Program-made: the position numbers and the translations under genes
Assembly (NCBI GenBank): GCA_046758745.1
Contig: JBHIAV010000012.1
Coordinates: 1 to 64,000, forward strand
Length of the DNA: 64,000 nt
Reading direction: 5' to 3'
Source of the DNA: Gemmatimonadota bacterium
Lineage (GTDB): Bacteria > Gemmatimonadota > Gemmatimonadetes > Palauibacterales > Palauibacteraceae
Part shown: positions 1 through 64,000 of the stretch, piece by piece
How positions within the stretch are numbered: the stretch's first letter is position 1
How the letters are laid out: every line of letters begins with the position of its first letter
Notes under the pieces: model-generated
Told to the model about the DNA's origin: nothing
The model's input: only the letters and a program-made list of their open reading frames with translations
Databases searched by the model: none

Positions 1-129
1 CTAGGTCCGCGGCAACTACAAACCGCGGACGAGCGCGGCAACGGCGAGCCGACGCCGAATCGGGCTCGGTGAGCCGCTCCACGCTTCCGCAGGGCCTCGT
101 GACACTCGCCGGCAATCGCCCGGAGTCTC

Positions 130-756
130 TCAGCGCGCTTGTAGGGCCAGCTCCATCTGCACGACAGGCGTGAAGGTGCGGCGGTGGTGCGGCGTGGGCC
201 CGTGCTGTGCCAGAGCCGCCAGGTGGTCGGTCGTCGCGTATCCCTTGTTGGTGGCCCATCCGTACTGCGGATACCGGGGGTCGAGCCTTCGCATCAGCCG
301 GTCGCGCACCACCTTGGAGAGGATCGAGGCGCACGCGATGGAGTGAGAGCGCTGGTCGCCCCTCACGATGGCGGTGTGCCGGGCGAGGCCGGCCATGCGG
401 CGCCCGTCGACGAGGACCAGGTCCGGACGGAACGGGAGACGGGTGAGGACGCGCTGCATGGCAAGGCAGGTGGCGCGGCGGATGTTCAGCCGCTCGATCT
501 CTCGCGTCGAGGCGGCCGCCACGGCGACGGCCAGCGCGTTGGAGTGAATCTCCTCGGCGAGCTCCTCCCGTATCCTGGCGGTGAGCTGCTTGCTGTCGAC
601 TACGCCATCGAAGAGCTGCTCGCGGTGGAGGGCGACCCCCGCGGCCACGACAGGGCCGGCCAGTGGCCCGCAGCCGGCCTCATCGATCCCCACGATCCGC
701 TCGAGCCCCTGCTCCCAGCCCTCACGCTCGAAGTAGAGCGGAGCGGTAAGGGGCAT
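130..756 (-). CDS. rnhB: Ribonuclease HII
   Basis: Motifs GIDEAGCGPLAGPVVAA, DSKQL, VRGD..SIACASILSKVVRD and NKGY; lies downstream of rplS. Confidence 0.96.
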   Translation of the reverse strand: MPLTAPLYFEREGWEQGLERIVGIDEAGCGPLAGPVVAAGVALHREQLFDGVVDSKQLTARIREELAEEIHSNALAVAVAAASTREIERLNIRRATCLAMQRVLTRLPFRPDLVLVDGRRMAGLARHTAIVRGDQRSHSIACASILSKVVRDRLMRRLDPRYPQYGWATNKGYATTDHLAALAQHGPTPHHRRTFTPVVQMELALQAR

Positions 757-786
757 CGGCGACCCGGACCGCGCCTGGCGCTGCGG

Positions 787-1290
787 CTATTCGGCGAGCG
801 TCTCCTGGGGCTCGGCCGTCCCTTCGGCCGATTCCGGCTCGGCGGCGGCCTCGGTTCCCTCCGGCTCGGGGGTCCCTTCAGCCGCCTCCGCCCCGGCTGT
901 TTCGGCCGCGGCCTGCGCGGCCAGCGCCGCCTCCTGATCGAGCCACCACCGGCGCTCACGGACCCGGGCCCGCTTGCCCTTCCGACCGCGCAGGTAGTAG
1001 AGCTTCGCCCGCCTCACCTGCCCGCGGCGCACGACCTCGAGCCCGGCGATCGAGGGAGAGTGAATGGGGAAGATGCGCTCGACGCCGACCCCGCCGGAGA
1101 TCTTCCGCACCGTGAAGGTCTCGTTCACGCCGGCCCCTTTGCGGGCGATGCAGATCCCTTCGAACGCCTGGATCCGTTCCTTGTCGCCCTCGACCACGCG
1201 CACGCGCACACGCACCGTGTCGCCCGGCTCGAAGGCGGGAAGGTCCGTGCGCAAGTACTTCTTCTGGACCTCCGCGATCCTCGGATCCAT
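787..1290 (-). CDS. rplS: 50S ribosomal protein L19 with acidic C-terminal tail
   Basis: [38 protein letters not shown] at 1290 preceded by an AAAGGAG RBS. Confidence 0.97.
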
Positions 1291-1405
1291 GTCAACGCTC
1301 CTTTCACGTCGCCTCGCGCGACCGAATCTAATCGATTGGCTCCGGTGGCGCCCGCCCTCCACCGCCGGCTTCCACCTTTCCGACTCGGCTCCGAGACCGT
1401 CCGGC

Positions 1406-2083
1406 TCAGCCGCGCCCGGCATCCCACAGCTCCGGACGCCGCTCACGCGTGAGCCGCTCGGCCTGCTCGCGGCGCCACGCCTCGATCCGCGCGTGGTCGC
1501 CCGAGCGCAGCTCCTCCGGCACCGCCATGCCGCGGTACTCGGCGGGGCGTGTGTAGCAGGGCGGCGCCAGGAGACCCTCATAGAACGAGTCGGCCGCTGC
1601 CGATTCGTGGTCGCTCAGGACCCCGGGGAGCAGCCGGACGACCGCGTCCACCACGACCATGGCCGCCGGTTCGCCGCCGGAGAGGACGTAGTCCCCGATC
1701 GACAGCTCCTCGGTGGCCACGCCCTGCGCCACCCGCTCGTCCACCCCTTTGTAATGCCCGCACAGGAGCGTCAGCTCATCCTCGAGCGAATACCGCACGG
1801 CGGTCGCGTGATCGAACGGTGCGCCCCGCGGGCTGAGCAGGATCACGGGCCCCGCCGGCGCCACCGCCTCGACCGCCTCGAAGAAGGGCTCGGGCTTCAT
1901 CACCATCCCGGCGCCCCCTCCGTACGGCTCGTCATCCACTGTGCGGTGCCGGTCGTGGGTGTAGTCCCGAAGGTCCACCACCCGGTACTCGGCCAGCCCC
2001 TTCTCCGCCGCCCGCCCCGATATGCTGGTGGCGAGCGGCTCCCGGAAGTATCCGGGAAAGATCGTCACGATGTTTATGCGCAC
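1406..2083 (-). CDS. trmD: tRNA (guanine37-N1)-methyltransferase
   Basis: [40 protein letters not shown]. Confidence 0.97.
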
Positions 2084-2088
2084 GCCAC

Positions 2089-2610
2089 TTACAGCTCGAG
2101 CAGCCCCTCCGGGGGGCGGATCCGGATGCGGCCGGCGTCGCGGTCGACCTCCGCCACGAACTCGGAGCTGAACGGGATCAGCCGTTCGCGCCCCTCGTGC
2201 CGCACGCCGAGCAGGGCCCGGCCCGTCGCCTCGTACACCGCCTCCACCTCGCCGACCAGCTCCCCGCCCTCGTCCCGCACCTCGAGCCCCACCAGCTCGT
2301 GCAGGAAGAACTCACCCTTCTCCGGTTCGCTCAGCTCCTCCCGCGGGAGAAGCAAGCGGCTGCCCCGGAGTCCCTCGGCCGCGTCCCGGTCGTCCGCCTC
2401 CCGGAACTTGACGAGCCATCCGCGCGTGTACGGGCGCGCGGACTCGAGCGTCAACAGACGGGGCCCGTCCCCGCGCCCGACGCCGGGCTCGACCCCGAAC
2501 GCCCGGCCGGCTACGAACAGCTGCTCCGGAAAGTCCGTCTCGATCTGGAGCTGCAGCTCGCCGGACAGCCCGTGCGGCCGACGGACGATGCCCACGACGA
2601 TTCGCTCCAC
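2089..2610 (-). CDS. rimM: 16S rRNA processing protein RimM
   Basis: [14 protein letters not shown] and [12 protein letters not shown]; position between rpsP and trmD. Confidence 0.93.
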
Positions 2611-2643
2611 TGCAAACTCCCGGCCGCGGCGCCCGCGGCCCCG

Positions 2644-3132
2644 CTACTCCTTATCGGCCTCGCCGGCCTCTTCCGTCACGTCGCTCTCTTCTTCCGCGGC
2701 CCCGGCCGCTGCTTCCGGGACCGCCGCCTCGGGAGTCGCCTCCGGCTCGGCGGCTGCCCTCTCTTCGGCGGTCGCCCGCGCGGTCTCCGCCGCCGCCGCG
2801 CGGGCCGACGTCTTCTGCCGACCCGGCGGGGCTCCGGCCGTCACGATCTTCTCTTCGAGCTCCTCCGGCGTCACCCCCTTCCGGAACTTCTCCCACACAC
2901 CCGTCTTCTTGAAGATCGAGCGGACCGTGTCCGTCGGTCTCGCGCCGACACGCAGCCAGTAGAGCGCGGCCCCTGCGTCGACGCGCACCGCCGACGGTTT
3001 GGTGCGCGGGTTGTACGTCCCGAGCGTCGCGATCGCCGGCCCGCTACGCGACTCGGCGAAGTCCGACACCACGATCCGGAAGGATGCCTGCTTGTTCCGG
3101 CCCACCCTCTGCAACCTGATCGTCGCCGCCAT
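2644..3132 (-). CDS. rpsP: 30S ribosomal protein S16 with Ala/Glu-rich extension
   Basis: IRLQRVGRNKQASFRIVVSD..LGTYNP..GARPTDTV. Confidence 0.96.
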   Translation of the reverse strand: MAATIRLQRVGRNKQASFRIVVSDFAESRSGPAIATLGTYNPRTKPSAVRVDAGAALYWLRVGARPTDTVRSIFKKTGVWEKFRKGVTPEELEEKIVTAGAPPGRQKTSARAAAAETARATAEERAAAEPEATPEAAVPEAAAGAAEEESDVTEEAGEADKE

Positions 3133-3165
3133 CTCTTTTCTCTTCCTATGTGACTCGTTGTGGTA

Positions 3166-4494
3166 TCAGCTCGTGAGCGACCCGAGGCCCATGCCGGGCA
3201 CGAGCTTCCCCATCTTCTTCATCATCGCCCGCATCTCCCTGAACTGCTTGAGCAGGCGGTTCACCTCGTACACGGGCCGCCCGGAGCCCCGCGCGATGCG
3301 CGCGCGCCGCGAGCCGTTCAGGATCTCGGGCCGTCGACGCTCCTCGGGCGTCATGGAGCGGACGATCGCCTCCATGTGCCTGACGCGTCGGGGATCCACC
3401 GTCACGCCCTCGAGCATCTTCGGCTTGACCCCGGGAATCATCTTCAACAGGCTCTCCAGCGGACCCATCTTCTGAATCTGCCCGATCGCCTGCAGGAAGT
3501 CCTCGAGGTCGAACGCCCCGCGGCCGAGAACCTTCTTCTCGAGACGCCTGGTGGTCTCCACGTCGATCGTCTGCTGCGCCTTCTCGACGAGGCCGACGAT
3601 GTCACCCATCTGCAGGATCCGTCCTGCCATCCGCTCCGGGTCGAACGCCGTAAGGTCGTCCGGGCGCTCGCCCGTGCCGACGAACTTGATAGGCACCGCG
3701 AGAACACCGTGGATGGAGAGCGCCGCTCCCCCGCGGGCATCGCCGTCCATCTTGGTGAGGATCACCCCGGTGAGCCCCACCGTCTGGTGGAAGCCCTGCG
3801 CGATCCGGACGGCCTCCTGTCCCGTCATCCCGTCGGCGACGAGGAGCACCTCGTGCGGGTTGAGCGCCTTCTTCACCGCCGCCAGCTCGGCCATGAGCGC
3901 AGCGTCCACCTGCAGGCGCCCAGCCATATCGAGGAGGAGGTGTGTCGCCCCCGAGCGTCGGGCCGTGTTCAGGGCCCGCAGCGCGAGCGCCGTCACATCA
4001 GCCTCCTCCGGCTCGTGGACCACCGGAACTCCGAGGCCCTCGGCCAGCGTGACCAGCTGCTCGCCCGCCGCCGGCCGGTACGGGTCGCAGGCAGCGAGCG
4101 TCGGACGCCGGCCCTCCCGCTGGAGTCGCCGGGCGAGCTTCGCCGCGGTGGTCGTCTTCCCCGACCCCTGCAGCCCCACCAGCATGATCGCGGTGGGCGG
4201 AACCGACGCCTCCGCGAGCGTCGGGGCTCCGCCACCCAGCAGCCCGACCAGCTCGTCATGCACGATCTTGACGACCTGCTCGGCGGGGCGAACCGACTCG
4301 AGCACCCGCTCGCCGAGGGCCCGCTCCTCGACGCGCCCGAGGAAATCGCGCGCGACGCCGTAGTTGACGTCGGCCTCTAGGAGGGCTCGGCGCACCTCGC
4401 GCAGCCCCTCCTTGAGCATCGGGGCGGTGATGACGCCCCGCTGCCGGAGCCGGCCGAAGACGCCGTCGAGTCGCTCGCCTAGCTGCTCGAACAT
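3166..4494 (-). CDS. ffh: Signal recognition particle protein Ffh
   Basis: ALLEADVN, GLQGSGKTT, DMAGRL, TKMDGDARGGAALS and M-domain SRRARIARGSG. Confidence 0.98.
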   Translation of the reverse strand: MFEQLGERLDGVFGRLRQRGVITAPMLKEGLREVRRALLEADVNYGVARDFLGRVEERALGERVLESVRPAEQVVKIVHDELVGLLGGGAPTLAEASVPPTAIMLVGLQGSGKTTTAAKLARRLQREGRRPTLAACDPYRPAAGEQLVTLAEGLGVPVVHEPEEADVTALALRALNTARRSGATHLLLDMAGRLQVDAALMAELAAVKKALNPHEVLLVADGMTGQEAVRIAQGFHQTVGLTGVILTKMDGDARGGAALSIHGVLAVPIKFVGTGERPDDLTAFDPERMAGRILQMGDIVGLVEKAQQTIDVETTRRLEKKVLGRGAFDLEDFLQAIGQIQKMGPLESLLKMIPGVKPKMLEGVTVDPRRVRHMEAIVRSMTPEERRRPEILNGSRRARIARGSGRPVYEVNRLLKQFREMRAMMKKMGKLVPGMGLGSLTS

Positions 4495-4564
4495 TGCCGT
4501 GCCCGCATCGTCTCGAAGGCCTACTTCGCGGCCGGGAGAGATACGCTCCGATGCATCGCCGCGA

Positions 4565-4650
4565 CAAACAGAAAGACGCGACGCCGTCCGAAGTCGGCTT
4601 CGCGCCCTTCCCGGCTGCTCACGGCCTACGCTGCCGGGACGAATTCAATA
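4565..4650 (-). promoter_or_regulatory. Structured 5' leader of the ffh operon: two hairpins, the second terminator-like
   Basis: Hairpin 4609-4639 (UCCCGGC/GCCGGGA); hairpin 4575-4606 with a cUUCGg loop followed by UUUCUGUUU. Confidence 0.55.
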
Positions 4651-4654
4651 AGCT

Positions 4655-4683
4655 AGTGTAACCGCTAACCAAGAATCGAGCAA
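4655..4683 (-). promoter_or_regulatory. Sigma70-type promoter of the ffh operon
   Basis: TTGCTC-17 nt-TACACT on the minus strand, in an AT-richer patch. Confidence 0.55.
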
Positions 4684-4780
4684 GCTCGATTCTCTCCCGA
4701 CCCATCCGGACCCCTGCGGCGCCGACCAGCTCCCGGTTCCCTCCTCCGGGCGCGGAGACATGCGAGAAGCGGTGCTTTCG

Positions 4781-6079
4781 CTACCGTCCGGTCACCTGCA
4801 CGATCTGGTCTCGCGCCGAGCCTACCGAGACGTAGCGGATGGGCACTCCGGCCACTTCCTCGATCCGCTCCAGGTACCGCCGCGCCGCATCAGGCAGGTC
4901 CACCCACTCCCGGCAGCCGCTCGTGGACGACCGCCAGCCGGGCATCCTCTCGTACACCGGCTTCACGCGTTCGAGCTCCGCCGCATCGTCGGGGAATCGC
5001 GTGAGCTCTGCACCGTCGAGCTCATACCGAACACCGAGGCGGAGCTCCTCGAGACTGTCGAGCACATCGAGCTTCGTGACGGCCAGGGCCGTCAGGCCGT
5101 TCACGCCGGCCGCGAAGCGCACCACGACGCCGTCGAACCAACCCGGCCGGCGCGGTCTCCCGGTGGTTGCCCCGAACTCGTCCCCCAGGGCGCGCAGCCG
5201 GTCCGCCTCCTCCGCCTCCAGCTCGGTGGGGAGCGGGCCGTTGCCCACGCGCGTGGTGTAGGCCTTCACGACGCCCAGGACGCCGTCGATCAGAGTGGGA
5301 CCGATCCCGACGCCCGACGCGGCGCCTCCGGCCGTGGTCGAGGAGGAGGTCACGTACGGGTAGGTGCCGTGGTCGATGTCGAGGAGGGAGCCCTGCGCCC
5401 CTTCGAGCAGGAGGCGACCGCCCCGTCCAAGCTCGGCCCGGATCTCATCCCCCACGTCGGTGCGCAGGGCGAGGAGGCGGGGAGCCACGGCCTCGAGGCG
5501 GTCCATCACCTCCTCGGTGTTCGCGCGCCGGGCGTCGCCCAGCCGCTCGAGGGCGGCGTTGGCCGCCGCGGTCCCGCTTTCGACGATCTCCCGGCACCGC
5601 CTGAGATCGCGCAGGTCCCCGACCCGGAGCCCGGAGCGCGCCGCCTTGTCCCGGTACGCCGGACCGATCCCTCGTCCCGTCGTCCCGAGCCTGGCGGTCC
5701 CGCGGCTCGTCTCCAGGGCGCCGTCCAGGAGCCGGTGGTAGGGGAGGACGAGGTGCGCCCGGCTGCTCACCCCGAGGCGGCCCTCGAGGTCGATCCCCCT
5801 GCGGTGCAGCGCCTCCATCTCCTCGAGCAGGGTCCACGGGTCCACCACGACCCCGTTTCCAAGCAGACACCGCACGGAGGGATACAGCGCGCCGGAGGGG
5901 ATGAGGTGGAGGATGAACTCCTCATCCCCCACACGCACGGTGTGGCCGGCGTTGGCGCCGCCCTGGTAGCGCGCGACGATGGTGGCCTGTTCGGCCAGCA
6001 CGTCGGTGATCTTCCCCTTGCCCTCGTCGCCCCACTGGGCGCCCACCACCACGACGCAGCGCGGGCCGTTATCGAACAT
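4781..6079 (-). CDS. purA: Adenylosuccinate synthetase
   Basis: GAQWGDEGKGK, QGGANAGHT, EGAQGSLLDIDHGTYPYVTSS. Confidence 0.98.
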   Translation of the reverse strand: MFDNGPRCVVVVGAQWGDEGKGKITDVLAEQATIVARYQGGANAGHTVRVGDEEFILHLIPSGALYPSVRCLLGNGVVVDPWTLLEEMEALHRRGIDLEGRLGVSSRAHLVLPYHRLLDGALETSRGTARLGTTGRGIGPAYRDKAARSGLRVGDLRDLRRCREIVESGTAAANAALERLGDARRANTEEVMDRLEAVAPRLLALRTDVGDEIRAELGRGGRLLLEGAQGSLLDIDHGTYPYVTSSSTTAGGAASGVGIGPTLIDGVLGVVKAYTTRVGNGPLPTELEAEEADRLRALGDEFGATTGRPRRPGWFDGVVVRFAAGVNGLTALAVTKLDVLDSLEELRLGVRYELDGAELTRFPDDAAELERVKPVYERMPGWRSSTSGCREWVDLPDAARRYLERIEEVAGVPIRYVSVGSARDQIVQVTGR

Positions 6080-6136
6080 GGAGGCTCCTGGCGACCCCTC
6101 GGCTCCCCGCTCCGGCGCGGAGTACCGCTTCTTTGT

Positions 6137-7030
6137 TCAGGCGATGGCCACCGCCGGGCCGGCGCGCCGGAGAGCGGACTCCACCCCCGACCGCCTCGCC
6201 TCGCCCAGCGGCAGCAGCGGGGCGCGCGGCGGCCCGCCGTACAGACCGAGCCGGTCGAGCGCGTGCTTGATGCCCGGAACGCCGTGCGCCCCCACCACCC
6301 TCTTGTGGAGCGGTCCGATCCGCTCCTGAAGGCCACCGGCGACCGCCGATTCTCCCCTCTCCCACGCGGCGAGAAGCTCCGCGCACGCCTCCGGGGCAAG
6401 GAGCGCCACCGCGAGGATGCCTCCGGAAGCGCCCAGCTCGAGCCCCGGATAGAGCACCGCGCCGGAGCCGACCAGCACCTCCGCCCGGCCCGCGCACGCC
6501 TCGCACAGCGCTCCCAGGTTCCGCAGGTCGCCCGAGGAGTCCTTGACGGCGACGATGTTCTGGTGCCGCGAGAGCTCGCCCGCGAGCTGCGGACCGATGT
6601 CCACCGGCACGTACCTCGGGATGTGATACAGGATCACGGGGACCGGCGAAGCGTCGGCCACCGCGAGGAAGTGTGCGCGCAGGGCCTCATCGGTCATCGC
6701 GTCCCGGTAGTAGGCCGGCGGGCGGACCAGCACCGCCTCGGCCCCCCGCTCGGCCGCATCCCGGCAGCGGCGCACCGTGCCGCGCGTGGACTCGCCTCCT
6801 GCTCCCGCCACCACCGCCATTCCCGACGGCGCGGCATCGCGAGCGAGCTCGAGGAGGAGGGACCGCTCGTCTTCATCGAGGAGAGCCGCCTCGCCCGTGG
6901 ATCCGGCGATCACGAAACCGGCGATCCGGGCCTCGCTCCACCGCGCCAAGTTGCGACGGAAGGCCCGAGTGTCTATCGCTCCGCCCTTCGCGTCGAAAGG
7001 CGTCGTCACCGGCAGGAAGATACCGTGCAG
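6137..7030 (-). CDS. Dihydrodipicolinate synthase (DapA/HOGA) family aldolase; start codon uncertain
   Basis: GIFLPVTTPF, GSTGE, YHIP and Schiff-base KDSSG; homology begins right after the pilT-like stop. Confidence 0.85.
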   Translation of the reverse strand: MHGIFLPVTTPFDAKGGAIDTRAFRRNLARWSEARIAGFVIAGSTGEAALLDEDERSLLLELARDAAPSGMAVVAGAGGESTRGTVRRCRDAAERGAEAVLVRPPAYYRDAMTDEALRAHFLAVADASPVPVILYHIPRYVPVDIGPQLAGELSRHQNIVAVKDSSGDLRNLGALCEACAGRAEVLVGSGAVLYPGLELGASGGILAVALLAPEACAELLAAWERGESAVAGGLQERIGPLHKRVVGAHGVPGIKHALDRLGLYGGPPRAPLLPLGEARRSGVESALRRAGPAVAIA

Positions 7031-7032
7031 TC

Positions 7033-8151
7033 CTAGAATCGGAACGCCTCGCCGGGAAGGAGCCCCCCGCCCTCCTCCCCCAGCTCCGCCGCGAGCGTCT
7101 GCATGATCAGCTCGAAGTCGCTCGGGCTCGTCGCCGCCGCCTTCGCGACCTGGTAGGAGACCATGCCCGTCTGCACGAGCTCCATCAGGTGCTGGTCGAA
7201 GCTCTGCATCCCGTATGCCTCCCGGCCGTCCTCCACCAGCTCCATGATCGCCTCGGCGGGCTTCCCGAGGAGGATGCAGTCTCGGATCGCGCCCGTAACG
7301 CGAAGGATCTCCACCGCCGGCACCCGTCCCGTCCCATCGGCGCGCGGCAATAGCTGCTGCGATACGATGGCGCGCAGGGCGTTGGCCAGGAGCATCCGCG
7401 CCGCTTCCCGCTCCGCCTCCGGGAACACGGCCACCAGGTGACTGATGGTGGAGGCGGCGTTCGGCGTGTGCATGGTGGAGATGACGAGCTGGCCGAGCTC
7501 GGCCGCGCGCAGGGCGATCTCGATCGTCTCGCGGTCGCGCAGCTCTCCGATCAGGATCACGTCGGGATCCTGCCGGAGCGCGGCCCGCAGGCCGTGGCGG
7601 AACGATTCCGTGTCCACGCCCACATCGCGCTGCGTCACCGTGCTCCGCTCGTCCCGGTGCAGGTACTCGATCGGGTCCTCGAGGGTGACGATGTGCTTCT
7701 TGCGGTTCCGATTGATCCATCCGATGAGGGCCGCCTGGGTGGCGCTCGTGCCGAACCCGACCGCGCCCGTGACGAGCACGAGGCCGTGGTCGCCGTCGGC
7801 GATCTCAGCCAGCACGGGCGGGAGGCCCAGCTCCTCGAGCGTCGGTATCTCCCATGGGATCACCCGCATCACGATCATGAAGCTCCCGCGCTGGCGCAGG
7901 ATATTGACCCGGAAGCGGCCGACGTCCTTTAGCTCCCATGAGCAGTCGTGGTCGGTGATGTGATCGATCCGCTTGCGCTCGGCCTCCGTGGGAATGAGGC
8001 CGAGAGCGATGCGGCGTGTCTCCTCCGGGGTGAAGGTGGACGAGGAGAGGCGAACCAGCTCGTTCCCGATGCGCGCCCGGAAGACGTCGCCCGCCTTGAT
8101 GTGGATGACGCTCGCGCCCTGCTCGACGGCGGCCTTGACGAGTTCTTCCAT
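7033..8151 (-). CDS. PilT/PilU-family type IV pilus ATPase paralog with degenerate Walker A
   Basis: GRFRVN, TLEDPIE, ALRQDPDVILIGELRD, STMHT, GMQSFDQHL; ATG at 8151. Confidence 0.88.
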   Translation of the reverse strand: MEELVKAAVEQGASVIHIKAGDVFRARIGNELVRLSSSTFTPEETRRIALGLIPTEAERKRIDHITDHDCSWELKDVGRFRVNILRQRGSFMIVMRVIPWEIPTLEELGLPPVLAEIADGDHGLVLVTGAVGFGTSATQAALIGWINRNRKKHIVTLEDPIEYLHRDERSTVTQRDVGVDTESFRHGLRAALRQDPDVILIGELRDRETIEIALRAAELGQLVISTMHTPNAASTISHLVAVFPEAEREAARMLLANALRAIVSQQLLPRADGTGRVPAVEILRVTGAIRDCILLGKPAEAIMELVEDGREAYGMQSFDQHLMELVQTGMVSYQVAKAAATSPSDFELIMQTLAAELGEEGGGLLPGEAFRF

Positions 8152-8168
8152 GATCGGTGGCTCGCGGG

Positions 8169-9203
8169 CTAGTAGCCCAGCTCCTTGCTCACGGTGTTCT
8201 CGAGCGGCTCCCCCGCCAGGTAGCGGCTGATGTTGCGCAGGATGAGCCCCGTCTCCCGCTCCCAGAAGCGCGGCGACAGCGCTGCCACGTGGGGCGTGAT
8301 GAGCACGTTCTCCAGCGACCACAGGGGGCTCTCGGGTGGCAGCGGCTCGCGCCGGAACACATCCAGCGCCGCGCCGCGCAGGCGCCCCGCACGAAGGGCC
8401 GCCACGAGGGCCTCTTCGTCCACAATGCCACCGCGCGACACGTTGATCAAGACCGCGCCCTCGCGCATGGCGTCCAGTTCCGGGACGCCGATCAGGCCCC
8501 GCGTCTGGGGCGTCTCCGGAAGGGTGAGGACGACGACGTCCGAGGCCCGGAGCAGGCGAGGCACTCCTTCCCTCCCGAACTGCTCGCTCACCTCGGGCGG
8601 AGGCGGCTCCGCCCACCGCCGGCGCAGGGCGAGCACGCGCATCCCGAGCCCGGCGGCCCGGCGGCCCACGGCGCTTCCGATCGCCCCATAGCCCACGATC
8701 CCGACCGTGCGGCCGGAAAGCTCGAACAGCTTCTTTTCGGCAGCGGAGATTTCTCGATGCAGCCACGCGCGCGCGCGTTTTCCCCGCCCCGCCGCATCCA
8801 GCCCGCGGCCGAAGTGAAGCATCGCGGCGATGGCGAACTCGGCGAGCGGTTCGGCATGAACGCCCGCTGAGTTGGTGAGGACCACGCCGCTCGCCCTCAC
8901 GGCTGGAAAGAGGGCCGCCCCCACTCCCGCCGCGCCCGAATGGACCCACCGTAGGCGGCGGGCCACCTCGAATGCCTCACGCGGGACGCCGAAGCCGATG
9001 TACACCTCGACGTCGGCCATCTCGGTCAGCAGCTCTGGAGGCGCCGCGCCGGCGCCGTCTCCCGCCGCGAAGACGGGAACCCGGAGCGAGCCGACAACCC
9101 ATTCCCTTCCGAGTGATTCCCGGATGGCGGCGACGGACACCTCGGGCATCGTCCACTGCGGGTAGCCCGGCGCGTACATCCACACGAGGAGCTTGCGGGT
9201 CAT
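8169..9203 (-). CDS. D-isomer-specific 2-hydroxyacid dehydrogenase
   Basis: GIVGYGAIG, INVSRGGIVDE, LDVFRREPL, ITPHVA. Confidence 0.93.
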   Translation of the reverse strand: MTRKLLVWMYAPGYPQWTMPEVSVAAIRESLGREWVVGSLRVPVFAAGDGAGAAPPELLTEMADVEVYIGFGVPREAFEVARRLRWVHSGAAGVGAALFPAVRASGVVLTNSAGVHAEPLAEFAIAAMLHFGRGLDAAGRGKRARAWLHREISAAEKKLFELSGRTVGIVGYGAIGSAVGRRAAGLGMRVLALRRRWAEPPPPEVSEQFGREGVPRLLRASDVVVLTLPETPQTRGLIGVPELDAMREGAVLINVSRGGIVDEEALVAALRAGRLRGAALDVFRREPLPPESPLWSLENVLITPHVAALSPRFWERETGLILRNISRYLAGEPLENTVSKELGY

Positions 9204-9284
9204 GGAGAGCCGTTGCGGGTCACGACAAAGGAGTTGCGGGTCACGGCAAGGAGTTGCGGGTCACGGCAAGGCGTTGCGGGTCAC
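9193..9284. repeat. Tandem repeat, 5 copies, period 20-21 nt (core TTGCGGGTCA)
   Basis: Core starts at 9193, 9213, 9234, 9254 and 9274. Confidence 0.9.
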
Positions 9285-9328
9285 ATGGTTCACGGCGAGT
9301 CCGAGGGGGGCTCGGCGGGTGTGCTCCG

Positions 9329-10021
9329 TCACTCGATCCGGGCACTGCGAACGGCCTCGAGCCCTTCCAGAAGGCGGATCAGCTCGTCCTGCTTCTCGGG
9401 CTTTCCGGTTACCTGGTACGTCAGGGCGTTGACGGCCCCCTCGCGCACGAAAGCGACGCGCCGGACCCGATACTCCGTCCGCGACAGGACCTCTGACACC
9501 GGAGCGGCCTCCCGGGGGTCCGCCGCCACCACCACGCGGAGGGTGCTCCGCTCGGGCTCTTCGATCCAGCGCTCCAGTTTCCCCAGCACCACGAGGACGA
9601 TGAGCACGAGGAGGGTGGCGCCGATCGCCTCGACATAGGCGTGCAGTCCGACGGTGATGCCGATGGCGGCCACTACCCACAGCGTGGCGGCGGTGGTGAG
9701 GCCCACCACGTTCCCGCGCAGCACGATGATCGTCCCCGCTCCGATGAAGCCGATCCCCGATACGATCTGCGCCGTGATCCGGGCCGGATCGGCCGGGATG
9801 AGATCGCGTCCGCCGAAGTCCGCCGCGACGAGGAGCGACATCTCGGTGAGCAGCTCGGCGCCCACACAGATCAGGATGTTGGTGCGCAGCCCGGCGGGCT
9901 TCTCGGACAGCTCACGCTCGAGACCGATCCCGGCTCCGAGGAGGAGGGCGAGGGCGAGCCGACCGAGCGTGGGGAGCTCCAGCAGCTCGAGCCAGGCCGG
10001 GGCGGCGGGGAGCCAGTCCAT
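9329..10021 (-). CDS. MgtC/SapB family membrane protein
   Basis: IGLERE..KPAGLRTNIL, DPARITAQIVSGIGFIGAG, GLTTAATLW. Confidence 0.93.
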   Translation of the reverse strand: MDWLPAAPAWLELLELPTLGRLALALLLGAGIGLERELSEKPAGLRTNILICVGAELLTEMSLLVAADFGGRDLIPADPARITAQIVSGIGFIGAGTIIVLRGNVVGLTTAATLWVVAAIGITVGLHAYVEAIGATLLVLIVLVVLGKLERWIEEPERSTLRVVVAADPREAAPVSEVLSRTEYRVRRVAFVREGAVNALTYQVTGKPEKQDELIRLLEGLEAVRSARIE

Positions 10022-10030
10022 CTCCCGGGC

Positions 10031-11104
10031 CTACGTCCGGCGGTCGGAGGCCGCGGCGGCGGGCGCGCCCTTCGCGCTCCCCTCTCCCTCGCGGGACGCG
10101 GCCGTCTTCGGGCGGGCGCCAGCCGAGAGCCCCATCCGTTCGCGCACCTCACCGAGGGTCTGGCGCGCGATCCCGCGGCAGCGCTCCGCCCCTGTGGAGA
10201 GGATCTCGCGCACCCGATGGGGATTCTCCGTCAGCTCGCGGGCCTTCTCCCGGATCGGGGCGAGCTGTTCGGCCACGTGCGTCGCCAGACGCCTCTTGCA
10301 CTCCACGCAGCCGATGGTCGCGGTCTGGCAGCGGATCTCGATCTCGTCCCGCTCCTCCGGGCTCGTGAAGTGTCCGTGAAGCGCGTAGACGTTGCACACG
10401 TTCGGGTTCCCGGGATCGTCCATCCGCACCCTGGCCGGGTCCGTAACCGCCGTGCGGATCACCGCGTGGAGCTCCTCGGGGGAGGCGAGGAGCGGAATCG
10501 TATTCCCCTCCGACTTCGACATCTTGGAGGCGCCGTCCAGCCCGAGCACCCTTCGCCCCTCGCCGATCAGCGCCTCCGGCTCCGGGAAGTACTCGCCGAA
10601 GCGCGCGTTCCAGCGTCTTGCGATCTCGCGCGTCAGCTCCAGGTGCTGACGCTGGTCCTCGCCAACGGGCACGAAGTCGGCCCGGTAGAGGAGGATGTCG
10701 GCCGCCTGGAGAACCGGGTAGTTGAGGAGCCCGGCGCTCACCGTCTCCATGCGGTTCGCCTTCTCCTTGAACTGCGTCATGCGCTGGAGCTCACCGAGCG
10801 GCGTCACGGTGTTGAGCATCCACTGGAGCTCGGCGTGCTCCGGGACGTCGGATTGCACGAAGATCGTGCAGCGCTCCGGGTCGAGCCCGCTGGCGATCAG
10901 GCTCACCGCCATGTCGAGCACGCGCGTCTGGAGGTCCGCCGGCTCGTACGGGATCGTAATGGCGTGGAGATCTACGATGCAGTAGATGCAGTCGTACCGG
11001 TCGATCAGCGCGGCCCAACCCTGGATGGCGCCCAGGTAGTTGCCGAGGTGCGCCTCGCCCGACGGCTGGATTCCGCTGAATATCCTCTTCTTCGTGCCGG
11101 TCAT
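10031..11104 (-). CDS. trpS: Tryptophan--tRNA ligase
   Basis: FSGIQPSGEAHLGNYLG, YPVLQAADIL, VPVGEDQ, KMSKS. Confidence 0.98.
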   Translation of the reverse strand: MTGTKKRIFSGIQPSGEAHLGNYLGAIQGWAALIDRYDCIYCIVDLHAITIPYEPADLQTRVLDMAVSLIASGLDPERCTIFVQSDVPEHAELQWMLNTVTPLGELQRMTQFKEKANRMETVSAGLLNYPVLQAADILLYRADFVPVGEDQRQHLELTREIARRWNARFGEYFPEPEALIGEGRRVLGLDGASKMSKSEGNTIPLLASPEELHAVIRTAVTDPARVRMDDPGNPNVCNVYALHGHFTSPEERDEIEIRCQTATIGCVECKRRLATHVAEQLAPIREKARELTENPHRVREILSTGAERCRGIARQTLGEVRERMGLSAGARPKTAASREGEGSAKGAPAAAASDRRT

Positions 11105-11268
11105 GCAGGGGTGGGACGCGATGATCCGGTCAGCAGAGGCCCTCGGGGGAGCGGTGCCGGAGGCCCTGGCGAACGTGCGGCCAAGCTACTCCGCACGAAA
11201 AGGCCGAGCAAGAAAGGCGGGAGCGACGCGGGCGGCCTGAACAAGACCGTGATGGACACGCGGATGCC

Positions 11269-12228
11269 GTGAACGAGAGCTCGGTGGACGATCGAGAGCT
11301 GCTGGAGTCGGCGCGGGAGGCGGCCGGCGCCGGCGCCGAGGTGCACCGCGCCCTGGCGGACTTTCGCCAGTCGGAGTGGGGAGAGAAGGGCCGGGCCGAC
11401 TTCGTGACCGAGGTGGACCTGGAGGCCGAGCGCCGGATCATCCGGGTCCTGAGGGAACGCTTTCCGGACCACCAATTGCTCGCCGAGGAGGGGACGGATG
11501 GGGAGGATCTCCCCGCCGCGGGCTCGGCCGTCCGGAGGGCCGGCGGAGCCACCTCGAGCGCGGAGACGGCCCAGGCCGCGGGCGAGGGGAGCCGCGCGCC
11601 GATCCGCTGGATCATCGACCCGCTCGACGGCACGACCAACTGGCTGCACGGTTACCCCGAATACGCCGTGTCGGTGGCGGCGGAGGACGATGTGGGGCTC
11701 CGCGTGGCCGTGGTGCTCAACTCCGCTACCGGCGAGCTCTTCGAAGCGGCCCGCGGTAGCGGGAGCCGGCGGGACGGGGAGCGGATCCGTACCTCGGGCG
11801 TCGCCTCCCTCCGCCTCGCCCTGGTCGGCACGGGCTTCCCGTTCAAGAAGCTGGAGCTGCTTCCTCCCTATCTCGAGACCTTCGCCCGGGTGCTGCGGGA
11901 GACGAGCGGGATCCGGCGCGGAGGCGCCGCCGCCCTCGACCTGTGCGATCTCGCGTGCGGCCGGCTCGATGCCTTCTGGGAGTACTGGCTCATGCCGTGG
12001 GATGTGGCGGCGGGCGCGCTGATCGTTCGGGAGGCGGGGGGGATCTTCGAGCCGCTGGCTGCGCCCGAACCCGAGCCTCGGCGGGCGTCGTCGCGAGCCG
12101 GTTCCGGCGCGTCCGCCGCCAGGCCCCCGGGCCGAGGCTCCGGGGAGCTGCGGTCCGGAGGCTTCATCGCGGCCAACGCGCATCTGATGGACGCGTTCCG
12201 CGCTCTGGTCACCCGCGGCGAAGGGTGA
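11269..12228 (+). CDS. suhB: Inositol monophosphatase family protein (SuhB-like)
   Basis: DFVTEVD, WIIDPLDGTTN, WDVAAG; two low-complexity insertions. Confidence 0.88.
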   Translation: MNESSVDDRELLESAREAAGAGAEVHRALADFRQSEWGEKGRADFVTEVDLEAERRIIRVLRERFPDHQLLAEEGTDGEDLPAAGSAVRRAGGATSSAETAQAAGEGSRAPIRWIIDPLDGTTNWLHGYPEYAVSVAAEDDVGLRVAVVLNSATGELFEAARGSGSRRDGERIRTSGVASLRLALVGTGFPFKKLELLPPYLETFARVLRETSGIRRGGAAALDLCDLACGRLDAFWEYWLMPWDVAAGALIVREAGGIFEPLAAPEPEPRRASSRAGSGASAARPPGRGSGELRSGGFIAANAHLMDAFRALVTRGEG

Positions 12229-12245
12229 AGGCGGCCGAAGAGCCG

Positions 12246-13442
12246 TCACGCGCGCCCCACCACCAGCGCCGAGCATTTTCCGCCGAAGCTGGCAGCGAGG
12301 AGGAGGATCGCATCCGCATCGGACTCCCGCGACCTGGTGACCACCGTGCACGGCGGAAGATCCGGATCTACCCGCTCGGTCCCCAACGTTGCCGGAATAC
12401 ATCCGGCCCGGAGGGCGAGCACGGCAGCTACCGCTTCCACAGCGCCACTCGCTCCCAGACAGTGCCCGATGTACGGCTTCAGTCCGGTCAGGGGAATTCC
12501 CGGAAGATCGCAGCCGAAAAGGGCCGCCAGACCGCTGCACTCCGCGGCGTCGTTGTGCTGCGTGCCGGTGCCGTGGGTCTTTATCCACCCGATCCGGGCG
12601 AGCCCCGCACCGGACAGGGCCCGCCGCGCCGCCGCCGCGACGCCTGCGCCGTCGGGATGCGGAGCGACGATGTTGTGGGACTCGCACGAGAGCCCGTAGC
12701 CGCGGAGGACGGCGAGCGGGGAGACCCGTCGTTTCCTGGCATGCTCGGCCGCCTCGATCACTACGGCGCCGCCACCCTCACCCAGAACCGTGCCCGCCCG
12801 CTCGGCGTCGAAGGGACGGCAAGCAGGGCTGCGCCCGTCTCTCTCTGCCAGGATCCCGGCGGCCCGGAAATGCTCCACCACTTCGGGGTGGAGGGGACAC
12901 TCCGCTCCGCCCGCCATGACCACGTCAGCCCGGCCGGCCTCGATCCACAGGAACCCTTCCCCGATCGCGGTCGCGGCGGATGTGCTGCCGGCCGAGAGGT
13001 GGAACACGGGGCCCTCGAACCCGTGCGCCTGTGCGAAGGTCGCCCCTCCCGCCCCGCTCATGAAGCGGACCAGACGGGATGGCCGGACGGCGGGCCGCTC
13101 GCCGGAGGAGCGGGCGTGCGCGCGAAGAAGGTCGGCCATGGACCCCAGCGACGATCCCTCGATCACCGCGCACCGATCCGGCTGTAGGGGAGCGCCGTCC
13201 AGCCCCGCCTCGCTCCAGGCCTCTTGGGCGGCCGAGACGAACATCGCCGCGCTCCGGTCCAGCCGGCGGGTGAGCCGGCTGCGTGGCAGCTCGGGGACCG
13301 ACGCGGCGCTCAGCCCGTTCAGCTCCCGCTGCGGCTGGACCGCCGAGCGCTCCTCCAGCATGGCTTGGCGCAGGAGGCTCACGCCTCGGCCAGCAGCGGT
13401 CACGGCACCCATACCCGTGACCCACACCTCGCGGCCGTTCAT
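12246..13442 (-). CDS. Beta-ketoacyl-ACP synthase (FabF-like) homolog lacking the catalytic Cys
   Basis: VWVTGMGAV, CRPFDAERAGTVLGEG, HGTGT, GHCLGASG, SFGG; ATGA overlap with the upstream gene. Confidence 0.88.
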   Translation of the reverse strand: MNGREVWVTGMGAVTAAGRGVSLLRQAMLEERSAVQPQRELNGLSAASVPELPRSRLTRRLDRSAAMFVSAAQEAWSEAGLDGAPLQPDRCAVIEGSSLGSMADLLRAHARSSGERPAVRPSRLVRFMSGAGGATFAQAHGFEGPVFHLSAGSTSAATAIGEGFLWIEAGRADVVMAGGAECPLHPEVVEHFRAAGILAERDGRSPACRPFDAERAGTVLGEGGGAVVIEAAEHARKRRVSPLAVLRGYGLSCESHNIVAPHPDGAGVAAAARRALSGAGLARIGWIKTHGTGTQHNDAAECSGLAALFGCDLPGIPLTGLKPYIGHCLGASGAVEAVAAVLALRAGCIPATLGTERVDPDLPPCTVVTRSRESDADAILLLAASFGGKCSALVVGRA

Positions 13443-14989
13443 CGATCCGCCCGCGCCATCGCCGCCAGGGCGGCGTTCATCCGAGCCACCGACAGTCGTG
13501 CCACAGCGCCCGGCTCGCTCTCGATCCGCTCCAGGGCCCACAGGTCCGGCTCGCCGACCCCAGGCGTGTGGATCCGGTACCACCCGGTGGAGCGGAGCAC
13601 GTAGCTGCGCCCGAGCCCCTGTTGCACCGGAGGGACCCGGAAGGTGAGGTCGGCGAAGTCGCCGCGCTCCATCACGTACTCCTTTCCATCGATCCCGCTG
13701 AGGAGACGGCGCACATCTCGTCCCGCCCGATCCACCGCGCCCTCCGGCTCGAGCTCGTACACAGTGAACGGGCGCGGCGGCGCGTAGTCGATCCTCACCC
13801 TGTCAACGAGCCAGAAGGAAGGGATCGACTCGAGACGGACCCGCACCCGATCGCCGGAAACGTCGGAGAGATCGAGCGCCAGCACCTGGCGCTTCACGAT
13901 CTCAGGACCGGCCTCCCAGATGAGGCCCTGCGGCTGCCAGCCGTCCGCGGTCTCGAGCGACACGCTCAGAAAGGCCTCGGCGGCGAGCTTTCGCCCCAGC
14001 CGCCGCGCGCGGGCGGGATCCGCGTTGAGGGCCTCGTGCCACGCATCGATCTCGCGCCCGTGCAGCCGGTGGTACTGCTGCATCAGAAAGGCGGCCCACG
14101 GCGTGTTGTTGGCGTCCACGATGAGACGCGCGGTTCGCGCGCCGGGCTCACGGGGGAAGGTGAGCAACAGGCCATCGCGTAGGTCGGCGGCAACGGCCGT
14201 GTCACGGCCGGACGGGGAGGACTCCCAGCTCCAGCCGTCGGCCTCCAGCACGCGGGCCAGGGCGTCGCGGCCCCGATCGTCTACCGCCTCAAGCGGCGGG
14301 GCGGCCGTTCCGACAGAATGGAGGACCCCCAGGCCGTCCGGGACGACCGTCACTCCCGGCTCGTGGTCCACCGCGAGGACGGAGATCGCGTCCACGTACT
14401 CGGTCTCGGGCAGCTCGGCGGCGAGCCGCAGGCGGAGCAACCCGTTCTCCGCCCGCGCGAAGTCGAGGTTGTCCACGTCCGTGCGGGCGAGTGATCGGAC
14501 GACGGCGCCGCCGAAAGTGCCAGAATCGAGCCGCCACTCGGCCCCGTCCCAGCTGTAAACGAGAGGGCAGGAGACCAGCTCACCCGTGCCGCCGCCGACG
14601 GGGCGGGGGGCAGGCTCAGGGTCGCTGGCCGAAGCCGCCCCGATGATGGCCGCCAGGGTGAGCCCGGCGCCCACGACGAGGAGGGTCGTGCGCACGCCGT
14701 CGGGCTTCCGCGCTTCGATCCTCTTCACATCCTCGACAGGAATCGCCACGCGCTGTTTCGATCTGCCCGTGAGTCCCACCAGACTGTCGCCTTCGATCGC
14801 CGGCGACTCGAGGACGAGGACATAGCCATTCGACCGCGTCACGCGAATCTTCTTCGGCTCCTCTTCCGCGAGCGCCTGGGCGACCGGCACCTTCACGGTG
14901 CTCCATTTCATGCAGCCCGACAGCACGGCCATGATCGTCAGGGGAGCGACCGCGACGCGGAAGAAAGCGGACTTCCTGAGCACCACCAT
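13439..14989 (-). CDS. Putative lipoprotein with an SCPxxYxWDG-type domain (as in ASPIC/UnbV/CRTAC1-like C-termini)
   Basis: Lipobox LSGC, internal hydrophobic helix, SCPLVYSWDG; GGAGGT RBS. Confidence 0.7.
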   Translation of the reverse strand: MVVLRKSAFFRVAVAPLTIMAVLSGCMKWSTVKVPVAQALAEEEPKKIRVTRSNGYVLVLESPAIEGDSLVGLTGRSKQRVAIPVEDVKRIEARKPDGVRTTLLVVGAGLTLAAIIGAASASDPEPAPRPVGGGTGELVSCPLVYSWDGAEWRLDSGTFGGAVVRSLARTDVDNLDFARAENGLLRLRLAAELPETEYVDAISVLAVDHEPGVTVVPDGLGVLHSVGTAAPPLEAVDDRGRDALARVLEADGWSWESSPSGRDTAVAADLRDGLLLTFPREPGARTARLIVDANNTPWAAFLMQQYHRLHGREIDAWHEALNADPARARRLGRKLAAEAFLSVSLETADGWQPQGLIWEAGPEIVKRQVLALDLSDVSGDRVRVRLESIPSFWLVDRVRIDYAPPRPFTVYELEPEGAVDRAGRDVRRLLSGIDGKEYVMERGDFADLTFRVPPVQQGLGRSYVLRSTGWYRIHTPGVGEPDLWALERIESEPGAVARLSVARMNAALAAMARADR

Positions 14990-15199
14990 GCATACCTCCT
15001 CGGAGGACCCGTGGATGGCCCTCCAGCGTAGGGTTCGCACGGTAATGCTGGCCGCGCAGCGTCAAGCGCGAGTCAAGCGTCTGTAGGAAGGCAAGCCGCG
15101 ACCGATGCGGCGGTCGATCCGGTGGGGCGGCTGATCCGGTGCGGCGCCTGCAGGGACTCTGGGTGGAAGCGGAGCTGCGGAGGGTAGGCGGCGGTTCGT

Positions 15200-16279
15200 C
15201 TACGCGCGCGCCCTCATCCCCGCCTCCTGCAGCACGGCGTCCGCCAGCACGCCGGCCCCGAAGCGCACCGGATCGGTGGCCGGGAGCCCGGTGGCCTCCG
15301 CCGCCCGACCCACCGCTCGCCGCGCCTCCTCCTCGGGGAGGTCGTACGTGTTCGCGGCGACGCCGATCACCGGGCATGGGCCGGGGGGGCACGCCCAACG
15401 CATCGCTTCCTCGTAGAGACGCACGACCGCGTCGAGGGACGGGATCTCCACCCAATCGTAGTCCCCTCCGTAGATGTTCGGCCGGCCGGGCATCCAGCAG
15501 AGCACCATCGCCTGCGGCATCGAGCCGTGCATGAGGCCGAGCATCACGCCGGAGTAGCCCGGGTGGAGCAGCGACCCCTGCCCTTCCACCAGCACGACGT
15601 CCGCCCCCTCGGCCGCATCCAGCGTGAGTCGTTCCGCGGCCCCGGCCACGAAGTCCGACACGACGGCGTCGACCGCGATTCCCGCCCCGTCGATGAGGAT
15701 CCCGGTCTGCCCGGTGCCTGCGAAGCGCGCCCGCACCCCTCTGGCCAGCAGCTCGCGCCGCATCTCGAGACAGGCCGTCATCTTCCCGACGTTGCAGTCG
15801 GTGCCTACCGTAAGGACGCGGAACGCGCCGGTGCCCCGCGCCTTCCCCGTCCCGACCGGCAGATTGCGCGGCGGCCGGCGGAGGTCCCGGAGCTCGACTC
15901 CCTCCCTGTGCGCCCGCCCGCGCAGCTCCGGGTCGTCCTCCAGGAAGGTGTGCAGGCCGCTCCACACGTGAAGACCGGCGTCGATCGCCGCGTTCAGGAG
16001 GGCGCGCCACTCGGGCGGAAGCGCCCCTCCCTGCGGCGCGATTCCGATCAGCAGGGCGTCGGCGCGCCGACCCGGGAGATCGAGCGCCTGCTCCAGGGTC
16101 GCCACGACGGGGATCTCGCCGCCGAAGCCGAGCACCTCCCGCACCGTCTTCCCGGCCAGGGTGGAGTCCAGCACGGCGACGATGCGCTCCGGAAGATAGC
16201 GGATCGCCCCCGCCGCCGTCTTCGCCGTTTCGTTCCCGAAGGCGCCTTCCGCCAGGATGATGAAGCTCGGCTGCGACAT
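15200..16279 (-). CDS. DUF1611 family protein (DgcN-like)
   Basis: AKTAAGAIRY, GIAPQGG, SGLH, VGTDCNVGKMT, TGQTG, EGQGSLLHPGY. Confidence 0.9.
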   Translation of the reverse strand: MSQPSFIILAEGAFGNETAKTAAGAIRYLPERIVAVLDSTLAGKTVREVLGFGGEIPVVATLEQALDLPGRRADALLIGIAPQGGALPPEWRALLNAAIDAGLHVWSGLHTFLEDDPELRGRAHREGVELRDLRRPPRNLPVGTGKARGTGAFRVLTVGTDCNVGKMTACLEMRRELLARGVRARFAGTGQTGILIDGAGIAVDAVVSDFVAGAAERLTLDAAEGADVVLVEGQGSLLHPGYSGVMLGLMHGSMPQAMVLCWMPGRPNIYGGDYDWVEIPSLDAVVRLYEEAMRWACPPGPCPVIGVAANTYDLPEEEARRAVGRAAEATGLPATDPVRFGAGVLADAVLQEAGMRARA

Positions 16280-16454
16280 GGTCCGATCAGGATCTTCGGG
16301 CGGAGGATCAGCCCCGCTCGGGCTCGGCGCCCCGGTGCTCCGTGGGCCTCCGTGGCCAGCTCGGCAGGAGTCGGCTGAAGGAGGAGGTCACCGGCTCTTC
16401 GTCGGAACGTGTCGGGCGCGCGACGCGTCGCATCGCGGACGCGACGTGCGGCCC

Positions 16455-17627
16455 CTACCCGACCCGCTGCTCGAGCAGCTCGGGCACCGAGGCCTCCGCG
16501 ACGACCGGGCTCAGCAGGAGGTCGCGATCCGTCGGAACTCGGATCACCACCGGATCGTCGCTCACGATCGGGTGGTACCTGCCCGCCTCGACCATCCGCT
16601 CGATGTACAGGCGGCGCACCAGCACGCGTAGCACGGCGAGGATCGGCACGGCCACGATCAGCCCGATCGGCCCGAGGAGCTTGAGGGCCACCAGCAAGGA
16701 GAGAAGCGTCCACACGGGCGGCAGCTCGATCTGGCGCTCGAAGATCTTCGGCGCGACGACGTTCGCCTCGATCAGATGGACCACCACGCCCACTCCGGCC
16801 ACGGCGAGCGCGTACAGAACGCCATCCGACGGCAGTACGTACAGCGCGGGGAGCAGCGTCGAGACGAGCGTCCCGAAGAAGGGAACGATCGCCACCACGC
16901 CGGCGAACACACCGAATGTGAGCGCGAACGGCACACGCAGCAGCACGAGCCCGAGCCAGGTGAGGAACCCCAGCACGATCATCGCCAGGATCTGGCCTCC
17001 GATCCATGCCCGCAGGGTGGTGCCCACCTCGTGCAGGACGTCGATCGCGAGGTCGCGGTGCCTCCGCGGCACGAGCTGGATGAACTCGGCCCGGTATCCC
17101 GCCGGCTTCGATGTGAGATAGATGCTCATGGCGAGCACGCTCACCGCGTGCACGAGGAACCAGATGCCGCTGAACAGATACGGGAAGACGTCGGTGAAGT
17201 ACTGGCCGATCTCGCGAAAGAGGGTCCCGAAGTAGCTCTGCCCCTCCTGGAGGGGCCCGACCATGTCCCGCAGGAGGGGATACTGCTCCAGGAGGACGAC
17301 GAACGACTGCTCCCACCGCATGAGCTGCTGAGGGAGAGCCACGAAGAGCGCGGCCGCCTGGCCGGTGAGCCGCGGGACGAGCAGCACCCCCACGCCACCG
17401 AAGCCCAGCAGGCTGACGATCACGCTGGCGAGGATGCCGAGCGGCCGAGGCGTGTGAAGGCGCTGCTCGAACCAGTCGGTGAGGGCGGTCAGGTAGATCG
17501 AGATCAGGATGGCGAGGAAGAGAAGGAGCAGGAGCTCCGACACGTAGTAGACGAAGAGGAGAATCACCACGAGCACGACCGCCGTGATCAGCACTCGCAC
17601 TCCACCCCGCCCCGTCAGTTCGGCCAC
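16455..17627 (-). CDS. AI-2E family transporter
   Basis: Multiple TM segments, LRAWIGGQ, IVPFFG, IEANVVAPKI, GPIGLIVAVP. Confidence 0.9.
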   Translation of the reverse strand: MAELTGRGGVRVLITAVVLVVILLFVYYVSELLLLLFLAILISIYLTALTDWFEQRLHTPRPLGILASVIVSLLGFGGVGVLLVPRLTGQAAALFVALPQQLMRWEQSFVVLLEQYPLLRDMVGPLQEGQSYFGTLFREIGQYFTDVFPYLFSGIWFLVHAVSVLAMSIYLTSKPAGYRAEFIQLVPRRHRDLAIDVLHEVGTTLRAWIGGQILAMIVLGFLTWLGLVLLRVPFALTFGVFAGVVAIVPFFGTLVSTLLPALYVLPSDGVLYALAVAGVGVVVHLIEANVVAPKIFERQIELPPVWTLLSLLVALKLLGPIGLIVAVPILAVLRVLVRRLYIERMVEAGRYHPIVSDDPVVIRVPTDRDLLLSPVVAEASVPELLEQRVG

Positions 17628-17687
17628 CTTCCCTCTCGACCGAAGTGGCTATGCGGCCCCGAGCTCCCTACCGGACTCCCCACACCC

Positions 17688-18512
17688 CTACTCGCGTTCG
17701 CGAGCCTCGACCTCTTCCTCTTCCTCTGATTCCTCTTCCTCGACGACGTGCGCCTCTTGGATCTCCTCGTCGCCGGCACTCTCGGCGTCACCGGCGGCGA
17801 GCGCCTTCGGCTCCTCGCCCTCGCCGGCCGCGAGCAGCCCCATCTCCCGCTTCAGGGCGAGCAACCTGTCCTCCACGTCCGCCTCCCCGCCGCCGGCTTC
17901 CAGGAGCTCGAAGTCGCGCTCCAGCTCGTCCCCCTCCAGCTCCTCCGTGACTTCGGCCGCGGCCAGCGCCTTGCGCTCGGTCTCCTCGATCTTCTCGACC
18001 ATCTGATCGAAGGCGCGAAACGCGCTCTGGTCCTCGATCCCGGCCAGAGTGTCGTGGATCCGCCGCTGCGCCTGGGCGCGCTTCTGCTTCGCGATGAGGA
18101 GGTTCTTCTTCCGCTTGGCCTCCTCGATCTTCGCGTTGAGCTGGCGCAGGGACTCCTTGAGACGATCCGTCTCCTCACGGTGCCGCAGCCACTGCTCCTC
18201 CATCTCGGCCGCGTTGTTGGCGTGCTCCTGCCCGCGGAACAGCGCCTGCTTGGCCAGCTCGTCCCGTCCCTCGCGGACGGCGAGGCGCGCCCGGCGCTCC
18301 CACGCCTGAGCCTGCTTCCGCTCCTGCTCGAACTGTGCGCGCAGCTTCCGCTCGTCCGCAATGGCGACAGCGACCTCCTGCTTCGCCTGCGCCAGCTGCT
18401 TGCGCATGTCCTCGATGACCTGGACGAGCATCTTCTCCGGGTTCTCCGCCCGGGCGATGAGGTCATTGATGTTCGACCGAATCAAGCGGGAAAGTCGCTC
18501 GAAGATACCCAT
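17688..18512 (-). CDS. pspA: PspA/IM30 family protein (bacterial ESCRT-III-like)
   Basis: MGIFERLSRLIRSNINDLI..ENPEKML amphipathic N-terminus and long coiled coil. Confidence 0.93.
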   Translation of the reverse strand: MGIFERLSRLIRSNINDLIARAENPEKMLVQVIEDMRKQLAQAKQEVAVAIADERKLRAQFEQERKQAQAWERRARLAVREGRDELAKQALFRGQEHANNAAEMEEQWLRHREETDRLKESLRQLNAKIEEAKRKKNLLIAKQKRAQAQRRIHDTLAGIEDQSAFRAFDQMVEKIEETERKALAAAEVTEELEGDELERDFELLEAGGGEADVEDRLLALKREMGLLAAGEGEEPKALAAGDAESAGDEEIQEAHVVEEEESEEEEEVEARERE

Positions 18513-18519
18513 GGCAGAG

Positions 18520-18906
18520 TCAGTCCGTTACGAGTTCGTATCTGTGCTCGGTTACGGCCAGCGTCAGGCTCTCCAGGGAAGCCCGGAACTCAGAGAAGTC
18601 GAGGTTCTCCAGCTGCAGCGTGTCGGTGAGGACGATCTCGCCGTCCTCCAGTCCGTACGCCCCATGCAGGAGGTCGCTCGCGTTGAGCTCCAGCAGGCGC
18701 TGGAAGAGCCTGAGACGGGCTTCCTCGTCCTCCGGGGCGAGCCGTATCCGAGAACGGAGAACCACCAGGGGCGGCGAATAGCTGACCACGACGCCGGGCT
18801 CCTCTGTGCCTCCCGCCGGACGCACGAGCCAGATCGCGTCGCCGATCTCTTCATGCTCCAGGTCGGTGCGAATCAGGAAGCTCTCGATATCCTCGCGACT
18901 GATCAT
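18520..18906 (-). CDS. YbjN/CesT-like chaperone-fold protein
   Basis: 128 aa, LFQRLLELNASDLLHGAYGL..LENLDFSEF; ATG at 18906 overlaps the upstream stop. Confidence 0.7.
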   Translation of the reverse strand: MISREDIESFLIRTDLEHEEIGDAIWLVRPAGGTEEPGVVVSYSPPLVVLRSRIRLAPEDEEARLRLFQRLLELNASDLLHGAYGLEDGEIVLTDTLQLENLDFSEFRASLESLTLAVTEHRYELVTD

Positions 18907-19172
18907 CGGTCTGTTTCCTCTGTGTTGGCGATCGCTCGGCTCGCCGGCCGCTCCTCCAGCAGGCGAGTCAGAAACTCGTTGTCCTCCCTGAGCTTGTCCA
19001 CCCGGCCGGCCAGGATCTGCACCTGTTCCCGGAGCTCCCGGTATTCCTCCGGCGTGCACGGCGCGGGAGGAAGCGCCTTTCGCTCCGCCGAACTCTCCAG
19101 GTACCGCACCACCGCTCTCCCGAGGGGGAGCAAGAACAGGAACAACAGCAACCACAGGAACGCGCTGGACAT
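18903..19172 (-). CDS. Small membrane-anchored coiled-coil protein (PspB-like architecture)
   Basis: N-terminal TM (FLWLLLFLFLLPL), then LAGRVDKLREDNEFLTRLL; ATGA coupling to the next gene. Confidence 0.65.
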   Translation of the reverse strand: MSSAFLWLLLFLFLLPLGRAVVRYLESSAERKALPPAPCTPEEYRELREQVQILAGRVDKLREDNEFLTRLLEERPASRAIANTEETDR

Positions 19173-19413
19173 CGGACCGTGGACCCCGCTCCGGTCGGGT
19201 GTCGACCGCTCGCATCCGAGTGATACGAGGAACCGGCGGCCCCGGTTTCCGGCGCGGGGCCGCGTCGTGAGGCCCAGCAAGTGTAACGGCGGGCCGGGAG
19301 CGGATCAACGGGGGCCGGGAGCGAAATCAACGGCACGCCGAAAGCGGATCAACGGGGGCCGAAAGCGGATCAACGGGGGGCCGGGAGCGGATCAACGGGG
19401 GGCCGGGAGCGGA

Positions 19414-22299
<2,886 letters not shown>

Positions 22300-22333
22300 A
22301 GCAATATATGCTAGAGGGCGGGGGCCCCTTGGA

Positions 22334-24043
22334 TCAAGCCTCGCGTCCCTCCTCGCTGAGCATCGGCTCGATTCCGTAGCCGGTGAGCTGCCCCCGCTCG
22401 GCACGGTGCGCCATCCGGCGAACGAGCAGGACCTCCAGGCCGGCAGCCCCCACGATCACGAAGAGCACCAGGAGGTAGCTCGAGGCGGACGCCGGCTCCT
22501 TCAGGTACAGATAGTACCAGGAGGAGAGGGCCATCTTGAGGCCCGTCTCGCCGTTGGCCCCGTCCCATACGTGGAAAGCGACGGGAATGAACGCTCCCGG
22601 GCGTAGGTGGACATCACTCGACCCCTGCGGCGCGGTGAGCGGCCTTCGGATGACGAGCCTCCACCGGCCGTCCCGCCACATCGCATCCCCCGTAGCAAGC
22701 GGGCCCTCGGCGGACGCGGGCTGCGGCGGCTCCCTGACGCCACTCCCACGCAACTGCACGAGGGACAGGGGAGCGCTGCGGTCGTTTGCAAGATCCGCCC
22801 GCCAGCGGAGCAGCTCCACCGGCTGGTCCGGGCTCCCGTACACGAAGTGGGGCAGGATGGGGCCACCGTCGTAACGGACGGGAAACAGAATCTCGGCCGC
22901 ATCCGGGTACGTGCCGCGCACGCGGAGGCCTTCCGGATAGAGGATCGGGTAGGTATCGTCGGCGTTCCAGCCCGCCTCCACCGCCGCATCGGAATCCACG
23001 GACGCCGTGTCCGCGAACCTGTCATCCCAGGTCAGCAGAAGCGCGATCTCTTCCGCGTTGTACACCGCCCTGACGGTCAGGTCGGTCACCGCCGGAATCT
23101 GCCAGCGTGGCGCGAAGGTGGCCTGGCCGGTGAGGGGCAGCCACACCTCGGCGGCGGCCTCCCACGCAGGGTCGTCGGGACTCGATGGGAGGTCGCCCTG
23201 CGCGAGCCGCGCGGTGATCACGGCGCCAGCGGCGCGGTCGGTCGCCGGGCCCTCGGCCACAGAGGCGATGTAGTAGGCCAGCTGCCAGCGCTCCTCCTCG
23301 GTGATGGTTTCCGAGTACGATGGCATCGGCGTGCCGTCCAGCCCCGTGCTGAGTCGCATGTAGATGTCCCGCACCGCGAGGCCACCCTTGAACCTCCATC
23401 CGAGGTGGACATCGGCGGGCCACACGGGAAGGTCCCAGTCATCCGTGAGCTCGGCCGCCCGCTCTCCATCGCCTCGCCCCTCGGCGCCGTGGCACTCCCA
23501 GCAGTCGGCCTCATCGAACACGAGGCGTCCCCTGGCGATGAGCGAGTCCCTCCTCCCTCCGGGCGGCGAACCGACCTCCACGACGAATTGGTACGGGTCG
23601 AACGCTTCGTCCTCGAACAGGTCCGCCGCGAAGGTCTTGATGTACGAGATGACCTGCCACCGCTCCTCGGCCGTCAGCACGGACTGCCAGCTCGGCATCG
23701 CCGTCCCCGGAATGCCGAGGGAGATGGTTCGGAAAAGGTCCTCGTCGGTGGGGAGCTCGCCGCTCTCCGTGGTGCGTAGCTTGTAGCTCCCGGCCGTGAA
23801 GTCCCGCGGCCTCGGCCAGAGGTAGACCGCTACGGGGCCGTCGCCGTCGCCCTCCTCTCCGTGACAGAACCAGCACCGCTCCTCGTAGATCCTCCGTCCG
23901 GCCTCCACGGCGGCCGCGTCCGCGGCCGGTCGCGCCGGGACGCTCAGCTCGAGCCACTGGGCCGGGCCGGGAGACGGAGCGATCAGCCAAATCCCCGCAG
24001 CGAGCAGAGGGGAGAGAAGCGCCGAGTGCGGGCCGGTCCTCAC
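22334..24043 (-). CDS. Diheme cytochrome c fused to an ethylbenzene dehydrogenase gamma (EbdC/NxrC)-like domain, C-terminal TM anchor
   Basis: Signal peptide, CWFCH, CWECH, distal MP motifs, then [34 protein letters not shown] and a TM helix; GTGA overlap. Confidence 0.82.
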
Positions 24044-24858
24044 TCTCCTCCACCCTCCGGGATCCGCGGCTCGGTGCCGGCGATGCGGTATTCGGCCATG
24101 ATGATCCGCCACATGTCGTCCTCCTCCAGCTCGTCTCCCCAGGCGGGCATAGCCGAATGCCAAGGGGTGGCGATCCCGGGCAAGCCGATCCCTCCCTGCT
24201 GGATGCGCCAGAACGGATACGCCTCCACGAGGGTCGAGATGGTGCCCGGGTCTGAGAAGTCGACGGGCCGCAGGCGAAGCCCCCTGGCGAGCGGGCCCGA
24301 GCCGTCGGCCTTGGTTCCGTGGCAGGGCCGGCAGTTCTTCTGGTACAGAACGACGCCCTCGAGCTCGGCGGCGGTCCGTGCCTCGGCCGGCAGCCGGCGG
24401 AACGGGTTCTCGACGGCCGCGTACTCTCGGGGCAGGGTGGGGTGCTGGACCCGGAGGGCGGCCGGCGGCTGCATCTGGGGCATCACCCGCTGCCAGGCCA
24501 CCCAGCCCGCCAGCGCCGGAAGAAGCCCCAGCACGAGCAGCTGCGACCTGCGCCTTCCAGCCGGCCGGAGGACGAACAGCCGGACCACGGGACCCAGGAA
24601 GAGCCGCCACCGTCTCTCTTCGCTGCTCAGGTAGACCAGGGCCCCGAACGCCGCGCAGATGAGGTAGATGGCCCGCGCGAAGCCGGGGACGGGCGCAGGT
24701 CGCTCGCCGGCTCCCATCCACACGGTGAGCCACGGCACCAGGAAGCGCAGGGCGAGATACACGGCGAGCAGGACGATCGCGGTCCACAGGAAGACCCTCG
24801 GCTCGCGCGAGTCTTCATGCTCCCCGCCGGCGCCGACCTCTCCTCGTTTCCAGCCCAT
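24040..24858 (-). CDS. Membrane-bound monoheme cytochrome c
   Basis: Three hydrophobic segments, CRPCH, SAMPAW. Confidence 0.85.
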   Translation of the reverse strand: MGWKRGEVGAGGEHEDSREPRVFLWTAIVLLAVYLALRFLVPWLTVWMGAGERPAPVPGFARAIYLICAAFGALVYLSSEERRWRLFLGPVVRLFVLRPAGRRRSQLLVLGLLPALAGWVAWQRVMPQMQPPAALRVQHPTLPREYAAVENPFRRLPAEARTAAELEGVVLYQKNCRPCHGTKADGSGPLARGLRLRPVDFSDPGTISTLVEAYPFWRIQQGGIGLPGIATPWHSAMPAWGDELEEDDMWRIIMAEYRIAGTEPRIPEGGGE

Positions 24859-24870
24859 GCCGGTCCGGCC

Positions 24871-25851
24871 CTACTGCAGGGTGAACAGAAAGGCGAGGAC
24901 GTCGTGCAGCTCCGACACCGTGAGGACGTCGGCGAAGTTGTCGGGCATCAGCGAGAGCTCCTGGGTGCGACGCCGTGCGATGTCGGTGAGTGCAATGGCG
25001 AACTCCTCGCCCTCGGAGGTGGCCAGCCACAGGGAGTCGCCGCTCTCCCGGCGCACCAGCCCGTCGACCAGCCGGCCGTCGGTCAACTGTATCAGCTCCG
25101 ACTCGTACCCGCTGGCGATCTCCCTGCTGGGCTCGAGGATCGACTCGACGATGAACTGCCGCGTGCGCGTACCCGCGACCGACGTCAGCTCCGGGCCGAC
25201 GTCGCCCCCTTCCTCCCCCACCCGGTGACACTTCGCGCACGGAGCGGGGCCACCCACGTCGAAGAAGATCTCGCGGCCGCGCAGCGAGTCGCCCTCCAGG
25301 TAGGGCTCCCAGGGCTGCTCCAGGGTTCGGCGCTGCCGGGCCAGACGGATCTCCTCCGGGAGCTCGATGGCGCCCGGATCCGGAACCCCGCCCAGCGACT
25401 GCAGATAGAGGATGACCGAGGAGATCTCATCGGGGCCGAGGCTGATCGGAGGCTCGTACACCTTTGGCATCTCGTCCTTGTAGCCCTCCACCACGTGGGC
25501 GCTCGGACTCGCGATGGACTCGACGAGATACTCCGTGGCGGAAAGCTCTTCGCCCAGCTCGGCTCCCCGCTCGCGCGCGCGCTCGACGGCCCGCATGGCG
25601 ATCACCGGACCATCCGCGGACTCGCCCAGATTGGGACAGCGAACCGAACTGCCCCGCGTTCCGATCGAATGGCAGGTGTGGCACTTGCCGGGTCCCCAGA
25701 AGATCTGCTCCCCGTTCTCCACGCTCACGCCCTCGCCGATCGCGGCCACGCTCGCGCCTCCGGAGGCCCTGGTAACGACCTCGCCCGCCAGGACGAACAG
25801 GCCGATCAGGGCGACCGTGAAGACCGGCCCTTTGATCCAGAAGCTCGGCAT
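24871..25851 (-). CDS. Membrane-anchored diheme cytochrome c
   Basis: N-terminal TM, CHTCH..EMP, CAKCH..ESILEPS..SLMP. Confidence 0.87.
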   Translation of the reverse strand: MPSFWIKGPVFTVALIGLFVLAGEVVTRASGGASVAAIGEGVSVENGEQIFWGPGKCHTCHSIGTRGSSVRCPNLGESADGPVIAMRAVERARERGAELGEELSATEYLVESIASPSAHVVEGYKDEMPKVYEPPISLGPDEISSVILYLQSLGGVPDPGAIELPEEIRLARQRRTLEQPWEPYLEGDSLRGREIFFDVGGPAPCAKCHRVGEEGGDVGPELTSVAGTRTRQFIVESILEPSREIASGYESELIQLTDGRLVDGLVRRESGDSLWLATSEGEEFAIALTDIARRRTQELSLMPDNFADVLTVSELHDVLAFLFTLQ

Positions 25852-25885
25852 AGGCGTCCTTTCTCCGGCGGGTGGAGCGCCCCTG

Positions 25886-27916
25886 CTAGCCAGGGCTCGC
25901 GGCGCTGGAGATGGCTCCGGCGGGCTCGGCCGCCCGTGCGACCTCCCTCTCCTTCCCGGTGAGACTCGCGAGCCAGAACAGGAAGGCCACGGCGACGAGA
26001 AAGACGAGCGTGATGCTCCCGACCATGCGCGCCATCACCGCGTTGCTCGGGGTGAAGGCCCATTCCGAGGTATCCTGGAGCACTCCGTAGATGTGCCAGT
26101 TCTCGCGCAGGCCGGAGCGAATGAAGCCCATGAGCCCCATGGTCAGGACGATCGTGACGCACAGCGAGATGAGCGCGTACTGGGAGCGGGCGGTCACCTC
26201 TCCCCACCGGATGGCACCGATGCTTCGCGCGCCCCGGAAGAGCAACACATCGATCGCCGTGATGAGGATCAGGGCCGTCATGAGAATGAGCCACTGGGCC
26301 ACGGCGATCTGGCGGAGGAACGGGTTCGCCTCGGTCATCACGATGAAGCCGTATACGCCCAGCACACCCACCGACTCGATCGCCACGACCGTGAAGTAGA
26401 TGATCTGGGCCAGGTGTCCCCGGTCGCGCAGCGAGAGGCCCACGCAGCCCACCACCGCCAGCATCGTCGCGACGAGCAGGAACGCCGGCAGCCGAAAGTA
26501 GACCGCCTTCTCCGGCGCGAGGTCCAGCGTCTCGGGCGCGAGGGTGAAGAGCACCCTGGCGTACCACCCGAGGATGAGGAGGCACAGCGCACCGGCGGCC
26601 AGGAGAACGGCCTTGGCTCCTCGCCCCTGCCGCGAGAGCGGCCGGAGATCGGTCTTGTTCGCCCGGCGATACACCAGAAAGCTCGCGAAGGTGGTGAGGA
26701 TGATGAAGTTGATCACGGCGTTCTTCGCGGACATCAGGCCGAGGTAGCCGAGGAGCGGATGGACCTGTCCCCCGAGGGCCAGCTGCTCCTCCGCGCTCAA
26801 CGGGATGTTCCGCGGCGTGAGCCATATGGCGACGCAGACGACCAGGATGGCGTTGAAGTACTTGACGAACTTCTGATAGCGCTCCGCCCCCGGGATCCGA
26901 CCCATCCCGGACCACAGGTAGTAGTTTCCGACGATGAAGATGAGCCCGACGAGCATCGCCTGCATGATGAAGGTCCACGAGAAGGCGCCCCCCATCATGT
27001 TGTTCCCCATGATGGGGCTGGCGCTGTAGATCTCGCGGCCCAGGTAGTACCCGGCGAACGGCAGCGGGATGAGCGCAGAGAGCCCGACGAAGTTGCCTAC
27101 ATAGCCCATCCAATCGTAGTGCGCCCGCTCCTCGGACGTTCGTGCGGACAGGAGCCTCACGGCCGCGTACGCGCCCACCACGAATCCCCCGAAAGCCACG
27201 TTTCCCAGGATTCGGTGGATGTTCAGCGGCATCCACAGGGGGTTGGCGACCGCCTCCATTGTGGTCCCGACGAACGCTCCGCTCTCGTCGACTCCGACCG
27301 GGCTCATCATGTACGTTGCCCACGCATTCCCGAGGAAGACGAGGGCGGTACCCGACACATTGAGCAGCACGCCGAGCGACAGGTGGAGCCCCTTACGCCG
27401 GCGAAGCCGCTCCCACGAGTTGTAGTAGAGATAGAGGAGAGCCGTCTCCACGAAGAAGAACCCCGCGTAGACGTACATCGAGGGCGCGAAGATGCGGACG
27501 AAGTAGCTGGCGAATCGCGGGTAGAGTCCGAAGAGGGTAAACGCCAGCAGCCCTCCGAGGGCGGCGGTGGTGGCAAAAGCGGCGGCGAGAAGCTTGGTGA
27601 ATTCGTGGGCGAGCCGGTCGTAGCGGATGTCCCCCGTGCGCCACCCGATGAACTCCACGATTACAGCGAAGATCGGCACGCCCAGGACGAAGGCGGCGAA
27701 GAGGAGATGCAGCTGGGCGACGAACCACACCACCCTCCTCGGACTCAGCCCGAAGAAGTCGCGGACTTCATCGGCCGCCGCGAGGGGATCGGCCTGAGCC
27801 GCCCAGAGCGCTTCGGGCGCGAGCAGCCAGAAGCCGACGAAGGTCGCGACGGCGACGGCGGGGGGGATCCATCCGCCCCCTGCTCGCCGAACGGGACGCC
27901 AGCGACTGCCGCTCAC
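25886..27916 (-). CDS. Cytochrome bd subunit I (CydA)-like oxidoreductase, Nitrospira-type bd-like family
   Basis: Helix I QLHLLFAAFVLG, ATYMMSP, PLNIHRILGN, C-terminal MGFIRSGLRENWHIYG in place of EYGRQPW; many TM helices; no cydB nearby. Confidence 0.85.
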   Translation of the reverse strand: MSGSRWRPVRRAGGGWIPPAVAVATFVGFWLLAPEALWAAQADPLAAADEVRDFFGLSPRRVVWFVAQLHLLFAAFVLGVPIFAVIVEFIGWRTGDIRYDRLAHEFTKLLAAAFATTAALGGLLAFTLFGLYPRFASYFVRIFAPSMYVYAGFFFVETALLYLYYNSWERLRRRKGLHLSLGVLLNVSGTALVFLGNAWATYMMSPVGVDESGAFVGTTMEAVANPLWMPLNIHRILGNVAFGGFVVGAYAAVRLLSARTSEERAHYDWMGYVGNFVGLSALIPLPFAGYYLGREIYSASPIMGNNMMGGAFSWTFIMQAMLVGLIFIVGNYYLWSGMGRIPGAERYQKFVKYFNAILVVCVAIWLTPRNIPLSAEEQLALGGQVHPLLGYLGLMSAKNAVINFIILTTFASFLVYRRANKTDLRPLSRQGRGAKAVLLAAGALCLLILGWYARVLFTLAPETLDLAPEKAVYFRLPAFLLVATMLAVVGCVGLSLRDRGHLAQIIYFTVVAIESVGVLGVYGFIVMTEANPFLRQIAVAQWLILMTALILITAIDVLLFRGARSIGAIRWGEVTARSQYALISLCVTIVLTMGLMGFIRSGLRENWHIYGVLQDTSEWAFTPSNAVMARMVGSITLVFLVAVAFLFWLASLTGKEREVARAAEPAGAISSAASPG

Positions 27917-27925
27917 GGCCGTCGG

Positions 27926-28747
27926 TCAGCCCTTGCTCATCTCAAGACTGACGCTGGTCGTCTCTCCCGAGGTTACTGTCACCGTGTGGCTGCTCGCTCC
28001 GAGCGCCTCGTGCCATGCCTCCAAGGTGTACGTGCCCGGCGGCACGTCCTCGATCACGAAGTTTCCATCGCGGTCGGTCAGCGCATGGTAGGGATGGTCG
28101 ATGACGACGATCCAGGCACCCATCCAGTCGTGAACATCACACCCCACCTTCACCTTCTCCGGAACGCGGAAGGTAACGTCGATCTTGCGCACACCGGGCG
28201 GCTGGGCCCGATTCAGCGGACGGTTCTCGAAGGTGAGCGTGTGAACGTTGTGCATGATCGGGTCGCTGTTCAGGACCTCGACCGTCGCTCCGGCGGGAGC
28301 GAACAGCACATGAGGCCGGAAACCGCACTCTCTCTGGTCGAGAACGGGAGGCGATGTGGGCATCTCCAGAGCCGCGCCGCTGGCAATGTCCACCAGCGAG
28401 ACAACGGCGTCCGCCAGCCCTTTGTTCCCGCCAACCCGCAGCGTCTCCACCTGACGAAGGCCTCCGCAGGTCTCCGCGTCCTCCGTCACCGTGATCGTCT
28501 GCGGGGCCGGCACCGCCCCGACGAAGCGGACGGTTCCGCGGATGGTTCCACCGTTCGTCACCTCGACCACGGTGTAGCTAGATGCGCTCTCGACGCCGGG
28601 CTCGGGCGTGGACGCTTCCTCGAGCGGCGCCGTCTCTGCGGCGGTCTCCCGGGCGTCGCCGGCTGCGCCCCCGCACGCTCCCACGGCGAGGGCAAGGGCG
28701 GCGAGGAGACCCGCACCTTCTATACCTTCTATCCAATTCCGTCTCAT
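27926..28747 (-). CDS. Lipoprotein with cupredoxin-like and carboxypeptidase-regulatory-like domains
   Basis: Lipobox VGAC; NSDPIMHNVH..GCDVHDWM; VPPGTYTLEAWHE. Confidence 0.8.
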   Translation of the reverse strand: MRRNWIEGIEGAGLLAALALAVGACGGAAGDARETAAETAPLEEASTPEPGVESASSYTVVEVTNGGTIRGTVRFVGAVPAPQTITVTEDAETCGGLRQVETLRVGGNKGLADAVVSLVDIASGAALEMPTSPPVLDQRECGFRPHVLFAPAGATVEVLNSDPIMHNVHTLTFENRPLNRAQPPGVRKIDVTFRVPEKVKVGCDVHDWMGAWIVVIDHPYHALTDRDGNFVIEDVPPGTYTLEAWHEALGASSHTVTVTSGETTSVSLEMSKG

Positions 28748-29481
28748 CTTCCCCCCTCGGCGGTGGATGTGGCCGCCGCCGGCGCAAGAGTGAACTCGAC
28801 CGTCGTCGCGGCGTTCGGACGCACCGTCACCTCCAGCTCCTGCTCCCCGAGGACCTCGTGCCACGCCTTCAGAGTGTAGGTGCCGGGTGGGACGCCTTCG
28901 ATCTCGAAGGCTCCGGATTCGGCGCTCACGGCAAAGTAGGGATGGTCGAAGATCAGGATCTTGGCGTGCATCCACGAGTGCGCGTCGCACGAGACGTCGA
29001 TGACCCCCGCCCGACGGAGCGGCCGGTCGGCGGTGACCTTGGATCCCTGGCTCGACAGCGCCCAGTTTCCGACCGTTCGGGTTCGCCCGTTTCGCTCGAG
29101 GTTCAGGTGCGTATTGTGGAGGACCTCGTCCCGATTGTCGATGATGAGCTTGCCGCCGACCGCAGCGGCCAGAACCGGCGGATCGAAGCTGCACCCGGAA
29201 TTCGACAGGCGGAACTCCTGCGGCGGGACCTCTCCCTCCAGCCCTTCGACGAAGACGACGGCGTAGGCGACCCGTCCGTCCTTTATCACCACATCCCGCG
29301 CCTGAATCGTCTCGCCACAGAACTCCCGGTTCTTCGTGACCTTGAGCAGGCGTGGCGCCGGGGCGGTCCCTTCGATCCGGACCGTGCCCTGGATCGTGCC
29401 GGTCTGGGCCACTCCCCCCGGCGGCATGACCATCAGGGCCGCCAGCGCGGCCGAGACGCCGAATCCGTATCTCAACAGCAC
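28744..29481 (-). CDS. Periplasmic paralog with cupredoxin-like and carboxypeptidase-regulatory-like domains
   Basis: GTG with GGAGGAG RBS; NRDEVLHNTH..SCDAHSWM; VPPGTYTLKAWHE. Confidence 0.8.
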   Translation of the reverse strand: MLLRYGFGVSAALAALMVMPPGGVAQTGTIQGTVRIEGTAPAPRLLKVTKNREFCGETIQARDVVIKDGRVAYAVVFVEGLEGEVPPQEFRLSNSGCSFDPPVLAAAVGGKLIIDNRDEVLHNTHLNLERNGRTRTVGNWALSSQGSKVTADRPLRRAGVIDVSCDAHSWMHAKILIFDHPYFAVSAESGAFEIEGVPPGTYTLKAWHEVLGEQELEVTVRPNAATTVEFTLAPAAATSTAEGGR

Positions 29482-29542
29482 GCTCTCCTCCTTTCCAAGT
29501 CGCCGCGGACTACCGGCGGACCGGCCGTCCGTGGCCAGACGA

Positions 29543-30634
29543 TCAGAAGTACACATGCATCTCCAGACTCACCCGATCGAGGTCGGTCGTGGCCTGCGGT
29601 ATGTCTTCGAGCAGCGTGTAGAAGGCCGATAGCTGCAGAAACTGGATCGGGAAGGTTTCGAGACCGAACCGCAATCGAATGCGCGCGTTCTCCCCGATGC
29701 TCCGGTTCGGATCCAGGAAGCCGTAGGTGGCCTTCACGTTGAGACCGGGCACGGCCAGAAAATCCCCTTCCAGGAAGGCGGCGAACTGTCTCAGCTGGGA
29801 ACCGGATTCGGGCGTGTCGAAGATGTAGTCGAACTCGCCCAGGAATGTGAACCGGCCCAGGTTGAATCCGCCGAACGCACCCACCACCTCCCGCTTGCTG
29901 CTCGGCCCCTCGTTCGTCGACGCCGAAGCCCCGACCCTGAACCTGCGGAGGATGAGGGCCGTGGTGGCGGTGACCTGCTTGTCGCTGTTGTTCTCGCCCG
30001 CCCCCTGGGTGCCGTTCGTCACCGAGAGGAACAGCGAGAGGGGCCCGGGCTCGATCCCCACCTCGACCCCCAGGTCCGGCGTGTTGTAGTTGAATCCCGT
30101 GCGCTCGCGGATGAACTCCGAGTCATCCACCAGACGGAGCCCGTACGGCAGAAGGAACTTGCCCGCCTTCACGTAGCCGTCGAGCGGCAGGCCCTCGACG
30201 ATGCCGAAGGCCTCCCGAGTGCTGGCGCTCCCCGGCCCGAAGAGCTGATCGACGTAGAAGGCGAGCACATCCGGAACCACGCGCGCCTCGAGCTGGACGC
30301 TCTCCTCCACGACTTGGATGGAGCTGCGCGGGCTGGTCTCGGTCACCGTGCCCGAGGCGAGGACCCGGAAGTTGCCTCCCACCGAGAGGAAGTCGTTCAG
30401 GGACCGGTTGAGGAACTTGAACTTCACAAAGGGAAGGCGTGTCTGGGCGTACACGCTCCCGAAATCCGTCCGTCCCCCCCCGCCCGTCCGGTTCACGTGA
30501 CACTGAGAGCAGCGCAGACCGGTGCGCACGGAGAGATACGGCTCCTCCTCCCCCGCGCGCAGGCCGTGCGGCACGACGGCGAGGAGACAAATCGCCACGC
30601 CGATCGAGACGCAGCCGCTCCCTGACCGGGTCAT
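29543..30634 (-). CDS. Monoheme cytochrome c / outer-membrane beta-barrel fusion
   Basis: Signal peptide, EPYLSVRTGLRCSQCHVN, amphipathic beta strands, YVKAGKFLLPYG, terminal LEMHVYF. Confidence 0.78.
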   Translation of the reverse strand: MTRSGSGCVSIGVAICLLAVVPHGLRAGEEEPYLSVRTGLRCSQCHVNRTGGGGRTDFGSVYAQTRLPFVKFKFLNRSLNDFLSVGGNFRVLASGTVTETSPRSSIQVVEESVQLEARVVPDVLAFYVDQLFGPGSASTREAFGIVEGLPLDGYVKAGKFLLPYGLRLVDDSEFIRERTGFNYNTPDLGVEVGIEPGPLSLFLSVTNGTQGAGENNSDKQVTATTALILRRFRVGASASTNEGPSSKREVVGAFGGFNLGRFTFLGEFDYIFDTPESGSQLRQFAAFLEGDFLAVPGLNVKATYGFLDPNRSIGENARIRLRFGLETFPIQFLQLSAFYTLLEDIPQATTDLDRVSLEMHVYF

Positions 30635-30654
30635 CGGCTTCCTCCGTATTCGTG

Positions 30655-31098
30655 TTAGTTGTCCTGGGCGCCCTCGGCGATCCATTCCCGGATGGCGGAG
30701 ATCTGATCCTCCGAGAGCGGCGAGAGTCCGAGCGGCATTCGGCCGCCCACGATGCCCTGACGCCCCTCGATCTTCCACACGATGTAGCTGGAGTCCGGCA
30801 CTCCGGGATCGACGCGCAGCAGTTCCGGAATCTCGATGCTGGCTACCCCCACGAGGTTCCCCCGCGAGACTCCCGCATCGAGCGCCAGCCCCAGCGGAGC
30901 CGCGGCGCCCGTGTGGCAGCGCGTGCAGATCGCGCTGAAGACGTTGTCCTGGATCGAGCTCAACGTCGGAGCCAGCTGTAGGCCGGGCGGTCCCAGCGGG
31001 TTGCCGAACTCGTCCAAGCCCGTCCCGTCGCCCGCGCAGCCCGAAGAAAAGGCGATGGCCAGGACGGCCAGTGCGGCAACGTGCCGCTGACCGATCAT
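30655..31098 (-). CDS. Monoheme cytochrome c lipoprotein
   Basis: Lipobox SSGC, CTRCH, GRMPLG, IREWIAEGA; ATGA overlap. Confidence 0.82.
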   Translation of the reverse strand: MIGQRHVAALAVLAIAFSSGCAGDGTGLDEFGNPLGPPGLQLAPTLSSIQDNVFSAICTRCHTGAAAPLGLALDAGVSRGNLVGVASIEIPELLRVDPGVPDSSYIVWKIEGRQGIVGGRMPLGLSPLSEDQISAIREWIAEGAQDN

Positions 31099-32075
31099 CG
31101 TTCCCCTCCTTCCCCGGCCATCTCGGGATTCTCCCCGAACAGCCAGTAGAACGCCCCCTTGGGCCGATTGAGGGAGCGCACGTAGTAGACCAGCGCCCAC
31201 AGGCGGCGCTGCACGAGCTCCTCCAATGCGGCTTCGGGCATCGCCTCGAGCTCGGCCGCCGTGGGCTGGCCAGCCAGATAAGCCTCGAGCTCCGGCAGGC
31301 TCTCGGCATCGACGGCTTCGCGCACCGGCCCCACGTCGACCTTCGCCCCGCCCGGGAAGGCCACGATGTCGCGCTCGAAGGCCGGCATCGGCGTGCCGTT
31401 CAGGCCGGTGACGAGCGTGCGGTAGAGGTCCGAGGGCGCGGATCCGTTCTTGTAACCGCCACGCGTGAAGTCGTACGGCTTGATCCTCTCGCCCCAGTCG
31501 TCCGTCAGCTCGGCCGCGGACGGACCGTCGCCCCGGCCCAGAGAGCCATGGCAGTCCCAGCATTTGAGCATGACGTACACGAAGCGGCCTTCCCGAAGGA
31601 GCTCCGGTGACGGCCCGGGCTCGGGCGGGATCTCGACAGCCGGATCCGGCTCCTCCTCGGCAAAGAACTCGGAGAACCCTTTGATGTAGCGGACGAGCGC
31701 CCAGCGCTGCGCCGGGCTCAGCAGATCTTCCCAGGCCGGCATCCAGGTGCCGGGCACCCCGCGGGAGATCGTGCGGTACATGTCCTCGTCGGCAGGGAGG
31801 GAACCGGTCGGCGTGCGGCGAAACTTGAATGTCCCGGAGGTGAAATCCCGTGGTTTCGGGGCGCCGAGCAACCGCGACCCGCGACCGTTCCCGTCGCCCA
31901 GCCGGCCGTGGCACGGAGCGCAGGCTCCGGCGTACAGTCTGGCCGCGTCGCCCGTCGAAGGGTCCTGCGGTCCGGGAGCGGGCGCCTGCGCCAGACCGGG
32001 CACCGCGCGGAGGAAGAGAGCGGCCGCCACGAGCCCCACCCCGCGTACGCCTCGCCGGTAGCCTGCCCGGTTCAT
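31095..32075 (-). CDS. Periplasmic diheme cytochrome c
   Basis: Signal peptide, CAPCH..GTWMP, CWDCH..GTPMP; ATGA overlap. Confidence 0.87.
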   Translation of the reverse strand: MNRAGYRRGVRGVGLVAAALFLRAVPGLAQAPAPGPQDPSTGDAARLYAGACAPCHGRLGDGNGRGSRLLGAPKPRDFTSGTFKFRRTPTGSLPADEDMYRTISRGVPGTWMPAWEDLLSPAQRWALVRYIKGFSEFFAEEEPDPAVEIPPEPGPSPELLREGRFVYVMLKCWDCHGSLGRGDGPSAAELTDDWGERIKPYDFTRGGYKNGSAPSDLYRTLVTGLNGTPMPAFERDIVAFPGGAKVDVGPVREAVDAESLPELEAYLAGQPTAAELEAMPEAALEELVQRRLWALVYYVRSLNRPKGAFYWLFGENPEMAGEGGER

Positions 32076-32893
32076 GGCGCGCCTCCCTCTGCGCTGGCCG
32101 GTGGGCCGCGCCACTGGAGGGTGATGTTCGGAACCATGTTGTCCTGGCCGCCGGTGACGATGATGTCGGTCAGGAACGACTCGAAGACATCGGTTTTTCT
32201 GTCCACCACCAGCACCAGACGGAACGTGGCATCGGGGATGCGCACGGGAACCGTGAAGCGGCCCAGCACATCGCTGTCGACCGCGAAGTTCACGCCGCTC
32301 GGCGGAAGGGGCGGGATGAAGTCCCGACCGCCGGCGATCTCATACGGCGTGAAGTTGCCGGTTCCGTCATCCCGCATCACCCAGATATCCACGACTGCCG
32401 GCGCGCCGTTCGGGTCCATGATGTGCCCCGTGATCAGCGTGCTGGAGAGATACAGGTCCGCTTCGACGGCGCCGCCATCGAGCTCGAAGGCCTTGCTCGT
32501 TGTGAGGAACGGGGCCGACGCCGACGCCCGCAGGAGGATGACAGGCTCGGTGAGCACGGCTTCAAAGGCTCCCGAGAAGCGGCCTTCCGAATCCGTCTCC
32601 AGGATGTTGTCCACGTCGATGGGCACGGGCGTCCGTCCATCCGCTGCGAACACGGCCACCTGACCTGACACCCCGTTCCCGTCCAGGTTCCGCCCATCCA
32701 GCAGTCGGCCGCTGAGGTCGATGCTGAAGCGCGTCCCCACCGGCTCGAAGACCGTGCCCTGGTCGCACGACGCCATGATGAGCCCCGCGGCCAGCAGAAC
32801 CGCCGCACGGCCGGACGGCGGGGCCCATGGGGGCCGCCGTCCGGCTCTCCGTGCGCTCCTCCGAGCCGCCGAGCCACGCGAGCGAGACTTCAT
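32072..32893 (-). CDS. Hypothetical beta-rich lipoprotein
   Basis: Lipobox-like IMASC, GGAGGT RBS, coupled to the next gene. Confidence 0.65.
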   Translation of the reverse strand: MKSRSRGSAARRSARRAGRRPPWAPPSGRAAVLLAAGLIMASCDQGTVFEPVGTRFSIDLSGRLLDGRNLDGNGVSGQVAVFAADGRTPVPIDVDNILETDSEGRFSGAFEAVLTEPVILLRASASAPFLTTSKAFELDGGAVEADLYLSSTLITGHIMDPNGAPAVVDIWVMRDDGTGNFTPYEIAGGRDFIPPLPPSGVNFAVDSDVLGRFTVPVRIPDATFRLVLVVDRKTDVFESFLTDIIVTGGQDNMVPNITLQWRGPPASAEGGAP

Positions 32894-32941
32894 GAGGACC
32901 TCCGTTCTCGCACAGCTTCACCGAGGAGGCGAAACGAAACC

Positions 32942-33922
32942 TCAGGGACTCACGGTGATCGTCCCCCTCATGCCCAGGTCGGCATGGCCCGGGATCGTGC
33001 ACAGGACCTCGAAGCTTCCCGCTTCGGTAGGCACCATGAACAGCTCCGAATCGCCTCCGATCTGGAGCTCGATCGCCTTCAGGTAAGGCGCCTTGATCTC
33101 GGCCTGTGAGTCCTCGGCCTTCCGGAACACCACGGTCTTGTAGAACTCGGCCGCCGTGTAGTAGTGCTTCGAGGCGTGCCCGCCCGGATTCGTGATGTGG
33201 ATCTTGTACGCGACGTCCTTGGTCAGCTGGAGATCCGGCGGTACGAAACCGAGCTGGTCGAAGGAGGCCGACTCGAACATGCTGATCGGCGCCTCCACCG
33301 CGCTCGTCCACACATCGTGCGAGCCCGAGCGTCGTGGATCGGTGGTGAGAGACTGGTCGAAGTCCGGGGCGACCTCCAGGTCCAACTGATAGCCCTCCCC
33401 GCCGGTGATCGTGGCGGTGGCCGTCATCCCGAGCTCCTTGTGGCCCGGAATGATGCAGATGATGTCGTACGTGCCGGCCAGCACCGGGACGACGAAGATC
33501 TCCAGGGAGCCGCCGATCTGGAGCTCGACCTCATTGAAGAACGGAGCTTTGTACTCGGCCTCGTCGGTCTCGATCTTCCGCGTGGCGACCGCCTGATAGA
33601 AGCTCGCTCCCTCCGGCGAGAAGTAGTGCTTGCTGCTGTTCGAAGCCGGGTTGGTGATGCGGATGATATACGGCTTGCCCGCCTCGAACGTCAGCTCGTT
33701 CGGCGAAAAAGCCAGGGCCGTGGGGGTCTCCACCATGCTGACCTCTACGGTTTGGGCCTCGTCCCAGTTCACGAAGTCGACCCAATCCGAGGCCAGCGTC
33801 GGGGTCTGGGGTGGAGGCGGCGGGGGCCCGGTAACCTCCCCACCGTCGCAGCCCCACACCGTCAGGGCCAGCAGCGCGGTGAGGCCCAGCCCCAGGCTGC
33901 TCTTCTTGGCTCGCGTCTCCAT
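32942..33922 (-). CDS. Tandem di-cupredoxin (blue copper) lipoprotein
   Basis: Lipobox VWGC; two repeats each with KHY.. and C-x-IPGH-xxx-GM (CIIPGHKELGM, CTIPGHADLGM). Confidence 0.88.
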   Translation of the reverse strand: METRAKKSSLGLGLTALLALTVWGCDGGEVTGPPPPPPQTPTLASDWVDFVNWDEAQTVEVSMVETPTALAFSPNELTFEAGKPYIIRITNPASNSSKHYFSPEGASFYQAVATRKIETDEAEYKAPFFNEVELQIGGSLEIFVVPVLAGTYDIICIIPGHKELGMTATATITGGEGYQLDLEVAPDFDQSLTTDPRRSGSHDVWTSAVEAPISMFESASFDQLGFVPPDLQLTKDVAYKIHITNPGGHASKHYYTAAEFYKTVVFRKAEDSQAEIKAPYLKAIELQIGGDSELFMVPTEAGSFEVLCTIPGHADLGMRGTITVSP

Positions 33923-34042
33923 CTGGGTACCCTCCTCCCGGCTCTGTGTCGCATTTCGGCGTGAGCCGGAATGTCTGGATGTTTGCGACTAGCTCTGTGC
34001 GTTCCGGCGGGGGGCTCATCGCCCGCGCCGCGATGTCGGAGG

Positions 34043-34058
34043 TGCACGATGCAGGCCC
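34043..34058 (-). promoter_or_regulatory. Candidate sigma54 -24/-12 promoter
   Basis: Minus strand gGGCCTGCATCGTGCA = GG-N10-GC; imperfect match to TGGCACG-N4-TTGC. Confidence 0.45.
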
Positions 34059-34153
34059 GGGACGGGCTTTCGGGCGGCTGGCAGCTATATAGCGATATCG
34101 CAGCGAGTTAGCGGCTACCAGGACGTCGTCGGAGGGCTGCTGGCGGCCTGGAG

Positions 34154-34194
34154 TGGGACATGGAAGGTCGCAGCGTGTGACGGCGCGTGTCCCA
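34154..34194. promoter_or_regulatory. Tandem palindromic enhancer sites TGNGAC-N7-GTCNCA
   Basis: TGGGAC-atggaag-GTCGCA (34154-34172) and TGTGAC-ggcgcgt-GTCCCA (34176-34194), 22 bp apart. Confidence 0.6.
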
Positions 34195-34316
34195 GGTCGG
34201 CGCGGTCGGCCGGGCGCGGTGAGCGGATTGCGGACGGAACCTTCCGGACCACCGCCCATTCTGGAATGCGAAAGGCGAGATCCAGACTGGAAGGCGAGAG
34301 GAGATCCAGACGCGGT

Positions 34317-35759
34317 CTAGAAGGCGAAATCCAGGCGGAACCAGAGGTTCTGCGGCCTCGGATCGTTCAGCTGGGTGCTGGCCTCGTGCTCCGTGAAGAG
34401 CTCCGCCTCGATGACGCCGCGGATGTTCTGACGCACCAGGAAGATGATGCCCGGTAGGATCCGCCTCTGATCGGCTCCTCCCTGCGTGAAGCCGGCGTCG
34501 AGGAGGGCAGCCGGCACGTCCGCATCGAAGGTATCAAACTTGAGGGATCCGATGAGCCACGGGAAGATCAGGTATTCCGCCTTTCCGAAGAAGCTCGAGT
34601 ACGGAACCTCGCCGGACGCGCTCGCTCCCCACGGATTGTCGTTCTCGCCCCATACGTACCCGACGCCGATATCCGCCGGCCCGTAGAGGACCCGGGCGCT
34701 GATGCCGAAGGACCGGTGGTCGTCCTGGCGGTCGCCGTCCACGGGCTGAGCGCCGAAGTAGCCGAAGTGCTCTATGGTGAGCGAGCGGTCCAGGAGCTGA
34801 CCGCCCCCGCCCTGGACGGGCCCGCCGCCCGGCCCGTACCGCCCATCCAGGCCCAGGCCGCCGATCTTGTAGCGGACCTTGTAGAACACATCCTTGTGGT
34901 TGTTGTTGTCGGTAGTGAGGTCGCCCACGCCCTGGGCCAGGCCGAAGCCGTAGTACAGCCGCCCCCCGATGATTCCGTTCAGCTCGAGGGCCGGCTGTGT
35001 CTGGCGCAACCGGAACTCGTTCGTCGAACGGAGGGAGTCGCCCGTGTCCGGGCGCCTCAACTCGAGATCCGAAATCCGATACGTCTGCCACAGGAAGTTC
35101 TGGCGTCCGGCGCGATCGATCTGCCGGTCCGCGAACGTGAACAGGTAGATGTTCTGCATGCCGACCCACAGGTTCAGCCACCGCGAGGGAAGCCGTGGCA
35201 GGAGGTCCTGGAACTCGATCTTGGCCTGCAGGACCTCGAGGTCCCGTTCCCGGCTCCACTCGGTCTCCAGGAACACGGAGATGTCGTCACCGAGGGTGGC
35301 GGCCGCGAGCAGGTAGATCTCCTGCGGAAAGCGGAAGCTCCAGGTGAACGCCGAACCGGCCTCGCGCGTCAGCTGGACATCGTTCTGTACACGGAGCGCG
35401 AGCGGCACGACACCCGGGATTTCGCCCGGCCAGATCGCACGGGGCCACAGATCCTTCCATGGCTCGCCGCCGAGCGGGACAGGGCGATCCTTTCGGAAGA
35501 GCTTGTCGTTCTCGGGGAAGCGATACCCGTTGAGTCGGAATGCCTCGCCGAACACGTTCAGCTTGGGCGCCGCCGTGTGGCAGGTCGAGCAGCTGGTCCG
35601 GTATTTCCTGGCGAAGGCGGGGATCTCTCCCACCGCCAGCTCGGAGGAGAGGGGAATCGCGCCGCTCGATACCAGCGCACTGAACAGGGCGAGGGCGGCC
35701 ACGATCAGAGACGCCGGGGCGAATCTCGGCTTCGGGCTACATCCGGATCGCTGCGTCAT
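34317..35759 (-). CDS. Cyc2-like fused monoheme cytochrome-porin
   Basis: Signal peptide, IPAFARKYRTSCSTCHTAAPKLNVFGEAFRLNGY, beta-barrel-like body, terminal FRLDFAF. Confidence 0.8.
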   Translation of the reverse strand: MTQRSGCSPKPRFAPASLIVAALALFSALVSSGAIPLSSELAVGEIPAFARKYRTSCSTCHTAAPKLNVFGEAFRLNGYRFPENDKLFRKDRPVPLGGEPWKDLWPRAIWPGEIPGVVPLALRVQNDVQLTREAGSAFTWSFRFPQEIYLLAAATLGDDISVFLETEWSRERDLEVLQAKIEFQDLLPRLPSRWLNLWVGMQNIYLFTFADRQIDRAGRQNFLWQTYRISDLELRRPDTGDSLRSTNEFRLRQTQPALELNGIIGGRLYYGFGLAQGVGDLTTDNNNHKDVFYKVRYKIGGLGLDGRYGPGGGPVQGGGGQLLDRSLTIEHFGYFGAQPVDGDRQDDHRSFGISARVLYGPADIGVGYVWGENDNPWGASASGEVPYSSFFGKAEYLIFPWLIGSLKFDTFDADVPAALLDAGFTQGGADQRRILPGIIFLVRQNIRGVIEAELFTEHEASTQLNDPRPQNLWFRLDFAF

Positions 35760-35790
35760 GCTCTGCGTCCCTCCTTGCGCCCGCGTGCCG

Positions 35791-36396
35791 CTACCGCCCG
35801 CTGCGGGGAAGACGCAGCGTCAGGTGCAGTGACTCGCCCTCGTGAACGACGATGTCTCTCCGGAACGGTCGGGTGGCCTGGTGCCACACGTTGACGGCGT
35901 ATCTTCCGGCCGGCACGTTGTCGATCCGGAATCGCCCCTCTCCGTCCGCTACAGCGCGGTAGGGTGTGTCTACGACCACGACCCAGGCCACCATCTCGGG
36001 GTGCACGTGGCAGAGTATGACATGCGCTCCGACCTCCCTGAACAGGTGCAACCTGGACTCGTGTCGCGGATATGTCCCGAGGTTGAACCCGACTCCCGGA
36101 TCCTTCGGAGAGAACACGTTGTGCAGTATGGGGTCGCTGTTTCGGAACTCGACGGCCGTTCCGGGAAGGACGGCCAACACCGGGGGCACGAAGCGGAGGT
36201 TGGCCTGATCGATGACCGGTGTGTCCCGGGCCGACGGGTTGGCAGCCTCCGCCTCGGGTAGGAGATACACGACGGCACCGACGCTTCGCACATCCGACGC
36301 GTCTACGGTTCCGCTTACCGTGGCGAACTGAGAGGCCGCTGGCGCGGTACACCCGAGCGAGGCTACGACCCAGGCCAGCGAGAGACCCGGCTTCAT
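35791..36396 (-). CDS. Exported protein with cupredoxin-like and carboxypeptidase-regulatory-like domains
   Basis: FRNSDPILHNVFS..LCHVHPEM; VPAGRY; ATGA overlap with the regulator stop. Confidence 0.8.
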   Translation of the reverse strand: MKPGLSLAWVVASLGCTAPAASQFATVSGTVDASDVRSVGAVVYLLPEAEAANPSARDTPVIDQANLRFVPPVLAVLPGTAVEFRNSDPILHNVFSPKDPGVGFNLGTYPRHESRLHLFREVGAHVILCHVHPEMVAWVVVVDTPYRAVADGEGRFRIDNVPAGRYAVNVWHQATRPFRRDIVVHEGESLHLTLRLPRSGR

Positions 36397-37793
36397 CTCC
36401 AGCCGCTTCCCGCGGACCCGTTGTCCAGCTCGGCGATCCACCGGTGGAGCGTCCGCCGGCTGACTCGCGCCGCACGGGCGGCCTTCGAGACGTTGCCGCC
36501 GCTCGCTTGCAGCAGTCGCCTCACATACCTGGCCCGAAAGGCCTGGAGAGCCCGGGCACGGGCTCCTTCATAGGGCAGCAGCTGTTCCGAGTCGGAGGGC
36601 TCGTTCGACAGGCTGGTCCACGGCCGAAGTGGCTCCGGCAAGTCCGAAAGGGTGACGCGCTGGTCCTCATCGAGGATCACCAGCCGCTCGGCAAGGTTCC
36701 TCAACTCTCGCACGTTGCCCGGCCAATGGTACCGCTGGAGGGCATCCCACACGTCGGGTGAGACGCGGGGGGGCTCTCTGTCCTGTGCGGCGGAGAATTG
36801 CGCGAGGAAGCTCTGCGCGAGCAGCACGATGTCGTCGCCACGGTCCCGCAGCGGCGGGACGTGCAACGGTACCACGTTGAGGCGATAGTACAGGTCCTCG
36901 CGAAACCTGCCCTCCGCGACCGCAGCTTCGAGGTCCATGTTGGTGGCGGATACGATCCGAATGTCTACATCGATCAGTTGTGATCCTCCGAGCCGGCGAA
37001 CCTGTCGTTCCTCGAGGGTCCGCAGGAACTTCGACTGGAGCCCCAGGCTCATCTCGGGGAACTCATCGAGGAAAACGGTTCCGCCGTTCGCCTCCTCGAG
37101 CAGGCCCTTCTTGCGCGCGTCGGCGCCGGTGAAGGCCCCGCGCTCGTGGCCAAACAGCTCGCTTTCCAGGAGGCCCTCCGGTAGGGCCGCACAATCCACC
37201 GGCAGGAACGGGCCGTCCTTTCGGGGGCTCCGAGCATGGATGAAGCGCGCGATGAGCTCTTTGCCTGTCCCGCTCTCGCCAAAGATCAGCACGTTGGCAT
37301 CGGTGGGCGCCACCTTTCTCGCCTGCTCCATGAGCTTCACCATCGGCGGACTCGAGCCGACGATCTCCTCCCGACCCGCACCGCGCGCCACCTGCTGGCG
37401 TAGCGCCTGGTTCTCGAGAGCCAATGCCCGGTGTCGAGCCGCTCGTTCGATCGCGATGAGGAGTGCGTCCGCCCGGAACGGCTTGGTCAGGTAATCGAAC
37501 GCTCCCTCCCTGATCGCGTGCACCGCCGAGGGGACGGTTGCGTACGCCGTCATGATCACGACCGGGAGCGCCGGGTCATCGGCCTGTGCGACGGTGAGCA
37601 GAGTCATGCCGTCCACATCCGGCATGCGAAGGTCCAGAAGCAAGACGTCGGGGCGCACTTCTTCCAGGATCTCCCGGAATCGGGATGGATCCGAGAGCGT
37701 CCAGCAGGCGTAGCCCTCCCGCGAGAGCAGCCGCTCGCAGTTCTCGAGCATGTCCGGCTCGTCGTCGACGATGAGCACGCGACCCCTCTCCAC
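36393..37793 (-). CDS. Sigma54-dependent NtrC/AtoC-family response regulator
   Basis: REC domain (VDDE, DLRMP), GESGTGKE, GAFTGA, WPGNVREL, Fis-type HTH; GTG with AGGAGG RBS. Confidence 0.95.
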   Translation of the reverse strand: MERGRVLIVDDEPDMLENCERLLSREGYACWTLSDPSRFREILEEVRPDVLLLDLRMPDVDGMTLLTVAQADDPALPVVIMTAYATVPSAVHAIREGAFDYLTKPFRADALLIAIERAARHRALALENQALRQQVARGAGREEIVGSSPPMVKLMEQARKVAPTDANVLIFGESGTGKELIARFIHARSPRKDGPFLPVDCAALPEGLLESELFGHERGAFTGADARKKGLLEEANGGTVFLDEFPEMSLGLQSKFLRTLEERQVRRLGGSQLIDVDIRIVSATNMDLEAAVAEGRFREDLYYRLNVVPLHVPPLRDRGDDIVLLAQSFLAQFSAAQDREPPRVSPDVWDALQRYHWPGNVRELRNLAERLVILDEDQRVTLSDLPEPLRPWTSLSNEPSDSEQLLPYEGARARALQAFRARYVRRLLQASGGNVSKAARAARVSRRTLHRWIAELDNGSAGSGWR

Positions 37794-37801
37794 GCCCCCT
37801 C

Positions 37802-40087
37802 CTAACCACGCAATGGCAGGGAGACCACAAAACGGCTCCCGTGCCCTTCTCTGCTTTCGACCCAGATCCTCCCCCTGTGTCTTTCGACGATGCTGCGGCA
37901 CACCGAGAGCCCCAGTCCGGTGCCGTGTCCGCTCCTCTTGGTGGTGAAGAAAGGCTCGAAGATGCGGTTGCGGAGCTCGGCCGGTACGCCGTGACCGGTG
38001 TCCCGCACTTCGAGCTCGACCGTATCACCCTCGCGGGAACGTCGGGCTTCCACCGTCACCGTGCCGCCGGGTGGGGTGGCGTCCAACGCGTTCAGGAGCA
38101 GGTTCATGCACACCGTCTCGATTGCCTTCAGGTTGCCCATCAGCAGGGGAAGCTGATCATCGAGGCGCGTCTCGAGCTCGACCTCCCGCGCCATGTAGGT
38201 CCGCTTCAGAAGACTCGTGACTCTCTCTACGACCTCGCCCAGCGCCACCCGCACCGGCTCTTCATGGTCCTCGTGCGCGAAGGAGAGCAGATCCCGTATC
38301 ACGCCGTCCAGTCGGTCGGTGTGTTCGCGCAGGACGGCCAGATCGTCCTCCAGAAAGCTCCCTTCGCCTCGTTCTCGGATCTCGCGTTCCATGCACTCGA
38401 TGCGATTCCCGATCACGGCGAGCGGATTGCCCAGCTCGTGGGCGACCCCGGCCGTCATCACGCTCACGGCGGCCAGCCGTTCGGAGTGACGCATCTGCTC
38501 CTCGAGCTTGGCTTGCAGCCGCGTGTCGCGAATGATGAGCGAGAACCCCAGGGGGCAACCTTCGTCATCGCGAATCACCGTCTGGGTGAGGCTCACCGGA
38601 AACGGCTGACCGTCTCTGGCGACTCGCTTCGTGTGGAAGTTGACGACGGCGCCCTGCTCCGCCGCCTCGCGCCGGATGAACGCCGCCTCGCTCTTCCAGT
38701 CCTCGCCGCCGGGAAGCAGGAGCGCATCGACGTTCACCCCGACAGCCTCGGAGGCCGCATACCCGAAGAGGTCCTCCGCGCCCCTGTTCCAGACTCGAAT
38801 GCGGCCCTCGAGGTCGAGCCCCACGATCGCGTCGGCGGAATGCTCGAGGATTCCCGACAGCTCGGCATGCGCTTCGCGCAGCGCCAGCGTGCGCTCCGCC
38901 ACGAGCTCTTCCAGCTTCTGACGCTGTTCCGCGAGGGCGCGTGCCATCGCCGAAAAGTCCGCCGCCAGGTCCTCGAGCTCGTCGTTGGTGGCGATCTGCA
39001 GGGGTGGCTGCGAGAGGCCCCGGGCCAACCGTCGGGCCCCCTGGCTCAGTTGGTAGATGGGTCGTGTGAGCTGATGGGCGGCCAGCACCGCCAGTCCGAG
39101 AACCAGCACGAGAACGACCAACGCACCGACGGCCACCCAGTGCAAGAAACGCCGTGCCGGAGCTTCGAGCGCCGAGAGCGGGACCACTCGATACAGTATG
39201 AGCGGGCGCATACCGAGCTCACTCAGCTGCAGAGGCAGGAAGCTGACGATGCCCTGGTCAGAGGCCAGCACGGTGCCCGAGGAGCCGGAGAGGATCGTCC
39301 GGGTCACCTCCGCTGGAAAGTCGCTTCCGAGGTCTACTTCGGAGCGCGATGCCAGCAGGCTGGCCCAATCTCGCTTTCGCTCGGAGTGGTAGAGAAAGAG
39401 ACCGTCGGAGTCGACGAGGCCCGTCACGCCCTTGAGATGCGGTGAACCCAGCTCCAGCCGGGCGAACAGGACCGAAGCGTAGGCCTCGCCGATCACCGCC
39501 CCTCGCAGCGTCCCATCGGCGTCCATCACGGGCAGCAGAATCGCCACGGCCGGTATCGTGGCTACGCCCTCCCCGGCCGACCCGTCGCCCCGCAGCTCGA
39601 CGGGCAGCATGAGCCGCTCGCCCTGCCGCAAGCCCCTCGCGCGCAGGGCGTAGTACATCCCCCCCGCCTCATAGCCCTCCGGACCCGGCGGCTCGTACCC
39701 GCCGGCGCGCCCGACGAACAGCAGCCTGCCGTTCGCGTCGACGACTTTGACCCGAAACAGGGCTGGGGTGTAGGTGAGGAAGGAAGATACGGTGCTGGCC
39801 GCCGCCTCCCAGTCGACCTCTTCGCTCGGTGCGAGCAGCGGCCCGAGGACGTGCAGCGCAAGATACGTCACGGAGCGCTCGACTTCCTCCAGCGACCGCT
39901 CCGTCTGCTGCTCCGCCATCTCCAGGTCATGTTCAAGGGTGGCCTTCGCCTGTGCACGGATGTTCCGAAGCGTGACCCGGGTGCCGAGAACCCCCGTGAC
40001 CGCCAGCGGCACGAGCGAGAGCGAGGCGAAGGCGATCGCCAGCTTCGCCCGGATCGACAAGCGTGGGAAGAGCTTGTTGAGATTCAT
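37802..40087 (-). CDS. Membrane sensor histidine kinase (periplasmic domain-HAMP-PAS-HisKA-HATPase)
   Basis: Two TM helices, HAMP (DELEDLAADF), PAS (WNRGAEDLFGY), AHELGNPL, FEPFFTTK, GTGLGL. Confidence 0.94.
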   Translation of the reverse strand: MNLNKLFPRLSIRAKLAIAFASLSLVPLAVTGVLGTRVTLRNIRAQAKATLEHDLEMAEQQTERSLEEVERSVTYLALHVLGPLLAPSEEVDWEAAASTVSSFLTYTPALFRVKVVDANGRLLFVGRAGGYEPPGPEGYEAGGMYYALRARGLRQGERLMLPVELRGDGSAGEGVATIPAVAILLPVMDADGTLRGAVIGEAYASVLFARLELGSPHLKGVTGLVDSDGLFLYHSERKRDWASLLASRSEVDLGSDFPAEVTRTILSGSSGTVLASDQGIVSFLPLQLSELGMRPLILYRVVPLSALEAPARRFLHWVAVGALVVLVLVLGLAVLAAHQLTRPIYQLSQGARRLARGLSQPPLQIATNDELEDLAADFSAMARALAEQRQKLEELVAERTLALREAHAELSGILEHSADAIVGLDLEGRIRVWNRGAEDLFGYAASEAVGVNVDALLLPGGEDWKSEAAFIRREAAEQGAVVNFHTKRVARDGQPFPVSLTQTVIRDDEGCPLGFSLIIRDTRLQAKLEEQMRHSERLAAVSVMTAGVAHELGNPLAVIGNRIECMEREIRERGEGSFLEDDLAVLREHTDRLDGVIRDLLSFAHEDHEEPVRVALGEVVERVTSLLKRTYMAREVELETRLDDQLPLLMGNLKAIETVCMNLLLNALDATPPGGTVTVEARRSREGDTVELEVRDTGHGVPAELRNRIFEPFFTTKRSGHGTGLGLSVCRSIVERHRGRIWVESREGHGSRFVVSLPLRG

Positions 40088-40277
40088 CGGCGCACGCCGG
40101 ACGGGTTCCTGGTCCACTCTCCGGAGTTGCGGCGCTCCGACCTGCGAGGGACGGACGCACTGCGAGCCTCCTCCGTACCGGCCATATTAAGTTATGTGGT
40201 CGCAGCCGGGCTCGCCTGTCGGGAAGACCCGGCAAGAACTTGTCGGGAGATCTCCCTCGCCGAGGTGAGCGAAGGTG

Positions 40278-41516
40278 CTATGTGCCGGGGCGCGGCAAGG
40301 ACTCCCCCCGCCACATGTCGGATAGCGCCTCCCGCTCCCGTATCACGCGCCACTCTCCTCCATCCACGAGCACTTCGACGGGCCGCGGGCGGCTGTTGTA
40401 GTTGGAGGCCATGACGAAGCCGTACGCGCCCACATCGCTCACCACGAGCAAGTCGCCCCGGCGCACGCCGTGCAGCGGACGGTCCACCCCGAGCACGTCT
40501 CCCGACTCGCAGGTCGGACCGAGGATCGCCACGGTCGGCGGGCCCTCCAGCCGTCCTGCCAGCGGCTCGATGCGGTGGTGCGCTCCGTAGAGCGCGTAGC
40601 GGGAGAAGTCCGTGTGCCCGGCGTCGCACACGAGGGCGGGGGATCCGTCGCGCTCCCTTCGGTACAGAACACGGGTGAGGAGAAGGCCCGAGCGAGCCAC
40701 GATCGAGCGCCCCGGCTCGTATCTAACGCGGATCTCCCGGTTCGCCACGCGCTCCCGCACGAGGGCGATGAGCGCCCCCGGCTGCGGATCGGCCCCGCCC
40801 TCGTAGTCGATCCCGAGGCCACCGCCTATGTCGATCTCCGTGACCGGCCGCGGCGCGCCAGCCAGCTCACGGACGAGCCCGAGCAGGACGTCAAGGGCGC
40901 GCCGGTACGGCTCGAGCGCCCTGAGCCCGGAGCCGAGGTGCACGGCGAGGCCGCACGGCATCAGCCCCGGAGAGGCGTCGAGCCGTCCCCATACGTCGGG
41001 GAGCTCGGCCGGGCTCACCCCGAACTTCGCGTCCGCCCCCGCCGTTTGCAGGGACGGATGCGTCCCCGCCTCGATGCCGGGGCGCACGCGCACCGCGATG
41101 CGCACCGGCACCGCGGGGCTTGCGTGCCGGAGGGCCGCCTCCAACTCATTCTCCGCCTGGAGGACGAGGAGCCCGACCCCTGCGCGGATCGCCTCCGCGA
41201 CGTCGCGCTCCTCTTTCGGAACGCCACCGAAGACGACCCGCCGGGCCGCGATGCCGGCCCGGCGCACCCGGGCGAGCTCACCGCGGGTCGCCACCTCGAA
41301 CTCGATTCCGTGCCGGGCCAGGCGATGGAGGATCGACAGGTTGGAGTTGGCCTTGACGCTGTAGCACACGTCGCGCGGATCGTCCACCGCGCGCACCCAG
41401 CGGGCCACGCTCGCGTCCAGGGCGCGTCCGTCGTACACGTAGGCGGGCGTCCCCACCCGCTCGGCGATCTCCTGCAGGAGGGCGACCTCGACGGCCGCCC
41501 GGTGCGTCGGGGTCAC
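40278..41516 (-). CDS. lysA: Diaminopimelate decarboxylase
   Basis: GTPAYVYD, YSVKANSN, HLGS, IGGGLG, EPGRSIV, GPTCESGD, GAYGFVMASNYN. Confidence 0.92.
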   Translation of the reverse strand: MTPTHRAAVEVALLQEIAERVGTPAYVYDGRALDASVARWVRAVDDPRDVCYSVKANSNLSILHRLARHGIEFEVATRGELARVRRAGIAARRVVFGGVPKEERDVAEAIRAGVGLLVLQAENELEAALRHASPAVPVRIAVRVRPGIEAGTHPSLQTAGADAKFGVSPAELPDVWGRLDASPGLMPCGLAVHLGSGLRALEPYRRALDVLLGLVRELAGAPRPVTEIDIGGGLGIDYEGGADPQPGALIALVRERVANREIRVRYEPGRSIVARSGLLLTRVLYRRERDGSPALVCDAGHTDFSRYALYGAHHRIEPLAGRLEGPPTVAILGPTCESGDVLGVDRPLHGVRRGDLLVVSDVGAYGFVMASNYNSRPRPVEVLVDGGEWRVIREREALSDMWRGESLPRPGT

Positions 41517-41523
41517 CCCGGGG

Positions 41524-42441
41524 TCATGCGGGGACCAGGAGGCGACCGGCCAGCGGGTCGATCGAGATCGAGATCGGCGTCTCGTCCCGCGGCTCGCCAT
41601 CGATCTGCACGGCGACGGGGGGATCGGACTCGACCGTGACCTCGCGCGCCTGAAGAAAGATCATGCGGTCGTCGCCTGCGTGGTCGTGGCGCGCCACCCT
41701 CCACACGATGCGCGCCATCTCGGGGAGATTGCGGGGCGCGAAGATGCAGACGTCGATCAGGCCGTCCTGGAAGGAGGCCTTCGGCGCCACCTGGAGCTCG
41801 ACCGGAAGGGTCCCTGCCCCGAGCAGACCGACGTTGGCGAGGAGGACCATGGTGGCCCGCACCCCCAGCTCTCTCCCGTCGGCCACGATGCGGAAGTCCG
41901 CGCTCCGGGGCGTGATGACGTTCTTGAGGCCGCTGTACAGATACGCGCCGAAGCCGAGTCGGTGCTTGAGCTCGGCCGTGGCCCCCGCCATCACCTCCGC
42001 GTCCAGGCCGGCGCCCGCGATGAGGGCGAAGTACTCGCCGTTCGCCCGGGCGAGATCGATCTTCTCCACCACGCCGTCCACCGCCACCGCCACGCTCCCC
42101 TCGAGCGAGGTCGGGATCCCGAAGTTCAGCGCGAGTTGATTGCCCGTCCCGAACGGCAGGATCGCCACCGGCACCTCGGTCCCCGCCGTGCCACGCAGCG
42201 CCAGGGCGACCGTCCCATCGCCTCCGGCCGCCGCGACAGCGCGGTAGCCAGCGGCGGCTGCGGTGCGCGCGGCCTCGAGCGCCTCGACCGCCGAGGTGGC
42301 CTCGTAGAGGTCGAAGGGGACGCAGCGATCAGCCAAGGCCGCCGCGATCCGGCGACGGAGGACGGCGGGCTGTCCTCCGCTGGCCTTCGGATTGATGAGG
42401 ACGAGGATGCGCTCGGAGTCCGCGTACGGGAAATCAGGCAC
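41524..42441 (-). CDS. Diacylglycerol/lipid kinase family protein (YegS/Rv2252)
   Basis: INPKAS, AGGDGTV, LPFGTGNQLA, QIDGE. Confidence 0.92.
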   Translation of the reverse strand: MPDFPYADSERILVLINPKASGGQPAVLRRRIAAALADRCVPFDLYEATSAVEALEAARTAAAAGYRAVAAAGGDGTVALALRGTAGTEVPVAILPFGTGNQLALNFGIPTSLEGSVAVAVDGVVEKIDLARANGEYFALIAGAGLDAEVMAGATAELKHRLGFGAYLYSGLKNVITPRSADFRIVADGRELGVRATMVLLANVGLLGAGTLPVELQVAPKASFQDGLIDVCIFAPRNLPEMARIVWRVARHDHAGDDRMIFLQAREVTVESDPPVAVQIDGEPRDETPISISIDPLAGRLLVPA

Positions 42442-43273
42442 CCGCGCTCGCTATCTCCTCCAGGCGCCGGATCCGCTCCTCCGTGGGTGGGTGGGTGCGG
42501 AAGAGCGCCGCGAACGCCGCGCCCCCACCCCGCAGCGGATTCACGATACACAGGTGCGCGGCGGCCGGGTTGACCTCCATGGGCACCCGGCGGGCTGCGC
42601 TCTCGAGCTTTCGGAGCGCACTCGCCAGCTCCCTCGGCCGGCCGCTGATCCCGGCGCCGATCCGGTCCGCCCGGAACTCGCCGGCCCGGCTGATCGCCAT
42701 CTGGATGAGCATCGCGGCGATCGGGGCGAGGATGAGCATGAGAAGCGCCCCCATCACCCCCCCACGGTCCCGGTCGCCCCCGAACCAGAGGCCGAAACGG
42801 GCCAGCATGACGATGGCGGCCGACATCGTCGCGGCGATCGTCCCGATCAGCATATCGCGGTTCTTGACGTGGGCGAGCTCGTGCGCGATCACGCCGGCCA
42901 GCTCTTCGCGGTTCGCCAGCTTCAGGATGCCCCGGGTCACGCACACCACGGCGCGCTCCGGACTTCGACCCGTTGCGAAGGCGTTCGGCTGATCCGACGG
43001 GGACAGCGCGAGGGTCGGCATCGGCAGCCCGGCTCGCCTTCGCAGCCTGTCCACCATGTCGTAGAGATCCGGCGCGTCGCTCTGCTGGAGAATCTTCGCC
43101 CGATACATGCGAAGCACGATGCGATCGCTGAACCAGTAGCTCCCGAAGTTGAAGAGCAGGGCGAAGAAGAAGGCGATGATCATCACGTCGGTGCCGCCGA
43201 AGAAGCCGGCGACGCCGAGGAAGAGCGCCGTCATCAGGGCCATCAGCCCGAAGGTTTTCACGTAATTCGTCAT
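42434..43273 (-). CDS. htpX: Zinc metalloprotease HtpX
   Basis: QPNAFATGR, HELAH, ISRAGEFRAD, THPPTEERI. Confidence 0.94.
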   Translation of the reverse strand: MTNYVKTFGLMALMTALFLGVAGFFGGTDVMIIAFFFALLFNFGSYWFSDRIVLRMYRAKILQQSDAPDLYDMVDRLRRRAGLPMPTLALSPSDQPNAFATGRSPERAVVCVTRGILKLANREELAGVIAHELAHVKNRDMLIGTIAATMSAAIVMLARFGLWFGGDRDRGGVMGALLMLILAPIAAMLIQMAISRAGEFRADRIGAGISGRPRELASALRKLESAARRVPMEVNPAAAHLCIVNPLRGGGAAFAALFRTHPPTEERIRRLEEIASAGA

Positions 43274-43392
43274 GTCGATCGAAGCTCCTACGTGAGCGGC
43301 CGGCGGCACCCGACCAATCTACCGCTTTCCCGGGCGTTTTACACCCGTACGGCCCTCACGGCTCCCCCATGGGCGCCTCTCGCACCCGCCCG

Positions 43393-46300
43393 TCAGAAGC
43401 TCCATTCCCGGAAGAGGAACAGCCCGTACGTGCGGTCGGTGTCGATGTTCGAGGTCGATGACAGCAGGGAGAGCGGCCGGTACCGTTCCTCCGTTCTCGC
43501 CTCGAGCAACCAGCCTTCGGAGAACTGCCACTCCAGGGAGACGCCCGGAAGCTGACCGCCGAGGGGCTGGCTGGCCCGCACGAACAGCTCCGGGGTGAGG
43601 TACCGCCCCACCTCTACCTCCGTGCCGGCGAAGAGGAGACCCCCGCTCTCCTCCTCGCTCAGGTCCAGCGTGCTGGTGCTGCGAAGGTTCAGGTAGTCGA
43701 CGACCCCGCTGCCCGACACGAACACCTGCGAGAAGCCGGAGCCGACTGTGCCGAGGATTCCCTCGCGCAGGAGCGAGGCGGCGAAGGCTCCTCCCTGGTC
43801 ACCGACTCCGACGCACGGGCTCGCGAAGAGGAGATAGCAGATGCGGTCCGATTCGGGGAGCGGTGGCTCGCTGGTGGTCGTGAGGGTCGGCCGGACCATC
43901 GTGCCGCCGATCATGGCCGTCACGGTGAGCTGTCCCACCTCCTGGGTGCGCGTCCGGTACTCGGCCTGGATATCGAGGTTCGGGTCGAGTCCGGGGGTGC
44001 CCACGAACGAGATCGTCCCGGTTGTGATCTGGAGGTCGCGCGAGTAGAGGCTCTCCAGCTCCGTCGTCGAGCCCGAGATGTAGGTGTACGTGCCTCGGGG
44101 GATGTGCAGGTCGCCGGCCGCTGCGAGATCGTCCGTCGCCCTGTCCAGCCGGAGCTCGATCGCGCCCACGAGCTCCATGTCGAGGGCGCTGGAGCGGAGC
44201 CACAGGCCCGGCCCCATCTGCAGAGTCACCTCGAGCCTCACGTTGTCCAAGAACGGATCGCGGAGCTCGCTGAGCACGCGCTCCTCTGCAACTATCGTGG
44301 TGTCTATCAAGCTGAACACCTCGGGGTCCGTGAGATCCACGGCCTGCCGCTCTCGTAGGAAGCGCTCCACCCGTATCACGCCTTCCGACAGGCGGAAAAC
44401 GCCCGTGAGAAAGGCGCGCTCGTACTCCCCGCCGAGGTGGCCCCGGCCGCCGATCTGCAGCGTGGCGAGCCGGCTGTCGATCGCCCCGAGGCGGCTGGCG
44501 CGGAGGTCGAGATCGAACCTGGGGTTGGTGAAGCTTGAAAGGTCGAGGATGCCCTCGATCACCGCGCTGCCGCCGGCCGATGAGGCGAGCGTCACGGACT
44601 CCAGGATCGCCTGGCTCCCGGTGAAGCGGACTCCTCCGCCGATCTCCTGGAACCGCACCCCGAGGCTCGGCAGCGTCGCTGCGCCGTCCCGGACGGTGAG
44701 CCGGCCCTCGTAGCGCAGATCGCCCGGCCCTCCAAGGACCCGCACCTCGCCCCGCGCCACTCCCTCCACCGCCCGCAGCGCGCGGAACGCGAGCTCGAGG
44801 GGATGGAGCGGCGTACTGTCGGCGTGCACGAAGAGGTCCAACGAGTTAGGCAGGAGACGCCGCTCGACCCCATGCAGGGCCAGGTCCACCCCGATCGACC
44901 CGTCGACGCGGGCCACATTGACATCCCCACCCCGCAGCACGGTTCGAACGTTCAGTCGGCGGTCCGCGTAGCGGAGCTCTCCCTCGAGAAGCGGGAAAAC
45001 GAGCGACGCGTACTCCGGCTCCCGGACCCGGAACCGGCCCTCCATGCGAGGCGAAGCCGCGGTCCCTCTCACCCGCAGGGTGGCGTCGAGCTGGCCCCCC
45101 ACATGTGCCAACTTCGGCCACGGGGCGAAGGCGTTCTCCAGGCGCAGGGCCTCGATCCTCACATCCAGGTCGGCCGTCCCGCTGTCGGGCACCGCTCCCC
45201 CGATCCGGATCACCGGTCCCCCTCCGCCCACGAGCTCCAACCCGTCCACGAAGAGGCCGGACTCGCCATACGCCACCAACGCGGAGCCACGCAACCGGAG
45301 CTCCCGGTCGGGGCCCTTGTACCGGAACCGGTCCACCGTCACAGCCCGCCGTGACTCGGCCAGCTCGAGCACCCCGCGCGCATCCAGTTCGAGGCTCGTG
45401 TCGCGGCGGGCATACACCTCGACGTCGCTCCGCACGGGCCCCAGCCGCTGCAGGCGCACGAAGAGGGAGTCCGCGCGGCTTCCGAGACCCTCGGCGTTCC
45501 ACACATGGGATCGCATCACGAGAGAATCGAGAGCGTGGGGGTTCGACACGTCGATGGTGAACTGGAGGGAGTCGGCGCTCAGCTCGCCGTACCGAATATC
45601 CCGAGCGTTCACGCGTCCGCCGAACGCGAAGTCGCGGGCGTTTCCGAACACGACTCCCCGTGCAGCGAGCCGGCCGGCGAGCGTGTCGGCCCTCCCCTGC
45701 GGTGGCAGGATCCCCACCGCATCATCTTCCCGCTGGAAGTCAGCGAACAGGTCCGTCACGCTCGTGTCGGGATGCGTGGGATGTCGTCCCGGCAGAAGCC
45801 AGCGGTTCCATTCGGCCAGGTCCGGGGCCGTCACGTCGAGAATCAGGGATCCGCTTCTCCCCTCCACCAGGCCGAAAGAGCCGAAGCCGTCCACCGTCCC
45901 CACATCCGTGCGAATGGTGAACGTGTCGGCGTTGGCGAGGCCGTCCGCCAGCGTGAAGCGAAGGAGGCTCGAATCCACCCTGGCTCCCTCGAACAACGAG
46001 GGTAGGATCTCGAGATCGAAGGTCGCCCGCAGGGTGCGCGGATCCGTGCCCCGTCCCTGCACCCGGCCCCGCACCGCCAGACGCGTCTCCGGTCCCCCTT
46101 TCGCCCACTGTCGGAGCTGGATATCCCGAGCGAAGAGGCGCGCGTCGTACACCTGCTCCTCGGCGACGAGGTTGAATCGGCCATCGAAGTTGAGCAGGCC
46201 GCGCGGCGTGCGGAGGTCCGCCGTGAGGCGCAGGTCGTCCAGCGTCCCGGAGGCGGAGAAGGGTCCCCGCACCACCCCGACGAGATCGATCCCCTTCATG

Positions 46301-47901
46301 TAGGGGTCCACCAGGGAGAGGGACAGGGGATCGGCCGTGAAGCTAACGTCGAGCGACGAGGCCTCCCGTAGGTCCAACGATCCGTCGCCCACGAGATGGG
46401 TGAGCGAGTCGCCCGGAAGCTGGTGAAAGAGGTCGGCGGAGAAGGAGAGCGGCCCGCCGGCGAAGCCGTCGAGCGTCGCCGTCCCGCGGGCCCGCCCGTC
46501 GATGTCGACCACAATGCCCACCAAGGAGGCCCACCGGGGCTCGAACTCCTCGAACTCGAGCTCCAGTCCGCGCATCTCGTTGGGCTCGCCGACGCTGATC
46601 CTGCCGCGCGCCCTGAGCCCGGACGGAGATGTCTCTCCATCCAGGTCGCGCAGCTCGAGGCCGGCGTCGATGTGGAGCAGGTCGATCGGACCGGAGCCGC
46701 TCAGGCGGCCATCGATGAAGCCATCGATCAACCGTTCCCTGTCGAAGAGCTCGTCGACGAGCGCGATCCGTAGCGGCCGCATATCCATGGCGAGCGACTC
46801 GAATCGCGGCGGGCTCCCCAGGGCCACCACGAAGCTGCCGGAGAGACGCGTGTCCTCCACCTCGATGTCCCCATCCGCCACCTCCACTACCACCGCCTCG
46901 TCCCGGGAACGAAGGACCACGTCCATCGGTCCGCCGCCGCCGGCCGGCACCGGGATCGGCAGCCATTGCAGGTCGGAGAAGCCCAGCGGTTCTGCAGCCA
47001 GGTCGAAGCGGTAGGCGGGCGGATCCTCGGGGACCACCCACCCGCGTCCGGCGAGAGAGCTCCCCGTCGTGCGCAGGCGGTCCAGCTCGACCGCGATGGT
47101 GTCCCGAAACACCACGCTACCGTCGAACCGGCTGATCTCCAGGGGCTGCGCGACCACGCGGGCAGTCGCTCCGATCCCTTTCAGCTCGAAGCGCATCGGG
47201 CGCCGGGGATCGGCCACGCGGATGAGGGGAAAGCGCCCGCGCAGGGAATCGAGCTCCAGGAGGCGTTCGTAGGTGCGCGGGCCGCTTTGCCGTACCCGCC
47301 ACACGGCGTCGCCCCGCAGTCCACGGGCCACGGCGCTGTCGAAGGCGGAACCGGTCAGCCCGCGCGCCCACGGGGTTCGTAAGGTGAGGCGGCCGGTCTC
47401 GACCTCCACATCGGTGAGGAGAAGGCGGATCCCGCCGGGTCCACCGCCGCCCCCACCGAACAGCTCGTCGAAGTTCCAAACCCCTTCGTCGCTCTGGTAC
47501 AGGTGCACGCGCGCGCGACGGATCCGGGCCCGACGGAAGCGATACTCGCCGGTGAGGAACCCCATCGGGTTGTACTCGACCAGGATGCTGTCGACGTCGA
47601 GGAAGGGGACGCCATCGTGTGTGGCGATCTCGAAGTGCGCCACGTGCGCTCGCGTGAGGAGGTTTCCCCCGATGATCGGGCCGAGGCGCACCTCCCCGTT
47701 CACCGCACCCCGTAGGGCCTCCTCCACGAAGGAAGCCGCTGCGTGGCGGCCCACCACGGTCTGGCTCAGCAGGAAGATTCCCCCGGCGGCGGTGAGGAAG
47801 ACGAGCCCGAGGAGGACCGCCAGCGAGCGCCCGGCGATCTCCGCCGCGCGTCCGAGGCGCGGCGGGAGAAGGGGCAGGCGGGGCCACTCCACGCGTCTCA
47901 T
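43393..47901 (-). CDS. tamB: Translocation/assembly module TamB-like protein
   Basis: 1502 aa, N-terminal anchor, beta-rich, C-terminal DPNLDIQAEY..EVGRYLTP; adjacent to an Omp85 gene. Confidence 0.82.
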   Translation of the reverse strand: MRRVEWPRLPLLPPRLGRAAEIAGRSLAVLLGLVFLTAAGGIFLLSQTVVGRHAAASFVEEALRGAVNGEVRLGPIIGGNLLTRAHVAHFEIATHDGVPFLDVDSILVEYNPMGFLTGEYRFRRARIRRARVHLYQSDEGVWNFDELFGGGGGGPGGIRLLLTDVEVETGRLTLRTPWARGLTGSAFDSAVARGLRGDAVWRVRQSGPRTYERLLELDSLRGRFPLIRVADPRRPMRFELKGIGATARVVAQPLEISRFDGSVVFRDTIAVELDRLRTTGSSLAGRGWVVPEDPPAYRFDLAAEPLGFSDLQWLPIPVPAGGGGPMDVVLRSRDEAVVVEVADGDIEVEDTRLSGSFVVALGSPPRFESLAMDMRPLRIALVDELFDRERLIDGFIDGRLSGSGPIDLLHIDAGLELRDLDGETSPSGLRARGRISVGEPNEMRGLELEFEEFEPRWASLVGIVVDIDGRARGTATLDGFAGGPLSFSADLFHQLPGDSLTHLVGDGSLDLREASSLDVSFTADPLSLSLVDPYMKGIDLVGVVRGPFSASGTLDDLRLTADLRTPRGLLNFDGRFNLVAEEQVYDARLFARDIQLRQWAKGGPETRLAVRGRVQGRGTDPRTLRATFDLEILPSLFEGARVDSSLLRFTLADGLANADTFTIRTDVGTVDGFGSFGLVEGRSGSLILDVTAPDLAEWNRWLLPGRHPTHPDTSVTDLFADFQREDDAVGILPPQGRADTLAGRLAARGVVFGNARDFAFGGRVNARDIRYGELSADSLQFTIDVSNPHALDSLVMRSHVWNAEGLGSRADSLFVRLQRLGPVRSDVEVYARRDTSLELDARGVLELAESRRAVTVDRFRYKGPDRELRLRGSALVAYGESGLFVDGLELVGGGGPVIRIGGAVPDSGTADLDVRIEALRLENAFAPWPKLAHVGGQLDATLRVRGTAASPRMEGRFRVREPEYASLVFPLLEGELRYADRRLNVRTVLRGGDVNVARVDGSIGVDLALHGVERRLLPNSLDLFVHADSTPLHPLELAFRALRAVEGVARGEVRVLGGPGDLRYEGRLTVRDGAATLPSLGVRFQEIGGGVRFTGSQAILESVTLASSAGGSAVIEGILDLSSFTNPRFDLDLRASRLGAIDSRLATLQIGGRGHLGGEYERAFLTGVFRLSEGVIRVERFLRERQAVDLTDPEVFSLIDTTIVAEERVLSELRDPFLDNVRLEVTLQMGPGLWLRSSALDMELVGAIELRLDRATDDLAAAGDLHIPRGTYTYISGSTTELESLYSRDLQITTGTISFVGTPGLDPNLDIQAEYRTRTQEVGQLTVTAMIGGTMVRPTLTTTSEPPLPESDRICYLLFASPCVGVGDQGGAFAASLLREGILGTVGSGFSQVFVSGSGVVDYLNLRSTSTLDLSEEESGGLLFAGTEVEVGRYLTPELFVRASQPLGGQLPGVSLEWQFSEGWLLEARTEERYRPLSLLSSTSNIDTDRTYGLFLFREWSF

Positions 47902-47902
47902 C

Positions 47903-50074
47903 TCAGAACGCCTCCCCGATGGAGAGCTGTAGCTGGATGCGCCGGAACACCTCGGTCAGACGGCCGGCTTCGAACGTGAACGGATCGAACACCACCCGCG
48001 TCTCCAGCTCCTCGATCTCGCCGTCCGGCAACACCGCCACTACTTCCTTTTCGGAAGCTCCGGTCGGGTTATAGCCCACATCGAGGCGAATGGGTCCGAC
48101 CGGGCTCCGGTAGCGAAATCCGATGCCGGGGGTAGCGACAGGGGCGCGGATCTCCGAGAGGTCCTCCCAAACCTGACCCACGTCGACGAAGCCGACGGCG
48201 GTCCAACGGTCGCTGAGCCGAAAGCGAAGCTCGAAGCTCGCCTCGGCCGCCGCGTCCCCACCTTCCGGCCGCTCGTCGAACTCCGATGGCTCCAGCCGGG
48301 CGACGCACTCCTCCAGCTCCTCGTCCGCGCAGTCCCGTTCCGCCTCGACGACGAGCACCGTCGGCCCCAGCAGGTTGAGCCCGAACCCGCGGACGCTCTG
48401 AGGTCCGCCGGCGAAGAAGCGCTTGCGGGGATGGATCACCCCTCCCAGGACGTCTTCTCCCGCGTCGAACACCCTCCCGCCCGTAGCGGTCACCAAGCCG
48501 GTCCGGAGGCGAGCCGCCAGGACCCACCCGGGCGTGAGCTCCTCGAATCCGGCGGCTTCCACCGCGAGCCGCACATACCGGTAGTCGGAGCCCGTCTCGC
48601 GGCCCGCCCGCTCCACGGTCACGGTCGTGTAGAACCCTCCGGTGGGAGAGAACAGGTCGTTGGTGCGGTCCCAGCGCCAGGTCAGGATCACCGGGGAGAG
48701 CCAGCGTCGCTGGGTGAGGAGGGCGATGTCTTCCGGCTGGCAGAAGGCGAAGTTCACGCAGAAATAGATGTCAGCCGACTGTTTCCCGAAGCCGGTCAAC
48801 TCGGGGCGCCAGCCCAGACTCAGCGGCATGCGCGACCGGAGCCGGCGAACGAGCGCCAGCTCCCCGCCCCGGCTGTCGCGCACAAACAGGTCGGGCACCG
48901 TCTCCCGTTCCAGGAAGAGGCTGGCGCTGACCCGGTTTCGTCCGGAGAAGAAGTACGGTTGCTGGAATTCGACGCCGACCCGGTAGGTCGGGTCCTGGAA
49001 CGCGGGATCCTCCCCGACCCCCGTGCACGGGAAATCGCCTTCGAGCTGCTCCGCGCCGAGGTTCGCGAGGCGGCCGGACACCCGGAATTGCCTGGCTCCG
49101 CCGAGGAAGTTTCGGTGCGCCAGGCGGAACTCGAGCTGGCCGCACTCGGTGGTGGACAGGCCGAATCCCAGGCGCACGGAGCGGGGAGGCGCAGTGGCCA
49201 CCTCGACCCGCACATCCAGCAGCGTGTCCACCCCGGCTCGCCGCTGCGTGGCGATGTTGGCGTAGCGGAGCGCCTCGAGTCCGTAGAGGTTGCGCTGGCT
49301 CTCCAGGATGCGGTCTTCGTTCACGTACTGGCCGCGTCCGAAGGTGAGAAACTGCCACACGACCGACTCGCTGATCCTCCCGGCGCCGGTGATAGTCACG
49401 TCTCCGATTCGCACCCGCGGACCCGGCCGGATCTCGAGCATCAGGTCGGCCCGGCGCGATCCGGCGGGGATGAAGTACTCGCGGAGAATGGTGGCGTCGA
49501 TGTAGCCCTGTCCCCGAAGCTCCTGGGTGATCCGCTGCTCAGCAGCGCCGAGCTCGACCAGGTCGAAACGCTCTCCCGGTTCGAGCGGGAACTCGCGGTG
49601 CAGCTTCGCCGTATCGACGACTCCCTCGAAGCCGCGGAAGCCGAGGGAGCCCAGCAGCGTCGGCTCGTTCTCCGAGATGAGAAAGCGTACGCGAACCTTG
49701 CCGTCCGTTCGCTCGATCAGCGTGTCCACCCGCGCATCCCGGAAGCCGCGCTGGCGGTAGTACAGGTGAAGGCGGAGCAGGTCTCGCGGGAGCTCGGATC
49801 GGTCGAGAAAGGCCCGGTTGTGCGCGAATCCCCAGCTCGTCAGCGGGCACAGGGGGAACGGGAAAAAGAAGAGAAAGCTCCGGCACGTGGTCTTCTCCGT
49901 GAGGATCGCGCCGGCGAGCTCGTCGTACGAAAACGCCTCGTTCCCCTCGAACTCGAGCCCGATCACCTCCGGGTCCGGGTCCAGCCCCGGCTGGGCACGG
50001 GAAGAAGCCGGCCACCCGCAGAGGAAGACCGCGGCGACTACGAAGCGCGCGATCCCGTACAACCCGCGAGTCAA
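47903..50074 (-). CDS. tamA: Omp85-family (TamA/BamA) outer-membrane protein
   Basis: POTRA-like repeats, FFAGGPQSVRGF, SPVGPIRLD, terminal SIGEAF; likely TTG start at 50074 ahead of a signal peptide. Confidence 0.85.
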   Translation of the reverse strand: MTRGLYGIARFVVAAVFLCGWPASSRAQPGLDPDPEVIGLEFEGNEAFSYDELAGAILTEKTTCRSFLFFFPFPLCPLTSWGFAHNRAFLDRSELPRDLLRLHLYYRQRGFRDARVDTLIERTDGKVRVRFLISENEPTLLGSLGFRGFEGVVDTAKLHREFPLEPGERFDLVELGAAEQRITQELRGQGYIDATILREYFIPAGSRRADLMLEIRPGPRVRIGDVTITGAGRISESVVWQFLTFGRGQYVNEDRILESQRNLYGLEALRYANIATQRRAGVDTLLDVRVEVATAPPRSVRLGFGLSTTECGQLEFRLAHRNFLGGARQFRVSGRLANLGAEQLEGDFPCTGVGEDPAFQDPTYRVGVEFQQPYFFSGRNRVSASLFLERETVPDLFVRDSRGGELALVRRLRSRMPLSLGWRPELTGFGKQSADIYFCVNFAFCQPEDIALLTQRRWLSPVILTWRWDRTNDLFSPTGGFYTTVTVERAGRETGSDYRYVRLAVEAAGFEELTPGWVLAARLRTGLVTATGGRVFDAGEDVLGGVIHPRKRFFAGGPQSVRGFGLNLLGPTVLVVEAERDCADEELEECVARLEPSEFDERPEGGDAAAEASFELRFRLSDRWTAVGFVDVGQVWEDLSEIRAPVATPGIGFRYRSPVGPIRLDVGYNPTGASEKEVVAVLPDGEIEELETRVVFDPFTFEAGRLTEVFRRIQLQLSIGEAF

Positions 50075-50310
50075 GAGGAGCTCTCTCGAGGCTCTCCCGG
50101 TCGTCGTCGCCCCGGCTCCTCCTCGACCGTCCCGCCGGGCCGCCGGGCGGGCGTCCGGGGGGCGCCCCCCTTCCATTCCCCTTCATCGAGCGGCTCCCGC
50201 TGGAGCCAGATGCGGAGTAGGTAGAAGGAGGCAAGTCCGATAGCCACGGCGGTCGCCGCGGCCGCCGCATCCTCCCACCACTCACTCTCCCCTCGTCGAT
50301 AGATCGTCAT
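50071..50310 (-). CDS. Small hypothetical membrane protein
   Basis: One TM segment (AVAIGLASFYLLRIWLQR); start/stop overlaps with both neighbours. Confidence 0.55.
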   Translation of the reverse strand: MTIYRRGESEWWEDAAAAATAVAIGLASFYLLRIWLQREPLDEGEWKGGAPRTPARRPGGTVEEEPGRRRPGEPRESSS

Positions 50311-51137
50311 CGCTCGGCCTGGTCGAGGCAGGCGGAGAGGCGCGAGCCGAACCGGTGCTCGCTGTACGGCCGAAAGCCGTCCCCCCCATCCCGCCACAGA
50401 TAATGCGTGACGACGATACCATCGTCACGGGCGCGAACGTAGTTGAGGCTATTCCGCAGCCGCTCCCTTCCGCGGCCCCGGCTGGATGTCGTCGTCCCGC
50501 AGTGGATGATCGGTATCACCCGTTCCAGGCCCGGGGCGGCGTCCGAGGAACGGGAGATGTACGATCGGTGCACGTGACCGGCCAGCACCAGGTCCACCCC
50601 GCAGCGCACGAACGCTTCGAGGGCGTGCCTCGCACCGGGCATCAGCTCCGCCCCCTCGAGGTCCGGCGGCGGGGCCAGGTGGTGGTGTGTAGCGACTACG
50701 CGCAGGTCGGTGGAGGGGCTGTCCGCGAACGCCTTCCGGGTGAAGTCGATCTGCCAGCGCCGGATCCGTCCGTTCGTGAAGGTAAAGCGACGCGTGGAGT
50801 CGAGGGCCACGATCGTACATCCGTCGAGCCGGAGGACCGAGTTCAGCTCGCCGCGTATGTACTCCCGATAGTTGCGGTGCGAGGCGAAGAAGCGCTCGGC
50901 CACGCGGTACAGGGGAACGTCGTGATTGCCGGGGATGACGACGAGCGGCGCGGCGAACCGCTCGAGGAATTCCCTTGCCTCCGCATACTGTGCCCGTTTC
51001 GCCCGCTGCGTGAGGTCGCCCGTAACCGCCACCACGTCGGGCCGCAGACGCTCGGCCAGCTCGTGCACGGCCGCCGCCCGGTCCGCCAGCCAGCGTGGTC
51101 CGAAGTGCAGGTCGGAGATGTGGAGGATGTCAGGCAT
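50307..51137 (-). CDS. Calcineurin-like metallophosphoesterase
   Basis: DLH, GD, GNHD, HH and GHVH motifs. Confidence 0.92.
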   Translation of the reverse strand: MPDILHISDLHFGPRWLADRAAAVHELAERLRPDVVAVTGDLTQRAKRAQYAEAREFLERFAAPLVVIPGNHDVPLYRVAERFFASHRNYREYIRGELNSVLRLDGCTIVALDSTRRFTFTNGRIRRWQIDFTRKAFADSPSTDLRVVATHHHLAPPPDLEGAELMPGARHALEAFVRCGVDLVLAGHVHRSYISRSSDAAPGLERVIPIIHCGTTTSSRGRGRERLRNSLNYVRARDDGIVVTHYLWRDGGDGFRPYSEHRFGSRLSACLDQAER

Positions 51138-51954
51138 GCACCGTCGCCGCGGAGTCGCTTGTCCGACGGCTCATCAGGTAGACCCCGAGTCCGATGAGCG
51201 CCAGACTGATCACCTGGGCGAGGGTCAGGGGGCCGAAGAACCGGTCGTCCTTCGCGCGGAAGAACTCCACCAGGAGCCGCTCGGTGCCCGCCAGCAGGAG
51301 CCAGAAGGAGAAGAGCCAGCCACGGGGACGCGAACCGGGTGCCACCCTCCAAAGGACCAGAAAGATCAGGAAGGCCATGCCGACCTCGTACAGCTGCGTC
51401 GGGTGGACGGCCAGCACCTGTGAATCCGGTATCGAGGCCGGGACATCCACGCCGAAGGCGCTCCGCAGGTTCCCCGCCGTGGTCGGCGGCAGGCCGTTCG
51501 GAAACGCGATCCCCACCCAGCTCTCGGTGGGACGGCCGTAGTCGTCTCCCACCAGAAAGCAACCGATCCGCCCGATCGAGTAGGAGAGGGCCAGCGCAGG
51601 TGCACACACGTCGGCCGCCAGGGCGAGGTACTCCCCGCGCCGCCGCACCATGTAGATGACGCCCAGGGCTCCGCCGATGAAGCCACCGTACCAGACGAGA
51701 CCGGCCCGGGAGAAGAGCATGCCGAGCGGATCCACGACCGTGCGGTCCCAGTTGAGAAGCACGTAGTAGATCTTGGCTCCCACGATCCCTCCGACCAGCG
51801 CGCCGAGAAGGATGTCGCCCGCCAGGTCGGGATCCCGACCCATGTTGCGCTGGCGGGCCCGGATGAGCTGGTATCCGGCGAGAAAGGCAAGCGCCATCAT
51901 CGCCCCGAACGACGTGAGGACGAAATCGCCAATGCGAATCAGCTCGGGATACAT
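51130..51954 (-). CDS. lgt: Prolipoprotein diacylglyceryl transferase
   Basis: GLVWYGG, GRIGCFLVGDDYG, HPTQLYE, EFFR. Confidence 0.93.
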   Translation of the reverse strand: MYPELIRIGDFVLTSFGAMMALAFLAGYQLIRARQRNMGRDPDLAGDILLGALVGGIVGAKIYYVLLNWDRTVVDPLGMLFSRAGLVWYGGFIGGALGVIYMVRRRGEYLALAADVCAPALALSYSIGRIGCFLVGDDYGRPTESWVGIAFPNGLPPTTAGNLRSAFGVDVPASIPDSQVLAVHPTQLYEVGMAFLIFLVLWRVAPGSRPRGWLFSFWLLLAGTERLLVEFFRAKDDRFFGPLTLAQVISLALIGLGVYLMSRRTSDSAATVHA

Positions 51955-52048
51955 GGACTCCCCTTCGCGTTGAGGATCACGCCGGCCAATCCCGAAGCCC
52001 CACCAGGGTCGGCCGGCTCCGCCGCCGATCGGAAGCGAAGCATCTCCA

Positions 52049-53122
52049 TCACGCCGCCGCGCTCGTCGGACGGAGCCCGGGGAGCGGCAGGGCGGGATCC
52101 GCGTTGAGATCGAGGCCGCTCCGTTCTCCGGCCCGAAGGCGGTGCTGGGCAACCCGAGCGATCATCGCCGCGTTGTCGCTCGCCAGTCGCGGGGGGGGCG
52201 CGAACAGCTCGCCGCCGCTTCCAAGCACCTCTCCCAACCGGCCGCGAAGCTCCTCGTTGCGCGCCACCCCACCACCCAGGAGGAGCCGCCGGCAGCCCGT
52301 CCGCTCGACCGCGCGGGCCGCCTTCTCGACCAGGACCTCCACCGCCGCGGCCTGGAACTCCGCCGCCAAATCCGGGAGCGCCTCCGCCAGCGATCCCTCG
52401 CCGGCGCGCTCCACCCGCGCCGCCAGCTGGGCGGTCGCCGTCTTGAGCCCGCTGAACGAGAAGTCGAGGTAGGCAGGATCTTCGGGACCGTCCGTGGAGG
52501 AGAGCATCGGACGCGGAAGCGAAAAGCGTCCCGGTCGCCCCTCCTTCGCCACTCGCTCGATCTCCGGCCCCCCCGGATAACCGAGCCCGAGCCTCCGCGC
52601 CACCTTGTCGAATGCCTCGCCCACCGCGTCGTCGCGCGTGCGCCCAAGCAGCTCGTAGCATCCCCACTCCCGGGCGAAGAGGAGCATCGTGTGTCCGCCG
52701 GATACGAGGAGAGCCACGAACGGCGGTGCGGCCCTGACGTCCACCACCGAGTTCGCGAAGAGGTGCCCCTCCATGTGGTGGATTCCGATGAGCGGGACGT
52801 CCAGCGCGAACGCGAGCGCTTTCGCCCAGTTGACACCCACCAGCAGGGCACCGACCAGGCCGGGGCCGGCCGTCACCCCGACCCCATGCAGCTGCGACGG
52901 CTCGAGCTCCGCCTCGGCGAGCGCCGCCCTGGCAATTTCGTCGAGCTGCCGCAGATGCGCGCGTGCCGCGATCTCGGGAACCACACCACCGAAGCGGGCG
53001 TGCGCGTCCTGCGACGCGATGACGTGCCCACGCAGACGATCGCCCTCGAGGACGGCCGCGGAGGTCTCGTCGCACGAGGTCTCGATGCCAAGCACGGGCC
53101 CCTCGCGCCAGCCGGTCATCAC
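52049..53122 (-). CDS. tsaD: tRNA N6-adenosine threonylcarbamoyltransferase
   Basis: GIETSCDET, GGVVPEIAARAH, HHMEGH, SGGHT, DNAAM. Confidence 0.97.
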   Translation of the reverse strand: MMTGWREGPVLGIETSCDETSAAVLEGDRLRGHVIASQDAHARFGGVVPEIAARAHLRQLDEIARAALAEAELEPSQLHGVGVTAGPGLVGALLVGVNWAKALAFALDVPLIGIHHMEGHLFANSVVDVRAAPPFVALLVSGGHTMLLFAREWGCYELLGRTRDDAVGEAFDKVARRLGLGYPGGPEIERVAKEGRPGRFSLPRPMLSSTDGPEDPAYLDFSFSGLKTATAQLAARVERAGEGSLAEALPDLAAEFQAAAVEVLVEKAARAVERTGCRRLLLGGGVARNEELRGRLGEVLGSGGELFAPPPRLASDNAAMIARVAQHRLRAGERSGLDLNADPALPLPGLRPTSAAA

Positions 53123-54045
53123 GCCCCCCCCGGCGTAACGACCAGCTGACCCGGGCGGATCGTCGCCGAGATCGGCGCTCCCTCGGGGAGATCGATCATC
53201 ACCGGGAGAGACGTCGGGCCGTGGAGCACCGAATCCACCCGCACCGTCGCCGACGCGGCCGCGTCCACCGCCTCGCGTACGACCCGCCAGGCTCCCCGCA
53301 GGGTCACCCGCACGCTGTCCGCCGACAGGACCGCGCCCGCCGCTCCCCGGCCGCGGGCGGTCACCGGAAGGGCGAGGCTGCGCTCAATGAGCGAGTCCAC
53401 CTCGACGGTGACGAGCACGGAGGCGGGGACCGGCGTGGCGGCGGTCACGCCCGCGGGGAGCTGAACGGGAAGCTCCCGGGTTACGGTGTGCTCGAGACCC
53501 TCCAACGTCACGGCTCGGGTCCCGACCTGTGCCACCTGCTCCACCTCGCTCGCCGCTCCCGACACGGTGACGCTGTCAGGCTGCACGAGGAACGGTCGCA
53601 GGACGGTGAAGCCGTCCTCCGCGAGAACCTCGAGGTCGGGCACGACCGGCACCCGTCGTCGGAGACGCGGCTCGAAACGCACCTCCACCGCGCCGGGGGT
53701 CACGCCCGTCGGGCGCACGTTCAGGTCGGAATCGTAGCTCACAAGGTTGCTCGGGAGCGGCACCCGCATGGTCGGGCCGGTCACGCTGTCCACGCCGACC
53801 CGGAGAACCGGACCGGATATTCGCAGTGCGAGAAGGTCGCGCGTTCGTCCCTCGAAGCTCGTTCGCACCTCCGACGGCGGATCCACGAGGACCCACGCGG
53901 TGTCACGAACATCAAACTCGATGCCGGTCGGGACGCGCTGCACGTCGCGCTCATTGGCGGTAACGTTGACCCACAGCAGGGCCGCGAGAAGGAGGGCCGA
54001 GATCTTGTACCGCCAGTTGTACAGTAGCGCGCCGCGCCAGTCCAC
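53119..54045 (-). CDS. YbbR/CdaR-like protein
   Basis: NWRYKISALLLAALLW anchor and repeated beta domains (PDSVTVSG). Confidence 0.8.
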   Translation of the reverse strand: MDWRGALLYNWRYKISALLLAALLWVNVTANERDVQRVPTGIEFDVRDTAWVLVDPPSEVRTSFEGRTRDLLALRISGPVLRVGVDSVTGPTMRVPLPSNLVSYDSDLNVRPTGVTPGAVEVRFEPRLRRRVPVVPDLEVLAEDGFTVLRPFLVQPDSVTVSGAASEVEQVAQVGTRAVTLEGLEHTVTRELPVQLPAGVTAATPVPASVLVTVEVDSLIERSLALPVTARGRGAAGAVLSADSVRVTLRGAWRVVREAVDAAASATVRVDSVLHGPTSLPVMIDLPEGAPISATIRPGQLVVTPGGA

Positions 54046-54067
54046 GTGACGACTCCCGCTCAGCCGG

Positions 54068-55063
54068 TCAAGGGGCGGCGTCGCGTGCCGCCGGCCGCTC
54101 AGCGGGCATATCGGGCTCGCGCAGGTCGGGGGTTCGGGGAGGGGAGCGAAGATCCCCGGAGCTGCCGGCCACCCGGACCTCCACCGTTCCGCCCTCGCGC
54201 AGGCTGTAACCGGCCGGCGGATACTGCCCGGTGATGCGCCCCGGCGCGGCGAAAGAGACGGGGTCGAACGTGACCTGACCGAGCTCGAGCCCGTGGGTGG
54301 CGAGGAGCTCCGCCACGTCGTCGAAGTGGCGGCCGGTCAGCTTGGGGACGATCACCACCGGCGGCCCGGAGCTCACGAGCAGCTCGACCTCAGCCGGAAC
54401 CGGGAGCTCGGATCCAGCCTCCGGCGACGTCCGCACCGCCCGCCCCTTCTCCACCGGCGACTCCGTCTCCCGCACGCGTGGGGTGAACCCGAGCCGCTCC
54501 AGCACAATCCGAGCCTGGCGCGCGGAGAGACCGGCGACGTCCGGAAGGGTGCGCCGCTCCGGCCCCCGACTGAGGGTGACGTGCACGGGAGCACCGGGCC
54601 GCGCCATCTGGCCGGGAAGCGGATTCTGGGCGAGCACGGCGCCCTCCGGCGCATCGGGATGGGCGATCGATGAGCGCACCGTGTAGCTGAAGCCGAGCCG
54701 CTCCACCCGCCCTCGTGCCTCTTCGCTGGAGAGACCCACCAGCTCCGGCACCTCGACGAGCGAGCCCGCATCGGACCCTCGCTCAGCCGGAAAGAGCCAG
54801 GTCGCCGAGATGAGGTAGCCGGCAGCGAAGAAGAGGAGGACCGCGAACGCCGAGACGATTCCGCGGGTGGAGGCGCGCGCCGGAAGCCGGAGGTCGCCGA
54901 GCCGGTTCCGCACTCTTCGGACGCCAGCGAGCGCTCCCTGCGCGACCGTCCGGCGCGCCTCCCTTCCCCCGGCGCCGGAGGGCGAAGCGTTCCGCGATGG
55001 CTCTCGGCCCCGCGAGTTCCGCCCGCGGCGGCCGGCCAGGCCCCGCCGCCTGCGGTAGCTCAT
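54068..55063 (-). CDS. Membrane-anchored protein with three PASTA domains
   Basis: TM helix, then VPELVG, LPDVAG, VPKLTG repeats. Confidence 0.85.
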   Translation of the reverse strand: MSYRRRRGLAGRRGRNSRGREPSRNASPSGAGGREARRTVAQGALAGVRRVRNRLGDLRLPARASTRGIVSAFAVLLFFAAGYLISATWLFPAERGSDAGSLVEVPELVGLSSEEARGRVERLGFSYTVRSSIAHPDAPEGAVLAQNPLPGQMARPGAPVHVTLSRGPERRTLPDVAGLSARQARIVLERLGFTPRVRETESPVEKGRAVRTSPEAGSELPVPAEVELLVSSGPPVVIVPKLTGRHFDDVAELLATHGLELGQVTFDPVSFAAPGRITGQYPPAGYSLREGGTVEVRVAGSSGDLRSPPRTPDLREPDMPAERPAARDAAP

Positions 55064-56544
55064 CACGCCCCCGACCGGCGCAGCCGGCACGCGTATGAGC
55101 CGTCGGTCCCGAAGCGCCAGGGAAGCACCTTCAGCTCCCCGGACTCGGTCAGGGCCCCGGCAGGCAACCGCTCGAGCTCGGGCCGCGCGTCGCGGGTGAA
55201 GTCCGGGTGTCTGTCGAGAAAGCTCTTCACCTGAAGCTCGTTCTCCTCCGGTTCGAGCGAGCAGGTCGCATACACGAGCAGCCCGCCCGGCTCGACCAGG
55301 CCCGCCCCTGCGTCCAGCAGCTCGCGCTGCAGGCGCACCAGCGATGCGAGTCGCTCCGGGGCGATGCGCCAGCGTGCGTCCGGCCGACGGCGCAGAACGC
55401 CGGTACCGGTGCACGGAGCATCGATCAGCACCGTCGCCGCTCGGCCTACGGCCGGCCGCCGCCCATCCGCGACGATGACGGCGACGTCGGCACCCGTGCG
55501 CCTCCCCACCTCGGCGAGCCGGCGCGCACGGTCGAGATCGACATCGGCCGCCACGAAGGGCCGCGCCCACGGGGCAGCGAAGGCGATCCCGATCGCCTTA
55601 CCTCCCGGAGCGGCGCACATGTCGAGGATCGGTCCCTTCGTGCCTGATGCCACGTACTCTACCACGGCCGAGGCGGCAGGATCCTGGAACACCGCCTTCG
55701 TGCGCCCGAGCAGCTCGGCCGGATCGCCGGAGACGAGGCGGAAACAGCCGGGCCACTCTTCGAGGGGCTCGACCTCGACGCCCCGTGTCCAGTTCTCCAC
55801 CACGCCCACCCCGACACGAACGGCTCCGCCAGCCGCCTCCCGGCCGGCTCCTCCCGTGCTCCGCGCTTCGCGTGGCCGCGCTCGGCGCGGGGCCGCGGAC
55901 GAGCCACCTCTGCCCGCCTCGCCATTCTTTTCCGCCCTCTCCTCCAGAAGCCGGAAGGTCACCGGGGGCGGTCGGTTGTCATTTTCCACGAGGCGGACGA
56001 CGTCGGCAAGCGGCCACCGGTCGATCCACCGACGCACCAGCCACTCCGGATGAGAGCCGTACGCGGTGAGGTAGGCCACCGGATCGCTCTCCAGTGTCGG
56101 GAAGAGGCCCTTCGGCGCGCCCCGCCGCGCTGCCGCGCGGAGCACCCCGTTCACCAGCGAGGTGGGACGCGGGCCGAGAGTCCGGCGAACCCCTTCCACC
56201 GTCTCGTGCACCGCCGCGTGGTCGGGCACCCGCATCTCCCGCAGCTGGTACAGGCCCAGCCTCAGCCACTCGCGCACCGTTGGTTCCACGCGCGCGAGCG
56301 GCCGGGCGAGCAGGTCCTCCAGCTCCGTGTCGAGACGGGTCCGAAGGCGGAGAGCCCCGAAGGCCAGCTCCTGGGCGAGGGCCCGGTCTCGGGTCGACAG
56401 GCCGCGGAGTCGAACCGCGGCCGCGCGATCCGCGTACGCCCCCGCGCTCGTGTCCCGGAGAAGTTGGAAGGCCGCGATGCGAGGATCGGTAGGGTACGGG
56501 CCGGCCGTCTCGGCCGGCGGGCAGCTCTGCGGCTTTCGCCTCAA
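55063..56544 (-). CDS. rsmB: 16S rRNA m5C967 methyltransferase RsmB/Sun
   Basis: NusB-like N-terminus, DMCAAPGGK, DAPCTGTG, YATCSLEPEENE; likely TTG start overlapping the thiG stop. Confidence 0.92.
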   Translation of the reverse strand: MRRKPQSCPPAETAGPYPTDPRIAAFQLLRDTSAGAYADRAAAVRLRGLSTRDRALAQELAFGALRLRTRLDTELEDLLARPLARVEPTVREWLRLGLYQLREMRVPDHAAVHETVEGVRRTLGPRPTSLVNGVLRAAARRGAPKGLFPTLESDPVAYLTAYGSHPEWLVRRWIDRWPLADVVRLVENDNRPPPVTFRLLEERAEKNGEAGRGGSSAAPRRARPREARSTGGAGREAAGGAVRVGVGVVENWTRGVEVEPLEEWPGCFRLVSGDPAELLGRTKAVFQDPAASAVVEYVASGTKGPILDMCAAPGGKAIGIAFAAPWARPFVAADVDLDRARRLAEVGRRTGADVAVIVADGRRPAVGRAATVLIDAPCTGTGVLRRRPDARWRIAPERLASLVRLQRELLDAGAGLVEPGGLLVYATCSLEPEENELQVKSFLDRHPDFTRDARPELERLPAGALTESGELKVLPWRFGTDGSYACRLRRSGA

Positions 56545-57350
56545 TCGACCATGCCGGTCGTCGGGCTGGAGGGAACCGCCCACTCGCGCTTCGGCATCCG
56601 TCCCGCCAGGTATGCCGCTCGCCCGGCGTCCACGGCCAGTCGCATCGCGGTCCCCATGAGGGTCGGTCGTTCGGCCGCCGCGAGGGCCGTGTTCATCAGG
56701 ATCCCGTCGACCCCCTGCTCCATGGTGACGCAGGCGTCGGAGGCGGTGCCCACCCCCGCATCCACGATCACCGGGACGCCGAGTCGGGACTTAAGGAGGC
56801 GAACGTTGAGCGGGTTGAGGAGACCCTGCCCGCTACCGATCGGCGATGCGAGCGGCATGACGGCTGCCACACCCAGCTCTTCCAGGCGAAGCGCCGTTAC
56901 GAGGTCGTCGTTCGTGTAGGCGAGTACCGTGAAGCCGTCCTCCACCAGCGCCCGCGTCGCCTCGAGGAGCTCGGAGACGTCCGGGAGCAGCGTGTCCGTA
57001 TCGCCGATCACCTCGAGCTTGACCCAGTCGCTCAGCCCGGCGGCTCGGCCGAGACGCGCGTACCGGATCGCCTCCTCGGCCGTGTAGCAGCCGGCCGTGT
57101 TCGGTAGGAGGAAGAATTCCTCCGGGTCGAGATTGGCCAGGATATCATCCCGCTCCCTGGCCTCGAGGTCCACCCTCCGAACCGCGACGGTGACCATCTC
57201 GGCTCCCGACGCCCGGATGGCGGCCACCATCGTCCCGGGATCGCGATACTTGCCCGTCCCGACGATCAACCGGGAGCGGAAGCTGCGCGACCCGATGACC
57301 AGCGGGTCGGCCAGTCCAGGAGCGTGCTCGATCCCCACCCCCGTCGTCAT
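56541..57350 (-). CDS. thiG: Thiazole synthase
   Basis: SRLIVGTGKY, LPNTAGC, WVKLEV, MPLASPIGSGQG, DAGVG. Confidence 0.97.
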   Translation of the reverse strand: MTTGVGIEHAPGLADPLVIGSRSFRSRLIVGTGKYRDPGTMVAAIRASGAEMVTVAVRRVDLEARERDDILANLDPEEFFLLPNTAGCYTAEEAIRYARLGRAAGLSDWVKLEVIGDTDTLLPDVSELLEATRALVEDGFTVLAYTNDDLVTALRLEELGVAAVMPLASPIGSGQGLLNPLNVRLLKSRLGVPVIVDAGVGTASDACVTMEQGVDGILMNTALAAAERPTLMGTAMRLAVDAGRAAYLAGRMPKREWAVPSSPTTGMVD

Positions 57351-57366
57351 GGTCCTCCCCCCGCGA

Positions 57367-57588
57367 TCAGCCGCCGCCGACGAAGTGGACGAGCTCGACC
57401 CGATCTCCCTGCTGGAGGGCGATCTCGGACAGCTCGTTCCGCCTCACGATCTGTCGATTCAGCTCGACCACGACAAGCCGCCCGTCCAACTCGAGTGTGC
57501 GGAGGAGGTCCGCCACCGTGTGCCCGGCCGGGACCTCCCGCGGCTTCCCGTTCACCTCTATGCGAAATGTGTCCAGCTGCGCCTTCAC
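57367..57588 (-). CDS. thiS: Sulfur carrier protein ThiS
   Basis: VNG..VELN..GDRVELVHFVGGG. Confidence 0.95.
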   Translation of the reverse strand: MKAQLDTFRIEVNGKPREVPAGHTVADLLRTLELDGRLVVVELNRQIVRRNELSEIALQQGDRVELVHFVGGG

Positions 57589-57649
57589 TCTCTCCCCTTC
57601 TCCTTATCTTCTCGGCGCCCGAGGGACGTCGGCCGCGAGCCCGGCCGGG

Positions 57650-58270
57650 TCAAGCCTCGAGGAGCACATTGAGGAGCTGGCGCGCCGCCGTCACCGGATC
57701 GGCGGCGCTCCACACGGCGCGAATCACCGCCACCCCGACGGCTCCGGCCCTCACCACCTCCTCGACCCGGTCCCGGTCGATCCCACCGATGGCCACCATG
57801 GGGAGGCCGGCCGTCCGACACCGATCGAGCAACGCCGGGCCGGACGCCTCCCGCCCGGGGTGGCTCGCGCTAGGGTAGATCGTACCCACCACAAGGTAAT
57901 TCGCTCCGGCCTCCCGCGCGTCCAGCGCCTCCGCCGGATCGTGCACCGAGGCTCCGATCGCCGTCCCGGCCCGAAGGAGCCTTCGGGCCTCCCGTACGGG
58001 CAGGGCGCCTCGACCCAACTGGACGGCCTGTGCTCCCGCTGCCAGCGCGACATCCACCCGTTCGTTGACGGCGCACCACCCGCCGCGCTGCCGTGCTCGC
58101 GCCGACAGGGAGGCGGCGAGCTCGAACAGGCGACGGGAGGTCAGCTCGCGGGCCCGGAGGTGGAGGGCCAGCTCCCCGCCGCAAGCCTCCTGCAGCCCCG
58201 CGGCCAGCGCCGGGAAGCCGTCACACGAGACGACGGCATCCGTGGCCACGACGTGCAGCCGTGGAATCAT
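57650..58270 (-). CDS. thiE: Thiamine phosphate synthase / TenI family (alternative start 58297)
   Basis: VNERVDVA, GASVH, SASHPG, AIGGI. Confidence 0.82.
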   Translation of the reverse strand: MIPRLHVVATDAVVSCDGFPALAAGLQEACGGELALHLRARELTSRRLFELAASLSARARQRGGWCAVNERVDVALAAGAQAVQLGRGALPVREARRLLRAGTAIGASVHDPAEALDAREAGANYLVVGTIYPSASHPGREASGPALLDRCRTAGLPMVAIGGIDRDRVEEVVRAGAVGVAVIRAVWSAADPVTAARQLLNVLLEA

Positions 58271-58293
58271 CGTCTCTCCCTGCACCGGCACCG

Positions 58294-59235
58294 TCACACG
58301 AACCGGTCGCCCGTCTGCACGCCGCGTCCGCGCACCCACGCGGCGGCGCTCATGCGCGCGCGGCCCGCCGGTTTCACCTCGCCGATCCGGATGAGGTCCT
58401 GCCCGGTCCGCACGGCGACTCCCTCCCGCGGATCCGCCCACACCACCGTTCCCGGCGGTCCCTCCGAGCCCGTGTCTCCCGCGGCGTCGACGCTCGGCTG
58501 GAAGAGCTGGACGGGTCGGCCGCCCAGCGAGCTCCACCCACCGGGCCACGGGTCGCAGCCCCTGATCCAGCGGGAGAGCTCGGTCGCCGGAAGGGTCCAG
58601 TCGAGCCGTGCGGTCTCCCGGGTAAGCTTGGGGGCGAAGGTGGCCCGCGCATGATCCTGCTCCACCTCCGTGGGCGCGCCGCTCTCGAGCATCGTCAGCA
58701 CTTCGATGAGCGCCGTCGCCCCGAGCTCCGCGAGCATCTGGGAGAGCTCCCCGGCCGTCACGTCGGGTCCGAGCCCGATCGCCATCTGATGCAGCACCGG
58801 CCCGGCGTCCATCTCGGCGACCATCCGCATGATGCTCACGCCGGTTCGCTCGTGTCCCCGGATGATCGTCCAGTTGATCGGCGCGGCTCCCCGCAGCTTC
58901 GGGAGGAGCGAGGCATGGACGTTGAGCGAGCCGAGACGCGGAAGGTGGAGCACTTCCTCCGGGAGCAGATGCCCGTACGCCGCCACTACCGAGAGGTCCG
59001 GTTCCAGCGCCCGGATGCATTCCACGAACTCGTCCCCCCGCGGTTTGACCGGCTGGAGCACGGGGATCCCCTCCGCCGTGGCGGCCCTTTTCACCGGACC
59101 CGGGCGAACGACGCGCCCGCGGCCCGCCGGCCGATCCGGCTGCGTCACCACGGCGAGGACCGCATGGCCCTCCTCCGTCAGGGCGCGCAGGGAGGGGAGC
59201 GCGAACTCGGGTGTGCCCCAGAAGAGGATCCGCAT
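58294..59235 (-). CDS. fmt: Methionyl-tRNA formyltransferase
   Basis: GTPEFA, TQPDRPAGRG, NVHASLLPKLRGAAPI, MDAG. Confidence 0.97.
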   Translation of the reverse strand: MRILFWGTPEFALPSLRALTEEGHAVLAVVTQPDRPAGRGRVVRPGPVKRAATAEGIPVLQPVKPRGDEFVECIRALEPDLSVVAAYGHLLPEEVLHLPRLGSLNVHASLLPKLRGAAPINWTIIRGHERTGVSIMRMVAEMDAGPVLHQMAIGLGPDVTAGELSQMLAELGATALIEVLTMLESGAPTEVEQDHARATFAPKLTRETARLDWTLPATELSRWIRGCDPWPGGWSSLGGRPVQLFQPSVDAAGDTGSEGPPGTVVWADPREGVAVRTGQDLIRIGEVKPAGRARMSAAAWVRGRGVQTGDRFV

Positions 59236-59325
59236 GACTCGTTATCGGGTTCGAGGCCGCGCACGAGGGGTGGTCCGGCCTCCGACGCTCGGCGGCCGCC
59301 GGACCGCCGGGCCCGAGTCGGAGCG

Positions 59326-59847
59326 CTACAGCGCGTGGACCGGCACCTTTTCCGACTCGTCCATCTTCGCCCACTTCGAGAGGAGCATCTTCCTCTTCAG
59401 CGGGCTCAGGTGGTCGATGAACAGGATGCCGTCCAGGTGGTCGATCTCATGCTGCAGGCAGCGGCTCAACAGCCCCTCGGCGTCGATCTGGACCTCTCGG
59501 CCGTCGCGATCGAGCCCCTCCACCACGACGCGCGCGTCCCGCCCTACGATCTCCGAGAGGCCAGGGATGCTCAGGCACCCTTCGGTCTCCTTCGCCGTCC
59601 CGCTCCGCTCTACGATGCGCGGGTTCACCAGGGCACCTGCCCGAGCCTCCGGCTCCCGCACGTCGTACACGAAGACGCGCAGCGGCACGCCGACCTGGGG
59701 AGCCGCGAGGCCGACTCCCTCGGCCGCGTACATCGTGTCGGTGAGGTCATCGATCAACGTTCGAATCTCGCCGTCGATCGATTCGACCGCCCGGCACTTC
59801 TCCCGCAGCACCGGGTCACCGAAGATGCGGATCTCCCAAACGCTCAC
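59326..59847 (-). CDS. def: Peptide deformylase
   Basis: GVGLAAPQVG, EGCLS, QHEIDHLDG. Confidence 0.97.
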   Translation of the reverse strand: MSVWEIRIFGDPVLREKCRAVESIDGEIRTLIDDLTDTMYAAEGVGLAAPQVGVPLRVFVYDVREPEARAGALVNPRIVERSGTAKETEGCLSIPGLSEIVGRDARVVVEGLDRDGREVQIDAEGLLSRCLQHEIDHLDGILFIDHLSPLKRKMLLSKWAKMDESEKVPVHAL

Positions 59848-59868
59848 GGGGCCGCTCTCCGCATGTCG

Positions 59869-60195
59869 CTACTCTTCCTTCCCCGCCTTCTGGGTGAGCT
59901 TCCGGCCGACCTTCGAGCGCTCGATCTCCAGGCGGGTGTCACCGGCCGTCTTGATCGTGACGCGGTCCCCGTGGAGGTGGATGATCTTGCCCACGATCCC
60001 GCCCATCGTGACGACCTCATCGCCGCGGGCGAGCTCGCGCACCATCTTCTCGTGCGCCTTCTGCTGCTGGCGCTGGGGTCGGATGAGCAGGAAGTAGAAG
60101 ATCGCGAAGATCGCGCCGAACATGAAGAGCGTGGCGAACGGGTTCGCCCCGCCCTCCCCACCTGTCGGCGCCGGCAGCACCAGGTTCGTCAGCAA
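59869..60195 (-). CDS. yajC: Preprotein translocase subunit YajC
   Basis: FYFLLIRPQ, GDEVVTMGGIVG. Confidence 0.95.
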   Translation of the reverse strand: MLTNLVLPAPTGGEGGANPFATLFMFGAIFAIFYFLLIRPQRQQQKAHEKMVRELARGDEVVTMGGIVGKIIHLHGDRVTIKTAGDTRLEIERSKVGRKLTQKAGKEE

Positions 60196-60275
60196 GATCC
60201 TTTCCTTCCGCGTTCGTTCACTCTGTTCCGCACCGGCGGGTCACGGATCGTGACCGTACGATGCGTCACACGCCC

Positions 60276-62765
<2,490 letters not shown>

Positions 62766-62776
<11 letters not shown>

Positions 62777-63812
62777 CCTCGAAGAGGGCCGCCTGGGAGT
62801 CGGCGGCCGCGGCCGGAACGGAGTACCCGAAGCGGCGGAACGCCTTTCGCGTTGCCACGCGGCCGCGCGCCGTCCGTTGCAGGTATCCGTTCTGGATGAG
62901 GTACGGCTCGTATACCTCCTCCAGCGTCCCCGCGTCTTCGGCGACGGCCACCGCAAGCGAGTTGAGGCCGACCGGGCCACCGTCGAAACTCTCGATGATC
63001 GCCTTCAGGATCCGGCCATCCATCTCGTCCAGCCCGTATTCGTCCACGTTGAGCATGGCGAGCGCGGCCTCCGCCGTCTCCCGGTCGACTCGGCCGTTGG
63101 CCCGCACCTCCGCGAAGTCCCGCGCTCGACGGAGGAGGCGGTTGGCGATCCGGGGAGTCCCGCGGGAACGTCTGGCGAGCTCCTCGCTGCCCTCCGCCGT
63201 GACCTCGACTCCGAGGATCCTCGCAGAGCGCTCGACGATCTGCTGCAGCTCGTCTGCCGGGTAGTAGTTGAGGCGCTCGATGACGCCGAAGCGCGCTCTC
63301 ATCGGGGCGGTGAGAAGTCCGAAGCGAGTCGTGGCACCGACCAGGGTGAAGCGCTCTATCCTCATGGACACGGTCTGTGCCCGAACCCCCTCGCTGAGGC
63401 GAATCTCGATCCGGTATTCCTCCATCGCGGGGTAGAGGTACTCCTCGATCACCGGCCGGAGGCGATGGATCTCATCGATGAACAGGATGTCGCGCGGTTC
63501 CAGGTTGGTGAGGAGCGCGGCGAGATCTCCCGGCTTCTCGAGCACCGGACCGGTGGTGATCTTTATCTTCACGCCGAGCTCGGCGGCCATGAGCATCGCC
63601 AGGGTGGTCTTCCCGAGACCCGGTGGTCCGAAGAACAGGGTATGGTCGAGCGCCTCGCCGCGGCCGAGCGCCGCCTGAATGTACACCTCGAGGCTCTCCT
63701 TCAGCTTTGCCTGCCCGACGAACTCCGTCAGGCGGGCGGGACGCAGCGACTGCTCGAGCGGCACCTCCTCGGCCAGCGGCTCGGGGGTGGTCACGTCGAT
63801 CCGTTCACTCAT
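62766..63812 (-). CDS. ruvB: Holliday junction branch migration helicase RuvB
   Basis: [36 protein letters not shown]. Confidence 0.98.
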
Positions 63813-63949
63813 CGGCTTCTGTTCGGTCTCCTCCCGGGCCTCGCGGCGGGATCCGACCGCGCGCGCCCGGAGCGCACGACCTCCCGCCCGGCTCCGGTGG
63901 AACGTGATCCGGATGCGGCGGAACGTATTCCATATGCCATACAACGCGC

Positions 63950-64000
63950 TTACATGTGTCGGAGCGCGACCCGGATCAGCTCCTCCGCCGTGGCCTCGCG
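63950..64000 (-). CDS. ruvA: 3' end of RuvA (partial)
   Basis: [16 protein letters not shown] immediately upstream of ruvB. Confidence 0.7.

Follow-up and report, generated by a model that had tools for sequence, protein, structure and literature searches.

A run of 15 minus-strand genes in a Gemmatimonadota genome looks, when read from its genes alone, like a complete route that would carry electrons from dissolved metal to O2 under its own regulator. The island is three separable modules rather than one fixed 15-gene system. Module 1 consists of a sensor histidine kinase (HK), a response regulator (RR), a cupredoxin (cupA) and porA; module 2 of a two-domain cupredoxin, a dihaem cytochrome, the lipoprotein cytochrome cytS, porB and a cupredoxin; and module 3 of a cupredoxin, a CydA-like protein and three membrane cytochromes, a set that corresponds to the known OR-N "bd-like" module with its putative oxidase role. 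The best reading of this island, in our view, is that electrons flow inward and travel from donors of the Fe(II) type to O2; we give it roughly an even chance of being correct.

The window, the whole stretch of DNA analysed, is 64 kb long, and gene calls on it agree with the first-pass annotation in placing 15 co-oriented, packed genes with NTGA overlaps between uvrA and lysA. The island (22334-40087) extends from the HK start at 40087 to the cytEB stop at 22334, the limits first annotated, and is flanked by uvrA (recognised from its translation) and a lysA-type PLP decarboxylase. GGAGG-like ribosome sites lie 5' of nearly all starts. By their coordinates, five neighbouring pairs share 4-base NTGA overlaps (RR/cupA, in which the cupA start overlaps the RR stop, lipo/cytC2a, cytC2a/cytS, cupB/cupC and cytC1/cytEB), and the remaining gaps measure 8-61 nt, the sole exception being 394 nt from porA to cup2. 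Motif counts returned the same figures as the first-pass annotation: 10 CxxCH motifs across 7 proteins (two each in cytC2a, cytC2b and cytEB, one each in porA, cytS, porB and cytC1) and 5 Cys..His..Met copper sites across 4 (two in cup2, one each in cupA, cupB and cupC). Its remark that no molybdoenzyme or other donor dehydrogenase is present holds for the entire 64-kb window, which outside the island contains housekeeping genes only. From the HK end, the features are as follows.

37802..40087, minus strand: sensor histidine kinase (HK), 761 aa, from Pfam domains and hydrophobic segments
36393..37793, minus strand: NtrC-type response regulator (RR), 466 aa, with REC, sigma54-interaction AAA+ and HTH domains
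35791..36396, minus strand: cupA, 201 aa, with lipoprotein-like signal (..SLGC), type-1 copper site and CarboxypepD_reg domain
34317..35759, minus strand: porA, 480 aa, Cyc2-type fused cytochrome-porin, from motifs and an AF2 model
33923..34316, minus strand: intergenic gap of 394 nt, the only long one, from sequence
34058..34043, minus strand: weak -24/-12-like element, GGGCCTGCATCGTGCA, 7/11 consensus positions, GG/GC kept
32942..33922, minus strand: cup2, 326 aa, lipoprotein with two cupredoxin domains
32072..32893, minus strand: lipo, 273 aa, predicted lipoprotein (..IMASC) of no recognised family
31095..32075, minus strand: cytC2a, 326 aa, secreted dihaem cytochrome c (CAPCH and CWDCH; Pfam Cytochrome_CBB3, Cytochrom_C)
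30655..31098, minus strand: cytS, 147 aa, lipoprotein monohaem cytochrome c (Cys21 lipobox, CTRCH, invariant Met121)
29543..30634, minus strand: porB, 363 aa, second haem-porin, not Cyc2-type, from an AF2 model
28744..29481, minus strand: cupB, 245 aa, secreted amicyanin-like cupredoxin with CarboxypepD_reg domain (HN..CDAHSWM)
27926..28747, minus strand: cupC, 273 aa, lipoprotein cupredoxin with CarboxypepD_reg domain (HN..CDVHDWM), first core gene
25886..27916, minus strand: CydA-like membrane haem protein, 676 aa, OR-N type "bd-like", Pfam PF01654
24871..25851, minus strand: cytC2b, 326 aa, N-terminally anchored dihaem cytochrome c (CHTCH and CAKCH; TM 8-26)
24040..24858, minus strand: cytC1, 272 aa, membrane-anchored monohaem cytochrome c (CRPCH; 2-3 N-terminal hydrophobic segments; Pfam)
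22334..24043, minus strand: cytEB, 569 aa, with two haem c domains, EB_dh (haem b type) and C-terminal TM 523-541

The Pfam domains of the first two genes bear out the kinase and sigma54 activator initially described. In HK, two TM segments (hydrophobic residues 12-34 and 318-336) flank a dCache-like periplasmic domain and are followed by HAMP, PAS, HisKA and HATPase domains; the dCache_1 match scores 42.5 bits, under Pfam's 45-bit cut-off, and the other domains are over cut-off. RR matches Sigma54_activat (3.2e-70) and Response_reg (1.1e-28) and reaches no NCBIfam equivalog cut-off, and an rpoN gene is found in the same genome. HK is the first gene of a conserved HK-RR-cupA-porA unit in L054, L055, L056, L058, L071 and L072, and cupA, whose copper site is amicyanin-like (HN..CHVHPEM), always lies 5' of porA in fetched loci that hold the porA unit.

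The two haem-porin fusions of the first-pass annotation both model as 16-strand barrels in AF2, each with one CxxCH; their assignment to Cyc2 holds for porA and fails for porB. The available portion of Keffer et al. 2021 (PMC8406198) gives as criteria for Cyc2 PxFAR[Q/K][T/Y], CxxCH, PxL and a length >=365 aa, and porA shows every one of these sequence features for entry to the family, which counts in favour of inward flow. Its N-terminal motif series, IPAFARKY-RTS-CSTCH-TAA-PKL, is followed by a barrel modelled over residues 120-480 (block pLDDT mostly 80-94), and the motifs are invariant across 30 homologues. Foldseek matches of the model are porins, including OprP (2o4v) and OprO (4rjw), which are named as Cyc2 templates in the same portion of that paper. 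porB was considered as a Cyc2 and rejected: it has neither PxFAR nor PxL, is 363 aa long, and reaches a probability of 29% against the porA profile in hhalign. An N-terminal segment of ~55 residues carrying CSQCHVNRTGGGGR precedes its barrel, and the Foldseek matches of its model are likewise porins (Omp32 2fgq, TM 0.65/0.71). Judged by its motifs, porB is a predicted haem-porin family distinct from Cyc2.

The other module 2 proteins are predicted carriers by their motifs, with the exception of lipo. Each cup2 domain carries Cys-x4-His-x4-Met (CIIPGHKELGM and CTIPGHADLGM), a spacing also known from rusticyanin; Pfam reports Copper-bind (9e-9) and SoxE (4e-6), the NCBIfam rusticyanin and sulfocyanin matches are weak and under cut-off, and that to TIGR03095 is weak. 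In L010, L012 and L054 the gene occurs as a duplicate, and in L055 it is part of a fused four-domain protein of 617 aa. cytC2a shares 45-47% identity with residues 13-248 of cytEB, to whose N-terminal half it is paralogous, and cytS lies directly 5' of porB in 14/14 other loci with a porB homologue. Type-1 copper ligands are invariant across 8 homologues, which again counts for inward flow. lipo does not share in the co-conservation: it has no Pfam or NCBIfam match, no similarity to cup2 and no tblastn match in any other fetched locus.

An 11-gene unit probably begins at the 394-nt gap; the 11 genes that span modules 2 and 3 have gaps of <=61 nt and four 4-base overlaps, which points to a single transcript. 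The -24/-12-like element within the gap is only a tentative candidate promoter, as consensus scans are at or below chance; they found no convincing sigma54 promoter, which counts against the inward-flow explanation. Similar weak sites lie 5' of cup2 in L072, L010 and L012.

The CydA-like enzyme of the first-pass annotation belongs to the cytochrome-c-linked bd-like (OR-N) module. It matches PF01654 (Cyt_bd_oxida_I, 6.3e-24) at profile positions 8-242 of 418, the N-terminal half only; Pfam gives no match past the first half of the CydA profile, and no CydB accompanies the gene. The protein has at least 13 hydrophobic segments, and alignment to 5doq_A matches H70 with His21, a haem ligand, and E157 with Glu108 (His19 and Glu107 of E. 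coli). These two residues and five further histidines are kept in at least 95% of 42 CydA-like homologues, which counts for the inward-flow reading; a conserved Tyr (Y150) replaces one of CydA's two proton-channel glutamates, which counts against it. Beside it, the family profile of cupC matches amicyanin 1sf3_A (5.4e-7) with copper ligands aligned, the TIGR02603 haem-binding domain of cytC2b scores 130 bits against a 68-bit cut-off, and cytEB matches Pfam EB_dh (1.4e-19), has haem motifs CWFCH and CWECH, and falls under cut-off for TIGR03477.

The OR-N enzyme is regarded as the terminal oxidase of Nitrospirales, where three named cultivated strains (Nitrospira) reportedly lack any other O2 reductase (PMC12342949), which supports a terminal role here; according to the literature, activity has been measured for no OR-N enzyme, which counts against it. 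The genome holds four haem-copper oxidases, also counted against, so the bd-like complex is not required for O2 reduction. One may postulate the same wiring with a CydA-like complex that is not an oxidase and connects the quinone pool with the periplasm's high-potential pool, either uphill on proton-motive force for reductant or as a complex III substitute feeding aa3-oxidase carriers. Strictly anaerobic anammox bacteria retain the same bd-like core, which also weighs against the inward-flow reading, a shorter CydA-like paralogue lies directly 5' of aa3 oxidase genes here and in G132, and the replaced glutamate fits as well; Yu et al., in the portion available, consider quinone reduction by the related complex TO_2. 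We nevertheless judge this scenario decidedly unlikely, given that the OR-N family is without quinol-binding features according to Murali et al., that the Pfam match ends ahead of the Q-loop region, and that the three Nitrospira strains are reported without another O2 reductase.

The co-conservation proposed as a check on the island was found in other genomes. All three modules occur together in the window, G001, G002 and G005: in G001 and G002, HK-RR-cupA-porA-cup2-cytC2a-cytS-porB-cupB runs on into cupC-cydA-cytC2b-cytC1-cytEB, and in G005 the modules are still adjacent with the regulatory unit inverted. Partial forms occur in G091 and G110 (modules 1 and 2 as far as the contig end) and in G003 and G004 (modules 2 and 3 joined, the rest elsewhere in the genome). 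The recurrence of the same genes in the same order puts the island far beyond chance. In a sample of 151 genomes of the phylum, porB is present in 4/4 genomes whose copy of this cydA is full-length, although these are kin and not independent. The core five-gene order, with cupC 5' of the cydA-like gene, recurs in 29/43 related loci from Gemmatimonadota, Scalindua, Nitrospirae, Binatia and other bins. The single 15-gene system of the first-pass annotation stands as genes co-conserved in other Gemmatimonadota and gives way in that its three modules also occur apart.

Each module also occurs alone, which raises an alternative in which the neighbours share no pathway and merely gather in one respiratory gene neighbourhood, the bd-like module being a general cupredoxin/cytochrome c-linked complex fed by the ordinary periplasmic pool and the haem-porins serving other ends, e.g., iron sensing, uptake or detoxification. 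HK-RR-cupA-porA is solitary in L058 and L071; cytS-porB is mostly away from respiratory genes, adjoining an aldehyde dehydrogenase gene in four other genomes (L064, L065, L066 and L069); and the core is without porins in most loci, with porB near only 5/20 closely related bd-like loci that have at least 6 kb of upstream DNA and unrelated upstream genes in six further ones. All three observations also weigh against inward flow. Flanking genes of the island are conserved nowhere (0 matches in 73 loci), and cupredoxin-CarboxypepD_reg paralogues in the same genome adjoin aa3-type oxidases and other cytochrome loci. We regard this alternative as unlikely, though the most probable of the rivals; at least four genomes have the three modules in direct and close succession, inversion of the regulatory unit leaves them side by side, and modules 2 and 3 appear to be one transcript.

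The donor slot is, moreover, taken by arsenite oxidase in other phyla. In four such loci these genes and the core share a strand; they lie immediately 5' of the core cupredoxin genes in L039, L031 and L009 and ~2.4 kb 3' of cytEB in L040. NCBIfam cut-offs are passed by AioA and AioB in L039 and by AioA in L009. In Scalindua a Rieske/cytochrome b complex, along with multihaem cytochromes, occupies the slot 5' of the core. Arsenite oxidase or Rieske/cytochrome b genes in the slot upstream of module 3 support a "donor module plus bd-like acceptor" logic. The first-pass annotation had named the porins as electron input; this remains plausible for the Cyc2-type porA, and the presence of porB near only 5/20 bd-like loci makes the porins an accessory input and not an obligate partner. 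Invariable pairing with a dehydrogenase had been considered as well, and bd-like modules also occur without one.

Under inward flow, the island would be a self-regulated, high-potential respiratory branch of three modules. A dissolved surface reductant, Fe(II) being the best guess, would be oxidised by porA's single haem, and porB with cytS may likewise oxidise a surface reductant. Signal peptides, lipoboxes and ligand motifs suggest that electrons would then pass to periplasmic, partly lipid-anchored carriers, namely the four cupredoxin proteins with their five type-1 copper sites, dihaem cytC2a and cytS. These carriers would reduce a membrane complex that by homology comprises cytC2b, cytC1, cytEB with its EB_dh haem b domain and the CydA-like OR-N protein, and this complex would reduce O2. 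The periplasmic-sensor kinase and sigma54 activator, apparently co-transcribed with cupA-porA, would respond to a presumed signal through a presumed promoter, and probably also switch on the 11-gene unit past the 394-nt gap.

The host genome offers evidence on both sides. A second Cyc2-like gene, on contig C36 (signal sequence, single CxxCH, PxFAR[Q/K/R][T/Y], PxL, >365 aa), adjoins a Rieske/cytochrome b complex, an arrangement that resembles the downhill/uphill split of Acidithiobacillus and counts for inward flow, as does the finding of this DNA in hydrothermal-vent metagenomes of one study. Counted against are the RuBisCO/PRK genes, which adjoin methylotrophy genes and not the island, and the wide distribution of Cyc2 homologues in organisms not known as iron oxidisers, according to the accessible part of PMC9769843.

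The island lacks multihaem wires (<=2 CxxCH per protein), which argues against the flow running outward, from the membrane complex through Cu/haem carriers and haem-porins to external Fe(III)/Mn(IV) oxides. Porin-cytochrome systems of the Mtr/Mto kind can run in either direction, which favours this option; amicyanin- and rusticyanin-type type-1 copper carriers, in contrast, are high-potential, and the CydA-like protein shows no detectable quinol-binding region. Iron oxidation and reduction are indistinguishable from such Gemmatimonadota annotations, according to the part of PMC11316326 at hand; in that of Keffer et al. 2021 (PMC8406198), however, single-haem Cyc2-type porins are known solely for oxidation, with a pore that is argued to be small enough to let in nothing but dissolved Fe2+. 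Taken together, we hold outward flow to be very improbable.

The novelty claimed for the combination is narrowed by the literature, since in the available text Cyc2 feeding a bd-like terminal oxidase is a hypothesis in print for Ca. Manganitrophus (PMC9040806) and Cyc2 and "sulfocyanin" matches in Gemmatimonadota MAGs are in print as well (PMC9769843, PMC11316326). With the Cyc2 Fe(II) oxidases of A. ferrooxidans and Mariprofundus (Cyc2PV-1), porA and the C36 copy share the sequence criteria in the available part of PMC8406198: a signal sequence, single CxxCH, PxL four residues past the haem motif and an OprP/OprO-like 16-strand barrel. Unlike these, porA has 3 residues between the last residue of the PxFAR motif and CxxCH, where that text gives 5 and the counting may differ, has Glu for the first Ala of AxPxFAR, and sits in an operon that also holds a kinase, sigma54 activator and cupredoxin; porB has the architecture in common but not the motifs.

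The OR-N systems (Murali, Gennis and Hemp 2021 preprint; Nitrospira NIDE0901-type, Ca. Manganitrophus TO_1 and anammox genomes) likewise keep the first helices of CydA and the His19 ligand, with no CydB and no detectable Q-loop region; 14 TM are stated for OR-N1/N2, compared with at least 13 hydrophobic segments here, and genes for cytochromes c, an EB_dh haem b protein and a cupredoxin lie alongside. What sets the island apart is its link to two haem-porin modules, a two-component system of its own, and the absence of adjoining NXR, arsenite oxidase or complex III genes. As in the MtoAB, PioAB and MtrAB conduits, cytS-porB pairs a periplasm-facing cytochrome with an outer-membrane barrel, the two being an invariant gene pair and putative binding partners; porB, however, has 16 strands rather than 26 and its own haem motif, and cytS has one haem rather than ten.

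The rus operon of Acidithiobacillus ferrooxidans comprises cyc2, cyc1, cox genes and rusticyanin. The island resembles it in that one block groups an outer-membrane Cyc2 and a dihaem cytochrome c with blue-copper carriers and a membrane-bound terminal enzyme, and departs from it in a bd-like OR-N complex in place of the aa3 enzyme, in two different haem-porins and five copper sites that are mostly amicyanin-like, in its own kinase and sigma54 activator, and in a host that is a neutrophile-type vent Gemmatimonadota MAG rather than an acidophile.

Fifteen genes, all on the minus strand and running from 40087 down to 22334, lie between uvrA and a lysA-type decarboxylase gene. Genes were called from third-position G + C and translation, with starts fixed by position, in a window whose G + C content is 65–73%. 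Neighboring genes of the island have 4-base start/stop overlaps at five junctions, and the remaining gaps measure 8–61 nt, one gap of 394 nt aside. The island genes, in order of transcription, and their flanks are as follows.

Features of the island and its flanks
40278-41600: lysA-type decarboxylase gene, flank on the high-coordinate side
HK, minus strand, 761 aa: sensor kinase, dCache-like/HAMP/PAS/HisKA/HATPase (Pfam, NCBIfam)
RR, minus strand, 466 aa: sigma54-type response regulator, REC + sigma54 AAA+ + HTH activator (Pfam)
cupA, minus strand, 201 aa: putative copper protein, C-terminal CarboxypepD_reg domain (Pfam)
porA, minus strand, 480 aa: predicted haem porin
33923-34316: 394-nt gap separating porA from cup2
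cup2, minus strand, 326 aa: Copper-bind domain (Pfam, 9e-9), with weak sub-threshold rusticyanin and sulfocyanin matches
lipo, minus strand, 273 aa: protein with a lipobox-like signal
cytC2a, minus strand, 326 aa: cytochrome c domain (Pfam/NCBIfam)
cytS, minus strand, 147 aa: cytochrome c domain (Pfam/NCBIfam)
porB, minus strand, 363 aa: predicted haem porin
cupB, minus strand, 245 aa: putative copper protein, C-terminal CarboxypepD_reg domain (Pfam)
cupC, minus strand, 273 aa: putative copper protein, C-terminal CarboxypepD_reg domain (Pfam)
cydA-like gene, minus strand, 676 aa: Cyt_bd_oxida_I, N-terminal half only
cytC2b, minus strand, 326 aa: cytochrome c domain (Pfam/NCBIfam), TIGR02603 haem domain
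cytC1, minus strand, 272 aa: cytochrome c domain (Pfam/NCBIfam)
cytEB, minus strand, 569 aa: cytochrome c domain (Pfam/NCBIfam), EB_dh domain
19414-22455: uvrA frame, flank on the low-coordinate side

The first-pass annotation had described this stretch as a candidate route for electron uptake, with ten CxxCH motifs in seven proteins and five Cys..His..Met sites in four, and our motif count reproduces both figures exactly. Its remark that no molybdoenzyme or other dehydrogenase lies at hand is true of the entire 64 kb, the rest of which consists of housekeeping genes (rnhB, trmD, rimM, rpsP, ffh, purA, a tRNA synthetase gene, pspA, lgt, tsaD, rsmB, thiG, fmt, def, yajC, ruvB and genes for TamB and an Omp85 protein). 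G + C content is 0.65–0.69 over 26–40 kb (26001–40000) versus 0.69–0.73 around it, which puts the island 3–5 points below its flanks. Six flanking proteins (uvrA, lysA and four others) had no match in any of the 73 loci fetched from this and other genomes; its position thus differs in every genome examined, and the lower G + C content together with the unmatched flanks indicates that the block has moved, or has been acquired, independently of the genes around it. No other fetched locus has a lipo gene, and the idea that it is a decayed second cup2 was ruled out, as the two have no similarity.

Keffer et al. 2021 (PMC8406198) list among the characters of Cyc2 a single CxxCH preceded by PxFAR[Q/K][T/Y], a motif they call 'unique to Cyc2', together with PxL four residues past the haem motif, a length of at least 365 residues and a 16-strand barrel. 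The sole CxxCH of porA is CSTCH at residue 57, with a hydrophobic segment ahead of it at residues 17–35, and the haem region reads IPAFARKY-RTS-CSTCH-TAA-PKL, so that both flanking motifs are present; I46, P47, F49, R51, C57, C60, H61, P65, K66 and L67 do not vary among 30 aligned homologs. An AlphaFold2 model built on this alignment (mean pLDDT 76, pTM 0.77) has 16 long strands between residues 120 and 479 of the 480-aa chain, with pLDDT mostly 80–94 in the barrel block and a poorly defined haem segment. Foldseek with this model returned 16-strand porins including OprP (2o4v) and OprO (4rjw), both of which are named as templates in Keffer et al. (PMC8406198). porA has each of these Cyc2 sequence characters and, in the model, the barrel, and is a predicted member of the family. 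No Cyc2 model in Pfam or NCBIfam matched it, and neither the porA nor the porB profile found a sequence relative among solved structures. The 120 porA homologs listed are all unnamed or 'hypothetical', and the few with a source name come from Gemmatimonadota or Gemmatimonadetes.

The second porin shares the architecture of a CxxCH followed by a 16-strand barrel (CSQCH at residue 42, barrel residues 83–362; AlphaFold2 model, mean pLDDT 70, pTM 0.70), and Foldseek with its model returned Omp32, OmpT and OprP. It does not qualify as another Cyc2: porB has neither PxFAR nor PxL, its 363 residues fall below 365, and profile–profile comparison with the porA family (hhalign) gave a probability of only 29%, with the match limited to a portion of the barrel. 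With the porB profile as query, a full HMMER search of 1.84 billion cluster representatives recovered 1625 proteins at E ≤ 1e-3, 882 at E ≤ 1e-10 and 306 at E ≤ 1e-30. Among the best 150 matches, 118 are at least 330 aa long, a CxxCH lies within the first 150 residues in 117 of these 118, PxFAR occurs in none of them, and the haem region follows CSxCH-[V/T]-N-x-TGGGxR. The gene for the small cytochrome cytS lies upstream of porB in all nine porB loci of a second set, and in 14 of 14 once the five bd-like loci are included. A predicted complex of porB residues 28–363, cytS residues 21–147 and two haems reached a best score of 0.23 versus a mark of 0.32, which is uninformative either way. Both porA and porB probably reside in the outer membrane. 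We found no description of the porB–cytS family in the open-access papers searched.

Elsewhere in Gemmatimonadota, the cytS–porB pair adjoins an aldehyde dehydrogenase gene, apart from other cytochrome genes, in four genomes (G132, G147, G139, G117), and it lies 8–11 kb from a shorter bd-like paralog in two (G132, G044). Hybrid PAS kinases occur near the pair in L065, L066 and L068. Distant cytS homologs have the haem motif C-A-x-x-G-C-H (CX4CH) instead of CxxCH, and all of these retain the lipobox Cys followed by GDGTGLD, as well as an invariant Met-Pro.

cytS homologs with CX4CH, and aldehyde dehydrogenase genes after cytS–porB in Gemmatimonadota
L065:9377-9829, cytS homolog
L068:10823-11269, cytS homolog
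L069:9261-9701, cytS homolog
L062:18207-18632, cytS homolog
L066:8114-8578, cytS homolog
L064:9436-9909, cytS homolog
L064:11176-12822, aldehyde dehydrogenase gene
L065:13903-15729, aldehyde dehydrogenase gene
L066:9724-11349, aldehyde dehydrogenase gene
L069:11030-12658, aldehyde dehydrogenase gene

Three of the four copper proteins, cupA, cupB and cupC, are paralogs (33–38% identity to cupC) whose N-terminal domain has no Pfam match. The cupC-family profile matched amicyanin (1sf3_A, E 5.4e-7), with 'HN' and 'CxxHxxM' aligned to the amicyanin ligands, followed by other amicyanin entries, a type-1 copper domain protein, pseudoazurins and plastocyanins. His166, Cys203, His206 and Met209 (cupC numbering) are invariant in eight homologs, one of them from a Scalindua locus, and cup2 comprises two domains, each with Cys-x4-His-x4-Met. 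All four proteins are thus predicted to hold type-1 copper sites, that is, His...Cys-xn-His-xn-Met in a cupredoxin fold. Lipobox-like signals are present in cupA, cupC, cup2, cytS and lipo. The island proteins presumably bind haem and copper.

Downstream of the copper protein cupC is a putative membrane protein homologous to the haem-binding half of CydA (PF01654, 6.3e-24, profile positions 8–242 of 418). Aligned to Geobacillus 5doq_A (E 1.7e-10), its His70 pairs with the haem ligand His21 (His19 in E. coli) and its Glu157 with Glu108, while Glu101 is replaced by Tyr150; H234 lies one position off the b558 ligand in this pairwise alignment. Positions at least 95% conserved in 42 homologs include H70, Y150, E157, H178, H234, H266, H386, M395 and H608. 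The protein has the CydA-type first helices with the His19 haem ligand that characterize the OR-N family of the cytochrome bd superfamily, and three cytochrome genes follow it directly, as in OR-N operons. A crude hydropathy scan gives approximately 13 or more hydrophobic segments versus 14 transmembrane helices in OR-N N1/N2, and assigns one N-terminal membrane anchor to cytC2b, two or three to cytC1 and one C-terminal anchor to cytEB. No CydB was matched among the 15 island proteins by Pfam or NCBIfam.

The bd-like OR-N complexes are the presumed terminal oxidase in Nitrospira and Manganitrophus, and none has been purified, according to the Murali preprint and a Nitrospirales comparison (PMC12342949). 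The latter treats the NIDE0901-like OR-N2 subunit as part of a terminal oxidase, names three cultivated strains as being without another O2 reductase, and calls the oxygen affinity of the NIDE0901-like protein unknown. No homology to the quinol-binding Q-loop is detectable in these alignments of the CydA-like protein, whose matches end at profile position 242 of 418 (Pfam) and at chain residues 208–261 (PDB). An otherwise identical chain whose end point is the quinone pool instead of O2 seems to us unlikely.

The CydA-like protein was scanned against one genome per species, giving 43 loci that were then searched by tblastn with all 15 proteins. Twenty-five come from bins whose title is Gemmatimonadota or the name of an order within it, and the others from Scalindua, Nitrospirae, Methylomirabilales, Binatia, Planctomycetota, Pseudomonadota, 'Deltaproteobacteria' and others. 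In 29 of the 43 the genes run cupredoxin–cydA–cytC2b–cytC1–cytEB, an order which we refer to as the core, and most of the remaining 14 are cut by contig ends, two having a rearranged double module. The stretch cup2–cytC2a–cytS–porB–cupB stands directly upstream of the core in five loci only (L002, L003, L007, L010, L012), or 5 of the 20 closely related loci (at least 65% identity and at least 6 kb of upstream DNA); in six loci that lack it, the upstream genes encode peptidases, outer-membrane proteins and the like. No Cyc2 motif was found near bd-like modules of other phyla in the 43 loci. The absence of porA from these loci arose only because the 10-kb flank was too short, as whole-genome searches and longer stretches revealed.

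These longer searches show that HK–RR–cupA–porA is a module of its own, one of three in the island beside the cup2-to-cupB stretch and the core. It lies immediately upstream of cup2 in two genomes (G001, G002), is inverted and divergently placed in G005, is on another contig in G003, and stands alone in G149; in G004 cupA–porA is alone elsewhere and HK–RR directly precede cup2, and in two further genomes (G091, G110) this module and the cup2-to-cupB stretch are contiguous up to the contig end. Across a sample of 151 Gemmatimonadota genomes, porB occurs in 17, porA-type proteins (E ≤ 1e-180) in five with weaker Cyc2-like matches in four more, and the full-length form of the island cydA in four; any cydA form, including a shorter paralog (~54% identity over the first 450 residues), is present in 41 in all. 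porB accompanies all four full-length cydA genes and four of the five porA genes, in genomes that are kin, and we claim no statistic. Alternatively, the modules may share a neighborhood and not a pathway, a reading with the lone occurrence of HK–RR–cupA–porA on its side and the contiguity seen in G001 and G002 on the other; we consider it improbable, yet the most serious of the competing explanations.

Several loci have gene arrangements of their own. Two cup2 copies are fused in G002 into a 617-aa protein with four copper sites (L055:12745-14598), and porA and cup2 are separated there by a small receiver-domain-like ORF (L055:12151-12648). In L003 (L003:4419-8472), and likewise in L007, two copies of cupB are separated by an insert of 5 kb with genes for a 499-aa protein that belongs to no family and for an 849-aa protein whose C terminus carries a single cytochrome c domain. 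Divergent from the core in L021 is a gene for a 471-aa lactonase-like beta-propeller that has a Planctomycete-type cytochrome c domain at its N terminus (L021:7551-8966), and tblastn gave matches at this position in L022 and L028 too; L008 has a lactonase-like propeller upstream in which no cytochrome domain was detected.

Outside the Gemmatimonadota, the position next to the core is taken by other genes in several loci. Just upstream of the core cupredoxin genes in L039 (Pseudomonadota), L031 ('Deltaproteobacteria') and L009 (Methylomirabilales) are genes for a Rieske protein, a Rieske_3 molybdopterin subunit and two dihaem peroxidase-like proteins, the latter two preceding the arsenite oxidase genes. 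In L040 (Pseudomonadota) a Rieske and molybdopterin pair is encoded on the strand of the core, ~2.4 kb downstream of cytEB, and no gene for a peroxidase-like protein was found in that locus. The NCBIfam arsenite oxidase large-subunit model scored 435.5 bits in L039 and 439.7 in L009 versus a cut-off of 359, and the small-subunit model 124.6 versus 95.7 bits in L039.

Arsenite oxidase small and large subunit genes, same strand as the core
L039:2020-7541
L040:16688-19966
L031:2587-8089
L009:395-6236

At two Scalindua loci the core neighbors are genes for a Rieske protein, a cytochrome b and a ~965-aa multihaem protein. A known dehydrogenase, whose invariable presence beside homologous clusters had been named as a point against the electron-uptake idea, is thus sometimes present and not always among the loci compared. 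The core recurs with different high-potential partner modules, and the haem-porin set is its partner in a subset of Gemmatimonadota. This fixed core with an interchangeable neighbor (Cyc2 and the haem-porin set, arsenite oxidase, or Rieske/cytochrome b) suggests that the core serves as a general acceptor of high-potential electrons from the periplasm. Among the comparative arguments for a supply of electrons from the porins to the bd-like complex, it is the strongest. We judge electron flow in the outward direction very unlikely.

The island encodes the NtrC-type domain set (REC, sigma54 AAA+, HTH) and a kinase, rpoN is present in the genome, and the kinase–regulator pair may control the block. 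A kinase and an NtrC-like regulator also stand just before the core in L040, L041 and L017, with 25–27% and 40–41% identity to those of the window. Promoter evidence is tentative: TGGCAC-N5-TTGCW with up to two mismatches matched five times in the window versus 14 expected, no sigma54 site scored 8 or more of 11 in its intergenic regions, and weak -24/-12-like sites scoring 7–9 of 11 are partly common to several loci. A scan of the island for sigma70 promoters and terminators was at chance (1 versus 1.2 expected and 7 versus 7.0 expected). No RNA run is listed among the sequencing runs carrying island DNA.

The assembly comprises 3.08 Mb in 130 contigs and is 87% complete. A second Cyc2-like gene is present on contig C36 (L059:1-10032), encoding 466 aa with PSFARRY-NLS-CSTCH-TVF-PSL, behind a cupC paralog and a dihaem cytochrome gene. 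It is convergent with a block for a dihaem cytochrome, a Rieske protein, a cytochrome b-c fusion, a plastocyanin-like protein, a lipoprotein, a haem-less porin and another dihaem cytochrome, and this locus may be the 'uphill' counterpart of the island. Contig C5 (L060:6387-18998) holds a shorter bd-like module (cydA paralog, cytochromes, EB_dh protein and cupredoxin) directly upstream of COX2–COX1–COX3 and behind a Usp/PCP_red protein; the genome has four COX1 genes, all on contigs other than the island's. Proteins of this Usp/PCP_red type also adjoin the bd-like modules of L017, L018, L040, L041 and L066, accompanied in L066 by a radical SAM/SPASM/PCP_red protein and an Mrp-like ATPase.

Genes for the RuBisCO large subunit, phosphoribulokinase, transketolase and transaldolase are on contig C20 (L061:3144-15481), with no small subunit seen near the large one. 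They adjoin genes for Fae, an H4MPT-pathway dehydrogenase, a PQQ dehydrogenase of the methanol/ethanol family with its cytochrome c, and a solute-binding protein, which suggests a Gemmatimonadota methylotroph with a Calvin cycle. We did not count RuBisCO and phosphoribulokinase as support for iron lithoautotrophy, as with such neighbors they speak for methylotrophic autotrophy at least as much. Island DNA occurs in four runs of a single study, labelled hydrothermal vent metagenome, and two of these runs may be its source. Fe(II) oxidation is, to our knowledge, the only activity shown for Cyc2 proteins, and this together with the vent source makes Fe(II) our best guess for the donor; Mn(II) or another dissolved reductant would also be compatible with the evidence.

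The explanation we favor for these observations is an inward electron chain that ends in the reduction of O2, for which we see about as much reason to believe as to doubt. A fuller version appears rather doubtful: a complete, genetically linked chain for electron uptake that runs from the outer membrane to a bd-like oxidase of the OR-N type, in which porB–cytS forms a second, hitherto unrecognized kind of minimal trans-outer-membrane haem conduit beside Cyc2, made of a 16-strand barrel, a haem segment of ~55 residues (CSxCH-x-N-x-TGGGxR) and a monohaem lipoprotein as its obligatory partner. If it is true, vent Gemmatimonadota respire Fe(II) or another dissolved metal via an oxidase type first noticed in nitrite oxidizers, and the operon is a direct handle for testing OR-N oxidase function.

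A single operon touches two questions here, namely the role of the widespread OR-N complexes and that of Cyc2 in phyla not known for iron oxidation. HMM surveys list Cyc2 and 'sulfocyanin' in Gemmatimonadota MAGs (PMC9769843, PMC11316326), and one of them reports Cyc2 matches in many phyla not known as iron oxidizers (PMC9769843). A Cyc2 gene that is apparently co-transcribed with its own sensor kinase and activator and wired to a membrane complex argues for a respiratory role far more strongly than an isolated HMM match does, and the sensor offers a route to the physiological signal. The comparative picture also names concrete donor–acceptor pairs to reconstitute, and the porB–cytS pair adds an undescribed haem-porin family with 306 cluster representatives at E ≤ 1e-30. 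What makes the island interesting is mainly that it opens the function of bd-like complexes, and that of non-canonical Cyc2 carriers, to experiment. Neither this operon, with both haem-porin types, five copper sites, an OR-N core and its own sigma54 system, nor the pattern of an interchangeable donor slot that includes arsenite oxidase was found in the open-access papers searched; supplementary material (figures and tables of PMC9769843 and PMC11316326; the Murali preprint) may show such clusters.

The rus operon includes genes for an aa3-type cytochrome c oxidase, whereas the island is without COX1, COX2 and COX3. Yu et al. (PMC9040806) describe TO_1 of Manganitrophus as a bd-like protein with a periplasmic cytochrome b, and their proposal for Mn(II) lithotrophy includes both Cyc2 and TO_1, which are not described in that context as one gene cluster. 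Each part of the island has a known relative, whether Cyc2, the blue-copper carriers, the OR-N module or NtrC-type regulation, and the functional link between Cyc2 and a bd-like oxidase has already been proposed for Manganitrophus (PMC9040806).

What the first reader, a model, noticed from the sequence alone, without database searches (positions are those of the whole stretch)
25886..27916. Orphan CydA-like enzyme without CydB, with an altered active-site motif
It keeps His residues matching E. coli CydA H19 (QLHLLF) and H186 (NIHRIL). The canonical E445/GRQPW segment reads FIRSGLRENWH, no quinol-binding Q-loop motif is recognisable, and extra His/Met-bearing segments are present (NNMMGG, QVHPLLG..LMSAKN). 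Three cytochrome c genes follow instead of cydB. This fits the cytochrome c-fed bd-like (OR-N-type) proteins of Nitrospirota, whose chemistry (O2, NO or other) is unresolved.
Basis: partly seen in the sequence, partly recalled or inferred. Interest (0 to 1): 0.75.

Follow-up and report, generated by a model that had tools for sequence, protein, structure and literature searches.

The report
Anammox-type bd-like respiratory haem module
This gene encodes a member of an already described but never purified family of cytochrome bd-like membrane haem proteins, here in an operon of cytochromes, blue-copper proteins and outer-membrane cytochrome-porins, and its gene neighbours suggest it may relay electrons rather than reduce oxygen itself.

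Summary
The 676-aa ORF has the CydA fold and keeps H19, H126, H186 and E107, but E99 is Tyr, E445 is Ser and K252/E257 are Met. Trees place it with anammox (Scalindua) bd-like proteins in the 14-helix OR-N1/N2 group, away from quinol oxidases. The genome's only cydB lies beside a canonical cydA. It is the core of the known kustd1709-1713 / TO_1 module; the next gene is a full-length Kustd1711 homologue. The scan found this family before on other DNA.

Not found in my paper searches: (1) this module ends an operon with a Cyc2-motif cytochrome-porin and five blue-copper motifs; (2) a paralogous module lies 6-7 kb upstream of one heme-copper oxidase in 36 of 36 tested carriers, and that oxidase occurs in 0 of 30 non-carriers; (3) a family-conserved His is Arg in 108 of 120 nearest homologues.

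Best guess: an electron relay between high-potential periplasmic carriers and the membrane (0.45). Rival: cytochrome c-fed O2 reductase (0.35). No biochemical test exists.

The parts
25886..27916 (-). bd-like (OR-N1/N2 group, anammox kustd1712-type subclade) membrane haem-b protein, 676 aa; N-terminal signal-like helix plus 15 predicted membrane helices
24871..25851 (-). dihaem cytochrome c, full-length homologue of Kuenenia Kustd1711 (about +350 mV in that organism)
   Evidence: 7ZS0, E 4.5e-66, residues 6-325
24040..24858 (-). membrane-anchored monohaem cytochrome c (position of kustd1710)
   Evidence: gene order
22334..24043 (-). dihaem cytochrome c fused to EB_dh haem-b domain with C-terminal membrane anchor (alt_NxrC / kustd1709-like)
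27926..28747 (-). cupredoxin-like lipoprotein candidate with type-1 copper motif (CDVHDWM) and carboxypeptidase-regulatory-like domain; position of blue-copper kustd1713
   Evidence: a homologue lies upstream of the bd-like gene in most loci; copper role inferred from motif
28744..29556 (-). second cupredoxin-like protein (CDAHSWM)
29543..30556 (-). porin-like protein with one N-terminal CxxCH (second cytochrome-porin candidate; lacks the PXFAR motif; start approximate)
30655..31095 (-). small monohaem cytochrome c, usually paired with that porin
31095..32075 (-). dihaem cytochrome c (47% identical to the dihaem part of the EB_dh fusion; start approximate)
32072..32893 (-). lipoprotein-like ORF of no known family; no match in related loci
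32942..33922 (-). double cupredoxin, rusticyanin/auracyanin-like, two type-1 copper motifs
   Evidence: (TIGR03095 below cut-off)
34317..35759 (-). Cyc2-motif outer-membrane cytochrome-porin (PAFARKY, CSTCH, PKL; 480 aa)
   Evidence: Cyc2 cluster not determined
35791..36441 (-). cupredoxin-like protein (CHVHPEM) directly ahead of the Cyc2-motif porin in 9 of 9 close-orthologue loci
36393..40117 (-). sigma-54 response regulator and dCache/HAMP/PAS histidine kinase, probable regulators of the operon (inferred from position)

Best explanation
Identity (about 0.95): the membrane subunit of the conserved cupredoxin / bd-like / dihaem c / monohaem c / cytochrome c-EB_dh module known from anammox (kustd1709-1713), Nitrospira and Manganitrophus (TO_1). 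Mechanism (the confidence given): not a terminal O2 reductase but a haem-b electron relay that joins high-potential periplasmic carriers (about +350 mV cytochromes c, blue-copper proteins) to the membrane quinone pool, working like a complex III. It would run downhill towards a heme-copper oxidase in the paralogous operon, and here exchange electrons with an outer-membrane cytochrome-porin chain. Shown: fold, residues, phylogeny, gene order, co-inheritance. Inferred: haem binding at H70 and H234/M395, complex formation with the cytochromes, a new quinone site, and the direction of flow.
For: Two acidic residues of the canonical O2 site are replaced throughout the N1/N2 rows: E99->Tyr and E445->Ser. 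The nearest labelled clade is from anaerobic anammox bacteria (100/99); two Scalindua genomes each gave 5 PF01654 matches, all weak bd-like and none canonical. The paralogous module of this genome lies 6.1-7.2 kb upstream of an A1-type heme-copper oxidase (GHPEVY) on the same strand in 36 of 36 tested carriers; 0 of 30 non-carriers have that oxidase above 54% identity. That is the slot alternative complex III genes often take ahead of an oxygen reductase (PMC12342949 passage). This genome already has 4 heme-copper oxidases and cydAB. A His conserved in Nitrospira-type, Scalindua and most paralogue rows (position 369, one of three periplasmic His that might bind a metal) is Arg in 108 of 120 nearest homologues. 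Lucker 2013 proposed an alternative-complex-III role (PMC3578206 passage).
Against: The canonical quinol residues K252/E257 are Met, so a new quinone site must be assumed and none was found. H19, H126 and E107 of the O2/proton core are kept. ActC of alternative complex III is present in 66 of 66 genomes tested, carriers or not, so the module does not replace complex III. This subclade does not track the metabolisms that need reverse electron flow: NXR in 1 of the 5 holders in the 301-genome sample and 1 of 5 extended-operon genomes; RuBisCO in 1 of 5 and 0 of 5. Ca. Nitromaricola is aerobic with no other known terminal oxidase (PMC13768755), and OR-N1/N2 rows share the same Tyr/Ser changes, so these changes need not abolish O2 reduction. 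The 36 linked genomes come from three families and are not independent, and the linkage concerns the paralogue, not this gene.
Confidence: 0.45

Rival explanations
1. Cytochrome c/cupredoxin-fed O2 reductase (first reader; Murali et al.). The dihaem +350 mV cytochrome and monohaem c feed the H234/M395 haem, and O2 is reduced at the H70 haem with protons through E157. In this operon it would end a Cyc2 -> cupredoxin -> cytochrome c chain, in the place that the aa3 oxidase takes in the Acidithiobacillus rus operon (recalled).
For: Four-helix core with H19, H126, E107 kept. Superfamily proposed to share the O2 site (bioRxiv 2021.01.16.426971). Donors of about +350 mV can drive O2 reduction. Aerobic nitrite oxidisers lacking other oxidases keep the gene. 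A conserved Tyr150 and His369/386/608 could form a rebuilt site.
Against: E99 and E445 lost. Multiple copies in anaerobic Scalindua. The paralogue is co-operonic with a true heme-copper oxidase in 36 of 36 genomes. His369 is Arg in this subclade. Five other terminal oxidases are in this genome. No member has been assayed.
Confidence: 0.35
2. Dedicated membrane partner of the genome's periplasmic NXR/NAR-like enzyme, as proposed for anammox and Nitrospira.
For: The genome has an anammox-type NxrA (1644 bits to 7B04 over full length) with nxrB, chaperone and NxrC-like gene. The module is part of the nxr cluster in Kuenenia and follows it in transcription.
Against: NXR is on another contig with its own NxrC-like gene. 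NXR occurs in 2 of 301 phylum genomes, and the other NXR holder has no bd-like match. It was not found in 4 of 5 holders of this subclade or in 4 of 5 extended-operon genomes (completeness of those five not given).
Confidence: 0.08
3. NO or other N-oxide reductase fed by cytochrome c.
For: Altered active site. The genome has clade II NosZ and a nitrite/nitrate oxidoreductase.
Against: kustd1712 was down-regulated 5.2-fold when NO was the only acceptor (PMC6423088 Table 1; transcript data only, the protein was not detected). No N-oxide genes were seen in the operon.
Confidence: 0.07
4. One half of a CydAA'-type heterodimer with the genome's second bd-like protein on contig C5.
For: OR-N1 plus OR-N2 heterodimers are proposed for Nitrospirales and Nitrospinota. 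All 4 other holders of this subclade in the sample also have the C5-type gene, and tandem modules occur.
Against: Both copies fall on the same (N2-like) side of the tree, apart from the bd-like_1 clade. Each has its own full cytochrome set. 81 of 86 positive genomes showed only the C5-type gene at E <= 1e-30.
Confidence: 0.05

Closest known systems
Kuenenia kustd1712 and the kustd1709-1713 half of the anammox nxr cluster
   Same: Same gene order (blue-copper, cydA-like, dihaem, monohaem, dihaem). The neighbour is a full-length Kustd1711 homologue. 58% identity to Scalindua rubra and Scalinduaceae copies, same clade (100/99), same four-helix insertion (Met-to-Arg spacing 205).
   Different: Kustd1712 itself was not in hand; Scalindua copies stood in. 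No nxr genes adjoin here. Upstream lie cytochrome-porins, extra cupredoxins and a sigma-54 system. His369 is Arg.
OR-N1/OR-N2 subfamilies of the cytochrome bd superfamily (Murali, Gennis, Hemp; bioRxiv 10.1101/2021.01.16.426971); Nitrospira bd-like_2/3/4; Manganitrophus TO_1
   Same: No quinol site, no cydB, many helices, flanked by two cytochromes c and a periplasmic haem-b protein. Groups with context-defined Nitrospira-type bd-like_2/3/4 (98/95). Same Tyr, Met/Met and Ser changes.
   Different: Two more helices than the 14-helix form (spacing 205 vs 132). His369->Arg. Host is a Gemmatimonadota-like genome, judged from the names of nearest homologues.
Canonical quinol-oxidising CydAB (qOR; E. 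coli bd-I, Geobacillus bd)
   Same: Fold (Z 32-35, about 350 residues, rmsd 3.3-3.9 A); H19, H126, H186, E107, R448, W451.
   Different: K252, E257, E99 and E445 replaced. Q-loop replaced by a membrane hairpin and a His-bearing loop. No cydB. Separate clade (100/100).
Cyc2 cytochrome-porin iron-oxidation pathways (for the upstream genes)
   Same: PXFAR[QK][TY] + CXXCH + PXL motif, more than 365 aa, porin-like. Followed by rusticyanin-like cupredoxin and cytochromes c.
   Different: Cluster not determined, and the function of divergent Cyc2 homologues is uncertain. The same cassette heads other multihaem or cupredoxin arrays in other genomes. A bd-like module, not a heme-copper oxidase, closes the operon.

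Membership tests
qOR (canonical CydA) | Quinol-binding Lys252/Glu257 | tested here: not met
   M303/M308 in those columns; 10 of 10 qOR rows have K/E
qOR (canonical CydA) | Cognate cydB | tested here: not met
   The one PF02322 match lies beside the canonical cydA on C57; genome 87% complete
qOR (canonical CydA) | Falls in the qOR clade | tested here: not met
   qOR rows form their own clade, 100/100
cytochrome bd superfamily | CydA fold with His19 ligand in the first four helices | tested here: met
   H70; PF01654 above cut-off; VIA Z 32-35 to CydA chains
cytochrome bd superfamily | Proton-channel glutamates E99 and E107 | tested here: not met
   E107 kept (E157), E99 is Tyr150 in 120 of 120 homologues; the same holds for all N1/N2-type rows
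cytochrome bd superfamily | b558 ligands H186/M393 | tested here: inconclusive
   H186=H234 clear. M395 inferred from model topology and spacing in the shortest relatives; MAFFT put M393 on L543 and hhalign of the C-terminal parts found no alignment
OR-C | CxxCH motifs within CydA | tested here: not met
   No CxxCH in the 676 aa
OR-N1/N2 | No quinol site; about 14 membrane helices; operon with alternative electron carriers | tested here: met
   15 membrane helices plus a signal-like helix in the model, two more than 14-helix relatives; cytochrome c and cupredoxin neighbours
OR-N1/N2 | Phylogenetic placement with Nitrospira/anammox bd-like proteins | tested here: met
   98/98 for the N1/N2-type group, 98/95 with bd-like_2/3/4, 100/99 with Scalindua. 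Labels were assigned by me from gene context in unnamed Nitrospirota genomes
OR-N2 specifically | Score against the published subfamily HMMs | not testable with these tools
   HMMs are in supplements not available. The N2 label rests on joining passages of PMC6606698 and PMC12342949; PMC5029188 describes the NIDE0901-like protein differently
OR-N (as oxygen reductases) | O2 reduction with cytochrome c as donor | not testable with these tools
   Stated as not biochemically characterised within Nitrospinaceae in PMC13768755 and uncharacterised in PMC10839748
Cyc2 (upstream gene 34317-35759) | PXFAR[QK][TY] before CXXCH, PXL after, at least 365 aa, porin domain | tested here: met
   PAFARKY-RTS-CSTCH-TAA-PKL, 480 aa; weak porin match. 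My pattern (also allowing R) matched 10 of 14 orthologue loci, which include the window's own and one genome counted twice
Cyc2 (upstream gene 34317-35759) | Placement in a cluster with shown Fe(II) oxidase activity | not tested
   No reference Cyc2 sequences were in hand

The most novel reading that the evidence does not exclude
OR-N2 modules are a third architecture of complex III: a CydA-derived quinol:cytochrome c/cupredoxin oxidoreductase. It would run forward into a dedicated heme-copper oxidase in many Gemmatimonadota and backward in nitrite oxidisers and anammox. In this vent bacterium, which also has RuBisCO and NXR, it would be wired through blue-copper proteins to a Cyc2-type outer-membrane conduit, giving a whole mineral-to-quinone path in one operon.
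Probability: 0.2. Interest if true: 0.8.

Novelty: new member of a known kind. Interest (0 to 1): 0.42.

Why it matters
bd-like proteins are the assumed terminal oxidases of Nitrospira, marine Nitrospinaceae and Mn-oxidising Manganitrophus, yet the papers read here report no assay. Whether they reduce O2 or only move electrons affects models of nitrite oxidation and anammox energetics. Gemmatimonadota offer two natural contrasts in one genome: a copy tied to a true heme-copper oxidase and a copy tied to cytochrome-porins, differing at a candidate metal-binding His. They also lack NXR in most cases, which separates the module from nitrite chemistry. The gene itself is a known unknown, not a new enzyme class.

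Tried and rejected
Co-occurrence with NXR: rejected. Co-occurrence with RuBisCO: rejected. Replacement of complex III: rejected, ActC in 66 of 66. ATP-citrate lyase search was uninformative because no control rang. Complex prediction of the bd-like protein with the membrane cytochrome was not available, so binding is untested and haem or metal geometry could not be measured (the fold tool gives no coordinates). Single-sequence fold of the cupredoxin failed (pLDDT 39), and PDB sequence search gave no cupredoxin match. Profile alignment of the C-terminal halves gave nothing. The first 94-row tree did not finish; one search used 70 rows and one search used 31. The structural match to ActC/PsrC (Z 16-20) was not used as evidence because canonical CydA was not tested for the same match. 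No RNA holder listed; the DNA holders are one hydrothermal-vent study, two of them the possible source. My sigma-54 pattern found no site in the two stretches scanned. Supplement searches did not give N1/N2 assignments. PMC12442345 had no relevant passage.

Full report
Observation. The ORF at 25886-27916 (minus, 676 aa) and all quoted motifs are present. Pfam recognises only its N-terminal half as CydA (residues 65-301, E 6e-24), and PDB sequence hits are bd oxidases over the same part. An AlphaFold2 model from an 86-row alignment is confident (pLDDT 91.7, pTM 0.89) and aligns to CydA chains over about 350 residues between positions 52 and 658 (Z 32-35). So the whole CydA fold is there, with insertions. 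The model has a signal-like first helix and 15 further membrane helices.

Residues. Against E. coli CydA fetched from RefSeq in a 64-row alignment (70 tree rows minus 6 long-branch or divergent rows): H19=H70, H126=H178, H186=H234, E107=E157, R448=R604 and W451=W607 are kept; E99=Y150, K252=M303, E257=M308, and E445 corresponds to S601 (or G602). The roles of K252, E257, E99, E107 and H19 are from the Murali preprint; those of H186, M393, E445 and H126 are recalled. The NNMMGG segment is therefore the rewritten quinol helix. M395 of MSAK probably stands for M393: it begins the helix that follows the periplasmic loop, and in the shortest relatives it lies 61 residues before the first Arg of the E445 helix motif, against 55 from M393 to R448. 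This is inference; MAFFT and hhalign did not confirm it. Relatives differ by helix pairs at this place: spacing 61 (bd-like_1 type), 132 (Nitrospira bd-like_3 type and the C5 paralogue), 205 (this protein and Scalindua). Three periplasmic His (369, 386, 608) are conserved in Nitrospira-type bd-like_2/3/4 and Scalindua rows, but position 369 is Arg in this protein and in 108 of its 120 nearest homologues; 2 of 7 C5-type rows also lack that His.

Family. The best 120 homologues are 60-86% identical; where named they are Gemmatimonadota, Rokubacteria, NC10, Chloroflexi and TA06. Named genome loci add Nitrospirae, Scalindua and others. For reference I fetched CydA-family genes from unnamed Nitrospirota genomes and labelled them by context following Mundinger 2019 and Kop 2025. 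IQ-TREE (31 rows, 374 columns) puts the query with Scalindua copies (100/99), inside a group with bd-like_2/3/4 and the C5 paralogue (98/95), sister to bd-like_1 (98/98), apart from OR-N5 and qOR (100/100). FastTree on 70 rows agrees. Both trees warn of long-branch joins among outer groups. No OR-C, N3 or N4 references were identified. The genome (87% complete) has one cydB, beside a canonical cydA on C57.

The module. Downstream lie a full-length homologue of Kuenenia Kustd1711 (E 4.5e-66), which has two haems near +350 mV (PMC11791136), a membrane monohaem cytochrome, and a dihaem c/EB_dh fusion; upstream lies a cupredoxin-motif protein. This is the order of kustd1713-1709 and the make-up of Manganitrophus TO_1. 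All three cytochromes follow in order in 32 of 43 related loci; 3 lack the first one at that place, and 8 are incomplete, mostly at contig ends. The Ca-binding of Kustd1711 uses main-chain carbonyls, so the high potential cannot be read from this sequence. Earlier notes of this scan reached the same family call on other genomes (8 shown of 36 windows).

The operon. Fifteen co-oriented genes run from a histidine kinase (40117) to 22334; 13 of 14 gaps are under 100 nt and one is 394 nt (some starts approximate). They carry 10 CxxCH motifs and five C-x-H-x-M copper motifs. The 480-aa gene at 34317-35759 meets the published screening criteria for Cyc2. Close orthologues occur in 9 of 301 phylum genomes: 3 of the 5 that hold this bd-like subclade and 6 of the other 296. 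In all 9 it follows kinase, regulator and cupredoxin. All 5 genomes picked for having the longer operon also have it, 3 of them next to the module; one of these appears to be the same genome as G060. Elsewhere the cassette heads multihaem cytochrome or cupredoxin arrays, so it looks like a modular extracellular electron-transfer front end. Iron oxidation is not shown: the Cyc2 cluster is unknown. The DNA is held by runs of one hydrothermal-vent study, which may be its source.

The paralogue. A second copy on C5 (54% identical) heads a module followed by a cupredoxin, coxB, coxA, coxC, coxD and ctaB. 86 of 301 phylum genomes have a bd-like match, and all but 5 showed only this type (the unpublished G182 is one of the 86). 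I tested 36 of the 85 other carriers and 30 of the 215 non-carriers, chosen by hand from listed handles. All 36 have the orthologous CoxI (66-81% identity) 6.1-7.2 kb downstream on the same strand; the best CoxI in the 30 non-carriers is at most 54%. The carriers come from three families, so this may reflect few events. One Nitrospirota locus also joins cox genes to a bd-like gene (L133). ActC is in all 66.

Mechanism. A module that is inherited with a true oxygen reductase, is multiplied in anaerobic anammox bacteria and has lost E99 and E445 is most simply an electron relay upstream of oxidases, linking high-potential carriers with the membrane. Lucker 2013 suggested this. Against it: no quinone site is identified; alternative complex III is present anyway; this subclade does not track NXR or RuBisCO, though this genome has both; and aerobic Nitromaricola has no other known oxidase. 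In this operon the module also sits where an oxidase would end a Cyc2 chain. I give the relay 0.45, O2 reductase 0.35, NXR partner 0.08, NO reductase 0.07 and heterodimer 0.05.

Literature seen. Murali preprint: parts 1-4 of 6; supplement closed, journal version not held; its tables may already list Gemmatimonadota. PMC11791136: parts 1-2 of 7 and passages. Passages only: bioRxiv 2021.11.15.468770, PMC6606698, PMC3578206, PMC6423088, PMC11897245, PMC10839748, PMC12342949, bioRxiv 228056, PMC5029188, PMC10579370, PMC13768755, PMC13189123; PMC12442345 searched, no passage. Supplements of PMC10839748 and PMC12342949 were searched for N1/N2 labels only. Lucker 2010, the rus operon and the type-1 copper motif are recalled. 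Searches for a prior report of the context: 3 papers with two of bd-like, OR-N, Gemmatimonadota; none with Gemmatimonadota; 0 papers; listing only, not read; 0 notes. Most subscription papers are not covered.

Verdict. The added value is contextual: linkage to a heme-copper oxidase in the paralogue, to cytochrome-porins here, and a His-to-Arg change that gives a natural comparison. Interest 0.42.

Noticed in passing
G000:C53 (L096:273-7597): Periplasmic anammox/Nitrospira-type nitrite oxidoreductase cluster (NxrA 1644 bits to 7B04, nxrB, chaperone, dihaem c/haem-b NxrC-like gene); found in only 2 of 301 phylum genomes.
   Followed up: partly
G000:C20 (L194:289-17771): RuBisCO large subunit with transketolase next to formaldehyde-activating enzyme, formylmethanofuran dehydrogenase A and a PQQ alcohol dehydrogenase: a possible methylotrophic autotroph among Gemmatimonadota.
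   Followed up: partly
G000:C5 (L009:4866-19142): Paralogous bd-like module co-operonic with an A1-type heme-copper oxidase, ctaB, a NirJ2/AhbD-like radical SAM gene and a USP-like gene; linkage kept in 36 of 36 tested carriers.
   Followed up: yes
L061:7284-9800, L062:9944-12388, L063:7819-10239, L069:11126-13774: bd-like copies in which the match to the query falls into two stretches and the following dihaem cytochrome is missing; possibly a long insertion or split form.
   Followed up: no
L118 and L120 (Scalindua genomes G303, G304): bd-like reading frames of about 800 aa that include two CxxCH motifs, apparently fused to the following cytochrome.
   Followed up: no
window 29543-31095: Monohaem cytochrome plus CxxCH-porin pair of no Pfam family; the porin is in 26 of 301 phylum genomes, 19 of them bd-like carriers, and lies about 9-11 kb upstream of the C5-type module in G039 and G127.
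   Followed up: partly
G000:C36 (about 27600-29800) and C15: A second Cyc2-motif gene (PSFARRY..CSTCH) with cupredoxin and dihaem c genes on C36; clade II NosZ next to a ba3-like oxidase on C15.
   Followed up: no
window 15200-22404: Unrelated flank: uvrA-like, PspA-like and AI-2E-like genes by my reading of the translations (names recalled, not searched).
   Followed up: no
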